Shown here one piece after another: positions 1 through 64,000 of a DNA stretch of 64,000 bases. The first letter of the stretch is position 1; each line of letters begins with the position of its first letter. A program made the translations under genes and the position numbers. This stretch comes from Myxococcota bacterium (GTDB taxonomy: Bacteria > Myxococcota_A > UBA9160 > UBA6930): contig OZ245002.1 in assembly GCA_965223415.1 (NCBI GenBank), positions 96,001 to 160,000 of the forward strand, written 5' to 3'. Under the pieces are notes generated by a model. It was not told the origin of the DNA and did not search any database. It was given only the letters and a program-made list of their open reading frames with translations.

Positions 1-417
1 CTGCTCCTTCCCGATCTCCTCGATGATCTCGATCATCTTCGCCTGGAGCGGCTGGAGGATCCGCCCCTGGTCGATCTTGAATTGGCCCTCGAGCTCCTTC
101 AGGCGGCTCTCGATCTGGTTCGTGAGCTCGGCCATCTCGACCTGCTTGTCGAAGAGGGCCTTCTCCGAGAGCACATACTTCTTGCCGCGGATCTCTTCCT
201 GCATCGCATTGCGCCGCTCGACCATCGGCTGGAGCTCGGTCTGCGCTTCGCGCTCCTTGCGTGCGAGCTCCTCCCGGGCGGCCTTGCCCTCGTCGGTGGA
301 GGAAAGGGCCTGCTGCATGTCCACCACGCCGATCTTGAGGCCGTCGTCGGCGCCGGTGGAGGCGAGAGCCAGGGTGGCCAGAGCGGCCACCATCAGCCAC
401 TGAATGCGTCGCGTCAT
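1..417 (-). CDS. skp: OmpH/Skp periplasmic chaperone (3' end runs off the window)
   Basis: Not in ORF track. Manual translation MTRRIQWLMVAALATLALASTGADDGLKIGVVDMQQALSSTDEGKAAREEL... gives a signal peptide, KIGVVD motif and coiled coil. GGAG RBS upstream; directly downstream of bamA. Confidence 0.88.
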   Translation of the reverse strand, partial: MTRRIQWLMVAALATLALASTGADDGLKIGVVDMQQALSSTDEGKAAREELARKEREAQTELQPMVERRNAMQEEIRGKKYVLSEKALFDKQVEMAELTNQIESRLKELEGQFKIDQGRILQPLQAKMIEIIEEIGKEQ

Positions 418-448
418 CGTGCTTGACTCCTGTTGGGTGCCGGTGGCC

Positions 449-3400
449 CTAGAAGGTCGCGCCGCCGACGGAGAACTCGAAGACCTGCCCGTCTTCGACC
501 TCCAGCTTGTTGATGGGGAAGCCCACGAAGGCCTGGAGCGGCCCGAAGGGCGAGAACCACTGCACGCCGAAGCCGGTGCCGAAGCGCCAGTCGGCGAACT
601 CGAGAAGAGTCTGGGTCTCGTCGAAGGCGTTGCCCATGTCGAGGAACAGGATCCCCATGAGGCCCAGCGACTCGGAAATCGGGAAGCGGTACTCGACGGT
701 GGCGGAGAGGAACTTGTTGCCGCCGATCACGTCGGTTTCGTCGAGGTCGTCGAAGTCGTCGATGTCTTCGTCGAAGATGCTGTTGCACTCGCCGTCGCCG
801 TCGCCCTGCTCCGGGATGAAGGCGTCCTCGAAATCGGCGCACAGCCCGCCGAAGAGTGCGCTGCGGCCGACGGGCGTGAAGAGGTCGCCGGTGCCGAACA
901 GCCCGATCCGCTTCAGCACGGCCCGGCGCGGACCGACCGACCGGGCCTTGTAGCCGCGCAGCTGGTAGGTGCCGATGCCGCCCAGGAAGTAGCGCTCGGT
1001 CAGCGGAAGGGTGATGTCCTCGTCGATGTTCTGGAGCGGTTGGATCTCGCTCCCCGGAGCCGTCTCGATGTCTCTCGTGTCGAAGCTGAAGTCCGAGAGG
1101 TCGTTGAACGGCACCGCCCAGCCGCCGCGCAGGCCGAGCACCCAGGCCGACTCGTCGCGGAAGGGCACCCAGCCGGGCATCCACTCCGGGTTCTCGAAGA
1201 ACCAGCTTCCCCTTCCCTCGAAGCGGACGTACTGGGCGAAGCCCAGCAGCCCGGCGAGGTCGGCGGAGAGCCCCCAGACGGCGCCCCCGGTGGGCGCGAT
1301 GCGGTCGTTGCGGGTGTCGCGCTGGACCGTGAGCCCCACCAGACTCGTGCTCTCGGTACCACCGAGGAGTTCGCGGAAGATGACGCCGGCGGCGTTGAAG
1401 CCGCCGCGCTCGGAGATGTCCCGCGCCGCATAGCTGTAGCGGACCGAGCCGCGGGTCCGATGGTCTTCGTCGAGCCAGTGGGAGAGGTTGAAGTCGATGC
1501 CGGTCTGCTCCTGCTCGAAGTCCTGGAATTCGAGGTCCGTGCTGAAGATCGACGTGGAGAGCCCGAAGGTGGACCCCATGAAGTAGGGATCGCTGAAGGA
1601 GAGGAAGAAGCGGGTGCTGCGGCCTCCGATGTCCGCCGAGAGCGCCAGGCCGTAGCCCCGACCGAACAGGTTCGCCTGGGAGACGGAGCCCGAGATCACG
1701 AACTTGTCGAGGGACGAGAAGCCCGCGCCGAAGGAGAGGGAACCGGTCGGCCGCTCGATCACCCGCACCTCGAGATCGAGCTGGTCCTCGAAGTCGGTGA
1801 GCTTGGCGTCGAGGGAGATGTCCTCGAAGAAGCCGAGGCCGCGGATGCGGCGGTTCGCCATGCGCATCTGGCGTGCCGAGTAGAGCTCGCCCTCGACGGT
1901 GGGCACCTCCCGGCGGATCACCGGGTCGACGGTGTTCGTGTTGCCGGCGATGTCGATCTCGCGGATGAAGTAGAGCGGGCCCTTCGCCACCTCGAAGGTC
2001 ACCTCGACCTTCTGGTTCTCCTCGTCCACGCGGGTGAGGGGCGCCACCTCGGCCTGGTAGAAGCCGCGATCCGTGTAGAACTCCTCGAGCTCCTTCACGT
2101 CCGCGTTGAGTGAGGAGCGGCTGAAGGGCTCTTCGGTCTTGAGGCTGAGGCGCTCGCGCAGCTCTTCCACGTCGACCGAGTCGTCGCCGGCCACGTCGAC
2201 GAGGCCGGTCTCGAACCGGAGGCCCTCCTGGATCTCCACGCTCACTTCGAGACCTTCCTCCACCGGCGTCACCTGCGGATCGCCGACCTCCACCTGGATG
2301 AAGCCCGCGTCCAGGTACTTCGACTGGAGGGTCTGGAGATCCTGCAGGAAGACGGGCTCGGAGTATGTGCCGGAGCGGTCGAGGTACTTCGTGACGTAGG
2401 AGTACCACTGCCAGCTCCGCGTCTTGAGGCCGCGGCTCAGCTCCTCGTCGGTGAAGTGATCGTTGCCCTCGAAGGCGATCTTCATGAGCGTGAGCTTGTC
2501 GTTCTCCTCCACCTCGAAATGCACGGAGACGGCGTCGGGGCCTGTCTCCTCGATCTCGTAGCGGACCTTGGCCAGGTAGTAGCCTTCGGCGCGGTAGAGG
2601 GCCTCGATGCGCTCTCGATTCTCGAAGAGCAGCGGGAGGTCGAGGGTGGAGCCCGTGGTCAGGGTGAGGTTGTCGCGGATCTTCTCGCCGTCCACGTTCT
2701 CGTTGCCGGCGATCGACACCTGACGGATGACCGGGTTCTCCTCCACCTGGAAGGTGACGATGCGGCCGTCGATGCCGTCGTCGGCGAGCACCCGCACGTC
2801 GCGAAAGAAGCCCAGGCCGTAGATCTCCCGCACGTCGTCGGCGACACGTCGCGGATCGTAGGGATCGCCGGCCTTGCTGGTGACCCGCGCGCGGATCGCG
2901 CCCTCCTCGATCCGGCGGTTGCCCTCGATGCGAACCTCGCCGATGGGATCGCGGGCCACCTGCGTCTCGCCGAGGGGAAGGATCCGCTCGGTAGGGACGA
3001 GCCGGTAGACCACCCGCACGCCCTCCCGCCCGCGCTCGGTCTGGACGGTGACGGAGGCGATGCCCGGGATGCCGCGCAGGGTCTCCAGGTCGTCGCGGAC
3101 GGCCGCGCTGTCGTAGGCGGCGCCCGGCTGCATGCGCAACCGCTGCTGCGTGTCCTCCGGCAGGTCCGGGACGCCGGTGACCTCCACTGCGAGGACCCGC
3201 GCCCGGGAGGTCCCCTCGCCCACGATCGCCAGCACCCGGCTGGCCAGCTCGTTGATGCGGTCGAGGAGAGCGTCGTCGTCCGCAGCGGTGAAGACCATCG
3301 TCGAGGTGGCGACGCGGCTCTCCACCGGCGTCACCCGCACGTCGAGGCTGTACTGGCCGGCGAGCTCGGTGAGACTTCCAACCACCACGAAATCGGCCCC

Positions 3401-3700
3401 GAGCTCCCCGGCCAGGCGCCGCACCAGGGTCTCGGTGCGCTCACCCGGGTAGGCGACCAGGGTCTCGCGGACGGTCAGGGCTTCGACCACCTCGACCTTC
3501 TCGCTGGCCTCGAGCCGGGTGGCGAGGAGATCCGCCAGCGAGTCCTCCAGGTAGTCCAACGGCTCGGCGCTGTGGACCTCGAAGGGCAGCACCGCCACCA
3601 CCACGCGCACCGCGTTCTGGGCGAGGGCCCCGGCGGGAAGCAGCAGCGCGAGGAGCAGCGCCAGAGCGGGGCCGAGCGCGAGGGATCGCTGGAAACGCAA
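449..3700 (-). CDS. bamA: Outer membrane protein assembly factor BamA with extra N-terminal domain
   Basis: POTRA repeats (IEGNRRIE, IAGNENVD, FEGNDHF, IAGNTNT), LRGY loop motif, C-terminal WFSPFGPL...FEFSVGGATF. Likely TTG start at 3700 after GGAG; the track ORF extends to 3814. Confidence 0.95.
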   Translation of the reverse strand: MRFQRSLALGPALALLLALLLPAGALAQNAVRVVVAVLPFEVHSAEPLDYLEDSLADLLATRLEASEKVEVVEALTVRETLVAYPGERTETLVRRLAGELGADFVVVGSLTELAGQYSLDVRVTPVESRVATSTMVFTAADDDALLDRINELASRVLAIVGEGTSRARVLAVEVTGVPDLPEDTQQRLRMQPGAAYDSAAVRDDLETLRGIPGIASVTVQTERGREGVRVVYRLVPTERILPLGETQVARDPIGEVRIEGNRRIEEGAIRARVTSKAGDPYDPRRVADDVREIYGLGFFRDVRVLADDGIDGRIVTFQVEENPVIRQVSIAGNENVDGEKIRDNLTLTTGSTLDLPLLFENRERIEALYRAEGYYLAKVRYEIEETGPDAVSVHFEVEENDKLTLMKIAFEGNDHFTDEELSRGLKTRSWQWYSYVTKYLDRSGTYSEPVFLQDLQTLQSKYLDAGFIQVEVGDPQVTPVEEGLEVSVEIQEGLRFETGLVDVAGDDSVDVEELRERLSLKTEEPFSRSSLNADVKELEEFYTDRGFYQAEVAPLTRVDEENQKVEVTFEVAKGPLYFIREIDIAGNTNTVDPVIRREVPTVEGELYSARQMRMANRRIRGLGFFEDISLDAKLTDFEDQLDLEVRVIERPTGSLSFGAGFSSLDKFVISGSVSQANLFGRGYGLALSADIGGRSTRFFLSFSDPYFMGSTFGLSTSIFSTDLEFQDFEQEQTGIDFNLSHWLDEDHRTRGSVRYSYAARDISERGGFNAAGVIFRELLGGTESTSLVGLTVQRDTRNDRIAPTGGAVWGLSADLAGLLGFAQYVRFEGRGSWFFENPEWMPGWVPFRDESAWVLGLRGGWAVPFNDLSDFSFDTRDIETAPGSEIQPLQNIDEDITLPLTERYFLGGIGTYQLRGYKARSVGPRRAVLKRIGLFGTGDLFTPVGRSALFGGLCADFEDAFIPEQGDGDGECNSIFDEDIDDFDDLDETDVIGGNKFLSATVEYRFPISESLGLMGILFLDMGNAFDETQTLLEFADWRFGTGFGVQWFSPFGPLQAFVGFPINKLEVEDGQVFEFSVGGATF

Positions 3701-3844
3701 CGTGAGGTTCTCCACCTGGTGGATGCGTGCGTGAGGCCTGGGGGAGAGCCGTCGCAGGGGATCGGAGGCCAGCGCCACGGCGTCGGTTCCCCCTCCGGTC
3801 GGGCGCCCCCCCATGCCGCGGCGAGGCTGCCCCGGCGGCGCGAC

Positions 3845-3873
3845 AGTCTACTCGCAGCGGAACGACGAAGCAA
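3845..3873 (-). promoter_or_regulatory. sigma70-type promoter for bamA-skp
   Basis: Minus strand TTGCTT-N17-TAGACT in the lolD-bamA intergenic region. Confidence 0.55.
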
Positions 3874-3917
3874 CCCGGCGGAGAGGACCTTTCCCCTTCA
3901 AAATCCGGGAGTTACGT

Positions 3918-4628
3918 TCAATTCCGCGGTTCGGCGGGAATCCCGATGGCGGGCTCGAGGCGCCCCCCATCCAGGGTGACGCCCCGGCCCAGGCGGGCGG
4001 CCAGGGCCTCGTTGTGGGTGACGACCACCAGGGCCGTGCCCCGGCGCTCGTTCAGGTCGAGGAGCAGGTCGGCCACCCGGTCACCGGTGGCCGGGTCGAG
4101 GTTGCCGGTGGGCTCGTCCGCCAGCACGAGCGGCGGATCGAGCACGAGCGCCCGCGCCACCGCCACCCGTTGCCGCTCGCCGCCGGAGAGCTTGCCCACC
4201 GGGTGGCGGGCGCGGTGGGTCATCTCCACTTCGGCCAGGATCGCGGCCGCACGCTCGCTCATCTCCCCCATGCCGGTCCCGCGCAGGAGTCCGGGCATCA
4301 TCACGTTCTCCTGGGCCGTGAACTCGGGCAGCAGGTGATGGAACTGGAAGACGAAGCCCAGGGACGCATTGCGGAACTCGGCCAGGCTCTCCGGATCCTT
4401 GGCGAAGACGTCCTCGCCGCGGAAGAGCACGTGGCCGGAGGTCGGATGGTCGAGGGTGCCCAGGATGTGCAGGAGCGTCGACTTCCCGATGCCCGACTGG
4501 CCCAAGATCGCCAGCCGCTCACCGGCGGCGACCGAGAGCTCGAGATCCCGCAGCACGGAGATCTCGCCCTCTCCCGTGTGGAAGCTCTTGGAGACGGCGC
4601 GAGCCTCGAGAAGGAGCGCCTCCATCAC
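3918..4628 (-). CDS. lolD: Lipoprotein-releasing ABC transporter ATPase
   Basis: GQSGIGKST, GFVFQFHHLLPEF, LSGGERQR, ADEPTGNLD; next to lolE and bamA. Confidence 0.93.
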   Translation of the reverse strand: MMEALLLEARAVSKSFHTGEGEISVLRDLELSVAAGERLAILGQSGIGKSTLLHILGTLDHPTSGHVLFRGEDVFAKDPESLAEFRNASLGFVFQFHHLLPEFTAQENVMMPGLLRGTGMGEMSERAAAILAEVEMTHRARHPVGKLSGGERQRVAVARALVLDPPLVLADEPTGNLDPATGDRVADLLLDLNERRGTALVVVTHNEALAARLGRGVTLDGGRLEPAIGIPAEPRN

Positions 4629-6634
4629 TCGTACCGCAGCGCTTCGGCGGGATCGAGGCGGGCGCCGTGGCGCGAGGGCAGCAGGGTCGCGCCCAGCGAG
4701 AGCACCATCGCCATCGCCACCACCACGGCCACCTGGCCCACGTCGATCTCCGACGGCAGGGTCGAGAACTGGTAGATCGCGGCGGGAAGGGTGTCGATGC
4801 CGGTCAGGGCCTCGATCTGGCGCTGCACCCAGGCGAGCTGGGTCGTGACGGCGATGCCGGCGATCACGCCCACCGCCGTGCCCAGGAGCCCGATCAGCGT
4901 GCCCTCGATCGCGAAGATGCGCTCCACCATAGCGTCGCTGGCGCCCATCGCCTTCAGGATCGCGATGTCACTCGACTTCTCCATGATCATCATGACCAGG
5001 GTCACGACGATGGCGAAGGTGGCGACGACCATGATCATCGCCAGCAGCAGGAACATCATCACCCGCTCGTTCTTGAGCGCCTGGAAGAAGGACGGGAAGA
5101 GCTCCTTCCAGTCGCGGGTGAAGAAGGGGAAGCCCAGCACACCCTCGATGTGCCGGCCGACCTTGCTCGAGCGGTAGTAGTCGGTGGTGCGAACCTCGAT
5201 GCCGTGGACCACGTCGTCCACCCGCCGGAAGTCCTGGGCCGCTTCGAGGCTCGTGTAGGTGAAGATCTCGTCGTACTGGAAGAAGCTCGACTGGAAGACC
5301 CCGGCGACCCGGAAGCGCTTGAGCCGTGGGCTCGGCCCGAGCGGCGTCGGCGGGCCGCCGAAGGGAGAGATCAGCATCAGCTCGTCGCCCACTCCGACGC
5401 CAATGTGATGGGCCAGCTGGCTGCCGATCACGATGCCCGGATCCGGAGGTGCGCCGCCGTTGTCCCGCGGCCGTGGCGCCAGGTTCTCGAGGGCGTACTC
5501 GGAGCCGGGCAGCAGGTCGTCGCCGAGGTCCGTCACCTGGGTGATCCGCTGGGGATCGATGCCCCGCACGCGAACGCCGACGATCTCCCCCTCGCGCCCG
5601 CGCACCATGCCCTCCCCGTCGATGAAGGGCGAGGCGCCGACCACTTCGTCGAGGCCGTCCAGGGTTCGCAGCACCTCCCGGTAGTTCTCGATCGGGCCGA
5701 GGGGGCTCTGCACCGTCAGGTGCGCCCGGTTGCCGATGATCTCCTCCCGCCAGGTGCGTTCGAAGCCGTTCATCACCGAGAGCACGGTGATGATCAGCCA
5801 CACCCCGGCGGCGACGCCCACGACGCAGATCCCGGTGATCACCGAGATGAAGGTCTGCCGCCGCTTCGCGAACAGGTAGCGCCTGGCGATGAACCACTCG
5901 GCCGTGCCGCGGGTATCGAGCAGGCCGGCGGCTGCGAGGGGAAGCAGGCCCAGCAGCACGAAGGCGAAGAAGCCCGACAGGAGGGACTGGCCGAGGACGA
6001 AGAGCTCCGGCTCGGGCTGCTGCACGGCCAGGGGCACACCCACGCCCAGGCTGAGCACCACCGCGAGGGTGAGCGCGAGGCGCTCGTCGTTGCCGGGCTC
6101 CGTGGTTGCGGCGCTCCGGGCGGCCCGGCGCAGGCGCCTCCAGCGGAAGAGCGCGAAGGCCGCCCAGGCCACTGCCGCCGGCGCCACCGCGTAGCCGAGC
6201 TGGTCGAGCCCGCCGACCATGAACGCGTAGCCCACCGCCAGCAGGACGACGCTGCCCATCCCGAGGGCCCGCGGCGAGACGAAGCGCAGGAGCGCCGCGA
6301 CCAGGAGCTGGGCGATCACGAGCAGCGCGAGGGCAGCGGCCGTCACCCCGAGCCAGGCCTGGAAGGCGCCGGGCCACTCGGGCCCGAGCGCCTCGAACCA
6401 CTCGCGGTCGAGACCGCGCGTGCCGATCAGGGCCGCCCACAGGAGGGTCACGATCACGATCGATGTGAAACGGTGGGTGGCGCGGGCGAAGCGCTCGAGC
6501 ACGACCACCGCCGAGCCCAGGAAGAGGAGCAGGTTCACCGCGATCCCCAGCGCGAGGGCGACGATGAACGTGAGCGCCAGCGAGCCGCCGGCAGCGCTCA
6601 GGAACGACCAGAGGTCGGCAGCGAGCGGTCCCAC
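4625..6634 (-). CDS. lolE: Lipoprotein-releasing ABC transporter permease LolC/E with about 240 aa hydrophobic N-terminal extension
   Basis: FIARRYL...TVLSVMNGFE, IAILKAMGA, LDPAEALRYE. Confidence 0.88.
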   Translation of the reverse strand: MGPLAADLWSFLSAAGGSLALTFIVALALGIAVNLLLFLGSAVVVLERFARATHRFTSIVIVTLLWAALIGTRGLDREWFEALGPEWPGAFQAWLGVTAAALALLVIAQLLVAALLRFVSPRALGMGSVVLLAVGYAFMVGGLDQLGYAVAPAAVAWAAFALFRWRRLRRAARSAATTEPGNDERLALTLAVVLSLGVGVPLAVQQPEPELFVLGQSLLSGFFAFVLLGLLPLAAAGLLDTRGTAEWFIARRYLFAKRRQTFISVITGICVVGVAAGVWLIITVLSVMNGFERTWREEIIGNRAHLTVQSPLGPIENYREVLRTLDGLDEVVGASPFIDGEGMVRGREGEIVGVRVRGIDPQRITQVTDLGDDLLPGSEYALENLAPRPRDNGGAPPDPGIVIGSQLAHHIGVGVGDELMLISPFGGPPTPLGPSPRLKRFRVAGVFQSSFFQYDEIFTYTSLEAAQDFRRVDDVVHGIEVRTTDYYRSSKVGRHIEGVLGFPFFTRDWKELFPSFFQALKNERVMMFLLLAMIMVVATFAIVVTLVMMIMEKSSDIAILKAMGASDAMVERIFAIEGTLIGLLGTAVGVIAGIAVTTQLAWVQRQIEALTGIDTLPAAIYQFSTLPSEIDVGQVAVVVAMAMVLSLGATLLPSRHGARLDPAEALRYE

Positions 6635-6637
6635 GCT

Positions 6638-8116
6638 TCAGTCGCCCTCGGGCCGGAGGTGGGGAAAGAGGATCACCTCCCGCAGGTTGGGGGCGTCGGC
6701 GAGGATCATCACCAGGCGGTCCACTCCGATGCCGAGGCCTCCGGTCGGGGGCATGCCGTGCTCCAGGGCCAGCAGGAACGCCTCGTCCATGGGATGCGCC
6801 TCCTCGTCCCCTTGTTCCCGCGCCTCCGCCATCGCGAGGAAGCGCTGCCTCTGATCGTCCGGGTCGTTGAGCTCGCTGAAGGCGTTTCCGATCTCCATGC
6901 CCGCCACGAAGGGCTCGAAGCGCTCGACCAGCCGGGGATCCTCCGAGGAGCGCTTGGCGAGGGGAGACAGCTCCACCGGGTGGTTCGTGACGAAGGTGGG
7001 CTGGATCAGCTCGGGCTCGACGCGCTCCGAGAAGAGGTCGTCGACCAGCACGGCCCAGGTGGGCGCGTCGCCCGGGTCCATGCCCTGGGCGCGCACCGCG
7101 GCCTGCAGCGAGGCGAGGTCCGGCGAGGCCAGGATGTCCACGCCGGTCGTCTCGGCGATCGCGTCGCGGATCGTCACGCGCGGCCACGGCGGGGCGAACT
7201 CGAGCTTGGTGCCCTGGAACTCGACGCTCGTCGTCCCGAGCACGCGCCGGGCGACGAAGCCCACCATCGCCTCGGTGAGCTCCATCATGTCCCGGTAGTC
7301 GGCGAAGGCCTCGTAGCACTCGAGCATGGTGAACTCGGGGTTGTGCTTCTTCGAGATGCCCTCGTTGCGAAAGTTGTGGCCGATCTCGTACACGCGATCG
7401 AGGCCGCCGATCACCAGCCGCTTCAGGTAGAGCTCGTCCGAGATGCGCAGGTAGAGCGGCTGGTCGAAGAGCCGATGGTGGGTCGTGAAGGGCTCCGCCG
7501 CCGCGCCCCCGTAGATCGGCTGGAGCACCGGCGTCTCCACCTCGAGGAAGCCCCGCTCGTCGAGGAAGGCGCGCAGGGACGAGATGACCCGACTGCGCAG
7601 GAGCGCGGTCGCGCGGGCCTCCTCGTTCGAGAGCAGGTCGAGGTAGCGCTGGCGGTAGCGGGTCTCCACGTCCGCCAGCCCGTGCCACTTCTCGGGCAGG
7701 GGCTGGAGGCATTTGGCGAGCATGGTCACGTCGCGGGCGTCCAGGGTGAGCTCACCTTTCTGGGTGCGCCACACGACACCCTCGGCCCGCACGAAGTCGC
7801 CCACGTCGAGCTTCTTGGCGAAGGCGAAGACCTCGGGGGCCACCTCCTGCTTGCGCAGGCTCACCTGCATGGCGGCCCCGTCGTCCACCAGGGTCATGAA
7901 AAGGAGCTTGCCGAAGGAGCGATGGGCCCGGACGCGCCCGGCGATGGCGCCGGCGGGCTTCTCCGCCTCCAGGCTCTCGGCGCTGGCGTCCTCGAAGGGG
8001 GCCCGCAGCTCCGCGATCGGCGTCCGCGGTGCCACCCGCGCAGGGAACGGATCGACGCCCTCGGCGCGCAGGGCCTCGAGCCGGTCGCGCCGGGCTTCCC
8101 GTTCCTTGTCACTCAT
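6638..8116 (-). CDS. lysS: Lysyl-tRNA synthetase (class II)
   Basis: RYRQRYLDL, FRNEGISKKHNPEFTMLE, GMPPTGGLGIGVDRL. Start MSDKERE overlaps the prfB stop (ATGA). Confidence 0.97.
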   Translation of the reverse strand: MSDKEREARRDRLEALRAEGVDPFPARVAPRTPIAELRAPFEDASAESLEAEKPAGAIAGRVRAHRSFGKLLFMTLVDDGAAMQVSLRKQEVAPEVFAFAKKLDVGDFVRAEGVVWRTQKGELTLDARDVTMLAKCLQPLPEKWHGLADVETRYRQRYLDLLSNEEARATALLRSRVISSLRAFLDERGFLEVETPVLQPIYGGAAAEPFTTHHRLFDQPLYLRISDELYLKRLVIGGLDRVYEIGHNFRNEGISKKHNPEFTMLECYEAFADYRDMMELTEAMVGFVARRVLGTTSVEFQGTKLEFAPPWPRVTIRDAIAETTGVDILASPDLASLQAAVRAQGMDPGDAPTWAVLVDDLFSERVEPELIQPTFVTNHPVELSPLAKRSSEDPRLVERFEPFVAGMEIGNAFSELNDPDDQRQRFLAMAEAREQGDEEAHPMDEAFLLALEHGMPPTGGLGIGVDRLVMILADAPNLREVILFPHLRPEGD

Positions 8117-9265
8117 TGGGAGCTCCCGGCATGGCTCGCGCTCTTCCAGAGCAGGGTGGCGCGAATGAACTTGTCGAGCTGGCCGTCCAGTACGGCCTGG
8201 GCGTTGCCGGCCTCGACGCCGGTGCGGTGATCCTTCACCCGTTGGGCGGGATGTAGCGTGTACGAGCGAATCTGGCTGCCGAAGCCGATCTCCTGCTTCT
8301 CCCCTCGCATGGCGGCGAGCTTCTCCTCCTGCTCGCGCCGGTGGTGCTCGTAGAGCCGGGCCTTCAGCACCTTCATGGCCTGGGCCCGGTTCTTGTGCTG
8401 GGATCGCTCGTTCTGGCACTGCACCACGATGCCCGTGGGCTCGTGGGTGATGCGCACGGCGGAGTCGGTCTTGTTCACGTGCTGGCCGCCGGCCCCCCCG
8501 GCCCGGTAGGTGTCGATGCGCAGGTCGTTCTCGTCCACCTCCACGTCGATCTCGTCGTTGAGCTCGGGGAAAACGGACACGCTGGCGAAGGCCGTGTGCC
8601 GGCGATGCTGGGCGTCGAAGGGCGAGATGCGCACGAGCCGGTGCACCCCCTCCTCCGCCTTCAGGTAGCCGAAAGCGAAGTCGCCGCTCACGGTCAGCGT
8701 GACGCTTCGCAGGCCGGCCTCGTCACCGGCCTGGACCGAGAGGATCTCGCTCTTCATCTCCCGGTCCTCGGCCCAGCGCAGGTACATGCGCAGGAGCATC
8801 TCGGCCCAGTCGGCGGCGTCGGTGCCGCCGGCGCCGGCGTTGATCTCCACGATGGCGCCGGCCGCGTCGTGCTCGCCGCCGAGCATGGCGTGGAGCTCCG
8901 CATCCGCGAGCCGCCCCTCCGCCTGGCCGAGCTTCTCCGCCACCTCGCCGAGGGTCTCCTCGTCGTCGGCCTCCTGGGCCAGCTCGAGCAGCACCTCGGC
9001 GTCGGAGAAGGCCAGCTCGATGCCATCCACCAGCTCGAGCTCCCGTTCCACGCGCCGCTTCTCCTTGAGGAGCTGCTCGGCTTTCTCCCGGTCGTCCCAG
9101 AGGTCCGGCCGCGCCGACGCCTCCTCCAACTCTTCGTGCTTCTTCCTCAGCGCCGCTTCGTCAAAGACGCCCCCGGAACTCGGAGAAGCGCGTCTGCAGG
9201 CCATGCAGGCGCTCGCGGAGCTCAGCGGCGTCGAGAGGAGGAGGAGTCGCTGCGTTCTCGGTCAT
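8113..9265 (-). CDS. prfB: Peptide chain release factor 2, with programmed +1 frameshift at CTT TGA C (9160-9166)
   Basis: GGQ and SPF motifs. Frame-0 leader MTENAA...SEFRGRL* from ATG 9265; shift site CGG GGG CGT CTT TGA C. Confidence 0.96.
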
Positions 9266-10838
9266 CAGTGTCCTCGCCGAGACGTCTCGCCCGGATCCAC
9301 CAGGCGAGCGAGAGGGCCCAGCAGCTCCAGGCGAACACATCTCCGTGTCGCACGTAGAAGGTGGTTCCCCGGTCCGGGGGTCGCAGGGGAACGTCACCCA
9401 CCAGGAGATCCGTCTCGAAGATGACGGTTCGATCGCGAACGCGCCCGCGTGCGTCGATCCGTGCCGACACCCCCGTGTTCGCCGCCCGCGCCACCCACAG
9501 GCCCGTCTCCGCCGCGCGCAGCGCCGTGATCGCGAGGAACTGGTGCGGTGCGCCGGTGCGCCCGTACCAGGCGTCGTTCGTGATCGCGAGCAGGGCCCGG
9601 GCTCCACCGGCGGCAAACCGTCGAACCAGATCCGGGAAGAGCAGTTCATAGCAGATGGGAACACCCACGGGGACGAGCGCGCCGTCGGGCCCGGCCACCG
9701 CGACCACCCGGGGGCCCTCGCCTTCGCTGACGTCCCGGCCCGCACTGCCCGTCGCGACGGCCCGGATGAACCGCCCGAGCACGGCGCGGAAGGGCAGGTA
9801 CTCGCCGAAGGGCACCAGGTGGGCCTTGTCGTAGCGATCGGGCACCTCTTCGGCGCCGAGCACGTAGGCGCTGTCGAACAGCCGCGGCTGCTCCTCGCCC
9901 TCGTGCCACTCGACGCCGACCGCGCCGACCACGAGGGTCGCCCCGGTCTCCCGGGCCAGGGACAGGAGCCGATCCATCAGCTCCGGGTCCCCTTCCGGCG
10001 AGCCGGGCACCGCCGTCTCGGGCCACACGATCACCCGGGCGCCCTCCTCCGCGGCCCGGCGGGTGAGGCCGTCGTAGATCGCCAGGGTGCGCTCGGCCCA
10101 GTCCGGCGACCACTTCACGCCCTGCTCGATGTTGCCCTGCAGGACAGCCACGGAGACCGGATTCTCCTCCGGCGGGGCGGGCCAGGCGAGCCGCGCGGCA
10201 CCAGCCACGAGCAGGAGCGCGCCCAGAGCGATCGCGGCTCGTCGGCGCCCGCCGAGGCCCAGCGCCGCCGCCCGCCACGGCGCCAGCACGGTGAAGAGCG
10301 CCAGGCTGCCGAGAGCCGTCGCGAAGGAGAGCCCGAACACGCCCGTCCACGGCGCCAGGGCGAGCAGTGCGCTTCCGTGCTGGCTGTAGCCGAGGCTGCC
10401 CCAGGGAAAGCCGGTGAACAGGAACGTGCGTCCGTGGTCGAGGGCGGCCCAGAAGGCGGCGAGCACGATGGGCGCCGCCGCTGCGCGCCGCGCCAGGTGC
10501 GCGGCGAGGCCGCACCAGATCGCCTGGAAGAGGCCTCCGTAGGTGGCGAGGGCCAACGGCGCGAGCAGGCCCACGACGAGAGGCGCGCGACCGTAGTGAT
10601 GGGTGACGACGAAGATCCAGTGGATCACCGCCGCCAGCGCCAGGGTGCCGAGCACGAAGCCGAGCAGGGTCGCGCGTCGCACCGGGAGCCCCTGCACCGC
10701 CAGGAGTGCGGTAATCGGCACGGCGAAGCCGATCACCGGCCCCAGATCGAAGCTCCCTTCGCCCCACGGCTGCGGGAAGGAGAGGAAGCTCGCCGCGACG
10801 TGGGCCAGCACCCAGCCGAGCCGAGCGCGGCCGCTCAT
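9222..10838 (-). CDS. lnt: Apolipoprotein N-acyltransferase
   Basis: FTGFPW, QGNI, WPETA, KAHLVPFGEY, ICYE, TNDAWYG, RAANTGVS. Confidence 0.95.
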   Translation of the reverse strand: MSGRARLGWVLAHVAASFLSFPQPWGEGSFDLGPVIGFAVPITALLAVQGLPVRRATLLGFVLGTLALAAVIHWIFVVTHHYGRAPLVVGLLAPLALATYGGLFQAIWCGLAAHLARRAAAAPIVLAAFWAALDHGRTFLFTGFPWGSLGYSQHGSALLALAPWTGVFGLSFATALGSLALFTVLAPWRAAALGLGGRRRAAIALGALLLVAGAARLAWPAPPEENPVSVAVLQGNIEQGVKWSPDWAERTLAIYDGLTRRAAEEGARVIVWPETAVPGSPEGDPELMDRLLSLARETGATLVVGAVGVEWHEGEEQPRLFDSAYVLGAEEVPDRYDKAHLVPFGEYLPFRAVLGRFIRAVATGSAGRDVSEGEGPRVVAVAGPDGALVPVGVPICYELLFPDLVRRFAAGGARALLAITNDAWYGRTGAPHQFLAITALRAAETGLWVARAANTGVSARIDARGRVRDRTVIFETDLLVGDVPLRPPDRGTTFYVRHGDVFAWSCWALSLAWWIRARRLGEDTDDRERSDSSSSRRR

Positions 10839-11272
10839 CCGTCGAGCGCCGCGCGGAGCGTCTGCTCCCGGGCCTCCATGACGCGGGCCTCCTCCTCGTG
10901 CTCGTGGTCGAAGCCCAGGAGATGCAGGACACCGTGGATCAGCAGGCGCAGGAGCTCCTCGTCCAGGTCGTGACCCTGCTCGCAGGCCTGGCGGGCCGCC
11001 ACCTCCACGCCCAGGACGACGTCGCCGAGCAGAGCCCCGCGGTGCTCGGCGTGATCCCCCTCCAGGAGGGAGAAGGAGAGCACGTCCGTCGGCCCGGGGC
11101 GTCCGCGGTAGCGCTCGTTCATCTCGGCCATGGCGTCGTCGGCGACGATCGAGACCGAAAGCTCCGCCTCCGGCACGGCGAGGGACGCGAGCAGCCGCTC
11201 CGCCCGGGCGGCCAGGCGCGCCGCGTCGAAGGCCGGCGCCTCCGGCGGCGGCCCGGACACCTGGACCGGCAA
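10835..11272 (-). CDS. ybeY: rRNA maturation endoribonuclease YbeY
   Basis: PTDVLSF, LGDVV, HGVLHLLGFDH. Confidence 0.95.
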   Translation of the reverse strand: MPVQVSGPPPEAPAFDAARLAARAERLLASLAVPEAELSVSIVADDAMAEMNERYRGRPGPTDVLSFSLLEGDHAEHRGALLGDVVLGVEVAARQACEQGHDLDEELLRLLIHGVLHLLGFDHEHEEEARVMEAREQTLRAALDG

Positions 11273-11278
11273 GGGCCG

Positions 11279-12346
11279 TCACTCCCCGGTGTCGGGGTCG
11301 GAAGCGGGGTCGGAAGCGTCTTCGGAAGCGGGCGCTGCGTCGGCACCCTCCGGGCCGGCAGCGCGCTCCGCATCGACTGCGCGCTCCTTGCGGTCGTAGG
11401 CGCGCACGATCGCCTGGACGAGGGGGTGGCGCACCACGTCCGCCTCACCGAACTCCATGAAGCCGATGCCGCGGGTTCCGCGCAGGACCCGCACGGCGTC
11501 GACCAGACCCGAGGGCTTGTCCGTCGGCAGGTCGATCTGGGTCACGTCGCCGGTGATCACCGCCTTCGACTCGAAGCCGAGCCGGGTGAGGAACATCTTC
11601 ATCTGCTCGGGCGTCGTGTTCTGCGCCTCGTCGAGGATCACGAAGGAGTCGTTCAGGGTGCGACCGCGCATGAAGGCGAGGGGCGCCACCTCGATCACGT
11701 CCTTCTCGATCAGCCGGCCGGCCTTGTCGAAGTCCATCATGTCGTGGAGCGCGTCGTACAGGGGACGAAGGTAGGGGTGCACCTTCTCGGCCATGGAGCC
11801 GGGCAGGAAGCCGAGCTTCTCCCCCGCTTCGACGGCGGGCCGCGTGAGCACCACCCTCACGACCTCGTGGCGGTTGAGCGCGGCGATCGCCATGGCCATG
11901 GCGAGGTAGGTCTTGCCCGTGCCGGCCGGACCGGTCGCGAACACCACGTCGTGGTCGCGCATCAGCTCGACGTAGCGGCGCTGGGAGAGGTTCTTGGCGG
12001 CGATGCGTCGCCGCCCGCCCACGCTCGAGAGCACGTCCTGGTAGACGTCCTGGAGCCTCACGCCGGGCTCCTTCGCGAGCATCTGCACGGCGCTGCGAAC
12101 GTCCCGCGGCTTCACCGGCTGGCCCTCGCGGAGGAGGCCGTAGAGCTCCTCCAGCACCTGACGACCGATGCGCACCTGGGCCTCGGCGCCGATCAGCTTC
12201 ACCTGGTTGCCGCGGGCGCGCGCCTGGATGCCGAGATCCTGCTCCAGAATGCGGAGCGTGCGCTCGCGTTCCCCGTAGAGGGCAGCGGCCAGGTGGTTGT
12301 CGTCGAACACGAGGGTCTGGCGGCTGCTGGCGTCCCGGTCGTTCAG
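11279..12346 (-). CDS. phoH: PhoH/YbeZ family ATPase
   Basis: GPAGTGKTYLA, RPAVEAGEKLGFLPG, FMRGRTL, DEAQN. Start uncertain: GTG 12310, or CTG 12346 behind GGAGG. Confidence 0.92.
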   Translation of the reverse strand: MNDRDASSRQTLVFDDNHLAAALYGERERTLRILEQDLGIQARARGNQVKLIGAEAQVRIGRQVLEELYGLLREGQPVKPRDVRSAVQMLAKEPGVRLQDVYQDVLSSVGGRRRIAAKNLSQRRYVELMRDHDVVFATGPAGTGKTYLAMAMAIAALNRHEVVRVVLTRPAVEAGEKLGFLPGSMAEKVHPYLRPLYDALHDMMDFDKAGRLIEKDVIEVAPLAFMRGRTLNDSFVILDEAQNTTPEQMKMFLTRLGFESKAVITGDVTQIDLPTDKPSGLVDAVRVLRGTRGIGFMEFGEADVVRHPLVQAIVRAYDRKERAVDAERAAGPEGADAAPASEDASDPASDPDTGE

Positions 12347-12381
12347 GGGCTTCCTCCGTGGGGCGAAGCGGGCAGCGGCGA

Positions 12382-13491
12382 TCAGCGCTCCGGCGGGAGC
12401 ACGACGACGCCGTCGTCGCGACGCCGGAAATAGTACGAGTCGGCTTCGGCACCCGCCAATGCGGTGGCGTCGCCGAGCTCTCGGAGCTCCGCCACGCTCG
12501 CGGGCCAGCGGCCCCGGGCGAAGCGGTAGGCGAGCGCCATCTGGCGCAGGCGCAGGGCTTCGTAGGCCTCGTCGGCCCGGGCGAGCGCGTCACCCCCCGG
12601 CGGCGCCGCCGTGGGCGGCCCCGGGCGTGCCACCAGCCAGACCACCAGGGCCAGGGCCGCGAAGGGCAGCACGGCGAGGAACCGGCCCGCGTCGAGACGA
12701 GGAGCGCGGCGGCCCGGTCGCGGCTGACTGCGCTCGCGAGCCCGGGCCATCTCCTCTTCCGAGAGGGGCTCGATCGCGCCGAGACGACGCAGCCGCGAGA
12801 GCTGGCGCGCGCCCTCGAAGTCTCCCAAGCGGGAGAGGTCGATGGCGCGGCGCACCGACAGCCGCCCGTCGATCAGCAGGAAGAGCCGCTCGGCGGCGGC
12901 GAGCCGCTCCGGCGACTCGGCGGCGTGCGCGTCGCGGTAGACGTCGAAGCTGCCGGCGCGGCGGAACACGCCGTCGTCCCGGGTCGCGATCGGGTCGAGG
13001 GTGCGCCACTCGTCGACCATGCGCAGGCCGTCCATCAGGATCTGCTCCGCCGGCAGGAGGTCGGCGGGCTCGCGGCTGTGGTGGATGGACCGGGACGTGA
13101 AGTGGAACGATCCGCTGCGCGAGCGGAGCAGCGTGAAGATCGTGTCGCTGGTGACGAGATCGGCGATCTCCTGCACCGCCTCCGCGGGCACTTCGCCGCT
13201 CTCCACCAGGAGGTCGCCCAGGTTGCGATCGGAGCCGCTCAGCTCCGCTTCGAGGAGCGCCCGGCGCTCCGGCGTGATGAGACCGACGCGAACGAGCATG
13301 TCGCCGACGGCGGCACCCTCGTAGGCGCCGGCGGCCTCCGCCCACACGACGCTGCCGCCGTCGAAGGCGATGCGCAGCTGCCTCCCGTCGCCGTCGACGG
13401 TGAGCAGGCCGGTCTTCTGCTGCTGGCCGATCAGCTGGAAGACCTCGCCGATCCCGAAGTCGCGCAGGTTGCCGTGGAGGGCGACGCTCAT
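12382..13491 (-). CDS. DUF4388 (PatA N-terminal-like) domain membrane protein
   Basis: MSVALHGNLRDFGIGEVFQLIGQQQKTGLL N-terminus, one C-terminal TM helix; ATGA-coupled to the upstream gene. Confidence 0.8.
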   Translation of the reverse strand: MSVALHGNLRDFGIGEVFQLIGQQQKTGLLTVDGDGRQLRIAFDGGSVVWAEAAGAYEGAAVGDMLVRVGLITPERRALLEAELSGSDRNLGDLLVESGEVPAEAVQEIADLVTSDTIFTLLRSRSGSFHFTSRSIHHSREPADLLPAEQILMDGLRMVDEWRTLDPIATRDDGVFRRAGSFDVYRDAHAAESPERLAAAERLFLLIDGRLSVRRAIDLSRLGDFEGARQLSRLRRLGAIEPLSEEEMARARERSQPRPGRRAPRLDAGRFLAVLPFAALALVVWLVARPGPPTAAPPGGDALARADEAYEALRLRQMALAYRFARGRWPASVAELRELGDATALAGAEADSYYFRRRDDGVVVLPPER

Positions 13492-15296
13492 GCCGCTCCC
13501 CGCCAGCGCACCGCGAGGACCGTGAGGGCGGCGTGGACCGCGACGCCGACGCCGACGATCAGCGGAAGCACCACGGCCGGCCACGTGCCGAGGGCCAGGG
13601 GCGCCGGGGGAACGCCTGCGGGCACGTAAGCCACCGCGAGGACGAGGGCTCCCCACGCGACGCTCAGCAGGCCCAGCACGGGGCGACCGCCGAGCAGTGC
13701 GGCGGCACCGGGCACCAACACCTGGAAGACGCTCTCGGCGCGGCTGCGAAGCGCCTCTCGCCGCCGCAGGGCTCCCAGCCGGCGAAGGCGATCGTTGGTG
13801 TCTCCGCCGCGGCCCTCCGCGAGGCCCGCGATGCGTGGGCCCCGGTCGGCCCCTCGCAGGGTGCGGCCCAGCACGGCGCCCAGGAGCGAGCCCACCAGGA
13901 GGGCCCCCAGCAGGGCCCCGGCGGCCGGGACGGGGCTTCGGCCCAGCACGCCCGGCGCCGAGCGGCGGCGGAGCCCCTCGGCGATGGCGGAGGCCGAGGG
14001 CACGCCGGCCGGCGCTGGCCCGGAGGCCAGGGTGGCGGCGACGGGGCGCAGGGGCCGGTCGACCAGCTGGCCCGCGTCGAAGCTGGCGACGAGGGCGTGG
14101 GTGCGGTCCTGGTCGATCGTCTGGGCCCTCGCCAGGGCGGCGTTCTGGTGCTCGATCCGGACCAGACCGCCGTAGACCTGGGACAGGTTGAAGAGGATCA
14201 CCGGATCGTCGCTCCCGCCGGCGGCGAGCTCGAGGGCCGTGACGGCGGCTTCCGGCTCGCCGAGGGCGAGCTTCACGCTGGCCGCGTTGCTGAGCGCCTC
14301 GGGCCCTGCACCCTCTGCCCAGCGCGAGAAGAGCGCGTCCGCATCGTCGAAGGCGCCCGCGCGCCGAGCCGCGAGGCCCCGCGCCCGGGCCGCCAGCGGA
14401 TCCCGTTCGGAGAGTCGCGCGACCCGGGCGTGCTCGACCGGGGACGCCACGCCGCGCTCGACGAGCTGGGCCGCCAGCGGCGTGGACGCCCGGAGCAGCC
14501 CGGTCCGCGCGCCGGCGGCGAGGTCCGGGAACGGATGGATCGCGAGCAGGGTGAGGGCGCCGGCGCCGGCCAGGGCGAGGCGACCGGCCGTGCTCATGCG
14601 GAGGGCCGCCAGGGCCATGGCCGAGCAGCAGACCCCGAAGAGCCCTTCGCCCAGGGCGGCGGGCAGCAGAAGCAAGGCGCCGAGCGCGGCCAGGCGCCCG
14701 GCCGCCGGCTGGTCGGGCGCCAGGACGCCGAGCTGCCGGATCAGGGCCGGCAGCGACACCGCCGCAGCGAGCAGCAGGAAGCCGGCGCCGGCCCACAGGA
14801 GGGCGAACGCGGCCGCCTGCCAGGCGGCCAGGCGCAACCAGCTGCGGGACTCCACGTGGTGACCGACCGCCGCCGTGGCGGCCAGGAGCTCCCGCCAGGC
14901 GGTCGCCGGCTCGCCCTGGGACCAGGCAGCCCGAGCGAATGCGGCCCGCGCGGCGGGCAGGTCCGGTGCCAGCCCACGGGCTCCCCGAGCCCGTTCGTAC
15001 GCCGTGCCGGTGTCGTCGATCAGGAGTGCCTGGGCGGGAGCCTCGAGGTTCGCTAGGCCGAGGGCGGCACCGGCCCTCCGAAGCCGGGTGACGCGCTCGT
15101 CCAGCTCGTCGGCGGGAATCGCCCACGCCGCGCTCAGAGCCCGGAGAATGGGCTGGCTGCTCCCCGCGGGGTAGGCCTGCTCCGCGGGCACGACGACCGC
15201 GTCGACGGCGTCGCTGGACGCCGCCCCGGGGACGGCCAGCATCCCGAGCCAACAGCAGACGGCGACTACGCCGCGCATCCGAACCAAAGGTGGCAC
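13488..15296 (-). CDS. TPR-containing multi-pass membrane protein
   Basis: Signal peptide, several hydrophobic segments, TPR-like helices (ALSNAASV..., ILFNLSQVY). Start 15296 or 15278. Confidence 0.7.
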   Translation of the reverse strand: MPPLVRMRGVVAVCCWLGMLAVPGAASSDAVDAVVVPAEQAYPAGSSQPILRALSAAWAIPADELDERVTRLRRAGAALGLANLEAPAQALLIDDTGTAYERARGARGLAPDLPAARAAFARAAWSQGEPATAWRELLAATAAVGHHVESRSWLRLAAWQAAAFALLWAGAGFLLLAAAVSLPALIRQLGVLAPDQPAAGRLAALGALLLLPAALGEGLFGVCCSAMALAALRMSTAGRLALAGAGALTLLAIHPFPDLAAGARTGLLRASTPLAAQLVERGVASPVEHARVARLSERDPLAARARGLAARRAGAFDDADALFSRWAEGAGPEALSNAASVKLALGEPEAAVTALELAAGGSDDPVILFNLSQVYGGLVRIEHQNAALARAQTIDQDRTHALVASFDAGQLVDRPLRPVAATLASGPAPAGVPSASAIAEGLRRRSAPGVLGRSPVPAAGALLGALLVGSLLGAVLGRTLRGADRGPRIAGLAEGRGGDTNDRLRRLGALRRREALRSRAESVFQVLVPGAAALLGGRPVLGLLSVAWGALVLAVAYVPAGVPPAPLALGTWPAVVLPLIVGVGVAVHAALTVLAVRWRGAA

Positions 15297-15317
15297 CTCG
15301 GCGGGTTCGCCCCGGCG

Positions 15318-15345
15318 TATCGGCCGGCCGGCGGGCGACCCTTAC
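15318..15345 (-). promoter_or_regulatory. sigma28-like promoter, site A (TPR-DUF4388 operon)
   Basis: GTAAG-N16-GCCGATA. Confidence 0.5.
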
Positions 15346-15431
15346 GCCCTCAGGGCCCTCGCCGGGGCGCCGCCGAGTGGGCGCCCCGGGGGCGATTCGT
15401 CTATGATCCGCCGCCTTCCAGGGAGTGAGCG

Positions 15432-15695
15432 TTGGCGAATCACAAGTCGGCAGAGAAGCGCGCCCGTCAGGCCTTGAAGCGGCGGGACCGCAATCGAGCG
15501 GTTCGCAGCGAGGTCCGCACCAGCGTGAAGGCCGTGCGCCAGGCCGTCGAGGCGGGGGATGCGTCGAACGCCCAGGCCCGCCTTCGCGTGGCGGAGCGCA
15601 CGCTCCGCAAGGCCGCGAGCAAGGGCGTGGTGAAGCGCGAGACCGCCAGCCGCAGCGTGTCGCGGCTGGCCAAGGCGGTGTCCGCCCTCTCCTAG
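15432..15695 (+). CDS. rpsT: 30S ribosomal protein S20
   Basis: MANHKSAEKRARQ...ASKGV...ASRSVSRL; TTG start, GGGAG RBS. Confidence 0.96.
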   Translation: MANHKSAEKRARQALKRRDRNRAVRSEVRTSVKAVRQAVEAGDASNAQARLRVAERTLRKAASKGVVKRETASRSVSRLAKAVSALS

Positions 15696-15710
15696 GCGGC
15701 GTCCCTCTTG

Positions 15711-16727
15711 CTAGGCCGACAGGCCCAGCACCAATCGCTGCATCGCGAGGCCGGCGTCGAGCCCGCCCTGCCCCTTCAGGATCTCGTCCACGTCGTGGAT
15801 GGCCGCGAGGCAGGCGCGCAGCCGCGGCGCCGTGTAGCGGGACGCCTGTCGCTGGATCTTCTTCACGGCGAAGGGGTGACCGCGGAGCTCCTCACCGGCC
15901 CGCGCCCGAACCAGCTTGCGGAAGTGCCCCGCCAGGGAGGCGAGCAGCACCGGCGGCGGCGCCCCGGCTCCCCCCAGGCGGTGGAGCACCGCCAGGGCGT
16001 CCGCCGTGCGGCCTTCGCCGATGGCGTCGGTGAGATCCCAGATCGGATCCTCCGCCCCGCCGCTGGCGGTGCCGAGCACGTGGGCGCGGGTCACGGCCTC
16101 GCCGGGCCCCGCGTAGAGCGCTGCCTTCTCGATCTCGTGGCGGAGCAGGAGGAGCTGGGGCCCGGTCGCCTCCGCCAGGGCCTGGGCCGCGTCGGCGGCG
16201 AGGGCCACGTCCTGGCCCTGGGCTTCTGCGCGGATCCACGCGACCAGGCCCTTCCCTGCCGCCGGCGGCTCGCAGTCGACGACCGCGGAGGGCTCCTGGA
16301 AGGCCTTCACCCAGCGGGAGCGCCGGTCCACCTGGGCGGCAGTCACCACGAGGACCACGTCGTCCCGCTCGGCCAGGCCCGGCACCAGCTCGGCCAGCGT
16401 GTCTCCGAGCCCCTTCCCACGCCGGCCTTCGGGCTCGCGGAGCCAGACCAGGCGTCGGGCCGCCATCACCGGGAGCGAGTCGACCGCGTCGATCAGATCC
16501 GCCGGCTTCGCCGATTCGCCGTCCAGCCGCTCGAAGTTGAAATCGCGGGCCGCCGCGTCCACCGCGGCGTCGCGAAGCGCCGCCAGGGCGTCGTCGCGCA
16601 GCAGCGCCTCGCTGCCCGCGAGCAGGTAGGCGGGCCGCAGGCGCCCTCCGGCGATCTCCTTGCGCAGCGCCGCCACGCCCAGCCCGCCGCCCGACGAGCG
16701 TCGCGAGGCGCGCGCCGGAGGGCTCAA
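15711..16727 (-). CDS. holA: DNA polymerase III delta subunit
   Basis: PAYLLAGSE, FNFERLDG, EIEKAALY, IWDLTDAI; lptE-holA-rpsT synteny. Confidence 0.9.
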   Translation of the reverse strand: MSPPARASRRSSGGGLGVAALRKEIAGGRLRPAYLLAGSEALLRDDALAALRDAAVDAAARDFNFERLDGESAKPADLIDAVDSLPVMAARRLVWLREPEGRRGKGLGDTLAELVPGLAERDDVVLVVTAAQVDRRSRWVKAFQEPSAVVDCEPPAAGKGLVAWIRAEAQGQDVALAADAAQALAEATGPQLLLLRHEIEKAALYAGPGEAVTRAHVLGTASGGAEDPIWDLTDAIGEGRTADALAVLHRLGGAGAPPPVLLASLAGHFRKLVRARAGEELRGHPFAVKKIQRQASRYTAPRLRACLAAIHDVDEILKGQGGLDAGLAMQRLVLGLSA

Positions 16728-17254
16728 GGGCGGATGCGCTCGTAGAGGGCGTCGTGGAGACGCGTCGCAACCGTCCCGGCGAGGCGACGCAGGGCCTCCT
16801 CCCGGTTCGTCCGCGTCACCTCCAGATCGGCGCTCGACAGGTAGATCTCCGACTCGTTGAACGCCCGACCGTCGATCGGCACCGGCGTGCCGTCCTGGCG
16901 GGTCACCTCGAGCTCGAGCCGCAGGCGCAGCTCGTACTCGAGGGCGAACTGGATCGAGGAGAAGCTGCGGCTGCGCGTCTCCAGGCTGTCGATGGCGCCT
17001 CCGACGATCAAGTCCGCCGTCGCCGGGTCGTCCACGATGCGCAGCCCTCCGCGCCGCAGGAACTCCCGGTGCATCGCGTCCTCGAGCAGGGTGTCGATGC
17101 CTGGCTCGAAGGAGTCGTTCACGAGGGGCCGAAGCGCGATCCGACGCGCGTCGCCCACGGGCTCGGCGTAGCGGACGATCTCATAGCCGCACCCCGAAAG
17201 GAGGAGCGCGGCGGCGATCGCGAGCAGAAGGCCGGCGATGGAAGTGCCCCGCAT
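16724..17254 (-). CDS. lptE: LPS assembly lipoprotein LptE
   Basis: LLSGCGY lipobox; upstream of holA. Confidence 0.82.
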   Translation of the reverse strand: MRGTSIAGLLLAIAAALLLSGCGYEIVRYAEPVGDARRIALRPLVNDSFEPGIDTLLEDAMHREFLRRGGLRIVDDPATADLIVGGAIDSLETRSRSFSSIQFALEYELRLRLELEVTRQDGTPVPIDGRAFNESEIYLSSADLEVTRTNREEALRRLAGTVATRLHDALYERIRP

Positions 17255-17319
17255 CGCCGCGAGGTATAGCTGGAGCGGTGGGAATCCGCCGCCCGGAGGG
17301 CCTCCCGGCCCGCAAGGGC

Positions 17320-17700
17320 CTAGGACCCGAGCTTCAGCAGCCCCTTCGCGACCTGCAGGACCTGGTTCGCCTGGATCGGCTTGGTCAGGTACTCATCCGC
17401 GCCGAGCGCCAGCGCGCGCTCCCGGTCCTCGTCGGCGCCCTCGGTGGTGATGACCACGATCGGCATCGACTGGAGGCGCTGCTCCTGGCGGATGAGGCTG
17501 ATCAGCTTCAGGCCGTCCATCACAGGCATGTTGATGTCGACGAGCGCCAGGTCGTAGTCGTCGCTGGTCACCTTCCGCAGGCCATCCATCCCGTCCTGGG
17601 CCTCGGTGATGTCGGTGTTGCGCAGCCGCTTCAGCGCAAAGGTGAGCAGCTGTCGCATGGTCGGGCTGTCTTCGACGATCAAGATCCGATGGCGGTTCAT
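17320..17700 (-). CDS. cheY: CheY-like single-domain response regulator
   Basis: ILIVEDS, LVDINMPVMDG, ITTEG, YLTKP; GAGG RBS. Confidence 0.88.
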   Translation of the reverse strand: MNRHRILIVEDSPTMRQLLTFALKRLRNTDITEAQDGMDGLRKVTSDDYDLALVDINMPVMDGLKLISLIRQEQRLQSMPIVVITTEGADEDRERALALGADEYLTKPIQANQVLQVAKGLLKLGS

Positions 17701-17732
17701 GAGGTCCTCCCGCTCGGGCGCACCCGGGCGAG

Positions 17733-17834
17733 CTACTTCGTGAGCAGATCGATGGATCCCGGACGGGGCTTGTTTCGTGAGCAGGTCGATGAATCCCGGA
17801 CGGGGCCTATTTCGTGAGCAGGTCGATGAATCCC
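17733..17834. repeat. 37-bp tandem repeat, about 2.8 copies, derived from the 3' end of the GAF gene
   Basis: ctacttcgtgagcagatcgatggatcccggacggggc / ttgtttcgtgagcaggtcgatgaatcccggacggggc / ctatttcgtgagcaggtcgatgaatccc. Confidence 0.93.
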
Positions 17835-18616
17835 TGGATGGTGTTGAGCTTGCGCTCCGACTGGGCGAACAGCTGGGCCGCGAAGATGGCGGTGGCCGCG
17901 TGGCCCGCCAACAGGGTGAACAGCTCGTGGTCGAGGGGACTGAACTCGTCCTTCTGGGAGAGCAGCTTGAAGATCGCGATCGCCCCGATCGCGCGGTCCT
18001 CCACCCGCAGCGGGATCGAGACGAGCGGCGCGGCCCAGTCCACCGGCCCATCGCGATTCGCGCAGGCGGTCTCACCGTCGGCCACCGAGCTTCCGACCAC
18101 ACCCTGGCCGAGCGGCACCGCCGGCACCCGGGCGAGCTCGGCGCCCTCCGAGGCCACGGGCTCGAGGGAGCCGCTCTTCTCGTCGAGCACGTAGACCGCG
18201 AACACCTCGGCCCCGATCAGGTTGATCACGATCTCGATGATGATCTTGAAGACCTCGGAGAGGTCGAGGGTCGAGTGGAGCTGGTAGCTCGCGACGTAGA
18301 GGTTCGCGAGGGCGTTGTTCTCCTCCTCGATCTCGAGATAACGGTTGGCGAACTGGCGGTTCTCCTCTTCGAGGGCTTCGAGGCGGGCGATCGCGTCCTG
18401 GTTCTCGCTCTCGAGGCCCTCGATCCGCTCGAGGAGCTGCTCGCGCAGCTTCGACCACTCGCCGGTGTCCTGGGCGGCGTCCTGCTGGCGTGACTCCACG
18501 TTGACCAGGCGCTCGCGCAGCCGCTTGTTCTGGTCGACCAGCTCCCGTGTGAACTCCGCACCGCGGCGGAACAGGTTCAAGACCTCGTCGGCGCGCTCGA
18601 AGACGTCGTTGCTCAC
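17807..18616 (-). CDS. Coiled-coil plus GAF domain protein of the Che cluster
   Basis: EEENNALANLYVASYQLHSTLD, VSIPLRVEDRAIGAI, LAGHAATAI. Confidence 0.82.
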   Translation of the reverse strand: MSNDVFERADEVLNLFRRGAEFTRELVDQNKRLRERLVNVESRQQDAAQDTGEWSKLREQLLERIEGLESENQDAIARLEALEEENRQFANRYLEIEEENNALANLYVASYQLHSTLDLSEVFKIIIEIVINLIGAEVFAVYVLDEKSGSLEPVASEGAELARVPAVPLGQGVVGSSVADGETACANRDGPVDWAAPLVSIPLRVEDRAIGAIAIFKLLSQKDEFSPLDHELFTLLAGHAATAIFAAQLFAQSERKLNTIQGFIDLLTK

Positions 18617-18626
18617 GGCCGTCTCC

Positions 18627-19688
18627 TCACGGCTGGATCCCGCCGAGCTGGATCAAGGCCGGGATCTCCCCGAGCGGCGCCACCGTGTCGGCCGCGCCGG
18701 CCCGGATCACCTGCTTCGGCATGCCGAAGATCACCGCGGTCTCCTCCGACTCCGCGATCACCTGGCCGCCGGCCTCTCGGATGGCCAGGGCGCCGCGGCG
18801 CCCGTCGTCGCCCATGCCGGTCAGGACCACGCCGAGCACGTCCGCGCCGAAGTGTTTGGCGGCGGAGACGAACATGCGATCGACGGCAGGCGCGTACTTG
18901 TCGCTCGGCTGAGCGGGCGAGATCAACGCGTGGGGGATCCCGCCGCGACTCTCGAACTCCAGGTGACATCCGCCGGGAGCGATCAGCACCGTGCCTTCCT
19001 CCACCGTGCAGCCCGTCTCCGCCTCCCGGGCACGAAGCGCGGTGAGGCGGTCGAGGCGGGACGCGAAGCTCTGGGTAAAGCCCTTCGGCATGTGCTGGGA
19101 AACGATGAAGCCAAACGGGGGCGGCTCGGTGAAGGCGCCGAAGAGCTGGGTCAGCGCCGCCGGGCCTCCGGTGGACGAGCCGATCGCTACCACCCCCGGG
19201 GCCCCTTCGGGGCGGGGGGTCGGCGGCTGCTGGGGAAGGGGCGGCACCGCGGCCGCCGCGATGCGCTCCCGGACCTTGTCGATGCGCAGCTGGCGGATCG
19301 CGTGGACCTTGCGAATCAGCTCCCGCTCGATCCCCTGGAGCTCCGGCCCTGCCCGCAGGCTGGGCTTGGCCACGAAGTCGACGGCGCCGAGGTCCAGGGC
19401 CCGGAACACGTCCTGATCCCCGGAACGACCGCTGACCACCATGACCGGAGTGGGCTTCTTCGCCATCAGGATGCGCAGGAAGGTGAAGCCGTCCATGCGC
19501 GGCATCTCGAGGTCGAGGGTGATGAGGTCGACGTCGCTCTCGAGGGCGGTGCGCAGCGCCTCTTCGCCGTCCCGGGCCCAGGCGACCACCTCGATCAGCG
19601 GCGACCCGTCGAGCATCCGCACCAGGGTCCGGCGGGTGAAGGCGGAGTCGTCGATGACGAGCACCCGAATGCGATCGGCGGGCTTCAC
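18627..19688 (-). CDS. cheB: Chemotaxis methylesterase/response regulator CheB
   Basis: REC domain plus GSSTGGP, QHMP, LTGMGDDG, FGMP. GTG start overlaps the cheR stop. Confidence 0.95.
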   Translation of the reverse strand: MKPADRIRVLVIDDSAFTRRTLVRMLDGSPLIEVVAWARDGEEALRTALESDVDLITLDLEMPRMDGFTFLRILMAKKPTPVMVVSGRSGDQDVFRALDLGAVDFVAKPSLRAGPELQGIERELIRKVHAIRQLRIDKVRERIAAAAVPPLPQQPPTPRPEGAPGVVAIGSSTGGPAALTQLFGAFTEPPPFGFIVSQHMPKGFTQSFASRLDRLTALRAREAETGCTVEEGTVLIAPGGCHLEFESRGGIPHALISPAQPSDKYAPAVDRMFVSAAKHFGADVLGVVLTGMGDDGRRGALAIREAGGQVIAESEETAVIFGMPKQVIRAGAADTVAPLGEIPALIQLGGIQP

Positions 19689-20611
19689 CGGGACGCGCCC
19701 TCCGGGTCGACGGGAGATGCGGCGGCGCGGGCGGCCGCGTGCCAGGGATCGAGCACCTCCTCGCCGGGGAGGGGGCGGCGATAGACCATCTCGCTCTTCA
19801 GGTGGGAGAGGTTGAAGGCGCTCGACACGTTGATCAGCGATTCCGCGTGACCGAGCAACAGGTAGCCGCCGGGCTGGAGCTTGTCGTGAAAGCACCCGAT
19901 GACCTCGCGCTTGGTCTCGAGGTCGAAGTAGATGATCACGTTGCGGCAGAGGATCGCGTCCATCGTCCCGAGCAGCCCCACGCGGGAGGGATCCAGCAGG
20001 TTGACGCGGGTGAAGACCACGTGGCGCTTGATCTCGTCGGAGATCTTCCAGAGATTGTCCTGCTCGGTGAAGTACTTCTTGCGCAGGGGATCCGGGGTCT
20101 CGCGGAACGAGGCCGCGCGGTAGATGCCGTGGCGGGCCTTCTGGAGGACCGCGCCGGAGATGTCGGAGGCGTAGACCCGGAAGTCCCGCCCGGGCTCCAG
20201 ACCGGCCTCCTTGGCGAGCATGACGATCGAGTAGGGCTCCTCTCCACTCGAGCACCCCGCCGACCAGATGCTGAGGGCCCGGCCGCCCCGCCTCCGCCGA
20301 CGCTCGAGGCACTCGGGGATGATCTCGTGGACGAGCGCATCGAGCTGCCCTCGCTCGCGGAAGAAGTACGTCTCGTTGGTGGTAAGCAGGTCGATGGCGC
20401 GACCCATCTCTTCTTCGCCGTGGCCCGCCCTGCGCAGCAGGAAGTGGTAGGCGGAGAAGCTGCCGAGATCGAGCTCCGCGATCCGACGGGCGAGGCGCTT
20501 CTCGAGGAGGAAGCGCGAATCGTCGCCGAAGTGCAAGCCGCAGTGCTTCCGGAAGAGGTCCCGGAACATGCGGAACTGGGCGTCGGTCAGCTGGGGTTCG
20601 CGCGGGTCCAC
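19685..20611 (-). CDS. cheR: Chemotaxis methyltransferase CheR
   Basis: TTNETYFFRE, IWSAGCSSGEEPYS, CRNVIIYF, LGHAESL. Confidence 0.96.
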   Translation of the reverse strand: MDPREPQLTDAQFRMFRDLFRKHCGLHFGDDSRFLLEKRLARRIAELDLGSFSAYHFLLRRAGHGEEEMGRAIDLLTTNETYFFRERGQLDALVHEIIPECLERRRRRGGRALSIWSAGCSSGEEPYSIVMLAKEAGLEPGRDFRVYASDISGAVLQKARHGIYRAASFRETPDPLRKKYFTEQDNLWKISDEIKRHVVFTRVNLLDPSRVGLLGTMDAILCRNVIIYFDLETKREVIGCFHDKLQPGGYLLLGHAESLINVSSAFNLSHLKSEMVYRRPLPGEEVLDPWHAAARAAASPVDPEGASR

Positions 20612-20614
20612 GAG

Positions 20615-22687
20615 CTACTCGAGCCGGTCCAGTGCGGTGAGGATCGAGTCGCGAACGAACTCGTCGGTCTCGGACTCCAGGCGGCGGAGAATGGCCGGAA
20701 CCGCGGTGCCGTAGCGCCGCTCGGCCAGCACGTCCACGGCCTGGGCCCGGACGCTCCAGTGGGCGTGACCGAGGCAAGGCAAGAGCTGGTCCAGGGCTTC
20801 CGCCTCGGCGTGGCGACCGACGCAGGCCACCGCGGCCTCCGCTAGCTCGGGATCGTCGGCCCCGAGCAGCGACGCGGCGAGGCTCGCGGCCCGGCGGCCC
20901 CCAATACCGTCGAGCGCCTCGAGACCCGCCATCGCCGGCGTGCCGCCCCGGGGCAGCGCCCCGGCGACCAGCTCCAGGACCCGCTCGCGAGAGCCCTCGT
21001 CCCCGTGCTCCGCGCACCAGCGGGCCAGGGCTGCGAGCGCGGCCGCCCGGGCGCGCTCGTCCGGGTCGTCGGTGAGATGGGCCAGGTCGGAGACCACCGA
21101 CGGATCCGGCGACGCGGCCAGGGCCCGGGCGGCACCGATGCGCACGGAGAGGTCTTCGTCGGCCAGGGCCATGCGCAGGGTCTCGAGAGGCGGCTCGTCC
21201 GTCACCGCAGCCGTGCCCTCTACCGCGGCGCGGCGGACGGCCGGCGACGGGTCCCGGGCCAGGCGGGTCAGGAGCTCCAACTCGCCGCGCCCGCCGATCG
21301 CCGAAACGACCCGGGTCGCGACCACCCGCAGAGCCTCGAGCTCGTCGGCCAGCACCGCGACCAGGGCGTCGATCACGGGGCTTGGGTGCTCGGCGCCGAT
21401 CGCCTCCAGGGCGGACGCGGAGGCGTCGACCTCGTCACTGCGCCACTCGCCCCCCTCCCGAGCTGCAGCCGAGAGCAGGCTGACCAGCGCCGCGACCGGC
21501 TCCAGGGTGCCGTGCTCGCCGAGCGCCTGGGCGGCGCTCGCTCGCACCTCGTGGTCCGGGTCGGCCAGGGCGCGCAGGAGCAGCCCGCGGCCCTCGGCGA
21601 CCGGCGTCTCGCCCAGCATGCGGCACGCCATGCGGCGCTCGACCGGCGAGAGGTCGTCGAAGACCGCGTCCACTGGCTGCACGGCGGCGGCGCCCACCTG
21701 GCCCAGGGCGGCGAACACCACTTCGGTCAGCGCCTCGTCGCAGGCGGCACCGAGCAGGGGAACCACCGCCTCGGCGTGGCCCAGCAGCCCGAGCAGCTGC
21801 ACGGCGGCGAGCCGCACCGGAAGGTCCCCTTCGCGAAGTCGCTCGACGGCGAAGGCGAAGGGCGCGCTCTCGGGCCCGATCGCCTGGCTCACCTCGCCGG
21901 CGATCGCCTCGCCGTCCACCCCTGGCCGCGCGCAGATCCGCACGAGGCCCTGGAGCGCGGCCTCGCGGGCCGACCGTCCTCCGATCTCCAGACCCTTCAG
22001 CAGGGCGCGGGAGGAAGCGACGTCGTCGTTGTGGCTGAGCACCGCGTAGGCGGCCGCGCGAAGTAGCGCGTCGTCCAGGATCGCGCCGAGAGCGTCGAGG
22101 GGCGCACCGACCTGGAGACGGTCCAGGGCGCGCAGGGCCGACAGCCGAACGAGCACCTCCGGATCGTCGGTGAGGAGGCCGAGCAGCGCGTCGCAGCAGC
22201 GGTCGTCGCCGACGCAGCCCAGCGCCTCGGCGCCGGCGCCGCGAACGTTGGGATCGGGATCGGCGATCACCTCCATGAGTCGGGGTACGGCGGCCGGGTC
22301 GCCGATGCCCGCCAGAGCGTCCACCGCCTGCTTGCGCACGTCCGCGTCGGGATCCCCCGACGCCTCGAACAGGACCGGCAGCGCCGAGGATCCGCAGCGG
22401 GTCAGGGTCTCGAGCGCGGCGTTGCGGCGCCCGGAGTTCTCGCCGTCGGCCAGGGCCCCGACCAGGGCCGGGAGCGCTCCGGAGGTCTCCGGGGCGGCGG
22501 AGAGCCTCTCGATGGCCGCCTTGCGCACCCGCCAGCTCGGATCGGCCAGCTGCTCGATGAGAGCCGGGATCGCCTCGCTCGCCGGGAGCGTGGTGAGGCG
22601 TTCCACGGCGAGACGGCGCACCTCCTCGTCGGAGTGCGACAGTTCGGCCAGCAGCTGATCGGGTCGTTCTCGGTCCACGTGGCTCAC
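20615..22687 (-). CDS. HEAT/PBS-lyase repeat protein
   Basis: Repeated D.D..VR..A..AL motifs. Confidence 0.88.
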   Translation of the reverse strand: MSHVDRERPDQLLAELSHSDEEVRRLAVERLTTLPASEAIPALIEQLADPSWRVRKAAIERLSAAPETSGALPALVGALADGENSGRRNAALETLTRCGSSALPVLFEASGDPDADVRKQAVDALAGIGDPAAVPRLMEVIADPDPNVRGAGAEALGCVGDDRCCDALLGLLTDDPEVLVRLSALRALDRLQVGAPLDALGAILDDALLRAAAYAVLSHNDDVASSRALLKGLEIGGRSAREAALQGLVRICARPGVDGEAIAGEVSQAIGPESAPFAFAVERLREGDLPVRLAAVQLLGLLGHAEAVVPLLGAACDEALTEVVFAALGQVGAAAVQPVDAVFDDLSPVERRMACRMLGETPVAEGRGLLLRALADPDHEVRASAAQALGEHGTLEPVAALVSLLSAAAREGGEWRSDEVDASASALEAIGAEHPSPVIDALVAVLADELEALRVVATRVVSAIGGRGELELLTRLARDPSPAVRRAAVEGTAAVTDEPPLETLRMALADEDLSVRIGAARALAASPDPSVVSDLAHLTDDPDERARAAALAALARWCAEHGDEGSRERVLELVAGALPRGGTPAMAGLEALDGIGGRRAASLAASLLGADDPELAEAAVACVGRHAEAEALDQLLPCLGHAHWSVRAQAVDVLAERRYGTAVPAILRRLESETDEFVRDSILTALDRLE

Positions 22688-23826
22688 TGCATGCCGCGCG
22701 CGCGCGCCACGCGCAGCAGCTCCTCCATCAGCAGGTCGGCGTCTCCCCGCACCGCGGCATCGATGCGCTGCTCGAACAGCCCGCGGCCCTCGTTGAGCTC
22801 CTCCGCCATCGCCTGGGCGACGTCTCCTGCCTGCACGGCGGCCGCGAACTTCTCCTCGTTGTAGAGCACGATGTCCGAGACGATGATGCGCGCGAGGCGC
22901 TCGGCCTGGGCCCTCCCCTCGCTGGCAACCGGCGATGCGGCCGGGGACGGAGCGGCCGGGGACGGCGGTGCCGCCGGTGCCGAAGCGACCGGGGACCGCG
23001 GCGCGGCCGCAGTCGGGGACAACGGCGCGGCCGGGGCCGGGGAGGCCCCGGCCGACGCCTCGCGGGCTGCGGGGGCATCCGGCGGCGGCACCTCGCGAGC
23101 GCGAGGCGCATCCCGCGGCGGATCGGGCGGTGCCGCGGCTTCTGACGGCTCCGGCGGTGCGGCCGCCGGGCGCGGCGCCGGACCGAGGAGGCCCATCTCC
23201 TCCAACAGCGGCATCAGGGCCTCGGGCAGGTCGGGCACCTCGAGGTAGGCATCCGCCCCGTACAGCTCCGTGGGCGAGCGCCGGTAGCGGTCCGGGTGGT
23301 GGACGGCCCCCGCCAGCACCACACGGGTTCCGCGCAGGCTCTCGTTGCGCTTGACGATCTCGCAGATCTGGAATCCGAACATCTTCGGCAGGTCCGCGGC
23401 CAGCACCACGGCGGTGGGCCGCTGTCGCTGGATCTCGAGCATCGCGTCAACGCCGTCGAAGACCACCGCCGGACGCAGCCCGCGCTCCACGAGCGCAGCG
23501 GCCGTGCGCTTCGCGAGCTCCGCATCCGGCATGGCGACGATCACCTGGGCGGGCGCGGACTCGTCGTTTTCGTGCGCGGGCCCGCGCTCGGCGGAGCGGC
23601 CCTCGCTCGCCGCCGCGGAAGGCGCGGCCCGGCTCGCCTGGGGTGCGGGCTGGGTCGGCTCCGCCGCCGGGGGCGCGACCTTCGGAGCCGCGGCCACCGC
23701 CGGGGACGGCGCGCGCACGCGGAAGACGGACTGGCATCGGGAGCAGCGCAGACGAGCGCCGCCCTCGCCGAGCTTCTCCCGGTCGATGCGGTAGCGGGCT
23801 GCGCATTTCGGACACGCCGCGATCAT
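22684..23826 (-). CDS. Zinc-ribbon plus degenerate receiver domain protein
   Basis: CPKC...RCSRCQSVF; REC-like VLAADLPKMFG; Pro/Ala linker; C-terminal ERLARIIVSDIVLYN. Confidence 0.8.
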   Translation of the reverse strand: MIAACPKCAARYRIDREKLGEGGARLRCSRCQSVFRVRAPSPAVAAAPKVAPPAAEPTQPAPQASRAAPSAAASEGRSAERGPAHENDESAPAQVIVAMPDAELAKRTAAALVERGLRPAVVFDGVDAMLEIQRQRPTAVVLAADLPKMFGFQICEIVKRNESLRGTRVVLAGAVHHPDRYRRSPTELYGADAYLEVPDLPEALMPLLEEMGLLGPAPRPAAAPPEPSEAAAPPDPPRDAPRAREVPPPDAPAAREASAGASPAPAAPLSPTAAAPRSPVASAPAAPPSPAAPSPAASPVASEGRAQAERLARIIVSDIVLYNEEKFAAAVQAGDVAQAMAEELNEGRGLFEQRIDAAVRGDADLLMEELLRVARARGMQ

Positions 23827-23842
23827 GTTGTTCTCCTGCCCT

Positions 23843-26422
23843 TCATTGGATGCGGAACCTCTGGACGTCGTCCCGCAGGACGGACGCCTGTTCGCTCAGC
23901 TGCCGCGTCGCACCGCCGAGGCGGCGAGACGATTCCTCGTTCGAGCGGGTGCGCTCGAAGACCTGCTCCAGGAACGACACGGTCGCCCGACACGCCTCGG
24001 TCTGCTCCTGCAGGCCAGCGTGGATCTGGTCCACCGCCTCGCGAATGCTCTCCATGCTCTGCCGGACCCGGCCTGCGCCCCGTGACTGCTCTTCGGTCGT
24101 GCGCTGGGTCTGTTGGGCGACGTCGCGGGTGACGTGGGCGCCGCGCATCAACACCTCGTTGCCGCGCTCCTGCTCCCGACCGGCACTGCGGATCTCCTCG
24201 ACCTCGGCGTTCACCCGCTCCATCAGGCCGGCCACGTGGCGCGCGGCGCCGGCCTGCTCCCGGACCGCGTGCACGATCTCGTCGATGCGGCCGCCGGAAT
24301 CCCGGGCCGCGCCAGTGATCTCCTCCAGGGCGAGACCGGCCTCCGCGGCCAGCTGCACGCCGCTCTGGACCCGCTCGCCACCGCGGGAAATCGCATCGGT
24401 GGCGTTGGCCGTCTCGTCCTGGACGGCGCGAATCAGCGAGCCGATCTCCTTCGTGCTCGTCAGCACCCTGTCGGCGAGGTCCTTGATCTCGTCTGCGACG
24501 ACGGAGAACGAGCGTCCCTGGTCTCCCGCCTGGGCGGCGATGATCGCCGCGTTCAGCGCCAGGAGGTTCGTCTCGTCGGCCACGTCGTCGATCACGTCGA
24601 CGATCGCGCCGATCTCCGCCATGCGCCCCGCGAGGCTGCGGATCACCCCGTCGGCGGATTCGGTCGCGTCGCGAATGGCGTCCATGCCGCTGATCGTCTC
24701 GTGGACACGCTCCTGCCCGCGTTCGGAGAGCTTCACCACCTGGGCCGAGAGGAGCGCTGTCTGGGAGGCGTTCCCGTCGACGTCGCCCATGGCCGTCGCC
24801 ATCTCGGACATCGAGCTCGCCGTCTCGGAGACCGCCTGGGCCAGGCCTTCCGTGTTATTCGAGACCTGCCCGACGCTGCGGATCATCTGCTCGATCGAAC
24901 CGCTCACCTCCTCGACGTGGCTGCTGAGCGTGGTGGCGGTCTGGTTCAGCTCCTCGCTGGCGGCGCCGAGCTCGAGGATCGAGCTGCTCGCTTCCTCGAC
25001 GTTGGCGTTCAGGGCCTGAGCACTCTCGGCGATCTCGGAGACCTTGTGATTGACCGCGGCGACCTGGGCCGTCGCCTGCTCGATACCAGCGCGCTGATCC
25101 TCGGTGGCATGGGTCACCGCCTCGCCGACGGAGCCCACGTCGCCGGCGGCCCGATCGAGACCGTCGGTCGCGTTGGCCACCCGGCCGATCATCTCGCGTA
25201 GCGACGCCACCATGCGGTCGAAGGAGCGAGCCAGCGCGCCGATCTCGTCCTCGGACTCGACCACCACCTGGGTGAGGAAGTCCCCCTCGGAGACGCGCTC
25301 GGCCTGGGCGATCACCTGTGCCGTGGTCGTGCTCACGTCGCGGGCGATGAGCCGGCAGGTGACGAGAATGACGACCAGGGCCACGAGCATCAGCAGGCCG
25401 AAGGCGACCCGGGAGCTCCGCTGGCCCGCGGTGAAGGCCGTGCCCGGGGTCGAGGCGACCAGCAGCCGGCGTCCTTCCGGGTCCAGGGCCTGCCACGCGA
25501 AGCTGTGGTGGGAATCGAATCCCGTGCTGTCGCCGCGGGTTGCCACCCCGGGCCCCGCCAGCCAGCGCAGCTCGGTCGGCTGGAGGCCGTCGGACGGCCC
25601 GTCCACGATCTCGCCACGCTCCCGGTCCACGATCACGAGGTTCTCCGCCGCGGCGAAGGCCGCGCCGTTCTCGCGAAGCCGGGTCATCGCCCTCGCGTCG
25701 GTGGCGAGCTGGTCCACGGCGTAGGCCAGGTAGGCCTGCTTGACACGGACGTCCTGGGCCTCGACCGGACGCCCGGCCAGCACGTAGGAGAGCAGCAGCG
25801 CGAAGACCAGAGCGACCACCGAGACCGCCAGCATCGGCGCCGCCAGCTTCGTCGCGAGGGACACCCGCGGCATGAGCTCCGCGCGGAGCGCCCCATCGGA
25901 GAGCCGCTGGGCCCAGCGGTCGACCAGGGGAGCGATCATCCGCTTGATGGTGAAGTGCACGAAGACACAGGCGACGACCCCGCCGCTGAGGGCCGCCGCG
26001 ACGACGACCGCAGCGGAGAAGAGGGAGAGCGATTCGAGGGTCAGGGCCATGTAGGCGGTCACGAAGACGGCGGCGCCGGCCCAGGCCAGCATCGAGTCGC
26101 GAACGTCGCGGTAGGGCAGGCGCACCAGCCGCTGGAAGGCCAGCTCCAGGTCGACGCGGCCGAGCTCTCCCGCGGCGTCGGCGTCGATGACGTCGAGGAT
26201 CGGGCGCGCGAACACGCGCTGGCTCCCCTGCATCGCGAAGGTCAGTCCGATCGCGGCCAGGCCCACGCCCACTCCGAAGGCCGACCACTGCTCGGAAGTC
26301 AGGTTGAGAATCGTCGCCAGGTACGCGACGCACAGCATCGCGCCGGGGATCCCGATGAGCGACCAGAGGAGCGTGTGGCGCAAGTGAAAGGACTTGCCGC
26401 TCGCGAATACGGGCGCACTCAT
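23843..26422 (-). CDS. Methyl-accepting chemotaxis protein with long signalling domain
   Basis: TM helices, HAMP (SEDEIGALARSFDRM), ADETNLLALNAAIIAAQAGDQGRSFSVVADEI. Confidence 0.95.
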   Translation of the reverse strand: MSAPVFASGKSFHLRHTLLWSLIGIPGAMLCVAYLATILNLTSEQWSAFGVGVGLAAIGLTFAMQGSQRVFARPILDVIDADAAGELGRVDLELAFQRLVRLPYRDVRDSMLAWAGAAVFVTAYMALTLESLSLFSAAVVVAAALSGGVVACVFVHFTIKRMIAPLVDRWAQRLSDGALRAELMPRVSLATKLAAPMLAVSVVALVFALLLSYVLAGRPVEAQDVRVKQAYLAYAVDQLATDARAMTRLRENGAAFAAAENLVIVDRERGEIVDGPSDGLQPTELRWLAGPGVATRGDSTGFDSHHSFAWQALDPEGRRLLVASTPGTAFTAGQRSSRVAFGLLMLVALVVILVTCRLIARDVSTTTAQVIAQAERVSEGDFLTQVVVESEDEIGALARSFDRMVASLREMIGRVANATDGLDRAAGDVGSVGEAVTHATEDQRAGIEQATAQVAAVNHKVSEIAESAQALNANVEEASSSILELGAASEELNQTATTLSSHVEEVSGSIEQMIRSVGQVSNNTEGLAQAVSETASSMSEMATAMGDVDGNASQTALLSAQVVKLSERGQERVHETISGMDAIRDATESADGVIRSLAGRMAEIGAIVDVIDDVADETNLLALNAAIIAAQAGDQGRSFSVVADEIKDLADRVLTSTKEIGSLIRAVQDETANATDAISRGGERVQSGVQLAAEAGLALEEITGAARDSGGRIDEIVHAVREQAGAARHVAGLMERVNAEVEEIRSAGREQERGNEVLMRGAHVTRDVAQQTQRTTEEQSRGAGRVRQSMESIREAVDQIHAGLQEQTEACRATVSFLEQVFERTRSNEESSRRLGGATRQLSEQASVLRDDVQRFRIQ

Positions 26423-26913
26423 GAGGCGGGCTCCTCCACGATGAGCGGGCTCGAGCGGTAGACGCTTTCCAGGATGTGCTCCAGGGAGAGCACCATCACC
26501 GGCGGGGCTCCCTCGCGGCGCACCACGGCCCGCACCGCGTCGTATCCAGAGTGGGTGGCCAGGGCCGGAGGCTCCTCGACGGAGGCGGCGCTGGCCGAGA
26601 AGACGTCGACGGCTGCGTCCACACGCAAGCCGAAGACGAGCTCGTCGATCTCGACCACGGCGATCCTGGCCGCGTCGCCGCTCGCTGCGCGCCCGCGCGA
26701 GAGCGCCCGGCCCAGGTCGACGACCGGAATCACCTTGCCCCGGAGGTCGATCACGCCCTCGATCAGCTCCGGCGCCTTGGGAAGGGGCGTCACTTCCTGG
26801 CTGCGGACGATCTCGCGGATCTGCAGCACGTCGACGCCGTACAGCTGATCGGCGATCTCGAAGCAGGCCAGCTCCACCTGCGCCTCGTGGGTCGTGAGAG
26901 CATTAGTCGCCAA
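26419..26913 (-). CDS. cheW: CheW coupling protein
   Basis: YGVDVLQIREIV, TPLPKAP, GVIDLRGKVIPVVDL; probable TTG start 26913. Confidence 0.9.
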   Translation of the reverse strand: MATNALTTHEAQVELACFEIADQLYGVDVLQIREIVRSQEVTPLPKAPELIEGVIDLRGKVIPVVDLGRALSRGRAASGDAARIAVVEIDELVFGLRVDAAVDVFSASAASVEEPPALATHSGYDAVRAVVRREGAPPVMVLSLEHILESVYRSSPLIVEEPAS

Positions 26914-27403
26914 CGTCCAACACCTTCTCCAGGTCGAGCAGGGACACGAAGTCTCCGCCTTCCTCACACAACTCGGACACGAACTCGGACTCGCCGCTCG
27001 GGGCTCCGCGAAAGGAGTCGTCGGGCACGCGCAGCACGGAGGTGACCGTGTCCACCAGGAGGCCGGCCGCCTCGTCCTCGCCGCCGCGTAGGACGATGAT
27101 CCGCGAGGTACGCTTGGGCTCACTGGGAGCGCCGCCGAGACGAAGGGACAGATCCATCACCTGCACGATCTCGCCGCGCAGGGAGATGACGCCCATGATC
27201 TCCCGCGGGACGCGGGGCACCGGCGTGATGGGGCGAAGCCGGACGATCTCGCGCACGCGTTCGACGGGCAAGGCGTAGCGCTCGCCGCCGAGACGAAAGG
27301 TGAGCAGGTCCTGCAGGACGACGCTCTCGGCGTCCTCGGCGGCGGCCGCCGCTGCGCGGGCGAGCAGGTCCCACGAGCCACCCTGGGCCACGCTGCTGCT
27401 CAT
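26903..27403 (-). CDS. cheW: CheW coupling protein
   Basis: YALPVERVREIV, TPVPRVP, GVISLRGEIV. Confidence 0.92.
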   Translation of the reverse strand: MSSSVAQGGSWDLLARAAAAAAEDAESVVLQDLLTFRLGGERYALPVERVREIVRLRPITPVPRVPREIMGVISLRGEIVQVMDLSLRLGGAPSEPKRTSRIIVLRGGEDEAAGLLVDTVTSVLRVPDDSFRGAPSGESEFVSELCEEGGDFVSLLDLEKVLDVGD

Positions 27404-29481
27404 GCTTCACTCCTGCGGCCGACGTCCTCGACCAGGGCGGAGACGTCGAGCACCAGTACGGCGCCCTGGTCGCCGAGCTCCGTCGCCCCCGCGATTCCGC
27501 GAACGCTTCGCACCGGGCCCTGGATCGGCTTGATGACCGTGTCCTGCTGTCCCTCGAGCCGGTCCACGAGGAGGCCCATGCGCGCATCGCCCATGCCGAG
27601 CACCACCACGTACACCTTGCCGACGCTGGCGTCCTCGGAGAGGGCGAACTCGCGACCCAGCCGCCGAAGGGCCAGGGGCTCGCCGCGGAGGTTCAGGATC
27701 TCGTGGCCTTCGCTGCTCTGGATCTCGGCGGGATCCACGAGCAGGGTCTCCCGCACGGAGTTGAGCGGAACCGCGAAGCGGTGCCCGCCGACGCCGACCA
27801 CCAACGCCTGGATGATCGCGAGGGTGATCGGGAGGGTGATCGTGAAGGTCGTCCCCTCGCCCGGTCGCGACTCCACGTCGACGACCCCGCCGAGGGACGC
27901 GATGTTCGAGCGCACGACGTCCATGCCGACGCCTCGGCCGCTCGTCTCGGTCACGGCGCCGCGGGTCGAGAGGCCCGGGTGGAAGATCAGCTCGAGGGTC
28001 TCGCGCTCGGGCGGATACTCACCGCGGCGCACCAGGCCCTGCTCCCGGGCGCGGTCGAGGACGCTCTCGGTATCGATGCCCCGCCCGTCGTCGGAGACGG
28101 CGATCACCACGTCGTTGCCGCGCTGACTCGCCTCGAGGCGGATCGTGCCGAGCGCCTCCTTGCCAGCGGCCACCCGCTCGGATGCGGGCTCGATCGCGTG
28201 GTCGAAGGCATTCCTCACCAGGTGCATCAGCGGGTCGACCAGCTCCTCGACGATCAGCTTGTCGAGCTCGGTATCGGCGCCGCGGACCTCCAGGGACACC
28301 TCCTTGCGCAGATCGAGACGCAGCCGCCTCACGACGCGTGCGAGCTTGTCGAAGACCTGGCGCAGCGGGACCATCCGCACCTCGAGCACGCCGGCTTGCA
28401 GCTCCTCGAGCTTGCGCTCGAGGCCGCGGTGGATCTTGCCGAGCTCGGCGCCGGCGCGGGCCGTCTCGGGATCGCTCGACAGGCCCTCGACGAGTCGCTT
28501 CACGGCGCCCTTGTGCAGCGCGAGCTCCCCGACCAGGTTCATCAGCTCGTCGAGCTTGCGGATGTCGACCCGCACGGTGCCGCTGATCGACTTGAGCGAG
28601 GCGGGCTCGGCGGGAGCGGCGCCCTCCCGTTGCAGCGGGCCGGCGATCCGCTCCGGCTCGACCCGCGGCGCCGCGGCGCCGGCGGCCCCGGGCTCCGCCC
28701 CGCCGCCCCGGGGCGCATGGCCGATCTCCACGGCCTCGGCCGGCAGATCGAGCCGCGCGGCCAGATCGGCGGCAGGAAGATCGGTTCCGGTGAGCAGGGA
28801 GAAACGGATCTGGGAGTCCGGCGTCTCGCCGGGAGAGGGCAGCGTCGAGAGAACCTCGCCCACCTCCTTGATCGCCGCCGTCACCTCCGCGAGACCTTCT
28901 TCGAAGTGGCTGATCTCGAAATCGACGTCGACGACGTAGATGCCGCGGCCGCGCTGCAGGTTGTCGTGGAGGCGGTGCTCCTCGTACTCGGTGAGCGCCC
29001 GGAGGATCGCCGGCGCCAGCTGGAGCTCGCCCGGGTCGGTCTCGTCGGCTGCGGCATCGTCGCCACTCCAGCCCTCGATGCGCTCGAGGAGGCCCGCGAT
29101 CCGCTCGCGGGTCGCGGCTCCGATCTCGCGATCCTGGAGCTCGGCCAGGGCCTCGGCGATCACGCCGATCGCATCGTCGAACAGCGCCAGTCCGTCGGCC
29201 CCGAGGCGGATGCGTCCCATGCGCAGCCCGTCGAGCAGGTCCTCGAGGCGGTGGGCCAGCTCGCCCATGCTCTCGAGACCGAACATCCCCGACAGGCCCT
29301 TCAGCGAGTGGGCGGAGCGAAACAGGCGGTGGATCAGGTCCGGGTCGGGCTCGGCGCGGGTCTCGACGGCCTCGGCCAGCTCCGAGAGATCGTCCCGCAT
29401 GCGCTCGAGGATGTCCTCGGCCTCGGAGACGAACTCCCGCTGGGCCTTGGAGCCCGCTCCCCCCTTTCCCGATGCGGCCAC
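27400..29481 (-). CDS. cheA: Chemotaxis histidine kinase CheA
   Basis: FRSAHSLKG, VRVDIRKLDELMNLVGEL, HLVRNAFDH, DDGRG, SGRGVGMDVV, C-terminal CheW domain. Confidence 0.97.
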   Translation of the reverse strand: MAASGKGGAGSKAQREFVSEAEDILERMRDDLSELAEAVETRAEPDPDLIHRLFRSAHSLKGLSGMFGLESMGELAHRLEDLLDGLRMGRIRLGADGLALFDDAIGVIAEALAELQDREIGAATRERIAGLLERIEGWSGDDAAADETDPGELQLAPAILRALTEYEEHRLHDNLQRGRGIYVVDVDFEISHFEEGLAEVTAAIKEVGEVLSTLPSPGETPDSQIRFSLLTGTDLPAADLAARLDLPAEAVEIGHAPRGGGAEPGAAGAAAPRVEPERIAGPLQREGAAPAEPASLKSISGTVRVDIRKLDELMNLVGELALHKGAVKRLVEGLSSDPETARAGAELGKIHRGLERKLEELQAGVLEVRMVPLRQVFDKLARVVRRLRLDLRKEVSLEVRGADTELDKLIVEELVDPLMHLVRNAFDHAIEPASERVAAGKEALGTIRLEASQRGNDVVIAVSDDGRGIDTESVLDRAREQGLVRRGEYPPERETLELIFHPGLSTRGAVTETSGRGVGMDVVRSNIASLGGVVDVESRPGEGTTFTITLPITLAIIQALVVGVGGHRFAVPLNSVRETLLVDPAEIQSSEGHEILNLRGEPLALRRLGREFALSEDASVGKVYVVVLGMGDARMGLLVDRLEGQQDTVIKPIQGPVRSVRGIAGATELGDQGAVLVLDVSALVEDVGRRSEA

Positions 29482-29487
29482 GGAGCG

Positions 29488-29871
29488 TCAGCCTCCACGT
29501 CCCGCGGCGAGCAGGTCGGCCACGAGGTGCTGGAGCTCCTGGGCCTCGAAGGGCTTGACCAGGTAGGCATCGGCGCCCAGCTCCAGACCCTTGGCGCGAT
29601 CCCGTTCCGAGCCCTCGGTCGAGACGATCACCAGCGGAATCGTCCGGTAGCTCTCGTTGCCCTTGACGAACGACACCAGCTCGAGGCCGTTGATGTCGGG
29701 CATGTTGATGTCCGTCAGGATCAGGTCGTAGCGCTGGCGCGGAAGCTGCCGCAGCGCCTCGAAGCCGTTCTGCGCCTCGTCGACCTTGACATCCGGATCC
29801 AGCTCCTCCAGTGCCTGCACGAGCAGGCTCCGCATGGTGCCGGAGTCCTCGACGATGAGGATGCGCGCCAA
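29488..29871 (-). CDS. cheY: CheY-like response regulator
   Basis: TTG start, ILIVEDS, LTDINMPDING, STEG, YLVKPF. Confidence 0.88.
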   Translation of the reverse strand: MARILIVEDSGTMRSLLVQALEELDPDVKVDEAQNGFEALRQLPRQRYDLILTDINMPDINGLELVSFVKGNESYRTIPLVIVSTEGSERDRAKGLELGADAYLVKPFEAQELQHLVADLLAAGRGG

Positions 29872-29915
29872 CCCCGTCCTCCCCGGGCCCAGAAGACCCA
29901 CCGGTGTGAGCCTGG

Positions 29916-29943
29916 CATCGGCGACGGCAGGGGATTTCTTGAG
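29916..29943 (-). promoter_or_regulatory. sigma28-like promoter, site B (cheY-cheA operon)
   Basis: CTCAAG-N15-GCCGATG. Confidence 0.62.
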
Positions 29944-30023
29944 TGCGCTCGAAGGGTTCCCGGCTCCGCTGCTCCGCCGCGTGGGGTGCCTTGGAAGCGA
30001 GGGCGATCCACCCCGCGACCGGG

Positions 30024-31619
30024 CTAGGCGGGCTCTTCGAGGGCCCGTTCGAGGGCGGCGCGGTCCAGCGCCAGGCCCGCGTGATGGAGGACCACCTCGA
30101 GGGCGGCAGTGTCCGGCAGGGGATCCGCGTCCGGCAGCATGTCGCCGTAGACCAGCGCGACGACCCGGTCGGCACTCTCGATCGGCGCGAGCCAGGCCTC
30201 GAGCGGCGTCTCGACGCCGAGCCGCGCCGCCAGCCCGCCCGCATCCTCGTCGCCGCGGAGGCACACGGGGGCGCGGTGCTCGATCACCTTGCGCAGGTCC
30301 GGGCACTCGGAGACGTGGGCCGCAACCTGCACGATGGCGGCGTCATCCGGGCCACCGGCGGCGGGCAGACCGCTCTGGGCGATCCCCTGCACCTCCTCGT
30401 CGCGGATCACGAACAGTGCGACGCGCCGGAAGATGCGACCGGCGAACTCCATCACGCGCGGCAGCACCTCGCCGCTGGCGGCCGATTCCCGTAGCCGCGC
30501 GCTCATGTCGCGCAGGTCCTCGACGGCCGGCGCCAGATCGGGGAGCCGGGGAGCCTCCCGGCCGACCGCCTCCATGAGGCCGCCGACCAGCTCCTGGCCC
30601 AGACGCTGCCGGGCCGGTGCGGCCCGCGGATCCGCCAGCTGGCTCGCCGCCGGCTTCGAGAGGCGCCCGTGGGTGCGCGCCTCGAGGCCCGCCGCGACCG
30701 GCCGGCCGACCTGCTCGAGCATCAGGATGCGCATCTGCGGCGCCTGTCGGGCGAGGCGCTCGACCATCTCGGCCGGCGAGCGCGCGCCGGACACCGGATC
30801 GGGATGGCTGTCGGTGGAGAGCACCACGAGCGGGACCTCCCCGCGCCGCAGGTACTGGCGGATGCGACCGACGCCCTGGTCGGTGTTCTGGAACAGGTGG
30901 GCCGGTCCGGACTGATCGGAAAGCGCGTCGCGCACCCACTCGATCACCGCGAGATCGGGATCGACCAGGACCAGGGGCGGCAGCGGGGGAGGCGGCCCGT
31001 CGATGAGATCGACGGCCGCCGGGGACGCAGCAGGCCGCTCGGGCTCGGCGGCGTGAGGCGTCTCCGTCACCGGCTGCGCGGCCTCCGGGGCGTCTTCGAT
31101 CGGCTCGAGCTCGACCGGCGCCGCCGGCGCCTCGAACGGGTCTGCCGCCTGGTCGGACGATGTCGGCTCCGCGACGACGGTTCCCCGGCCGCCGAGCCCG
31201 GCGGCGAACTCGTCGGCCTGCCGGGTGCCCTCGAGCGCGAGGAACTGAGGGTTCAGGCCGGGATCCAGGGTGAGGCCATCCGGCTCGTGAGGGGAGGCGT
31301 CACCCACCTCGAAGCTGAACTCGCCGGTCGGCCAGGTGAACATCTGGAGCACGCAGCCTTCGACGTGCTCGTGGACCGCGGTCTCGACGTCCTCCGCCGA
31401 GGCCGCCGGCGGCGGCGCCAGCCCGCGCTGCTCGAGGAGCTCGGACAGCCGCAGCGGGCCTCCGCGCACGGCAGCGGAACGGATGCGGCCCTGGTCGAAG
31501 AGGATCTTGCCCTCGCCGCCCTCCGCGCGCAGGACGAGGACACCGGACTTCCCGGAGAGACTGATGATCTGCAGGATGTCGCCGAGGCCCAGATCCTCGA
31601 GGCTGCCGACCAGGCTCAT
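30024..31619 (-). CDS. DUF4388 plus REC-like plus GAF-like protein
   Basis: MSLVGSLEDLGLGDILQIISLSGKSG; C-terminal VALVYGD. Confidence 0.8.
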   Translation of the reverse strand: MSLVGSLEDLGLGDILQIISLSGKSGVLVLRAEGGEGKILFDQGRIRSAAVRGGPLRLSELLEQRGLAPPPAASAEDVETAVHEHVEGCVLQMFTWPTGEFSFEVGDASPHEPDGLTLDPGLNPQFLALEGTRQADEFAAGLGGRGTVVAEPTSSDQAADPFEAPAAPVELEPIEDAPEAAQPVTETPHAAEPERPAASPAAVDLIDGPPPPLPPLVLVDPDLAVIEWVRDALSDQSGPAHLFQNTDQGVGRIRQYLRRGEVPLVVLSTDSHPDPVSGARSPAEMVERLARQAPQMRILMLEQVGRPVAAGLEARTHGRLSKPAASQLADPRAAPARQRLGQELVGGLMEAVGREAPRLPDLAPAVEDLRDMSARLRESAASGEVLPRVMEFAGRIFRRVALFVIRDEEVQGIAQSGLPAAGGPDDAAIVQVAAHVSECPDLRKVIEHRAPVCLRGDEDAGGLAARLGVETPLEAWLAPIESADRVVALVYGDMLPDADPLPDTAALEVVLHHAGLALDRAALERALEEPA

Positions 31620-31711
31620 GCGCTCCCCACCTCGCGGCAGCTCGCGGACGCGGGCCTCCCGCGCCGCGAGACCGCCTCGACGACGAAATCCTCCGACGAA
31701 ACCGTAGAATC

Positions 31712-31738
31712 CATCGGCCGACCCGGAGGGGACTTGAA
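31712..31738 (-). promoter_or_regulatory. sigma28-like promoter, site C (head of the Che cluster)
   Basis: TTCAAG-N14-GCCGATG. Confidence 0.62.
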
Positions 31739-31766
31739 CCGACCCGGTGTGGATCGGAACCGCGGT

Positions 31767-32399
31767 TCAGCCCGGCGGAAGGGCGTCGGGAGCGGCCCGG
31801 CGCGCCCGCGGGAGGACCGGCGGAGAGCCCCCTGGAGCGGAGCCACTGCCGGCGACCGTCCCGAGGCGTACCGGCACGCCGGCCCCGGCGGCGGCCTGCC
31901 GCACCCCGCGCTCGGCGTCCCGGCCGCGGCTGCCGCAGACCAGCCGAAGGTGCAGTGCTGCGGGCCGTTCCTGGAGCGCCAGGGCGGCCCCGCGCACCAC
32001 GGCCGCGCTCGCCAGCTCCACCGGGAAGCCCAGCACCAGCTCGTCGGGCAGGGCGATCGCCGCCCGGCCGGCGCGCAGGGCGACGGCGCGCCCGACCACC
32101 TCGCGGGAGAGGTCGGCCAGGTCCCGCTCCGAGAAGCCAGGCTTGGCACCCAGGCCGAACGCCATCACACACGGCGTCTGCAGCCGGCCGGCGCTGACGA
32201 GGAGTGTCGCCTCGCCGCGGGTACCGCGGATGCGCCCGGCCTGGAGCTCCTCGGACAGCAGCCCGCACAGCCGCCAGTCGACGTGAGCCGCCGGACCCCG
32301 CAGAGGCCGGTGGCTCTCGAAGAACGGCGCCACCAGCACGTCGGCCGCGATGCGATCGATGCGACCCTCGCACACGTCGACGGCCAGGGTGGCGGTCAC
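31767..32399 (-). CDS. Peptidase M17 N-terminal-like domain protein (no catalytic domain)
   Basis: RPLRGPAAHVDWRLCGLLS...GEATLL...FGLG. Confidence 0.65.
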   Translation of the reverse strand: MTATLAVDVCEGRIDRIAADVLVAPFFESHRPLRGPAAHVDWRLCGLLSEELQAGRIRGTRGEATLLVSAGRLQTPCVMAFGLGAKPGFSERDLADLSREVVGRAVALRAGRAAIALPDELVLGFPVELASAAVVRGAALALQERPAALHLRLVCGSRGRDAERGVRQAAAGAGVPVRLGTVAGSGSAPGGSPPVLPRARRAAPDALPPG

Positions 32400-32430
32400 G
32401 ATACGTCCTCCTTGCGGTGAGCCCCGGCGA

Positions 32431-32859
32431 TCACGCCGGGTCCTCGTCGTTCCGCCGGGCGACGGCGTCGAGGACGCCGTTCACGAAGCCTGGGGACGGA
32501 TCGCCGCCGAACATCCGGGCCAGCTCGACGGCCTCGTCGATCGCCACCTGCCGGGGCGTGCCCAGGTGCAGGAGCTCGCAAGCCCCGAGACGCAGCACGT
32601 TCCGGTCCACGGCGGCCATGCGCTCGAGCCGCCAGTTCCGGGCCGCCGCGGTGATCCGCAGATCGAGCTCGTCCCGGTGGGCCGCGACGGCGGCCACCAG
32701 CTCCTTGGCGAAGGCGCGGGCGCCCTCGGGCAGCTCGAAGTGGTCGGCGAAGGTCTCGAACACGGCCTCGGCATCCGCATCGCCGCCGAGATCGAGGGCA
32801 TAGAGCACCTGGAGCGCGACCTGGCGCGAACGACGGCGGGCGGCGGGAGCGGCGTTCAC
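32431..32859 (-). CDS. nusB: Transcription antitermination factor NusB
   Basis: RRRSRQVALQVLY, VDRNVLR, AIDEAVELA, FVNGVLD. Confidence 0.96.
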   Translation of the reverse strand: MNAAPAARRRSRQVALQVLYALDLGGDADAEAVFETFADHFELPEGARAFAKELVAAVAAHRDELDLRITAAARNWRLERMAAVDRNVLRLGACELLHLGTPRQVAIDEAVELARMFGGDPSPGFVNGVLDAVARRNDEDPA

Positions 32860-32887
32860 CGCAGGCTCCCGGCGACGAAGGTGACGC

Positions 32888-33364
32888 TCACTCCGGCACC
32901 CCGGCCATCGCTCGTCGCAGGCACGCCATCTCGATCGCGGCGAGCGCCGCCTCCTCGCCCTTGTGGCCGTGGCTGCCGCCGGTGCGCTCCAGGGCCTGGT
33001 CGACGTCGTCGAGGGTGAGCACGCCGAAGGCGACCGGCACCCGGGTTTCGTGCATCACGGCAGCGACACCGTCGGTGACTCCGCGACACACGTACTCGAA
33101 GTGCGGCGTGCCTCCCCGGATCACCGAGCCCAGGGTCACCAGGGCGTCGTAGCGCCCGCTCGCGGCCAGCTCCCGCGCCGCGAGGGGGATCTCGAAGGCG
33201 CCCGGCACCCAGGCGATGTGCACGTCGTCCGCCGCGCAGCCGCGCCGCTCGAGCTCCGCCACGCAGCCCTCCAGAAGCCGCGTCGAGATCAGCGGATTGA
33301 AGCGCGAGATCACGACGGCGACGCGCAGGCCCGTGGCATCACGGCTGGCGGGAAAGGTCTTCAC
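32888..33364 (-). CDS. ribH: 6,7-dimethyl-8-ribityllumazine synthase
   Basis: SRFN, VPGAFEIP, IRGGTPHFEYV, FGVLT. Confidence 0.96.
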   Translation of the reverse strand: MKTFPASRDATGLRVAVVISRFNPLISTRLLEGCVAELERRGCAADDVHIAWVPGAFEIPLAARELAASGRYDALVTLGSVIRGGTPHFEYVCRGVTDGVAAVMHETRVPVAFGVLTLDDVDQALERTGGSHGHKGEEAALAAIEMACLRRAMAGVPE

Positions 33365-34488
33365 GACCGGCGCGGGGGGTGGGAGGGCAAGATGCCGTGA
33401 ACGTACACGTCTTCTCCGAGGCGTCGAACCTCGAGCCGCTCGAGCTGCGGCCGGGTAGGGAGGGAAGAGATCGCGAGGGCGCCGATCGCCGCACGCCCGT
33501 CGCCGCCGAGCAGGGAAGGCGCCGCGAACCAGTGGAGCTCGTCGACGACAGCGGCGCGCAGGAGCGCGGCGGCGAGCCCGCCGCCTCCCTCCACCAGCAG
33601 CGAGTTGATGCCCTCAGCGGCCAGCTCCTCGAGCGCTGCCGGGAGGTCGAGGGCGCCGCGCCGGCCGGGCACCGCCAGCACCCGGGCACCGGCCGCCTCG
33701 CGAGCGCGGCGGCGGCGGGCCGGCGCCGAGCGGGCGCACAGCACCACGGTTCGCCCCGCGTCCTCGTCCCGGAACAACCGGCGCGTCGCCGGCACGTCGA
33801 GGCCGGAATCGACGAGCACGCGGACGGGACAACGCACCCGCGCGCCCTCCCGGCGCACCGTGAGCTCCGGGTCGTCCCGCCGGGTGGTGCCCGAGCCCAC
33901 CATCACCGCGTCCGCCTGATCGCGCAGCGCGTGGACACGGCCCCGGGCCGCCTCGCCGGTGATCCAGCGCGACTCGCCGGAGGCGGTGGCGATGCGCCCG
34001 TCGAGGGTCGCGGCCAGCTTGAGCGCCACCCACGGACGCCCGCGCTCGTGCACGGAGAGGAAGCCGCGGTGGTGCCAGCGGCAGGCCTCCTCGAGCACGG
34101 CGCCCTGCACCGCGATGCCCTGCCGCCGCAGCCAGCGCAGGCCGCGGCCGGAGACCGCCGGGTGGGGATCTCCGGTTCCAACGAACACCCGGCGAATGCC
34201 CGCTCGCGCGATCGCCTCCGTACAGGGGCCGGTGCGGCCCTGGTGATGGCACGGCTCGAGGGTCACCGCGAGAGAGGCTCCGCGTAGGGCCGCCGCACCG
34301 TGGCGCTGCCGCGCGCGCTCCAGGGCCACCACCTCCGCGTGGGCGCCGCCGGGCGGCCGGGTGCCGCCGGCGCCGAGGATCCGGTCGCCGCGGAAGACCG
34401 CCGCGCCCACGGCCGGGTTCGGGTGGGTCCTCCCCTGGCGGGCCCGGGCCCGCGCGAGGGCCCGGCGCATGGCGCGCTCGGGATCCAT
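33361..34488 (-). CDS. ribD: Riboflavin biosynthesis deaminase/reductase
   Basis: PNPAVG, HAE, TLEPCHHQGRTGPC, SRWITG, VEGGG. Confidence 0.95.
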   Translation of the reverse strand: MDPERAMRRALARARARQGRTHPNPAVGAAVFRGDRILGAGGTRPPGGAHAEVVALERARQRHGAAALRGASLAVTLEPCHHQGRTGPCTEAIARAGIRRVFVGTGDPHPAVSGRGLRWLRRQGIAVQGAVLEEACRWHHRGFLSVHERGRPWVALKLAATLDGRIATASGESRWITGEAARGRVHALRDQADAVMVGSGTTRRDDPELTVRREGARVRCPVRVLVDSGLDVPATRRLFRDEDAGRTVVLCARSAPARRRRAREAAGARVLAVPGRRGALDLPAALEELAAEGINSLLVEGGGGLAAALLRAAVVDELHWFAAPSLLGGDGRAAIGALAISSLPTRPQLERLEVRRLGEDVYVHGILPSHPPRRS

Positions 34489-34498
34489 CAGGAGCGAG

Positions 34499-34969
34499 TC
34501 AGCCGTCTTCCGCTTCGCCCGAACCGCCGAGGGTCGCGAAGAAGGCGTCGTAGTCGGCGGCGCTGGCGAACTCGCGGAACACGGAAGCGAAGCGCGCCGC
34601 CGCCATCACGTCCAGGCGCGAGAGCTCCTCGAGCACGGCGTCGCCGACGCGCTCGGTCGCCACCTCCGCCTCGCCGAGCTCCGAGAGACGGCGCTCGACC
34701 CGGTCGACGAGGCGTTGCAGCGCGTTCTCGCTGACCGGGCGCTTCGTGCACGCCTTCTGCACGCTGTGCTCGAGCTTGGAGCGGTCCCACTCCTCGCGAC
34801 GCTCGTCGTGCTTGATGACCTTGGGCAGCACCGACTCGAGCCGCTCCCGCGTCGTGAAGCGCCGGCCGCACTCGTCGCATTCGCGCCGGCGACGGATCTC
34901 GAGCCCCTCCCGCGTCAGCCGCGAATCGATGACGCGGTTGTTCGGGTCGTCGCAGAAGGGGCAGCGCAT
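34499..34969 (-). CDS. nrdR: Transcriptional repressor NrdR
   Basis: MRCPFC...RRRRECDECGRRFTT, RFASVFR. Confidence 0.96.
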   Translation of the reverse strand: MRCPFCDDPNNRVIDSRLTREGLEIRRRRECDECGRRFTTRERLESVLPKVIKHDERREEWDRSKLEHSVQKACTKRPVSENALQRLVDRVERRLSELGEAEVATERVGDAVLEELSRLDVMAAARFASVFREFASAADYDAFFATLGGSGEAEDG

Positions 34970-34972
34970 GGC

Positions 34973-36679
34973 CTAGACCGCGGTCTGCCAGCGGTCCGCG
35001 TAGAGCGGGAAGCGATCGCAGAGAGCGAGCACCTCGGCACGGACGGCCTCGCGCACGGCCCCGTCGTCGGGCTGCTCGAGAACCCGCGCCAGCAGGTCGG
35101 CGACGGTCGCCATCTCCGCCTCCGCCATGCCGCGGGTGGTGAGCGCCGGGGTGCCGATACGCACGCCGGAGGTCACGAAGGGCTTGCGCGGATCAAAGGG
35201 CACCATGTTCTTGTTCGTCGTGATGCCCGCCTCCTCGAGGGCGGCCTGGGCGGCCTTCCCACTCAGCTCCCGGCCGACCAGCGACAGCAGGAAGAGGTGG
35301 TTGTCGGTGCCACCGGAGACGATGCGGAAGCCCCGCTGCGCGAGCGCACCGGCGAGGGCTCGGGCGTTGGCGATGATCTGCCCGCAGTAGTCGCGGAACT
35401 CGGGACGCAGCGCCTCGCCGAAGCCCACGGCCTTGGCCGCGATCACGTGCATCAGGGGGCCGCCCTGCCCGCCCGGGAAGACGGCGCTGTCGACCTTCTT
35501 GGCCAGATCCTCGTCGCACAGGATCATCCCGCCGCGGGGCCCGCGGAGGGTCTTGTGGGTGGTCGTCGTGACGAGCTGGGCGTGACCCACGGGCGAGGGG
35601 TGGTGGCCCGTCGCCACCAGGCCCGCGATGTGGGCAATGTCCGCGAAGAGCAGCGCGCCCACCTCGTCGGCGATCTCGCGGAACTTCGCGAAGTCGATGA
35701 CCCGCGAGTAGGCGGTGGCGCCGCACTGGATCAGCTTGGGACGATGCTCCCGCGCCAGGCGCCGCAGCTCGTCGTAGTCGATCCGCTCCCTCTCTTTGTC
35801 CACGCCGTAGGGCACGATGCGATAGAGCTGGCCCGAGAAGTTGACGGGGCTGCCGTGGGTGAGGTGGCCGCCGTGGTCGAGGTTCATGGCCAGGATCCTG
35901 TCGCCCACGTCGAGCACGGCGCGGTAGGCGCACTCGTTGGCCTGGGAGCCGGAGTGGGGCTGGACGTTCGCGTGATCGGCGCCGAACAGCTCCTTCGCCC
36001 GGTCCCGGGCCAGGTCCTCCACCTCGTCGAGCACGTCGCAGCCGCCGTAGTAGCGGCGGCCCGGGTAGCCCTCGGCATACTTGTTCGTCGCCACCGAGCC
36101 CACCGCCTCGAGGACCGCCTCGGAGACGAAGTTCTCCGACGCGATCAGCTCCAGGCTCTGGGCCTGCCGCTGGGCCTCGCGCCGGAGGATGCTCGCAACG
36201 CCCGGGTCCTGCTGGGCGAGGGCGCCGTCGTGGGTGCGGGTGAGGCGATCGATCTGCTCCACGCGGAGGGTGTGGCGCCCGCCTTCGAAGGGCGTCGCCA
36301 GCCAGGCCGAAACGATGGCCCAGGCGTCGTCGGCCGCCGTGCGGTTGGCCGAGAGGGCCAGCACGTTGGCGTCGTTGTGCTCGCGGGCCAGCTTCGCCGT
36401 CTCCACGTCGTGGACCAGGGCGGCGCGGACCCGGGGAAAGCGGTTGGCGGTGTAGGTCACGCCGAGGCCGGTTCCGCAGATCACGATGGCGCGAGAGGCC
36501 GCGCCGTTCGAGACGGCGCGGGCCGCCGGTGCCACGAACTCCGGGTAGTTGGCGGACGCCTCGCCCTGGGGGCCCAGGTCGCGCACCTCGTGGCCCGCGG
36601 CCTCCAGGCGCTCCCTGAGGGCCGCCTTCAACGCCACCCCGCGGTGGTCCCCCGCCAGCAGAATCGGATCCCCCATCAT
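34973..36679 (-). CDS. rpiB-glyA: Fused ribose-5-phosphate isomerase B / serine hydroxymethyltransferase
   Basis: One frame: GDHRG, ICGTG, HNDAN, FEGGRH, then [34 protein letters not shown]. Start overlaps the fabF stop. Confidence 0.9.
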
Positions 36680-37926
36680 GCCTCCCATCGCCGAAAGACC
36701 AGGGCGGCGTTGACGCCGCCGAAGCCGAATGAGTTGGAGAGTGCCACACGAACGTCCGCCGCACGCGCCTTGCCGTCGACGTGATCCAGGGCGCAGGCCG
36801 GATCGGGCCGGTCGAGGTTGATCGTGGGGGGCAGCTGCCCCTCGGCGAGGGCCTGGATCGTGAAGACCGCTTCGACCGCCCCGGCAGCGCCCAGGAGGTG
36901 GCCCGTCATGCCCTTGGTCGCCGAGACCGCCACCCGGTCCGCGTGCCCGCCGAAGACCTCGCGGATGGACTCCACCTCCACCACGTCGCCGGCCGGCGTG
37001 CTGGTGGCGTGGGCGTTGACGTGCTCCACCGCTTCCGGGACGAGGCCTGCGTCGGCCAGGGCGGCGCGCATGCATCGGATGGCGCCTCCGCTCTCGGCGT
37101 CCGGCGCCGCCATGTGGGCCGCATCCGCCGAGGCGCCGTAGCCGGCCAGCTCGGCCCGGACGCGCGCGCCCCGGGCGCGGGCGTGCTCCTCGGCTTCGAG
37201 CACCAGCACGGCGGCGCCCTCCCCCAGCACGAAGCCGTCGCGATCCACATCGAAGGGCCGGCTGGCCCGCTCCGGCGCGTCGTTTCGCTTGGACAGGGCC
37301 TGCATGCTGGCGAAACCGGCCATCACCAGGTCGTTCATCGCCGCCTCGGTGCCGCCGGCCAGCATCACGTCGGCATCGCCCACGCGGATGGCGCGCGCCG
37401 CTTCGCCGATGCCGTGGGCAGCCGACGCACAGGCGGTGACATGACACAGGTTCGGGCCCCGCAGCCCGTGGCGAATGGCGACGACACCGCTCGGCATGTT
37501 CGCGAGGGTCATCGGAATGAAGAAGGGGGACACCCGTCGCGGCCCCTTCTCCAGGTAGGTCCGGTGGTTCTCGAGAAGGGTCCCGATGCCTCCGATGCCC
37601 GAGCCGATCGCCACTCCGACGCGGTCCAGGTCGGCGACGCCCTCGAGGCTCGCGTCCCGGGCCGCCTCCCGGGCTGCGGCCAGGGCGAGGAGGATCGCGC
37701 GATCGTAGCGGCGCCGTTCCTTCGGGTTCAGCTCTCCGAGATCGAGCTCGCCCGCCACCGGCGCGCCGATGCGGGCGGCCAGTCGCGCGTCGGCCTCCGG
37801 AAGCGTCCGAATCCCGCACGTCCCCTCCAACGCTGCCGTCCAGCTGGAGGCGGCGTTCGGGCCGAGGGGGGTCACGCTGCCGAGTCCCGTGACGACCACC
37901 CGGCGAGAGGCGGCGGGGGGCGGCAT
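36676..37926 (-). CDS. fabF: 3-oxoacyl-ACP synthase II
   Basis: [37 protein letters not shown]. Confidence 0.96.
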
Positions 37927-37935
37927 GGTGGGGGG

Positions 37936-38175
37936 CTACTCCTCGCCGAGCTTGCCCTTGAGGTACGAGATCGCCGACCCGATGGTCTGGATCTTCTCGG
38001 CGTCCTCGTCGGGAATCTCGACGTCGAAGGCCTCCTCCATCGCCATCACCAGCTCGACGATGTCGAGGGAGTCGGCGCCCAGGTCGTCGATGAAGGATGC
38101 CTGGGGCACCACCTCCTCGGCCGTGACGCCGAGCTGCTCGACGATGATCTCTCCGACGCGTTGCTCCAGTCCCAT
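37936..38175 (-). CDS. acpP: Acyl carrier protein
   Basis: [20 protein letters not shown]. Confidence 0.96.
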
Positions 38176-38184
38176 CGGTCCCCC

Positions 38185-39126
38185 TCAACCAGCGGCGGCC
38201 GCGACGGCGACCTGCTCGATCTCGTCCATCCCGCTGGCACTCGAACGTTGGATCTTGCGATCGATCCGGGCCACCAGCCCGGAGAGCACGTGGCCCGGCC
38301 CCACCTCGAGGACGCGCTCGACGCCGAGAGCAGCGAGCTTCTGCACGCTCTCGGTGAAGCGCACGGCCGCGGTGACCTGGCGCCGAAGCAGCTCGGGAAC
38401 GCGGCCGCCCTCGGTGTTGGGCTCGGCTTCGACGTTCGTCACCACGGGCACGGCCGGGTCGGCGAAGCGGATGCGGGCCAGCTCCGCGGCCAGCTTGTCG
38501 GCGGCGGGCTCCATCAGGCTGCAGTGGAAGGGAGCGGAGACCGGAAGCGCCACCGCCCGCTTGGCGCCCCGCGCCTTGGCCAGCTCTCCTGCGCGCTCGA
38601 CGGCGTCGGCGTGGCCGGCGATCACCGTCTGCTGGGGCGAGTTCCAGTTGGCCGGCGCCACGACCCGGCCGGTCTCCCGCGCCACGTCGGCGCAGGCCGC
38701 CCGGGCGGTGGCGGCGTCGCCGCCGAGGATGGCGGCCATGGCGCCCTGCCCTTCCGGCACCGCTTCCTGCATGAAGCGGCCCCGCGCATGGACCAGGGCC
38801 GCCGCGTCCTCGAGGGAGAGGGCGCCGGCGGCGACCAGCGCCGTGTACTCGCCCAGGCTGTGGCCTGCGACGAAGGCGGGCTCGACCGGGGCGCGTTCCT
38901 CGAGGGCCCGCAGCAGGGCGATCGACGTCGTGAGGATGGCGGGCTGCTGGTTCTCGGTGCGACGCAGCTCCTCCTCCGGGCCCTCGAAGCAGAGCTTCGT
39001 GAGCGAGAAGCCCAGGGCCGTGTCGGCGGCCTCGAAGACGGCACGGGCCGCCGGCGACGCGTCGAAGGCGTCGCGGCCCATCCCGACCTCCTGGGATCCC
39101 TGTCCGGGGAAGAGAAGCGCGAGCAC
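38185..39126 (-). CDS. fabD: Malonyl-CoA:ACP transacylase
   Basis: FPGQGSQ, GHSLGEY, VSAPFHC. Confidence 0.96.
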
Positions 39127-39133
39127 GGGCCCT

Positions 39134-39316
39134 CTACTCCTCGTCGGTTTCGACCACCGTGCGGCCGCGGTAGGTGCCGCACTGCCCGCAGATGCGGTGC
39201 GGAGCCTTGGGCGCGCCGCAGGACGGACACACGGACTTGGCGGGCGCTGCCAGCGCGTGGTGGCTCCGCCGCTTGTTTCGGCGCGACTTCGAGGTACGGC
39301 GCTTGGGGACGATCAT
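39134..39316 (-). CDS. rpmF: 50S ribosomal protein L32
   Basis: VPKRRTSKSRRNKRRSH, CPSC/CGQC zinc finger. Confidence 0.95.
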   Translation of the reverse strand: MIVPKRRTSKSRRNKRRSHHALAAPAKSVCPSCGAPKAPHRICGQCGTYRGRTVVETDEE

Positions 39317-39897
39317 TTCGGCTCTCCTTCCTCCGAGGCCAGGCGGTCGCGGAGACCGGCCAGGGCTGCGAAGGGCGAATGGGGACGCTCTTCCCGACAC
39401 TCACAGGATTCGACGTTGCGGTCGATCCCGCAGCTCGGGCAGAGACCGGCGCACTCCTCACGACACAGGGGCTTCTGGGGAAGCCCGGCGACGAGCACCT
39501 CCTGGAAGAAGTGGTCGAGCTGGACCTCACTGCCGCGAAACCACCCGGCCTCGAGCTCGTCGGAGAGCACCAGGCCGTCGCGCGCCAGGGTCTCGGCGCC
39601 CTCCGGATCGGCGGGAACGCGGGACCCGGCGGGCTCGAGCACCAGCCGGAACGGCTCACGGACCGGCTGACGATAGCGTTCCAGGCACCTGCCGCACCCG
39701 AGCTGGAACTCCCCCTCGGCGGTGCCCTCGATGTAGAGATCCTCCCCCATCCGGTGCGCCTGCAGGCGGAAACGGGCCGGTTGGGCCAACGCCCGGGCCA
39801 GCTCCGGATCCGCGGACCAACGCTCCAGCCAGTCCGCGGCGCCAGCGAACTCGAGCTCGCTCGGATCCTCGGTCAGCCGGTCGACGAGCAGCTCCAC
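39313..39897 (-). CDS. yceD: YceD/DUF177 family protein
   Basis: CGRCL, PLCREECAGLCPSCG, SPFAAL; upstream of rpmF; probable GTG start after AGAGGA. Confidence 0.88.
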   Translation of the reverse strand: MELLVDRLTEDPSELEFAGAADWLERWSADPELARALAQPARFRLQAHRMGEDLYIEGTAEGEFQLGCGRCLERYRQPVREPFRLVLEPAGSRVPADPEGAETLARDGLVLSDELEAGWFRGSEVQLDHFFQEVLVAGLPQKPLCREECAGLCPSCGIDRNVESCECREERPHSPFAALAGLRDRLASEEGEPK

Positions 39898-39977
39898 CTG
39901 GAAATCCTCTTCTTTCCCGAAGAGTTGGGAAGACGTGGCGATAGCAGAACCGGCGCCGGCCTGGCAAGCCGGGCACC

Positions 39978-40005
39978 TTGAGGAATGGCCGCGAAGCCCT
40001 ACTCT
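39978..40005 (+). promoter_or_regulatory. sigma70-type promoter of tRNA-Gln
   Basis: TTGAGG-N16-TACTCT, 14 nt before the tRNA. Confidence 0.5.
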
Positions 40006-40019
40006 CGGCGCGGATCCGC

Positions 40020-40093
40020 TCCCCGGTCGTCTAACGGCAGGACAACAGGCTCTGAACCTGTGAATCGTGGTTCGAATCCACGCCGGGGATCCA
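40020..40093 (+). tRNA. tRNA-Gln (CTG)
   Basis: TCCCCGG/CCGGGGA acceptor stem, ACAGG-CTCTGAA-CCTGT anticodon arm, GGTTCGAATCC, encoded CCA. Confidence 0.96.
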
Positions 40094-40130
40094 GCGCGAC
40101 GAGCGCTCGCGGCCGGCCCCGAGAAGGGCC

Positions 40131-42230
40131 TCAGGGGGCTCCCGCCCGCCCGCTCTCCTCGAGCACCCGGGCCAGGTTGAGCTGGGCCAGGCGGTCGTCC
40201 GGATGGCGGGCGAGCAGCCCCCGGAAGATCGCCTCGGCCTGGGCGTGGTCTCCCCGGGCGGCCAGTGCGATTCCCAGGCGGTTCACGAGACCGGGCTGCT
40301 GCGCCGCGGCGCCGGCCCGGCGCCGGTGCGCCTCCGAGGCCTCCCGGTCGCCCCGCCGCGCGTGCTGGATGGCCATGCGCATGTGCAATCGCTCCGAGTG
40401 CGGATCCTGCTCGAGGCCGCGCTCGTAGCAGGCGAGCGCCCGATCGAACTCGCCCAGCCCTTCCCAGGTCTCCCCGACCTGCTCCAGGATCGAGGGCCCG
40501 CCCCCCGCCAGCTCGACGGCGCGCTCGGCGTGGGCCTCGATCTCTTCGAGGGGGCTGCCCAGGGCGCCCTTCCACATGGCACCGAGTTGGGCGCCGAAGT
40601 GGTCGGGATCGCGGGCGATGCCGGTCTCGAAGGCGGCCGCCGCCTCCGCCAGGCGTCCGGCGCGACGCAAGGCGCGTCCGCGCATCGCGTGGTACTCGGC
40701 GTTCGCGTCGTGGAGGCGGACGAGGGCGCCGGTGTGGGCGAGTGCCGCTTCGGTCCGCCCGGTCGCGAGACCGATGCGGGCCAGGATCTCGTGCATCCGG
40801 ACGCTGTCGGGGAACGCGGCGAGCACCTCGCTGGCGTGCCGCTCGGCCTCGTCGAAGCGGTGGCCGAAGTAGGCGGTCGAGGCGGTGCTGGAGAGCTCGA
40901 TCCAGCGCTGGCCGTCCTTCGGGTTCATGCCGGTGCGCTCCGGCGGCTCCGGCGTCACGAGGTAGCCGAGGGCCTGGATGCGCTGGGCCGTCTCCGCGTC
41001 CAGCTCGACGCGGGCGCGCGGGATCGCCTTCGCCTGGACGGCCTCGATGCGCCGGGCGAGCCGCTCGCGCGCGGCGCCGGCTTCCGCGCTCGGCTTGCCC
41101 GCGAGGAGGTCCCGGGCCTGCCGGGGATCGGACCGGACATCGTAGAGCTCGGGCCGTGGCCCGTGGATGTAGGCGAAGCCTTCGCCCCGGGCCGCTGATA
41201 GAGGCGCCCAGCCGAAGTCGAGCTCCGGCGCGAGCGTCTCGGCATAGAGCGGCGACGGCGGGGAGCCCGCCTCCGCGAGCAGGGACGCCGCCGCCGCCGC
41301 GTGGAGCGGCGGAGCCTCGGCGAGGCCCGCGAGCGTCGCGGCCAGGGCGGTCGTCGAGACCGGCCGGTCCCGGCGGGCGCCTGCCGCCACGCCGGGCCCG
41401 CGGAGCAGGAGCGGCACCCGGAGCACGCTGTCGTAGAGGAAGTAGCCGTGGGTCGACTCGCCGTGCTCGCCGAGCCCCTCGCCGTGGTCCGAGGTGAGGG
41501 CCACGACGGTGCGGTCCCAACGCCCGCGCGCCCGCAGGGTCTCGAGCAGGCGGCCGATCTCGGCGTCGGTGTAGGCGATCTCGCCGGCGTAGGGCGCCTC
41601 GGCGAAGCGCGCCGCCCAGGGGGCCGGCGGCCGATAGTCCGCGTGCGGGTCGTAGTAGTGCACCCAGAGGAAGAACGGGCGATCGGTCTCCGCGATCCAA
41701 CGCAGCGCGCGATCCGTGACATCGGCCGCCCTGCGCTCCTGGAAGCCGCTGCCGCCCGAGCGCTGCTCGCCGAAGTGATCGTCGTAGTGGTCGAAGCCCT
41801 GGCGCAGGCCGAACTGGGAGGCGAGCACGAAGGCCCCGACCACCGCGCCGGTCGTCCACCCGCCCTCCTGGAGGGCTTCGGCGAGGGTACGCGCCTCGCC
41901 TCCCAGCTGGAACACCGCGTTGTGTCGCACGCCGTGCCGGGGCGGCTCGAGGCCGGTCAGCATCGACGCATGAGCCGGAAGGGTGAGCGGCGCCGGCGTG
42001 AAGACGCGCTCGAAGAGCGTGCCCTCGCCGGCCAGTCGGTCGATGGCGGGCGTCGCGCCGAGCTGCGCCCCGTACGCGCCCACGTGGTCGGCGCGCAGCG
42101 TGTCGACGGTGATCAGCACCAGGTCCGGCGCGTCCGCCGGCGGAGCGGGCCGGGCCGGTGCCGCCGCGGGATCCACGCGCACCTCCCCGCAGGCGAGTAC
42201 CAGGAGCAGCCAGGGCGCGAGCCATCGCAT
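40131..42230 (-). CDS. Sulfatase-like (alkaline phosphatase superfamily) lipoprotein with C-terminal TPRs, paralogue 1
   Basis: LVLAC lipobox, DTLRADH, PLTLPAH, HYYDPH, SDHGE, QALGY, TPRs. Confidence 0.88.
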   Translation of the reverse strand: MRWLAPWLLLVLACGEVRVDPAAAPARPAPPADAPDLVLITVDTLRADHVGAYGAQLGATPAIDRLAGEGTLFERVFTPAPLTLPAHASMLTGLEPPRHGVRHNAVFQLGGEARTLAEALQEGGWTTGAVVGAFVLASQFGLRQGFDHYDDHFGEQRSGGSGFQERRAADVTDRALRWIAETDRPFFLWVHYYDPHADYRPPAPWAARFAEAPYAGEIAYTDAEIGRLLETLRARGRWDRTVVALTSDHGEGLGEHGESTHGYFLYDSVLRVPLLLRGPGVAAGARRDRPVSTTALAATLAGLAEAPPLHAAAAASLLAEAGSPPSPLYAETLAPELDFGWAPLSAARGEGFAYIHGPRPELYDVRSDPRQARDLLAGKPSAEAGAARERLARRIEAVQAKAIPRARVELDAETAQRIQALGYLVTPEPPERTGMNPKDGQRWIELSSTASTAYFGHRFDEAERHASEVLAAFPDSVRMHEILARIGLATGRTEAALAHTGALVRLHDANAEYHAMRGRALRRAGRLAEAAAAFETGIARDPDHFGAQLGAMWKGALGSPLEEIEAHAERAVELAGGGPSILEQVGETWEGLGEFDRALACYERGLEQDPHSERLHMRMAIQHARRGDREASEAHRRRAGAAAQQPGLVNRLGIALAARGDHAQAEAIFRGLLARHPDDRLAQLNLARVLEESGRAGAP

Positions 42231-42238
42231 GGAGAGCG

Positions 42239-42266
42239 AATCGGCCGGTCCGTCGCCCGGGTTGAT
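42239..42266 (-). promoter_or_regulatory. sigma28-like promoter, site D
   Basis: ATCAAC-N15-GCCGATT, about 8 nt from the ATG. Confidence 0.52.
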
Positions 42267-42300
42267 CGCTGTCTTGCCTGCCGTGGATCCGGGGCGCGCC

Positions 42301-43137
42301 CTAGCGGCGAGCCGTGACGACCCAGCAGCCGGAGCCGAGCTGCACCGAGCCGCCTCCCCCCGCCACGTCGAAAGCGCTACGGACCGCACTCTCCACTTTG
42401 GCCCGCGTAGCCGGCTCGGCCCCGCTCTCGCGGAGGGCGGCCGCCACCGGCCCCACCTGCAGGAACATGGCGACCGCGTCGTCGAGGTCGCCGCCCCCGG
42501 GCGCCATGGCGACGTCCTCCGGACGCACGACGACCTCGCCGAAGCCCGCGCCCTCGAGGATGCCGCGCACCCGCTCGCCGTCGGCGAAGGAGAGCATGCC
42601 CGGAGCGCCCGGCGGCGGAGGCGGCGGCAGCTCCAGCAGGGGCGCCGCGGCCGCCATCGGCACGGTGATCCAGGGGTTGTCCTGGGGGCCGCGCCAGCAG
42701 ACGAAGGCCAGCCGGCCGCCGGGCCGCAAGGCGCGGTGGAAGTTCGCGAAGGCAGTGTCCGGATCCTCGAAGAACATCACGCCGAAGCGCGAGAACACCG
42801 CATCGAAGCTCTCCGGCTCGATGGTGACGACGGCTGCGTCGCCCACCTCCAACGTCACGTTGGCGGCGCCGTCTTCCCCGACCCGTTGGCGCGCGCGAGC
42901 GAGCATGGGCGCCGAGACGTCGAGCCCGTGCACGCGCCCCTCGGACCCGACCCGCGAGGCGAGGGCGAGGACGGTGTCGCCGCAGCCACAGCCCACGTCG
43001 AGCACCGCCTCGCCGGGCTTCGGGGCCAGGGCCTCGAGGGCGAGGCGGCCGTGGGGCTCGATCTGGCGGTCGAGCCGCTCCTGCCAGGTGACCCAGATCT
43101 CGCCATGGGCGTTCCAGAACTCGGCCTGCGTGGTCAT
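42301..43137 (-). CDS. Class I SAM-dependent methyltransferase
   Basis: VLDVGCGCG, GLDVS, GDA, FSRFGVMFF, LRPGGRL. Confidence 0.92.
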   Translation of the reverse strand: MTTQAEFWNAHGEIWVTWQERLDRQIEPHGRLALEALAPKPGEAVLDVGCGCGDTVLALASRVGSEGRVHGLDVSAPMLARARQRVGEDGAANVTLEVGDAAVVTIEPESFDAVFSRFGVMFFEDPDTAFANFHRALRPGGRLAFVCWRGPQDNPWITVPMAAAAPLLELPPPPPPGAPGMLSFADGERVRGILEGAGFGEVVVRPEDVAMAPGGGDLDDAVAMFLQVGPVAAALRESGAEPATRAKVESAVRSAFDVAGGGGSVQLGSGCWVVTARR

Positions 43138-43163
43138 GGCCGCGAGCGTAGCGCGCGCGGCGA

Positions 43164-44813
43164 CTAGCCTCGGGGGCCAGGGCCCTGCGCGGACTTCGCC
43201 GCCGCATGGGCGGGATCGAGCCGGAGCGCTTCGGCGAACGCCGCCGTCGCCCGCGCTTCGTCTCCCAGCCGGCGAGCGCTCTCGCCGAGCCAGTAGTGGG
43301 CGTCGGCCCAGTGAGGCGAGAGCCGCACGGCGGCCTCCGCCTGGGGCAGGGCGGCGCGGGGGTCATCGGCGGCGAGGAGGGCCCGGACGTAGACGATGCG
43401 AGGGCGCGCCGAGCTCGGAAGCAGCTTCACCGAGGCATCGCCTTCCCGTCGCGCGGTCTCCACGTCGTCACGATCCAGGGCTTCCTTGGCGCGGATGTAG
43501 GCGGAGAGCGCGCGGACCCCGTCCTTCGGGTCGACGCCGGTCGCTTGGGGAGCGCGTTCGGGAATCACGTAGCCGAGGGAGCGCAGGCGTTCCCGGGTCT
43601 CGGGGTCGAGATCGCCCTGCTTCGCCGGGCGGCCGCCGCCTCGTGTCGCGACAACGAAGTCGGCGAGCGTGCTCGCCAGCTGCGTGTGGTCGGGCTCCGG
43701 ATCCTCCAGGAGGTTCCGCTGCTGGGCGGCGTCAGCGTAGAGCTCGGGGCGCGGCGCGTCCACGTAGAGATGGGTGCGGGAACGGGCCGCGTAGAGCGGT
43801 GCCCAGCCGAAGTCGAGCTGGGTCGCCAGGGTCTCGGCGTAGACGGCGTGAGGCTCCTCTCCGGCCGCGAGCAGATCGACTCCCCGCGCACTCGCGAGGG
43901 AGCCCGTGCCGAGCCGTCCGAGCAGCGTCGGCGCCACGTCGGCGAGGCTCCCGAGCCGCTCGGACACCTCGCCCTTGGGCACACCGGGCCCGGCCAGGAT
44001 CAACGGCACGTGCTGGGTCGCGTCGTACAGGGTGAGGGCGTGGCTCTTCTCGCCGTGCTCCCCGAGGCTCTCGCCGTGATCCGCCGTGACGGCGACCAGC
44101 GTCCGCGCCGACAGCTCCCGGGCACGCAGGTGGTCGAGCAGGCGTCCGACGGCCGCGTCCGTCGCAGCCACCTCGCCGAGGTAGGGCTCGTCGCGAAACG
44201 ACTCGGCCCACGGAGCCGGCGGCTCGTAGGGCGCGTGGGGGTCGAAGTAGTGGACCCACAGGAAGAAGGGCGCCTCTTCGTCCCGTTGCGCCTCGAGCCA
44301 GGCCAGGGCGCGCCCGGTCGTCACCGAGGCGGGCCGCTCCGCATAGAGCGCGCCGCGGTTGTCCCCGCCCGGCTCGTCGTACACGCCGAAGCCCTGGGCG
44401 ATGCCGAAGCGCGCCTCGAGCACCGCGGCACTGACGAAGGCAGCGCTGGTGTAGCCGTCGGCGCTGAGGCGCTCGGCCAGGGTCTCCACCGCGGCAGGCA
44501 GGACGAAGGCGCCGTTGTTGCGCACGCCGTGCTCGGGCGGAAGCAGGCCGGTCATGATCGTGCTGTGGGCGGGCATGGTCAGCGGAGCGGGGGAGTACAC
44601 CCGCGTGAAGCGGGTACCGTCCCGGGCCAGCCCGTCGAGCACCGGTGTCGGATGACCGGCCCCATAGCTCCCGAGCGCGTCGGCGCGGAGCGTATCGATG
44701 GTGACCAGCAGCAGGTTCGACGGAAGGTCGTCGGGCCGGACCTCGACGCGACCGCAGGCCGCTGGCGCAAGCGAGAGGAGGACGACCAGGAGCTGGATGG
44801 TGCGGTGCCGCAT
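43164..44813 (-). CDS. Sulfatase-like lipoprotein with C-terminal TPRs, paralogue 2
   Basis: PAAC lipobox-like, DTLRAD, PLTMPAH, HYFDPH, ADHGE, RSLGY, short TPR tail. Confidence 0.87.
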   Translation of the reverse strand: MRHRTIQLLVVLLSLAPAACGRVEVRPDDLPSNLLLVTIDTLRADALGSYGAGHPTPVLDGLARDGTRFTRVYSPAPLTMPAHSTIMTGLLPPEHGVRNNGAFVLPAAVETLAERLSADGYTSAAFVSAAVLEARFGIAQGFGVYDEPGGDNRGALYAERPASVTTGRALAWLEAQRDEEAPFFLWVHYFDPHAPYEPPAPWAESFRDEPYLGEVAATDAAVGRLLDHLRARELSARTLVAVTADHGESLGEHGEKSHALTLYDATQHVPLILAGPGVPKGEVSERLGSLADVAPTLLGRLGTGSLASARGVDLLAAGEEPHAVYAETLATQLDFGWAPLYAARSRTHLYVDAPRPELYADAAQQRNLLEDPEPDHTQLASTLADFVVATRGGGRPAKQGDLDPETRERLRSLGYVIPERAPQATGVDPKDGVRALSAYIRAKEALDRDDVETARREGDASVKLLPSSARPRIVYVRALLAADDPRAALPQAEAAVRLSPHWADAHYWLGESARRLGDEARATAAFAEALRLDPAHAAAKSAQGPGPRG

Positions 44814-44828
44814 CGGCCTGCCTGCCCT

Positions 44829-44855
44829 CATCGGCGGGCCGCGACCGGCCTTGAG
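44829..44855 (-). promoter_or_regulatory. sigma28-like promoter, site E
   Basis: CTCAAG-N14-GCCGATG. Confidence 0.62.
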
Positions 44856-44871
44856 GTCGGGCGCGCTGCCC

Positions 44872-46977
44872 TCACGAGGCCCCTTCCCTCTCGACCCGCG
44901 CGAGGAGCGCCCGGGCTCCCTGGTGGCCCGGGTCCTTCTCCACCACCGAGCGGAGCACGCTCGCAGCGCGGTCGTATTCGGCCCGCGCCGCGTAGACCAT
45001 GGCGAGGCGAACCGCGAGGTCCGGGGCCTGGGCCTCGTCCGCGGCCGCCCGGGCATGGCGGGCGCTGGGAGCGGCGTCGCCCAGGCGCGCGTACTGGATG
45101 GCGAGCCGCATCTGGAGTCGCCCGTAGTCCGGGAAAGCCTCGGCGGCGCGACGATAGACCTCGAGGGCGCGCTCGTAGTCCCCTGTTCGCTCCCAGTATT
45201 CGCCGGCAAGCTCGTGGGCGTCGCCTCCCGCGGCGGGCAGCTCGACGATGCGGGCGGCCAGCGTCCCGGCCCGAGCGGCGTCCTGATGCATCAGCAGCCG
45301 GAGCGCCCCCGCGTGGGCGGCGGGGCTCTCGGGATCGCGCTCGATCGCCGCCTCGAAGGCCGCCAGCGCGGCGCCCGGATCCCGGCGCGCCTCGTGCACC
45401 TCGGCCAGGAACAGCCAGGGCTGGGCCCGATCCCCTGCGACCTCGGTGGCGCGCCGGGCCGGCGCCAGGGCCAGGTCCGGCTGCTCCGCGGCCAGGTGGA
45501 TTCGCGCGCGCAGGTCGAGCATGCGCGCGCTGTCGGGGAACCTCTCGAGCACCCGCCCGACCTTCTCCAGGGCCGAGTCGAGCCGGCCGTTCTGGAACTC
45601 GGCAGCGGCCTCCCAGCCCAGGCGCGCCCAGGGGAAGGCCTCCCGCGGGCTCGGGCCCGCCTGGGCGGCCTCGCGGGGCGGGGCGTCGGGCACCACGTAG
45701 CCCAGGGCTTCGACCTGGGCGCGGCGCGCGTCCGAGACCGGCGAGGGGCGCAGGGCCCGTTCGCGCTCCAGCACCCGGTCGAGGCGTGCGGCCGCGGCCT
45801 CGGCGAGCGAGCTCGCCTCGGGATCGTCGCCCGTGGCGAAGAGGTCGTGCAGCTGACCGGGATCCTCGGCCACGTCGTACAGCTCCGGATCCGGAGCCTG
45901 GATGTAGTGGTGGCTATCGCTCCGGATCGCGTAGGAGGCGCTCCAGCCGTGGTCGAGCCAGGGCGCCAGGGATTCCGCGTAGGCCCATCCCGTTTCACCG
46001 GGCTGCCCGCCCTTCACGACCGACGAGAGATCCGGCACGTCGGTCTCGGCGAGCCCGGGGACGCCGGCCAGCGCGAGCAGGGTCGGCGCGATGCTGGCGT
46101 TCGAGACCACCGGAGCCACACGCCCCGGACGAGCGCCCGGTCCGGCCACGACCCACGGAACGAGCAGGTCGGCGTCGTAGACCAGATAGCTGTGGCCGGG
46201 CTCGCCGTGCTCCCCCAGGCCTTCACCGTGGTCGGAGGTGACCGAGATCCAGACGTCGTCGCCCCCCGGACGCTCGCCCACCGCGGCCAGCAGGCGCCCG
46301 AGCTGGTGATCCACGAAGGCGATCTCACCGGAGTACGGATCGTCGCCGAAGCGCGCGTCGAAGGGAGGGGGCGGCTGGTAGGCGACGTGGGGATCGTAGT
46401 AGTGCACCCAGAGGAAGAAGGGCCCGTCGGTCCCCTCCAGCCACTCGAGGGCGCGATCGGTCACCTCGTCCGCTCGCCGCTCCGGGAAGCCGATGGAGCT
46501 CGCCGCGTCGGCGAAGCCGGCTTCGTCGTAGCGATCGAATCCGCGATCCAGGCCGAACTCCGACGCCAGGACCGACGCACCGACGACGGCCGCCGTGCTC
46601 CAGCCACGTCCTTGGAGCTCGCTGGCGAGCGTCGGGATCTCGGCGGGAAGCCGGAACACCGCGTTGTGTCGCACGCCGTGACTCGGCGGGTAGCGCCCGG
46701 TCAGGATCGAGGCGTGGGAGGGAAGCGTGAGCGGCGCCGTCGCCACCGCCGCTTCGAAGACCACACCACGAGCGGCGAGCGCGTCCAGGTTCGGCGTCGC
46801 GCCGGTCGTGGCACCGTACGCACCGACGTGGTCGGCGCGCAGGGTGTCGATCGTGACGAGCAGGAACGACGGGGGGACCGGCCCGGATCCGCCGATGGGG
46901 CCCGAGTCACACGCCCCGAGAGCCAGCGAGGCCGCGACGAGGACCACCCATCGATGCTTCGATCCACCCGGTTGCAT
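44872..46977 (-). CDS. Sulfatase-like lipoprotein with C-terminal TPRs, paralogue 3
   Basis: LGAC lipobox, DTLRADH, PLTLPSH, HYYDPH, SDHGE, EALGY, TPRs. Confidence 0.88.
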   Translation of the reverse strand: MQPGGSKHRWVVLVAASLALGACDSGPIGGSGPVPPSFLLVTIDTLRADHVGAYGATTGATPNLDALAARGVVFEAAVATAPLTLPSHASILTGRYPPSHGVRHNAVFRLPAEIPTLASELQGRGWSTAAVVGASVLASEFGLDRGFDRYDEAGFADAASSIGFPERRADEVTDRALEWLEGTDGPFFLWVHYYDPHVAYQPPPPFDARFGDDPYSGEIAFVDHQLGRLLAAVGERPGGDDVWISVTSDHGEGLGEHGEPGHSYLVYDADLLVPWVVAGPGARPGRVAPVVSNASIAPTLLALAGVPGLAETDVPDLSSVVKGGQPGETGWAYAESLAPWLDHGWSASYAIRSDSHHYIQAPDPELYDVAEDPGQLHDLFATGDDPEASSLAEAAAARLDRVLERERALRPSPVSDARRAQVEALGYVVPDAPPREAAQAGPSPREAFPWARLGWEAAAEFQNGRLDSALEKVGRVLERFPDSARMLDLRARIHLAAEQPDLALAPARRATEVAGDRAQPWLFLAEVHEARRDPGAALAAFEAAIERDPESPAAHAGALRLLMHQDAARAGTLAARIVELPAAGGDAHELAGEYWERTGDYERALEVYRRAAEAFPDYGRLQMRLAIQYARLGDAAPSARHARAAADEAQAPDLAVRLAMVYAARAEYDRAASVLRSVVEKDPGHQGARALLARVEREGAS

Positions 46978-46986
46978 CCAAGACGG

Positions 46987-47014
46987 GATCGGCCTCCCGC
47001 CCCTTCGAGTTGAA
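46987..47014 (-). promoter_or_regulatory. sigma28-like promoter, site F
   Basis: TTCAAC-N15-GCCGATC. Confidence 0.55.
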
Positions 47015-47026
47015 TGCGGGCCGGGC

Positions 47027-47893
47027 CTAGGGGAGCAGTCCCACGAACCAGACCGGCGGTGCCAGCACCACGGCGAGGGCCGCCAGGACGATCGCCGGGC
47101 CGAAGCCGAAGGGGACGTCCGCCGCCCGCCGCATCACGGCTGCGACGCCGCCCCAGACCAGCCCGACCAGCGCGGCGCCGATGATCGTCAGGACCACACC
47201 CGCCGGGCCCACGCCGGCGCCGACCAGCGCCATGAGCTTGACGTCGCCGAAGCCGAGGCCCGGGAACCAGGTCCAGTAGTCGACGCTGCCGAGGACGGGA
47301 AAGTCCTCTCCCTCGTCGGGCCAGTGGGGAAAGCGCCGCCCCATCGCCGCCGAGACCCGCGCGTGGCCGAAGCCGACGATCCACAGGAAGCCCGCACCGA
47401 TCGCCGCCCCGAGGAGCGAATCCGCGAGGGCCGCGAGGTAGGGCGCGCCGGCGAGGGCCGTGGCTGCCGGCACCGCCGCGAGCGCGAACAGGGCACCGCC
47501 GAGGGACAGGCCGTCGGGAATGAACTGGTGGTCGAAGTCGATCAGTGCCGCCGCGACGAGGATGGCGGCGATCACCAACCACACCGGGAGCAGAGGTGTC
47601 GGCCCCAGCCGCAGAGCGAGGGTCGCGAAGAGCAGACCCGTTGCCAGCTCCACCAGCGGGTAGCGGGCCGAGATCCCCCGGCCGCAGTGCCGGCAGCGGC
47701 CCCGCAGGATCAGGTAGGAGAGCACGGGAACGTTGTCCCAGGCGGCGATCGTTCGCCGGCAGCCCGGGCAGCGTGAACGGGGGGTGACCACCGACTCCTC
47801 GAGGGGAACCCGGTGGATCACGACGTTCAGGAAGGAGCCCACGATCAGCCCCAGCACGAAGGCGCCGAGCGCGAGGAGGTGGAGAAGCGTCAC
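47027..47893 (-). CDS. pilD: Prepilin peptidase
   Basis: [35 protein letters not shown]. Confidence 0.95.
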
Positions 47894-47918
47894 GGAGTTC
47901 CAGGTGCCGGGCGCCGGG

Positions 47919-48698
47919 TCAGCGGAAATCGCGGCGTTCGAAGACCAGCACCGCGATGGTCAGGAACGCAACGCACCAGGCGGCTCCCATGACGGTAGCG
48001 AAGGCCACGTCGGAAGCCGCGATCGGCAGGCCGTGCACGGCCTCGATGGTCCAGTTGAACGACTCGAGATCCGGAAGCAGGCGGTGCAGCCACAACGTCG
48101 CTTCCCTCACGAGCTCGGAGCCCGAGGCATCGCCGATCGCGCGGAGGTCCCGGGTCATGTGCCCGATCAGGTAGAAGCCCACGCTGTAGCAGCTGGCCAG
48201 GAAGGGCGTGGCGAAGCACGAGAAGAGCGTGGCGATGGAGACCAGCACGGCCAGCTCCATGCCGACGGCTCCCAGGGCCACCAGGGTGGAGGAGCCGATC
48301 GGAGCCTCCGTGAGCACGGACACACCGAGGAAGCCCGCGGACATGACGAGGAGCATCAGCCACAGCGTCGCCAGCAGCCCGAGGTACTTGCCGACCAGGA
48401 AGTCCGCCCTGAACACCGGTTTCGAGAGGATGGTGAAGATGGTGCGCCGCTCCACCTCCCGATGGACCAGCCCCACACCGATGAAGACGGCGATCGCCGC
48501 CCCGAACAGCCGGATCGCGGCGAGGCCGACGTCCTGGAGAATGCGCTCCCGTTCGACGTAGGAGAGGCTCGCGAGGAGCACGCTCATGCCGATCAGCAGC
48601 ATCGCGAAGAAGAGCAGGACGTAGAGGACCTTGTTACGCACGGCGTCGCGCACCGTGTGGCGAGCGATCACCGCGATCCTGGAGAGCCTCACCCTCAT
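47919..48698 (-). CDS. pilI: ABC transporter permease, PilI-like
   Basis: [21 protein letters not shown]; myxobacterial pilA-G-H-I-D order. Confidence 0.8.
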
Positions 48699-49636
48699 CG
48701 CTCTCCCTCCCCGATGGCGGCCATGAACAGGTCCTCCAGGCCTCCGCGCAGGGGCATGGCCGAGAGCACGTGGGCGCCGTCGGCGACGATCTCGCCGAGC
48801 ACCTGGTCCACGCGCTTGCTGGCGACCCGCACCTCGATGCGGCCGCCCCGGCCCCGCAGCTCGGCTCCGTGCTCCGTCTCGAGACGCTCTGCGAGCCCGG
48901 CCGAGAGGCCCATCGCGATGATGTCGACCAGCCCGCCGTCGGCCGCACGCAGCTCCTGTGCGCTGGCCTGGTGGACGATGCGACCGCCCACGATGATCGC
49001 GATGCGGTCGCAGATCATCTCGACGTCCGAGAGGATGTGGGTGTTCATGAAGATCGTCTTCCCCTCCTCGTGGAGGTGGAGGATCAGGTCGCGGATCTCC
49101 TTGCGGCCCACCGGGTCGAGGCCGCTCATCGGCTCGTCCAGGAACAAAACCTCCGGGTCGTGGACGAGGGCCTGGGCGATGCCGATGCGCTGCAGCATGC
49201 CCTTCGAGTAAGTGCGCAGACGCTGGCCCCCGGCGTGACCCAGACCGATCTGCTCGAGCAGCTCCTGGGTGCGGGCGCGGGCCCGCGCCGGGGAGAGCCC
49301 GCACAGCCTCGAGTAGAACTCCAGGGTCTCGCGCCCGGTCAGGAAGTCATAGAAGTAGGGGCCCTCGGGCAGGAAGCCCACGTGGCGGCGGAACGCGACT
49401 TCCGACACGTCGTGCCCGAGGATCCGCGCGCACCCGCCGGTCGGACGGATCAGACCCATCAGGATCTTGAGCGTCGTGGTCTTCCCGGCGCCATTCGGTC
49501 CGATGAAGCCGAAGATCTCGCCCTTGTGCACCTCCAGGGCAATGCCTTCGAGCACCCGCTTGCGGCGAAGGCCGAAGCCGGGACGGAAGTCCTTCGTCAG
49601 GCCCTCGATCTCGATGATAGGCTGCCCCTCACTCAC
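48695..49636 (-). CDS. pilH: ABC transporter ATPase, PilH-like (myxobacterial nomenclature)
   Basis: [27 protein letters not shown]. Confidence 0.85.
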
Positions 49637-50546
49637 GGTTGCTGTCTTCCCCCCTTGCCTTCATCGCCTCCACACGCTGGCGATTCGTCAGGTCGATCTG
49701 CGGCTCGTAGCGGTGCCCGAGCCTGGCCGAGACGATCACGCCCGCCGCGTCGAGCGCCCAGCCCTCGCCGAACGGCTCGGCGGGGAGCGCCCGCAGCACC
49801 GGCGCCGATCCGGAGGCCAGCTCCTCGACCCGCTCGATGTCCCGGCCGTGGCGTTCCCGGAAGGCGGCGCGAGCGCGGTCCAGCAGGCGGGCCCGACGCT
49901 CCGTCTCGATCTCCTTGAGCGTCCACTCGTAGATCTGGCGGGTGCGGGTATCCGCCTCGTCGGTACCCCGCAGCAGGGTCGCCACGAAGGCCGCCGCTGC
50001 CGCGAGCCCCTCCCGATCGCTGCGCAGGCGGGCCGCAAGGCTTCCCAGGTAGCGGGGAGCGTCTTCGAGGTGGACGGCCCCGGCCAGGATGTCCGCCGCG
50101 CGCTCATTCTCGCCCAGGTAGAAGAAGTGGTTGAAGGCGAGGTAGAAGCGGTTCCGCCACTCGCCCGGATGGGCCTCGATCCCCCGCTCGAGGAGCTCGT
50201 TCGCCTTGCGCACCGCCGCCAGGTCGTCGGTCATCCACAGGGCGGCGAAGCGGTAGGGATGGTCCACCCGGGGGTTGAGGTCGGTCACCAGGTCCACGAG
50301 AGCGCCGATCCGATGGCTCTGCCCGACCGGGCCTCCTCGGCCTCCGCCGAGCTGGACCGCCTGGAGCCAGTAGGCGTCCGCCAGCAGGGCGTCGAAGCCC
50401 GCCGAGAACAGCTTGGCCGTGGTGGCATCGGGGAGGTAGCCCTCACCGCGGTTCGTCCGGGGCTCCGCCGGGAGCTGGGCATGGCTCGCGCCGATGGCCG
50501 TGCCCGCGGCCAACAGCAGGACCAGTCTGGATCCCCAACCCACCAT
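49629..50546 (-). CDS. pilG: PilG-like TPR pilus accessory protein (myxobacterial nomenclature)
   Basis: LADAYWLQAVQ, VTDLNPR, LLERG, LAFNHFFYL; position between pilin and ABC genes. Confidence 0.72.
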   Translation of the reverse strand: MVGWGSRLVLLLAAGTAIGASHAQLPAEPRTNRGEGYLPDATTAKLFSAGFDALLADAYWLQAVQLGGGRGGPVGQSHRIGALVDLVTDLNPRVDHPYRFAALWMTDDLAAVRKANELLERGIEAHPGEWRNRFYLAFNHFFYLGENERAADILAGAVHLEDAPRYLGSLAARLRSDREGLAAAAAFVATLLRGTDEADTRTRQIYEWTLKEIETERRARLLDRARAAFRERHGRDIERVEELASGSAPVLRALPAEPFGEGWALDAAGVIVSARLGHRYEPQIDLTNRQRVEAMKARGEDSNRE

Positions 50547-50579
50547 CCGATGCTCGTCCCCTCCTCCGGTAGGACGCTC

Positions 50580-50606
50580 TATCGGCCAGGCACGGCGCCT
50601 GCTGAA
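50580..50606 (-). promoter_or_regulatory. sigma28-like promoter, site G (pilGHID)
   Basis: TTCAG-N15-GCCGATA. Confidence 0.55.
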
Positions 50607-50611
50607 GGGAC

Positions 50612-51166
50612 TCAGAACTCCGTGCGGCCGTCGAGGGCGGTGCACGGCCCGACGGTGTCGAAGGCACCGAGCGGGTTGGCGGGATCGAAGACACCGACGC
50701 CGGTGCAGCCCGGAGCGATGGTGGAGGCCTGCCCGAGCGCGGCTCCGGCGGCGGGGTGGACGTAGCCCAGGTCGGAGAAGACCAGGTTGTTGTCCAGGTC
50801 CCCCAACGCCGCGGCCGTGAAGGCGGTGTTGGCTGCGTTGGTGTCCACGCCGTAGGTGAAGTGGACTGCGCCTTCGGGGATGAAGCCGATGAGATCGAAG
50901 CTCACGATGCCGCCACCGGCCCAGACGCGCTTGCCGAGAGTGGGCGCGCCTGCCGGGGTCGCAGGCGCCGCCACGTAGACGCCGAACTCGGAGAAGTAGG
51001 CGGCCTCGGCCGTGGCGATCGCCTTCAGGTTCCCGCGCGCCTCACTGATGCGGCTTCGCAGCTGGAACTGACGGAAGTTGGAGATGGCCGTGGCGGCGAG
51101 GACGCCGATGATCGCCACCACGATCATCAGCTCGATCAGGGTGAATGCGTTTCGTCGCCGGGTCAT
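50612..51166 (-). CDS. pilA: Type IVa pilin, second paralogue
   Basis: MTRRRNA|FTLIELMIVVAIIG, 177 aa mature, C-terminal Cys pair. Confidence 0.9.
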   Translation of the reverse strand: MTRRRNAFTLIELMIVVAIIGVLAATAISNFRQFQLRSRISEARGNLKAIATAEAAYFSEFGVYVAAPATPAGAPTLGKRVWAGGGIVSFDLIGFIPEGAVHFTYGVDTNAANTAFTAAALGDLDNNLVFSDLGYVHPAAGAALGQASTIAPGCTGVGVFDPANPLGAFDTVGPCTALDGRTEF

Positions 51167-51227
51167 GGTCGAGTCCTTCCTGGCCTTCCAGCGGAGGAAC
51201 ACTGCAGGCTCTCGGACCGGTGAACAC

Positions 51228-51244
51228 AGCAAGATGCGGGCCAG
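51228..51244 (-). promoter_or_regulatory. sigma54 -24/-12 promoter of the second pilin
   Basis: CTGGCCCGCATCTTGCT (GG-N10-GC). Confidence 0.72.
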
Positions 51245-51400
51245 ACCGGCCGCGCCCCTCGGAGCGTCGCAGCCGAGGCTCCAAGTAGGCGGCTCACAGT
51301 GCATTTCGCGACCGGGTGCGAAGCCACGTCGAAGCGTGACGAATGAGCCAAACGACGAATTGCGGCACTGGCGCCGGGGAGCGTCACCCGTGCTCCCAAG

Positions 51401-51436
51401 AAAAGACGGGGGCCGGCGCGAACGCCGACCCCCGCT
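51401..51436 (-). terminator. Rho-independent terminator after the first pilin
   Basis: GCGGGGGTCGGCG-TTCG-CGCCGGCCCCCGT followed by CTTTT. Confidence 0.8.
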
Positions 51437-51461
51437 TCTCGTCGAGGACGATCGAGCGAGT

Positions 51462-52025
51462 CTAGAACTGGCTCTGACCGTCGAGCTGGGCGCAGCCACC
51501 GACCGCGTTCAGCACGTCGAGGGCCGTGGTCACGGCGTTGTACACGCCGGTCGCCGCGCAGCCCGCGCCGCTGTAGGCCGGCACCGTCGAAGCAGCGGCC
51601 GCACCCGGAACCGGGTGGATGTACGCGAAGTCGGAGGTCGTGGTGTCGCCGTCCAGGTCGCCGGCGGCCACGGCCATGTAGTCGGCGTTGTTCGTGCCGA
51701 CGGCGTACGAGTAGAACACCGAGCCTTCCGGCGCCCAACCCATGATCTCGAAGCCGTGGGTGGTGGCCGGGGTCCAGACCTGCTTGCTGGTCAGGAGGGC
51801 ACCGGGGTAGTCGGTCGCGCCGACGTAGGTGCCGTACTCGGCGAAGTAGCTCTCCTCCGCGGTGCGGATGGCGGCCAGGTTGGTCCGGGCCTCACCGGTC
51901 TTCGAGCGGAGCTGGAAGCGGAGGAAGTTGGGAATGGCGATGGCCGCCAGGATCCCGATGATGGCGACGACGATCATCAGCTCGATGAGCGTGAAGCCGC
52001 GCTTGCGGTTGAGAAGCTTTCGCAT
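51462..52025 (-). CDS. pilA: Type IVa major pilin
   Basis: KRG|FTLIELMIVVAIIGILAAIAIPNF, GDLDGD, Cys pair; AAGGAG RBS. Confidence 0.95.
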   Translation of the reverse strand: MRKLLNRKRGFTLIELMIVVAIIGILAAIAIPNFLRFQLRSKTGEARTNLAAIRTAEESYFAEYGTYVGATDYPGALLTSKQVWTPATTHGFEIMGWAPEGSVFYSYAVGTNNADYMAVAAGDLDGDTTTSDFAYIHPVPGAAAASTVPAYSGAGCAATGVYNAVTTALDVLNAVGGCAQLDGQSQF

Positions 52026-52127
52026 GGGGTGTTGTCTCCTTGTCCGAGCCTGGCCTCGCGGGCGACCTGCCTACGACTTGCCTTGGCCCGCGGGCCTCGG
52101 CTCGGATCGGCGTTCGGGGCAGGGAAA

Positions 52128-52144
52128 AGCAACCGCCGTGCCAA
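52128..52144 (-). promoter_or_regulatory. sigma54 -24/-12 promoter of the major pilin
   Basis: TTGGCACGGCGGTTGCT, consensus TGGCACG-N4-TTGC. Confidence 0.88.
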
Positions 52145-52243
52145 GCGCTCCGGCGTACGTCACGGATCGGCAGCTCGCGGCGCAACCTGTAGGCGTGAAG
52201 CCTCGAGCGGGCCGCGCGACCCCTTCAACTCGGGTGTTCACTG

Positions 52244-52292
52244 GGCGACAGAAGTGACGGAAACCGTCGTCACCAGCGACGAAATCCGTCAC
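52244..52292. promoter_or_regulatory. Putative enhancer (PilR-type activator) sites
   Basis: GTGACGGAAACCGTCGTCAC and CGACGAAATCCGTCAC, 100-150 bp upstream of the sigma54 site; similar box at 51353-51368. Confidence 0.5.
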
Positions 52293-52327
52293 CCGCCCGG
52301 GTGCAACACCCGCCGAGGCCACAGCCG

Positions 52328-52355
52328 TTGACACCCGCCGGAGGGGGGGTACGGT
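52328..52355 (+). promoter_or_regulatory. sigma70 promoter of tRNA-Glu
   Basis: TTGACA-N16-TACGGT. Confidence 0.7.
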
Positions 52356-52370
52356 TGCGCCCCTTCTAGC

Positions 52371-52446
52371 GCTCCCTTCGTCTAGTGGCCTAGGACGCGG
52401 CCCTCTCAAGGCTGAAACACGGGTTCGACTCCCGTAGGGAGCGCCA
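52371..52446 (+). tRNA. tRNA-Glu (CTC)
   Basis: GCTCCCT/AGGGAGC stem, CGGCC-CTCTCAA-GGCTG arm, GGTTCGACTCC, encoded CCA. Confidence 0.96.
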
Positions 52447-52501
52447 ACTGCTCCCCGCCACGCCGCGCCCGGACGCGGCGCCACCGGAAGGGCCCGTCGC
52501 C

Positions 52502-53110
52502 GTGCCGGACTTCGCCTTCGCCTTCCTCGACTGCGAGTTCGGCGGCCTGGATCCCGAGCAGCACGACATCACCGAGATCGGTGTGATCGTGACCGACTAC
52601 CGCCTCACCGAGCAGGGCGAGAAGGAATGGAAGGTGATCCCGCGGCCCGAGCGGGTCACGGCGGAGGCGGCGGCGATCTTCGACTACCAGCCCGAGGTGT
52701 GGAAGGCCGAAGGCGTGGGCGTCCGGCAGGCGCTGACCGAGGTGGCGGAACTGCTCCCGAAGGGCCGCGTGGTCGTGCCCGCCGGCCAGAACGTGCGCAT
52801 GGACGTGCTCTTCCTGCAGCGCGCCTACGAGAAGTGCGGCATCCCCTACCCCTTCGACTACCACGTCATCGACCTGGCGACCCTCTTCTACGCCTGGTCC
52901 CTGGTCGAGGGGGAGACGCTCCCCGCCCTCTCTCTTCGCCAGGCGGCGACGACGGCGGGCCTGGTGAAGGGGCCGGTGGCCCACCGCGCCCTGGCCGACG
53001 CGCGGCTCACCCTGGAGACGTTCCGCTACTACGTGGGCCGGCTGGCGCCCCGCCCGCTCCCGGACGAGCCGACGCCGCCGGCGGACGAGGCGGACAGCGC
53101 CTCGCCCTGA
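52502..53110 (+). CDS. DEDDh 3'-5' exonuclease (DnaQ-like family)
   Basis: FLDCE (ExoI), GQNVRMD (ExoII), HRALADA (ExoIII). Confidence 0.87.
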   Translation: MPDFAFAFLDCEFGGLDPEQHDITEIGVIVTDYRLTEQGEKEWKVIPRPERVTAEAAAIFDYQPEVWKAEGVGVRQALTEVAELLPKGRVVVPAGQNVRMDVLFLQRAYEKCGIPYPFDYHVIDLATLFYAWSLVEGETLPALSLRQAATTAGLVKGPVAHRALADARLTLETFRYYVGRLAPRPLPDEPTPPADEADSASP

Positions 53111-53658
53111 CCCGGCCCGAGCTTGCGGCGCCACTTGCGGGCGGCGCGCCGGTCGAAGCGCGCCAGCAGGCGGGCCGGAAGGCCACCCGGGCGGAGCACC
53201 AGGGCGGAGCCGAAGTCGATCAGGATCGGGTGGCCGTCCTCCCCGAGCAGGACATTGCTGCGATGGCGCAGGTCGAGATGGACGACGCCGCGGGCGTGCA
53301 TGTCGGCCAGGGCCGCATCGAGGCGATCCGCGAAATCCGCCGGCACCTCCCCCCGTAGCCCCCGGCCCATCCGACGCCCGGGCCGGTACTCGACGGCGAA
53401 GGCGAGATCGTCGACGACGCCGAGGAAGGCCGGCACGCAGGGGTGACCCTCCAGGGCACGCCAGGCACGGGCCTCGCGGGCGGTCACCCAGCGACCGATC
53501 GTCGCGCGCACCCAGGCGCCGCGAGGCGCGAAATCCTTGACGACCTGGGACCGGCCGGCGAAGGCGACCCGGTAGACGTCCGGGTTCCGCCGGTTGCCCC
53601 GGTTCAGGAGCTCCCTCGGCAGGCGATCGAGCTCGGCACGGGTGGGGACGGAAGGCAC
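53029..53658 (-). CDS. Small protein-kinase-like phosphotransferase (RIO/Kdo-like)
   Basis: VVKDF, HARGVVHLDL...NVLL, ILIDFG. Confidence 0.8.
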   Translation of the reverse strand: MPSVPTRAELDRLPRELLNRGNRRNPDVYRVAFAGRSQVVKDFAPRGAWVRATIGRWVTAREARAWRALEGHPCVPAFLGVVDDLAFAVEYRPGRRMGRGLRGEVPADFADRLDAALADMHARGVVHLDLRHRSNVLLGEDGHPILIDFGSALVLRPGGLPARLLARFDRRAARKWRRKLGPGQGEALSASSAGGVGSSGSGRGASRPT

Positions 53659-53720
53659 GGCCGCGAGAGTATGGGCGCTGACGCGGCCTCGAGCTAGGAG
53701 CCTGACCCGAGACGGGGTGG

Positions 53721-54005
53721 CTACCGACCCTCGTCCCCGCCCCGGCCGTGGCGGGACTGGACCACCTGCCAGAGCTCCTTGCGCAGCTCTTCCTTGAAGA
53801 CCGGATCGGCCTGGTCGGGGCCCAGATCTCCCTCGAGGAACTCCTGCAGCTCCTCCATGGAGAACTCGGCTGCCAGCTGTCGGTTCACGTTCTGCTCCCG
53901 AAGGTCCTGTCGATCGGCGGTCCTGCGAGAGGGGCCACTCGAAGCACCCCGCCCGAAGCGCCGTCTCCAGCGCGCACGAAGCCGTGAGGCCAGACGCGGA
54001 ATCAA
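53721..54005 (-). CDS. Small hypothetical protein coupled to the ECF sigma gene (possible anti-sigma-like)
   Basis: C-terminal part of track ORF 53721..55655; TTG overlaps the sigma stop (TTGA); EELQEFLEGD...DPVFKEELRKELW. Start uncertain. Confidence 0.55.
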   Translation of the reverse strand: MIPRLASRLRARWRRRFGRGASSGPSRRTADRQDLREQNVNRQLAAEFSMEELQEFLEGDLGPDQADPVFKEELRKELWQVVQSRHGRGGDEGR

Positions 54006-54631
54006 GTCACTCTCGTCGTCTCTTGTGCTTCCGCGTCCAGCAACAACTGCTTCACCCGATAGAGACCGGACCGGATGGCGTCTCCGGAACGGTCCGTACG
54101 CTCCGAGATCTCCCGGATCGTCAAATTGTGCACGTGGCGCAGAAAGAAGGCCTCCGCCTGCCAGCTCGAGACGCCTTGCAACCTCTCCTCGATGGCGCGG
54201 GCGTAGCGATCCATCTCGAGGTGATCCTCCGGCGTGCAGGTCCAGGTCGCCGAGTCCGACAACAACAGGTCGGGACCGGCCTGCTCGACCCGCTCGCCGT
54301 GGATGCGGTGGCGCCGCAGGTGGTTGTAGACGGTGTTCTTGGCGACACCGTAGACCCAGGCCAACGGCGCCGACCGGCCCGACCAGCCTTCCGCGGAACG
54401 GAAGACGACGGTGAAGGTCTCCTGGGTCAGCTCCTCGGCGTCCGCATGGTTGCGGACGCGCAGGTAGACGAAGCTGTAGATGCGCTGGAAGTAGCGATCG
54501 TAGAGCACGTTGAAGTGCTCCTCGCTCCCTCGGCACACCTCCTGGAAGAGCGCCTCGTCCGTCCAGGTGGAGGGCGAGCCAGGGTGGCGCCGCGCGCTGT
54601 CGCGCGTGTGCGAACGATCGACCAGGGCCAA
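54002..54631 (-). CDS. ECF sigma-70 factor, paralogue 2
   Basis: DAEELTQETF, WVYGVAKN, region 4 LTIREIS...SGLYR; probable TTG start after GAGGAG. Confidence 0.88.
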   Translation of the reverse strand: MALVDRSHTRDSARRHPGSPSTWTDEALFQEVCRGSEEHFNVLYDRYFQRIYSFVYLRVRNHADAEELTQETFTVVFRSAEGWSGRSAPLAWVYGVAKNTVYNHLRRHRIHGERVEQAGPDLLLSDSATWTCTPEDHLEMDRYARAIEERLQGVSSWQAEAFFLRHVHNLTIREISERTDRSGDAIRSGLYRVKQLLLDAEAQETTRVT

Positions 54632-54766
54632 CGCGGACTCCTCGCGTTCGCCCTTCCCAGGTGATGCGATGGAGACCCGGTCTGGACCCCCATCCAGCGT
54701 CTCCGTCAAGGAAGTGGTCGGAGGAGGCCGTACGTGGCAGGAAAAAACCTGCGGACCCGAAGATAG

Positions 54767-54796
54767 GACACCCCTCGGGGAGTCCCGAGGGGTGTC
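54767..54796. terminator. 13-bp perfect stem-loop between the two ECF genes
   Basis: GACACCCCTCGGG-GAGT-CCCGAGGGGTGTC; weak U tail on the minus strand. Confidence 0.55.
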
Positions 54797-54829
54797 GGCG
54801 AGACGAGATCCGGTGCGGTGGGAGCGCGC

Positions 54830-55528
54830 TCAGACCTGGAGGATCTGCTCCAGCCCCGGCGCCGCCTGGGCGATGGCCCGGCGCATCCGGTAGAGGTTGG
54901 CCTTCACCGCGTCCTCGGACTTCCCGAGGCTCCCGGCGATCGAGCGGATGGACTGCCGGCGCAGGTGCTTCAGGTGGAAGATGCGCCGCTGCAGGGGCGT
55001 GAGCTGCTCCTCGATCACCCTTTCGCAGTGGGCGAGCATGCGGCGGGCGTCGACGGCCCGGTCCGTGGGAGCCTCGGAGGCCGGGAGCTCCATCGCGGCC
55101 GGCGCGTCGAGGGATTCCAGCCGCGGACGAACGCCTCGGAAGCGCCGGTTCACCTTGTTGCGGGTGATTCCGAAGATCCAGACCAGCAGGCTCGAGTTGC
55201 CCGCGTAGGTATGCAGGGCCTTGAAGACGGTGACGAAGACCTCCTGGGTCACGTCCTCGGCCTCGCCGGAATCCCGCAGCCGCTTCAGGGCGAAGCGGTA
55301 GACGCGGGGGAAGTAGGCCTTGTACAGGAGGTCGAAGTGGGCACGGCTGCCGCCGAGAATCTCCTTGACCAGCTCCGCATCGCTCTCCCAGGGGGAGTCG
55401 TTGCGGCGGGACTTGCGGCGGGGCGGGGTAGCGGCCTTGGCGCGGCTCCCCACGCCCTTGGACGCAGCCGGCTCGCGCGAGCTGCGGGTGGACGGGGCGG
55501 CCGTGGGGCGGAGGGATCGGCTCAGCAC
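54830..55528 (-). CDS. ECF sigma-70 factor, paralogue 1
   Basis: EAEDVTQEVF, WIFGITRN, SIRSIA...VKANLYR; GTG start after AGGGAG. Confidence 0.88.
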   Translation of the reverse strand: MLSRSLRPTAAPSTRSSREPAASKGVGSRAKAATPPRRKSRRNDSPWESDAELVKEILGGSRAHFDLLYKAYFPRVYRFALKRLRDSGEAEDVTQEVFVTVFKALHTYAGNSSLLVWIFGITRNKVNRRFRGVRPRLESLDAPAAMELPASEAPTDRAVDARRMLAHCERVIEEQLTPLQRRIFHLKHLRRQSIRSIAGSLGKSEDAVKANLYRMRRAIAQAAPGLEQILQV

Positions 55529-55594
55529 GGATTCTCCCTGGCGGTTGGATGGCTCTCGAAGGTGGTGGGGGATCGGGATCCCGTGGGGCCTTAG

Positions 55595-55611
55595 AGCAAA
55601 CCCCGTGCCAC
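55595..55611 (-). promoter_or_regulatory. sigma54 -24/-12 promoter of the ECF pair
   Basis: GTGGCACGGGGTTTGCT. Confidence 0.85.
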
Positions 55612-55708
55612 GGACCGAGAGTCGTGGGGGCAAGCACCCAACCATCTGAAATCACTGAGCTTTCCGCGCGGTCAGCGTCTCCCTGCGGGTATGAAACGCT
55701 GTGCTATG

Positions 55709-55726
55709 TGGGAACGCCCGTTCCCA
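55709..55726. promoter_or_regulatory. Palindromic putative enhancer site
   Basis: TGGGAAC-GCCC-GTTCCCA about 100 bp upstream of the sigma54 site. Confidence 0.5.
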
Positions 55727-55811
55727 TCGAGGGCCATTCGGAGGAATCGGGAGAAACGGATTCCACACCCTGTTTGGGGCCCCGGGGGACCTGGAGCGTG
55801 CGCAGGGACCG

Positions 55812-56315
55812 CTAGAGCTTGCCGGGGATGACCCACCAGGTGCCCTGCAGGCGCTCCCAGCGGTCCACCCGCTCAAGCTCGGTGGTGCCGCGCCGGAGGG
55901 GCAGGCCGTTGTCCCCGACCATGCGCGTGACCACCTCGGCCTCTCCCGGCCCGGCGAGACGGAACTCGACCACGTCCAGGGAGAGCGGCCGGTTGCGCTC
56001 GAAGTGGGCCTCGGTGAGCGCCTGGGCCAGACCGGCGTAGTAGTCGGAGAACGCGCCCTCGCTGCGGAAGAAGTCGCGGAGGCGCTCGTCGCGGTAGGTG
56101 CTGATGTCGTTGAAGCGGCGGTGGGCCAGATAGCCGTAGAACACGCTCGCCCGCTCGTAGAAGCCGACCACACTGGCGTCCTCGGCCACCACCAGGCCCT
56201 GGGCGAGGTCCGGCTGCGGGCCCGCCGCCGCCTCCCCGCCGAAAGGCCACAGGGCGCAGCCCGAGAGCCCGCTCGCCAACACCGCCACCGCCAGAGCCCG
56301 CATCCACCGCGTCAT
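55812..56315 (-). CDS. Hypothetical lipoprotein
   Basis: LSGC lipobox; ATGA-coupled to ppdK. Confidence 0.7.
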   Translation of the reverse strand: MTRWMRALAVAVLASGLSGCALWPFGGEAAAGPQPDLAQGLVVAEDASVVGFYERASVFYGYLAHRRFNDISTYRDERLRDFFRSEGAFSDYYAGLAQALTEAHFERNRPLSLDVVEFRLAGPGEAEVVTRMVGDNGLPLRRGTTELERVDRWERLQGTWWVIPGKL

Positions 56316-59152
56316 CGCCCCCTCCTCTTCGCTCCGGTCGTCCGGGCCGCGGCCTGGGCGGCGGCCAGCCGGGCCACCGGCACCCGGAACGGTGAGCAGG
56401 AAACGTAGTCGAAGCCCAGGCTCGCGCAGAAGCCGATGCTCTTGGGGTCGCCTCCGTGCTCCCCGCAGATCCCGACCTTCAGGCCCGGGCGGGTCCGACG
56501 ACCGCCCTCGACCCCGATCCGCATCAGCCGCCCGATGCCCTCCTCGTCCACGGAGACGAAGGGATCGTCGGCGAGGATCCCCTGGTCGACGTACTCGGGA
56601 AGGAACTTCCCGGCGTCGTCCCGGGAGAGCGCGTAGCCGGTCTGGGTGAGGTCGTTCGTCCCGAAGGAGAAGAAGTCCGCGTGGCGGGCGATCTCGTCGG
56701 CGGTGAGTGCGGCGCGCGGCACCTCGATCATCGTGCCGATGGAGGGACGCACGCGCCGCTTCGCCCGGAGCTCCGGATGCGCCTCCAGCACCAGGGCCAC
56801 CTCCGCCTCGACCAACGCCCGCAGGCGCTCGAGCTCGCCCACATGGGCGATGAGCGGCAGCATGATCTCGGGCTTCACCTTCGTGCCTTCACCCGCGACC
56901 CGACACGCAGCCTCGGCGATCGCCCGCACCTGCATCCGGTAGATCTCCGGGAAGCTGATGCCGAGGCGGCAGCCCCGGTGGCCGAGCATCGGGTTGAACT
57001 CCTTGACCTCGTCCACCTTGGCCCGCAGCTCGGCGGCGGAGACGCCCAGGCCCTCGGCCACCTCCCGGATCTCATCGTCGGTGTGGGGCAGGAACTCGTG
57101 GAGCGGCGGGTCGAGCAGCCGAACGGTGACCGGCAGCCCGTCCATCACCCGAAAGATCCCCTCGAAATCGCTGCGCTGCATGGGCAGGAGCTTGGCGAGG
57201 GCCCGTTCCCGGGCGGCGCCGTCCTCGGCGAGGATCATCTCGCGCACGGCGAGGATGCGCTCGTGCTCGAAGAACATGTGCTCCGTCCGGCAGAGCCCGA
57301 TGCCCTCGGCGCCGAACTCCCGGGCCACGGCCGCGTCCTCGGGCGTGTCCGCGTTCGTGCGCACGCCCACGCGGCGCATGCGGTCGGCCCACCGCATCAG
57401 CTCGGCGAAGGCGCCGCCGAGGTGCGGCGTCACGGTCGGCACCTGTCCGCGCATCACCTCGCCGCTTCCGCCGTCGAGGGTGAGGAAATCGCCGGCGCGA
57501 AAGAGGTGGCCATCGATGCGCACCGCACCGTCCGGCGAAACGTGCAGGCTGCCGCAGCCGGCGACGCAGCACTTGCCCATACCGCGGGCCACCACCGCGG
57601 CGTGGGAGGTCATGCCGCCCCGGGCGGTCAGGATGCCCTCGGCGGCGTGCATCCCGTGGATGTCGTCGGGGGAGGTCTCGATCCGCACCAGGATGACCTT
57701 CTCCCCCGCCTTGGCGCGGGCTTCCGCGTCGTCGGCGGAGAGCACGATGCGCCCGACGGCGGCTCCCGGCGAAGCGGGCAGGCCGCGGGCCACCACGTCG
57801 CGCGGCGCGTCCGGGTCCAGCGTGGGATGCAGGAGCTGGTCCAGCGAGGAGGGCTCGATGCGCAGCACCGCCTCCTCCCGGCCGATCAGCCGCTCCCGGG
57901 CCATGTCCACCGCGATCCTCACCGCCGCCTGGGTGGTGCGCTTGCCGGTGCGGGTCTGCAGCATCCAGAGCTTGCCGTCCTGGATGGTGAACTCGATGTC
58001 CTGCATGTCCCGGTAGTGCTTCTCGAGCCGCTTGTAGATGCCCACCAGCTCCCGGTAGGCGCGAGGCATCTCCAGCTCGAGGGTCGGCAGGTGCTCCGAA
58101 TCGTCCTTCTTGCTCTCTTCGTTGATCGGCTGGGGCGTGCGGATGCCGGCGACCACGTCCTCGCCCTGGGCGTTCTTCAGGTACTCGCCGTAGAAGTGCT
58201 TCGCGCCGGTCGAGGGATCGCGGGTGAAGGCGACGCCGGTCGCACAGTCCTCGCCCATGTTCCCGAACACCATGGCCTGCACGTTCACCGCCGTGCCCCA
58301 TTCCTCGGGAATATCGTGGATGGCGCGGTAGCGGCGCGCGCGGTCGTTCTCCCAGGAGCGGAAGACCGCTCCGACAGCGCCCCAGAGCTGGTCCAGGGGA
58401 TCCTGGGGAAAGGGTCGACCCGTGTGCTCCTGGACGATCTCCAGGTAGTCCTTCACCAGGACGCGCCAGTCTTCGGCCTCGAGCTCCGTGTCCAGGTCGA
58501 CGTCCCGCGCGTCCTTCAGGGCCTCGAGCCGGTCTTCGAAGCGCTCGTGGGGGATGTCCTGGACGACGTCGCCGTACATCTGGATGAAGCGCCGGTAGCT
58601 GTCGTAGGCGAAGCGGGCGTCGGCCGCGGCGGCCAGGCCGACGACGGTCTCGTCGTTCAGCCCGAGATTCAGCACTGTGTCCATCATGCCCGGCATCGAG
58701 GCGCGGGCGCCGGAGCGGACCGAGACGAGGAGCGGCTCCGTGGCGGCCCCGAAGCGCCGGCCCATGGCGGACTCGACCTTCGAGAGCGCGGCCAGCGCGG
58801 CCTTGCGCACGTCGGCGGCCAGGCGGTGGCCGGCCCGGTTGTACTCGGCGCAGACGGCGGTGGAGATGGTGAAGCCGGGGGGGACCGGGACGCCCAGCCG
58901 GGTCATCTCCGCCAGGTTCGCGCCCTTGCCGCCGAGCAGCTCCTTCATGCCGGCCCGACCGTCGGCCTTCCCGTCGCCGAAGAAGAAGACCTTGCGGGTG
59001 GTCGAACGCTTGCGCGCGGTCTTCGGATCCTTGCGGCTCGCGGCCTTCTTGCGCGGCGCCGCCCTCTTCTTCTGGGCCCGCGCGGCGATGCCCTTCGTCC
59101 CCTTGCGGCGCGCCGGCCGCTCCCTGGAGGCGGCCTTCCTGCGGGCGGTCAA
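56312..59152 (-). CDS. ppdK: Pyruvate, phosphate dikinase with basic N-terminal extension
   Basis: LGGKGANL, SVRSG, GGMTSHAAVVAR, GLCRTEHMF, SFGTNDLTQ, GICGEHGG; TTG start after GGAGG. Confidence 0.95.
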   Translation of the reverse strand: MTARRKAASRERPARRKGTKGIAARAQKKRAAPRKKAASRKDPKTARKRSTTRKVFFFGDGKADGRAGMKELLGGKGANLAEMTRLGVPVPPGFTISTAVCAEYNRAGHRLAADVRKAALAALSKVESAMGRRFGAATEPLLVSVRSGARASMPGMMDTVLNLGLNDETVVGLAAAADARFAYDSYRRFIQMYGDVVQDIPHERFEDRLEALKDARDVDLDTELEAEDWRVLVKDYLEIVQEHTGRPFPQDPLDQLWGAVGAVFRSWENDRARRYRAIHDIPEEWGTAVNVQAMVFGNMGEDCATGVAFTRDPSTGAKHFYGEYLKNAQGEDVVAGIRTPQPINEESKKDDSEHLPTLELEMPRAYRELVGIYKRLEKHYRDMQDIEFTIQDGKLWMLQTRTGKRTTQAAVRIAVDMARERLIGREEAVLRIEPSSLDQLLHPTLDPDAPRDVVARGLPASPGAAVGRIVLSADDAEARAKAGEKVILVRIETSPDDIHGMHAAEGILTARGGMTSHAAVVARGMGKCCVAGCGSLHVSPDGAVRIDGHLFRAGDFLTLDGGSGEVMRGQVPTVTPHLGGAFAELMRWADRMRRVGVRTNADTPEDAAVAREFGAEGIGLCRTEHMFFEHERILAVREMILAEDGAARERALAKLLPMQRSDFEGIFRVMDGLPVTVRLLDPPLHEFLPHTDDEIREVAEGLGVSAAELRAKVDEVKEFNPMLGHRGCRLGISFPEIYRMQVRAIAEAACRVAGEGTKVKPEIMLPLIAHVGELERLRALVEAEVALVLEAHPELRAKRRVRPSIGTMIEVPRAALTADEIARHADFFSFGTNDLTQTGYALSRDDAGKFLPEYVDQGILADDPFVSVDEEGIGRLMRIGVEGGRRTRPGLKVGICGEHGGDPKSIGFCASLGFDYVSCSPFRVPVARLAAAQAAARTTGAKRRGR

Positions 59153-60525
59153 GGTGCGCCCTCCAGACGCTCCTCCAGGTAGGCGGCCAGGCCTTCCAGG
59201 GGAACGCGCTCCTGGGTCATGCCGTCGCGCTCCCGCACCGTCACCTGTCGGTCGTCCTCGGACTCGAAGTCGTAGGTCACGCACAGGGGCGTGCCAGCCT
59301 CGTCCATGCGCCGGTAGCGGCGGCCGATGTTTCCGGCGTCGTCGTAGAAGACGTTCCAGCGCCGGCGCAGATCGGCGGCAATGCGGCGGGCCGGCTCGGC
59401 GAGCTTCTTGCTGAGCGGGAGGACCGCCGCCTTGATGGGCGCCACCCGGGGCGAGAGACGCAGCACCGTGCGGGTGTCGCCTCCCTCGAGCTGCTCCTCG
59501 GCGTAGGCGGCGCAGAGGAGCGCCAGGGTCGTGCGATCCATGCCGACGGAGGTCTCCACCACGGCCGGGGTAAAGCGCTCCTTCGTCTCCTCGTCGGTGA
59601 CGGCGAGCTCCTTGCCCGCGAACTCGGTGTGCTGGGTGAGGTCGTAGGTGCCCCGGTCGTGGATGCCCTCGATCTCCTGCCAGCCGAACGGGAAGAGAAA
59701 CTCGATGTCGATGGCCCGCCGGCAGTAGTGGGCCAGCTCGTCGTCGGCGTGGGGCCGGGTGCGCAGGTTGGCCTCGGTGAAGCCCAGCTCCCGGTGGAAG
59801 CGCAGACGCTCCTCGCACCAGTGCTCGAACCACTCGGTGCTGCTGTCCGGGTGACAGAAGAACTCCATCTCCGCCTGCTCGAACTCGCGGCTTCGGAAGG
59901 TGAAGTTCCGCGGGTTGATCTCGTTCCGGAACGCCTTGCCGATCTGGCCGATGCCGAAGGGGATCTTCTGGCGGGCGACCTCCCGCACGCGGCGGAAGTC
60001 GGTGAAGATCGAGCCGCAGGTCTCGGCCCGCAGATACGCGGTGGCGGACGCGTCGGCCTGGGCGCCGATGTGCGTCTGCATCATCAGGTTGAACTCGCGG
60101 GCCTCGGTGAGATCGCAGTCGCTGAGATTGCGCTTCTTCGGCGCCTCGGGGCAGGGCTGATCGAGCTGATCCGCACGGAAGCGGCGCTTGCACGTCCGGC
60201 AGTCGACCATCGGGTCGCTGAAGTGCTCGACGTGACCGGAGGCCTCCCAGGTGCGCGGGTGCGTGATGATTGCGCTGTCGATGCCCTCGACGTCGTCGCG
60301 CTCCCGCACCGTGCGCTGCCACCAGAAGGCCTTGAGGTTGTTCTTGAGCTCGACACCGAGGGGGCCGTAGTCCCAGAAGCCGTTGATGCCGCCATAGATC
60401 TCGCCGGACTGGAAAATGAAGCCGCGTCGCGCGCAGAGGGAGACGACCTCTTCCATGCGCACCCTGGCGTCGGGCTCCCCTGCTTCGTTCGGGCGGTGCG
60501 GGCTCTCGGGGTTCTGGGCGCTCAT
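59149..60525 (-). CDS. glyQS: Glycyl-tRNA synthetase, homodimeric (alpha2) type
   Basis: EIYGG, WDYGPLG, YLRAET, QIGKAFRNEI, REFEQAE, IGRRYRRMDEAG. Confidence 0.94.
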   Translation of the reverse strand: MSAQNPESPHRPNEAGEPDARVRMEEVVSLCARRGFIFQSGEIYGGINGFWDYGPLGVELKNNLKAFWWQRTVRERDDVEGIDSAIITHPRTWEASGHVEHFSDPMVDCRTCKRRFRADQLDQPCPEAPKKRNLSDCDLTEAREFNLMMQTHIGAQADASATAYLRAETCGSIFTDFRRVREVARQKIPFGIGQIGKAFRNEINPRNFTFRSREFEQAEMEFFCHPDSSTEWFEHWCEERLRFHRELGFTEANLRTRPHADDELAHYCRRAIDIEFLFPFGWQEIEGIHDRGTYDLTQHTEFAGKELAVTDEETKERFTPAVVETSVGMDRTTLALLCAAYAEEQLEGGDTRTVLRLSPRVAPIKAAVLPLSKKLAEPARRIAADLRRRWNVFYDDAGNIGRRYRRMDEAGTPLCVTYDFESEDDRQVTVRERDGMTQERVPLEGLAAYLEERLEGAP

Positions 60526-61355
60526 CGGGCTCCGCCGGGCGAGGTCGGTTCGGACGCGGGAGGCGGGAGTCTTCCCCTCGCGTCGGTAGGTGTCAATTGG
60601 TCCTGGAGGAAGGCCTCGCTGCGCAGGTCGAGCCCGACGTGGAAGCGGAGGAAGCGCGCTACCAGGCCCCGGGCCTCGGCGAGTGCGGCGCCCCGGAGGG
60701 CGAGGCGTCCGAGCTGGTCGGTGGCGAGGCTCCGACTCTGCTGGAGTGCCCGCAGCGTCCCCTTGTGCACCGGCAGCAGCGGATGGCCCTCCGGCGTGCA
60801 GCGCGCACAGCACGGGCCGCCGTCCGCCACGTGGAAGCCGATGGGTCCTTCGGACCCTTCGAGCGCCTCGCCGCAGCGCACACAGTGCGCGAGCTCGGGC
60901 CCGAGCCCGAGCACGTCGAGGGCGCGCACCTCGAGGAGCGTCCGCAGGCCGGCGTCCGGCACGCGCGCGTCGACGAGCTCGAGCGCCCGCCGCGCGAACT
61001 CGTAGAGCCGGCGGTGGTCCACGCGCGCCCCGCCCTCGGGCGCCAGCCGATCGAGAAGCTCGAGCAGATAGCAGCCGAGGGCGAAGCGCCGGGGATCCGT
61101 GCGCAAGCCGTGGAGTGTGCGACCCAGTCGCGCATGCTCGAGCCGCGCCATCGACGTCGGCCGGCGGCGCTCGATCTGCACGCCGAGCTCGTTGAAGAAA
61201 TCGAGGGTGCCCGGGAAGCGCTTCTTCGAGCGCCGCGCCCCCTTGGCGATCACGGTGAGCCGGCCCGTGTCCGGCGTGAGCAGGTGCAGGATCCGGTCGG
61301 ACTCGCCGAAATCGACACTGCGGAGGACCAGCGCCTGGGTATGGAGGGTCGCCAT
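60522..61355 (-). CDS. recO: DNA repair protein RecO
   Basis: FGESDRI, AKGARRSKKRF, CVRC zinc motif. Confidence 0.94.
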   Translation of the reverse strand: MATLHTQALVLRSVDFGESDRILHLLTPDTGRLTVIAKGARRSKKRFPGTLDFFNELGVQIERRRPTSMARLEHARLGRTLHGLRTDPRRFALGCYLLELLDRLAPEGGARVDHRRLYEFARRALELVDARVPDAGLRTLLEVRALDVLGLGPELAHCVRCGEALEGSEGPIGFHVADGGPCCARCTPEGHPLLPVHKGTLRALQQSRSLATDQLGRLALRGAALAEARGLVARFLRFHVGLDLRSEAFLQDQLTPTDARGRLPPPASEPTSPGGAR

Positions 61356-61385
61356 CGGGGAGAAACTAGCCCCCGGGTTGGCAAT

Positions 61386-61994
61386 TCACGGGCCGGGCGC
61401 GGGGGGCGAGAAGCTCTCCCGTTCGGTGCCGGGCCTCGGAGCGGGCCGCGTCGCTTCGGAGGCCGGCGGCGCCGTCGGAGCGGCGCGCTGGGCCTCCGCC
61501 AGGGCCCGCACCGGATCCCGGCGCAGGCGAAGCTCCGGATCGGCCCTGTGGGCAGCGGCGGCCGAAGGAGCCGCCGGCGCCGGCCTCCCGAATCGGCCGG
61601 CGACGACGGAGCCGAGGGCGACGAGGAGCAGGAAGGCGCCCGCCGCCGCCAGCACGGCCCCCGCCCGAGGCCAGGCGCGGCGCGGCCCCAGATCGGGCTC
61701 GACCAGCATGCGGGCCACCGCCTCGTCCGGGTCGAGCCCGATGGCCGAGGCCACCGTGCGGACGAAGCCCCGCACGAACCCGTCGGTGACGCCGTCGAAT
61801 GCTCCGCCTTCCAGCCGCTCCAGGGAGCGCCGGGGAATCCGCGTGAGGGTGACGAGCTCGTCCAGCTCCATCCCCCGCAGCTTGCGCTGCCGGGCGAGGT
61901 AGCGGCCGATCGACGGCACCGGCTCGGCGGCGTCTCCCGCAGCCTCGTCGCTCAGCGGAGGCGATCCAGGTACTCCTCCGATCGCTTCCCCCAT
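61386..61994 (-). CDS. RodZ-like HTH membrane protein (short)
   Basis: SIGRYLARQR...TRI...LERLEGG...FVRGFVR, then a TM helix; start uncertain. Confidence 0.78.
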   Translation of the reverse strand: MGEAIGGVPGSPPLSDEAAGDAAEPVPSIGRYLARQRKLRGMELDELVTLTRIPRRSLERLEGGAFDGVTDGFVRGFVRTVASAIGLDPDEAVARMLVEPDLGPRRAWPRAGAVLAAAGAFLLLVALGSVVAGRFGRPAPAAPSAAAAHRADPELRLRRDPVRALAEAQRAAPTAPPASEATRPAPRPGTERESFSPPAPGP

Positions 61995-62767
61995 GGTCCG
62001 CTCGGCTTGGAGGCCGCGGACGCCGTCAGATACTCGAGAGCCAGCTCCCGGTCCCCAGTCGCGATGTAGATCTCGGCGATCCGGAAGTTCGCCTCCGCCT
62101 CCGCGAGCGGTCCCGGGTCGAGCTCCACGACCCGTTCGAAGCGCGCGATCGCCTTCTCGTGACGGCCGCGCTCGGCTTCGATGATGCCGAGGTTGAGAAT
62201 CGGACGCCAGTAGCCGGTGTGGTACTCCGTCGCCATCTCCAGGGACTCCATGGCCCGTCGCAGCTGACCGAGCTTGTAGTAGGCCCAGCCCTGATTCGTG
62301 AGCGCCGCCCACGGAAGCGGGAAGGTCGGGTCGTTCACCAGGGACTCGGCCATGTGAATGGCCTCGCCGTAGCGCTCGAGCTCGATGTAGATCGCGGAAA
62401 GGGTGAGCTTGGCCTGCTGGAAGTTCGGAGCCTCGGCCAGGGCCTTCAGGAGGTGGCGCTCGGCGTCGGCGAACAGCCCCTTGCGGCGGTAGGAGTCGGC
62501 GAGGGCGAGCTGGGTCCACTTGTCCTCGGGCCGCAGCTCCTCCGCGATGCGGAGCTCGCGGATCGCGAGGGCCACCCGACCCTCGCGCAGGTGGCCGGTG
62601 CCGACGTTGTAGTGGGAGGCCGCGCGCCGCTCGATCTTCATCTTCTCGGCGAGCTTCGTGTCGGCACGGCTCGAGCGGGAGCCGCCGGGGGTCGCGCACC
62701 CCACGAGGAGCACCAGGGCGACCAGGCTCAGCACGCGGAAGTGGGAGCTTCGAGGGTTCGTCGTCAC
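61952..62767 (-). CDS. Tgl/PilF/PilW-like TPR lipoprotein (secretin pilotin)
   Basis: LVGC lipobox, TPRs, NDPTFPLPWAALTNQGWAY; GTG start after AAGGAG. Confidence 0.78.
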   Translation of the reverse strand: MTTNPRSSHFRVLSLVALVLLVGCATPGGSRSSRADTKLAEKMKIERRAASHYNVGTGHLREGRVALAIRELRIAEELRPEDKWTQLALADSYRRKGLFADAERHLLKALAEAPNFQQAKLTLSAIYIELERYGEAIHMAESLVNDPTFPLPWAALTNQGWAYYKLGQLRRAMESLEMATEYHTGYWRPILNLGIIEAERGRHEKAIARFERVVELDPGPLAEAEANFRIAEIYIATGDRELALEYLTASAASKPSGPWGKRSEEYLDRLR

Positions 62768-62780
62768 GGGATCGTCTCCT

Positions 62781-63629
62781 TCAGAAGGAAGAGAGGATGC
62801 GGGCCAGCCAGTCACGGCGTTCTTCGTCGCTCACGGGCTTTCGTTTCTTGACCAGGCGCAGCTTGCCAAGGGCCGCCTTGCCCAGCCGGCGGCGGGTGCG
62901 TTGACGCCGCTCGCCCTCGGGCATCGGGTCGGCAGCTGCGAAGGCTTCGCTCGGTGCCGGCAGGTCGAACTCGAGATCGGCATCCGCCTCGAGGGGCGGA
63001 TCGGCCTCGCCGAGCGGTGTCGCGCCCGCGGGAGGGCCGATGCGGAACTTGCTCAGCTCGGTCGCCGGCGGGGAAGGAGCCTCGCCCTCCGGAGCACCGG
63101 CGGGCTCCGCGGCGGCCAGGGCATCCTCCACCAACGAGGTGAGCTGGGAGGTATCCGGCGGCTCGATCTCCGGCTCGGGGACCACCGCCTCGACCAGCAG
63201 GAACTCGTCCTGGATCTTGTCGGTGCCGGCGTCGTCCGCAGGCGCAGGCTCGCTGGGCGGCGGTGCCAGGTCTCCCATCAGCTCGGCCCAGATACCGTAG
63301 GCGCGCTCGGCGTCGCCGGCCGCGAGCTCGTCGTCGTCGAACAGGAAGCCCATGCCCTCGCCGAAGGCCATCGCCGCGTCGACGCAGCTCGCGGCGTCCG
63401 GCACGTCACCGTCGGGAGCGAAGTGCAGCACCTGGCCGCTCTTGAGGGAGCGCACGCTCAGGGTGACGTCGAGGGGGCCGTCGAGGACGGCGTGGACGAC
63501 GAGCGCCGCCCGGGCCGGAGCCACGGGGAAGTCCTCGGTGCGAACCACCGGTGTGTTGAGGGAGAGCTGCAGGCTCCGCAGGTGCTCGGGGCGCAGCTGG
63601 AGCGGCGCGTTGCGGCGCGCGAAGAACAT
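62781..63629 (-). CDS. Conserved hypothetical protein upstream of the tgl-like gene
   Basis: SLNTP, FGEGMGFLFDD, C-terminal LARILSSF. Confidence 0.7.
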   Translation of the reverse strand: MFFARRNAPLQLRPEHLRSLQLSLNTPVVRTEDFPVAPARAALVVHAVLDGPLDVTLSVRSLKSGQVLHFAPDGDVPDAASCVDAAMAFGEGMGFLFDDDELAAGDAERAYGIWAELMGDLAPPPSEPAPADDAGTDKIQDEFLLVEAVVPEPEIEPPDTSQLTSLVEDALAAAEPAGAPEGEAPSPPATELSKFRIGPPAGATPLGEADPPLEADADLEFDLPAPSEAFAAADPMPEGERRQRTRRRLGKAALGKLRLVKKRKPVSDEERRDWLARILSSF

Positions 63630-63635
63630 GCCCTG

Positions 63636-63664
63636 CTATCGGTCCCCGCCGAGCCCCACTTGAG
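63636..63664 (-). promoter_or_regulatory. sigma28-like promoter, site H (tgl-like operon), probably leaderless
   Basis: CTCAAG-N15-ACCGATAG, 6 nt before the ATG. Confidence 0.6.
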
Positions 63665-63852
63665 GCTCTTCGGGGCGCAGGGCGGCGGGGGAAGTCCCCT
63701 CCCAGCAAGGCCTTTTCCGGAGCGGGGCCCGACCCCCCCGAGTGGCCCTCGGGGGGTTTCGGAGGGCACCTGGGGGGATACACTGCCGGGGCGTTCCCCA
63801 TCGCGCGGGCCTCCCGGACGAGGTGGCCTCGACCCAAGGAGCCCAACAGCCC

Positions 63853-64000
63853 GTGGCCCAGCCCAAGAAGCCGATCGAGCAGGTCGAGCGCGTGGCCATC
63901 CGGTTCGCAGGGGACTCCGGCGACGGCATGCAGCTGACCGGGACCAAGTTCACCGAGTCGACCGCCCTCGCCGGCAACGACCTGTCCACCTTTCCGGACT
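63853..64000 (+). CDS. korA: 2-oxoacid:acceptor oxidoreductase alpha subunit (5' part)
   Basis: Manual translation ...[21 protein letters not shown]...[18 protein letters not shown]. Confidence 0.88.

Follow-up and report, generated by a model that had tools for sequence, protein, structure and literature searches.

A FliA-type sigma factor appears to switch on pilus motor, polarity and signalling genes, and not flagellin, in an uncultured myxobacterium-like group

The minus strand of the window, the whole 64,000-nucleotide stretch of Myxococcota DNA analysed here, carries a chemosensory cluster, three sulfatase-TPR genes, a pilG-like operon, pilA and a Tgl-like gene. The original prediction listed eight sequences resembling sigma28 (FliA) promoters in front of such genes. 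All eight are present on that strand at the places given, the listed coordinates falling 1-2 nt beyond the last T of CCGAT. Scored with a matrix built from sites outside the window only, seven of the eight reach 14.2-20.8 bits, but the pilG site is weak at 10.3 bits. The sites and the genes that they precede are:

12382 to 15242, minus strand: unannotated gene (13488-15242) and DUF4388 gene (12382-13491), from ORF calls and family search
15319 to 15344, minus strand: FliA-type site TAAGG-N15-GCCGAT, preceding the unannotated 584-aa gene and the DUF4388 gene, 14.2 bits
17320 to 29871, minus strand: chemosensory cluster of cheY, cheA, two cheW, MCP, zinc-ribbon, HEAT, cheR, cheB, GAF and second receiver genes, from Pfam
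29917 to 29942, minus strand: FliA-type site TCAAG-N15-GCCGAT, 45 nt before cheY, 19.6 bits
31713 to 31737, minus strand: FliA-type site TCAAG-N14-GCCGAT, 93 nt before a DUF4388 head gene (30024-31619), 17.2 bits
42240 to 42265, minus strand: FliA-type site, 9 nt upstream of the start ATG of sulfatase-TPR gene 40131-42230 (Pfam), 17.6 bits
44830 to 44854, minus strand: FliA-type site with an N14 spacer, 16 nt upstream of sulfatase-TPR gene 43164-44813, 17.7 bits
46988 to 47013, minus strand: FliA-type site before sulfatase-TPR gene 44872-46947, 14.2 bits
50581 to 50605, minus strand: weak site TCAGC-N14-GCCGAT, ahead of the operon of pilG-like, ABC and pilD genes (47027-50546), 10.3 bits
52129 to 52143, minus strand: sigma54 box TGGCAC-N5-TTGC, 103 nt before pilA (51462-52025), kept in 10/10 relatives
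52166 to 52191, minus strand: degenerate FliA-type site TACAG-N15-GCCGAT upstream of pilA, absent from the original list, 9.6 bits
55596 to 55610, minus strand: sigma54 box upstream of a gene for an ECF sigma (54830-55528), without a FliA site, kept in 10/11 relatives
63638 to 63663, minus strand: FliA-type site TCAAG-N15-ACCGAT, 8 nt upstream of the start ATG of gene 62781-63629, 20.8 bits

Pfam confirms the Che genes, the sulfatase-TPR genes, the prepilin peptidase and two pilins, while the Pfam and NCBIfam profile searches returned no family match for the 'pilG' gene or for the gene that leads the tgl-like operon. The latter, 62781-63629, precedes the Tgl-like TPR gene, which scores 90 bits against a family cut-off of 225. 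Gene 13488-15242 had been labelled 'TPR', but has no Pfam match at E 1e-4 or NCBIfam match at 1e-8, so this label is unsupported, and DUF4388 belongs to the next gene. The transcripts of 40131-42230 and 62781-63629 are predicted to be leaderless, and gene 44872-46947 may instead start at ATG 46977, about 10 nt from its site.

GCCGAT alone is common, with 23 loose matches within the window. Eight matrix matches there reach 13 bits: the seven strong listed sites, all intergenic, and one inside a gene (58100). As originally stated, the motif is absent before the tRNAs (0.8 and 1.0 bits) and before four genes that we take, from their N-termini, to be bamA-like (g76, -4.1 bits), rpsT-like (2.7), recO-like (-0.5) and yceD-like (0.2). 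The sites also recur in relatives. That before cheY reaches at least 10 bits in 18/19 (shifted-spacer control 0/19), that before the Che head gene in 8/11, and that of gene 62781-63629 scores 17.0-21.8 bits in 7/7. The 15319 site scores 15.2 bits in the sole relative with a near-full N-terminal match, three others having uncertain starts, and the three sulfatase-TPR paralogues are inseparable in relatives, where 3-4 of 5 sites reach at least 13 bits. By synteny, only 3/11 relatives keep the pilG site (7/26 in a wide-window pilH test), which is doubtful as a genuine FliA-type promoter. At pilA, a FliA-type site lies upstream of the sigma54 box in 7/10 relatives at 14.5-19.8 bits. Hence the proposal that sigma54 runs the filament subunits holds for the conserved pilA box, but not to the exclusion of FliA, as the MSHA-cluster pilin is also a direct target of the motif.

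Genome-wide, the motif is a real FliA-type promoter signal, as judged from its sequence statistics. The window-derived pattern TCAA[GC]-N15-[GA]CCGAT, searched outside the window and therefore free of circularity, gave 40 matches, 32 of them intergenic in a genome that is 9.6% intergenic by our own gene caller (also the source of gene starts and operons), and 30 lay no more than 200 nt from a start on the same strand. Spacers of 9-13 or 17-22 gave 0-2 intergenic matches each, and the neighbouring N14 and N16 gave 3/11 and 4/16. With the matrix, a partly circular count, intergenic matches of at least 15 bits numbered 135 at spacer 15, 25 at 14, 10 at 16 and 3-11 at others. The genome has approximately 170 predicted FliA-type promoters. 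These comprise a T(C/A)AAG -35 and a GCCGAT -10 separated by 15 nt and oriented upstream of genes, as in sigma28 promoters; the -35 of the source genome is mostly TCAAG rather than TAAAG. The element is not palindromic, its spacing and orientation are fixed, and 141/150 intergenic matches point toward a same-strand start. Once duplicates were dropped (195 to 184 matches), an ATG lay exactly 9 nt past CCGAT in 26/184, against a mean of 2.0; a second peak at 33 nt was an artefact of an 11-copy repeated gene. A Shine-Dalgarno word occurs in 9/55 short-leader genes, which are predicted to be leaderless, versus 53/81 others. A reversed-pattern control was dropped as too weak, owing to codon bias, in favour of an N18 spacer control, which shows little or no spacer-15 excess in 6/30 relatives (G001 73/65, G015 54/49, G029 108/87, G049 20/16, G006 56/56 and G021 63/67).

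The genome holds a single gene of the FliA/WhiG family (G000:C1:4603455-4604222). It is the one match above the TIGR02479 cut-off (278.9 versus 189.6 bits; next best 115.7), also passes NF005413 (252.5 bits versus 201), and has Streptomyces WhiG as its best PDB match (238.6 bits versus 190.9 for E. coli FliA). Residues R74, A78, D81, R84 and R91 of E. coli FliA, in regions 2.4/3.0, are presumably those that read GCCGAT, and all five are identical in an alignment with 6pmi_F. The gene, at 4.60 Mb, adjoins a RomR-like gene and is far from the flagellar cluster at 2.11-2.16 Mb; among 80 related loci, in which FliA is 80-95% identical, no flagellar structural gene lies beside it, and 55/79 carry a sigma54 box before it. 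The second fliA of some relatives likewise has no flagellar genes within about 5 kb. Within the class, fliA was found in 116/121 genomes, and four of the five others were tested, all four still carrying the motif pattern. Outside the class, at phylum level, FliA occurs in 16/50 genomes at no more than 53% identity; a pattern scan of 25 genomes at this level was uninformative without a spacer control, and the motif claims are confined to the class.

The predicted regulation of the flagellar genes differs from the classical arrangement. The flagellin of the source genome scores 0.3 bits for the FliA matrix and has a sigma54 box, as it does in 23/23 flagellated genomes of four families; across families f1, f4, f5 and f9, 0/40 flagellin genes reach 10 bits and 36/40 have a sigma54 box. 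In the sister order, 8/8 genomes have a flagellin with a sigma28-type site (8.9-15.7 bits). Families f7 and f8 retain FliA-type flagellin sites, and a tree of one gene, PilB, nests both inside the order; one clean hand-over to sigma54 is thus unsupported, and a single early switch was set aside on that tree. Two small genes of the flagellar region are motif targets. The search for flgM divided by lineage: no FlgM was found in 29 genomes of the order versus 11/11 in the sister order, and in the source genome there was no match above cut-off to PF04316, nothing with a profile built from the sister-order FlgM (best E 0.051), and no overlooked flgM in the interval from fliA to the PP2C gene, though a very divergent copy may exist. 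In the sister order, flgM lies directly behind the same fliA in all 7 loci holding both, with the motif upstream of it in several. For RsiG (PF22802), the source genome gave no match at E 0.1, and 0/14 control genomes pass the cut-off either. Hence, with flagellin and the flagellar operons on sigma54 alone, and FlgM not found, FliA seems uncoupled from flagellar assembly.

The regulon, by contrast with the type IV pilus accessory functions first proposed, takes in the core pilus machine. The motif heads pilB-pilT-pilC, the pilM operon, two more pilT, the MSHA operon, an mglB-like operon and the RomR-like gene. The pilB site reaches at least 10 bits in 30/30 relatives (controls 0), mostly as TAAAG-N15-GCCGATAA, and that of the RomR-like gene in 68/69 cases, whereas five control genes give 0/44. 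Among 286 regulon genes of 5353, there was enrichment of PilZ (14/26), receiver (23/70) and PilB/PilT-type ATPase (7/9) proteins, but not of lipoproteins (15/181, p 0.09). The proposed association of the motif with type IV pilus and chemosensory operons is supported, but was drawn too narrowly.

The motif is probably the promoter of the single FliA/WhiG sigma, which would steer a programme of surface behaviour and signalling uncoupled from flagellar assembly; sigma and motif are linked by likeness and co-conservation. Sigma54 would transcribe fliA, judging from its box. FliA holoenzyme would then bind T(C/A)AAG-N15-GCCGAT at about 170 promoters and start 9 nt downstream, as motif, spacing, orientation and conservation suggest, leaving about one third of mRNAs leaderless. 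The programme would thereby switch on the operons for the motor and the assembly of type IVa pili, together with MSHA pili, polarity genes of the MglB/MglA/RomR-like kind, the Che cluster, proteins of the PilZ, GGDEF/EAL and receiver types, and some core genes. Finally, a sigma54 activator from the pilBTC operon, PilR by position, would drive the sigma54 box of pilA, to which the FliA site would provide a second input. We give an even chance to the wider proposition that FliA, throughout the class, is conserved and perhaps essential as the master regulator of both type IVa pilus motility and Mgl/RomR cell polarity: that it moved beside romR, lost the FlgM checkpoint in one order and ceded flagellin to sigma54, that pili are run by a flagellum-like cascade (sigma54 to FliA to PilR-sigma54 for pilin) under a new anti-sigma factor or control, and that the short FlgM of the sister order, kept even without flagellin, is a living intermediate.

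FliA might instead be a general life-stage sigma, as in the Bdellovibrio attack phase, with pili as one output and the motif marking stage rather than motility. The targets ftsH, carB (carbamoyl-phosphate synthase), pyruvate dehydrogenase E1, mreB, a phosphoribosyltransferase, Fe-S proteins and an Hsp70 speak for this, as do the conservation of FliA and 20 direct targets drawn at random, which held 0 pilus parts, 7 signalling proteins and 7 proteins without a Pfam match. A Bdellovibrio fliA knockout is reported as lethal (PMC5430801). We consider this view plausible but somewhat short of even, as the strongest enrichments and the best-conserved sites tested belong to pilus, polarity and c-di-GMP genes. 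The two readings overlap, differing in emphasis. Under either, so broad a regulon means that the motif does not assign genes to motility, and the assignment of five unknown genes to motility or surface functions was unwarranted.

It is improbable that the motif is read by a different sigma (RpoH, an ECF or one of three RpoD-like paralogues) while FliA acts elsewhere. The genome has 29 sigma70 region-2 matches (its remaining long sigmas being RpoD-like or RpoH), the -35 departs from TAAAG, and 170 promoters is a large regulon for a sigma28. However, the TAAAG of the relatives' pilB sites and, in the sister order, the presence of the motif before flgM and flagellin point to FliA, which would otherwise be conserved without candidate targets. 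The published WhiG search consensus XT(C/A)AX / GCCGA (PMC13595943) and Bdellovibrio TTAAG-N16-CCGATA also fit the motif. A transcription-factor operator is more improbable still, given the non-palindromic form, fixed spacing and orientation, and ATG peak. With a GC content of 71%, matches might arise by chance. The frequency of GCCGAT, the pilG and pilA sites of only about 10 bits and an 18-bit match that is an 11-copy repeat within a repeated gene could be cited for this view, but it is refuted for the motif overall by the held-out intergenic matches and by conservation with null controls, the pilG site alone excepted.

The enteric FliA-FlgM class 3 regulon shares the promoter consensus and spacing, but here FlgM was not found, flagellin is no target and fliA lies outside the flagellar cluster. 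Alternative sigmas named SigF are reportedly tied to pilus motility in Synechocystis and Myxococcus xanthus, a likeness of role in sigmas that may not be FliA orthologues. Bd2761 and Bd3734 of Bdellovibrio bacteriovorus are presumably RomR and MglA. In the start-site study (PMC3627812), both are growth-phase genes, attack-phase FliA accounts for 92/140 mapped promoters with a large non-flagellar regulon, and two mapped FliA promoters start 9 nt after CCGA(T/A), the distance of the ATG peak here. That FliA, with nearly the same motif and start position, drives Tad/Flp (type IVb) pilin genes, the sole 'pil' row of the table being a Flp gene; its pilA is said to lie outside FliA control and flagellin (Bd0606) is a FliA target, whereas here the motif stands before genes of the type IVa motor and of polarity, and flagellin is on sigma54. 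Actinobacteria retain sigma28 without flagella as WhiG1/WhiG2 (PMC13595943, PMC7005675), with a T(C/A)A -35 and predicted targets including c-di-GMP enzymes, chemotaxis and type IV pili. However, WhiG2 is held by RsiG, unmatched in our genome, and flagellated actinobacteria have sites within the flagellar cluster, whose operons are not headed by sites here. Geobacter likewise has sigma54 boxes before the fliA operon and pilA, and a PilR activator, but its fliA is in a flagellar operon and its fliC has a predicted sigma28 site (PMC2725144, PMC2577667).

Repurposing of sigma28 is hence already published as a general idea, through Bdellovibrio FliA and actinobacterial WhiG. The literature searched, with subscription journals outside its coverage, contained no sigma28 link to the type IVa pilus motor or Mgl/RomR polarity genes. 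In this uncultured myxobacterium-like group, FliA appears, from comparative sequence data, to switch on pilus motor, polarity and signalling genes, and not flagellin. A flagellin gene was found in 33/80 genomes, and FliA appears to act in this way also in species in which none was detected. If true, a flagellar sigma would have changed organelles across a whole class, in gradations that genomes still display (with FlgM retained or undetected, and flagellin under sigma28, both, or sigma54), and those motor and polarity genes would gain a named transcriptional controller. For a lineage not in culture, the analysis also yields approximately 170 start-site predictions and 55 genes predicted to be leaderless, which can be tested with reporters in E. 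coli of the kind used for Bdellovibrio.

Judged from sequence, the motif defines a real, conserved regulon of the sigma28 type, and the G000 sigma is a member of the FliA family whose regulon is not the classical flagellar one. All eight sequences originally reported are present in the window, and the pattern derived from them, TCAA[GC]-N15-[GA]CCGAT, matched 40 times elsewhere in the genome (one 5.83-Mb contig, 71% GC, 97% complete), in which the window occupies G000:C1:96001-160000. The predicted intergenic enrichment held, as 32 of these 40 held-out matches were intergenic against a background of 9.6%, and control spacers of 9-13 and 17-22 gave just 0-2 intergenic matches each. Scored with a FliA-site matrix trained only outside the window, seven window sites reached 14.2-20.8 bits and the pilG site 10.3 bits; the genome-wide consensus is TCAAG-N15-(G/T/A)CCGA(T/A). 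At a threshold of at least 13 bits across the whole genome, there are 170 direct target genes, or 286 with operon extension (including one added by hand, its start having been miscalled), among 5353 genes called by a self-trained hexamer model that places starts and operons approximately. An 18-bit match was excluded from the promoter count, being a repeat inside a gene. This gene, presumably transposase-like, occurs in 11 copies (G000:C1:242742 and 10 other places); the match points outward about 110 nt before the 3' end, and could be a mobile promoter or chance.

Its placement indicates that the motif behaves as a promoter. A same-strand start lies within 250 nt downstream of 141/150 intergenic matches, and an ATG stands exactly 9 nt past CCGAT in 26 of 184 non-redundant matches, whereas positions 15-60 nt average 2.0 (Poisson P 3e-20). 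Shine-Dalgarno words were found for 9/55 genes with leaders of at most 12 nt, versus 53/81 with longer leaders, and the short-leader targets are predicted to be leaderless, their transcripts marking the start site. The ATG peak would put initiation 9 nt after CCGAT, rather than at the 6-8 nt first proposed. At two Bdellovibrio FliA promoters, the portion of the PMC3627812 supplement consulted places +1 nine bases after CCGA(T/A).

Conservation was borne out in related genomes. Counting sites of at least 10 bits in relatives, which are not independent samples, the pilB site was retained in 30/30 and the cheY site in 18/19 (controls 0 in both cases), and those of the RomR-like and PP2C-like genes beside fliA in 68/69 and 65/69 loci. 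Among syntenic relatives, the figures were 8/11 for the DUF4388 head gene, 7/7 for the first gene of the tgl-like operon, 3-4/5 for the sulfatase sites and only 3/11 for pilG, with 0/44 for five control genes (up to 11 relatives). The three sulfatase-TPR paralogues (window 40131-46947) each have their own site, and homologues in only 5/11 syntenic relatives. Genome-wide, spacer 15 exceeded spacer 18 in 28/30 relatives, with a slight margin in four of the 28, and in 13/14 relatives without flagellin.

The search for a cognate sigma factor found one FliA/WhiG gene above the cut-off among 29 sigma70 region-2 matches in G000, the other long sigmas being RpoD, three RpoD-like proteins and RpoH; rpoN is also present. 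This fliA is separated from the flagellar cluster by 2.4 Mb and sits beside a sigma54 activator and genes we take, from their N-termini, to be PP2C-like and RomR-like (Pfam gives the latter a receiver domain only). In the 80 closest loci, chiefly MAG records titled Myxococcota or Deltaproteobacteria, this neighbourhood is conserved in 69-75, with no flagellar structural genes beside fliA in any. A sigma54 box precedes fliA in 55/79 loci, and a FliA motif never does at 13 bits in these 79. Back-to-back FliA sites at G000:C1:4602268 and 4602412 belong to the RomR-like gene and the PP2C-like gene; only the latter is described as converging on fliA, and it may act in feedback control of FliA.

Profile searches of G000 found neither FlgM nor RsiG, and a FlgM-family gene was found in 0/29 genomes of its order. 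Such a short gene is present in 11/11 genomes of f10, a family of the sister order, three of them without flagellin. It lies directly behind the romR-linked fliA in all seven fetched loci holding both, and TAAAG/TCAAG-N14/15-(G/A/C)CCGAT can be read by eye upstream of several. Hence the motif is tied to FliA more firmly than by likeness alone. These proteins (L168-L177) are about 65-80 aa, persist in genomes without flagellin, and seem to comprise only the sigma-binding C-terminal part. Flagellated f10 genomes (L149, L150, L153, L155, L157, L161) also carry a second fliA paralogue of 63-69% identity, not beside flagellar genes; two fliA matches occur in 5/8 flagellated f10 genomes versus 0/10 without flagellin.

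Motility and surface targets with FliA-type sites in G000
pilB-pilT-pilC operon with kinase and sigma54 activator (PilS/PilR by position): site heads operon
minor-pilin cluster: site heads cluster
pilM operon: site heads operon
two further pilT genes: sites
MSHA operon and its pilin: sites
mglB-like operon: site heads operon
RomR-like gene: site

PilB, PilT, PilM and MshL exceed family cut-offs, PilC and MglB fall below them, and the mglA-like gene had no family match at the thresholds used. The regulon holds 14/26 PilZ genes (p 6e-12) and, by our own profiles, which undercount, 23/70 receiver genes, 7/9 PilB/PilT-type ATPases, 3/4 CheW, 3/4 MCP and 4/22 sulfatases. Lipoproteins were not significantly enriched among regulon genes. 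Twenty random targets comprised two GGDEF, one EAL, one Ser/Thr kinase, three two-component, six others and seven without a match; ten hand-picked targets include FtsH, CarB, PDH E1, MreB and Hsp70. Hence, from its composition, the regulon is both signalling-rich and broad. Five direct targets (G000:C1:1043611, 2328546, 3372482, 5207465, 2674248) encode membrane proteins of about 245 aa with similar N-termini, often leaderless; the two tested had no Pfam match. Within the flagellar region, an antisense 102-aa gene (G000:C1:2144478-2144786) has a 21.5-bit FliA site; by eye it resembles the N-terminus of a rod protein, with no family match.

In G000, flagellin has a sigma54 box and no FliA site, as do flgB, flgF and two more genes of the flagellar region. 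The proposal that sigma54 controls the pilus filament subunits is qualified by pilA, which has a sigma54 box in 10/10 relatives but also an upstream FliA site in 7/10 (9.6 bits in G000). Sigma54 flagellin extends to all 23 flagellated genomes of families f1, f4, f5 and f9 (36/40 genes), none of the 40 genes having a FliA site that reaches 10 bits. Before flagellin, sites of the TAAAG/TTAAG type without any sigma54 box occur in all eight flagellated genomes of f10, f7 has FliA-type sites, and f8 is a mixture. A simple history of these promoters is disfavoured by a tree of one gene, PilB, in which f7 and f8 fall within the order of G000. Overall, fliA was found in 116/121 genomes and flagellin in 33/80, with none in the single-contig genome G092.

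In the parts of PMC3627812 and PMC5430801 consulted, FliA of Bdellovibrio acts as a global regulator of the attack phase; it drives Tad pilins and, unlike in G000, flagellin as well. In Geobacter, according to the available portions of PMC2725144 and PMC2577667, sigma54 boxes precede fliA and pilA, but fliC is predicted to depend on sigma28, again differing from G000. For WhiG of actinobacteria, pilus and c-di-GMP targets are predicted in the absence of flagella (PMC13595943, PMC7005675, in part). No account of the present regulon in this class was found in the literature covered, although the supplements of PMC13595943 and PMC5430801 could hold closer parallels.

The word TGAAAC(G/A)CG, once a near-palindrome, recurs ahead of the sigma54 promoters of flagellin, flgB, flgF and two further genes of the flagellar region (G000:C1:2114500-2153800, the area of locus L035), and may be where the flagellar sigma54 activator binds; in relatives, TGAAAC or its complement lies upstream of 8/26 flagellin genes of the sigma54 families. 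The window also contains two tandem ECF sigma genes (54002-55528) just past pilA and tRNA-Glu, the upstream one keeping a sigma54 box in 10/11 relatives.
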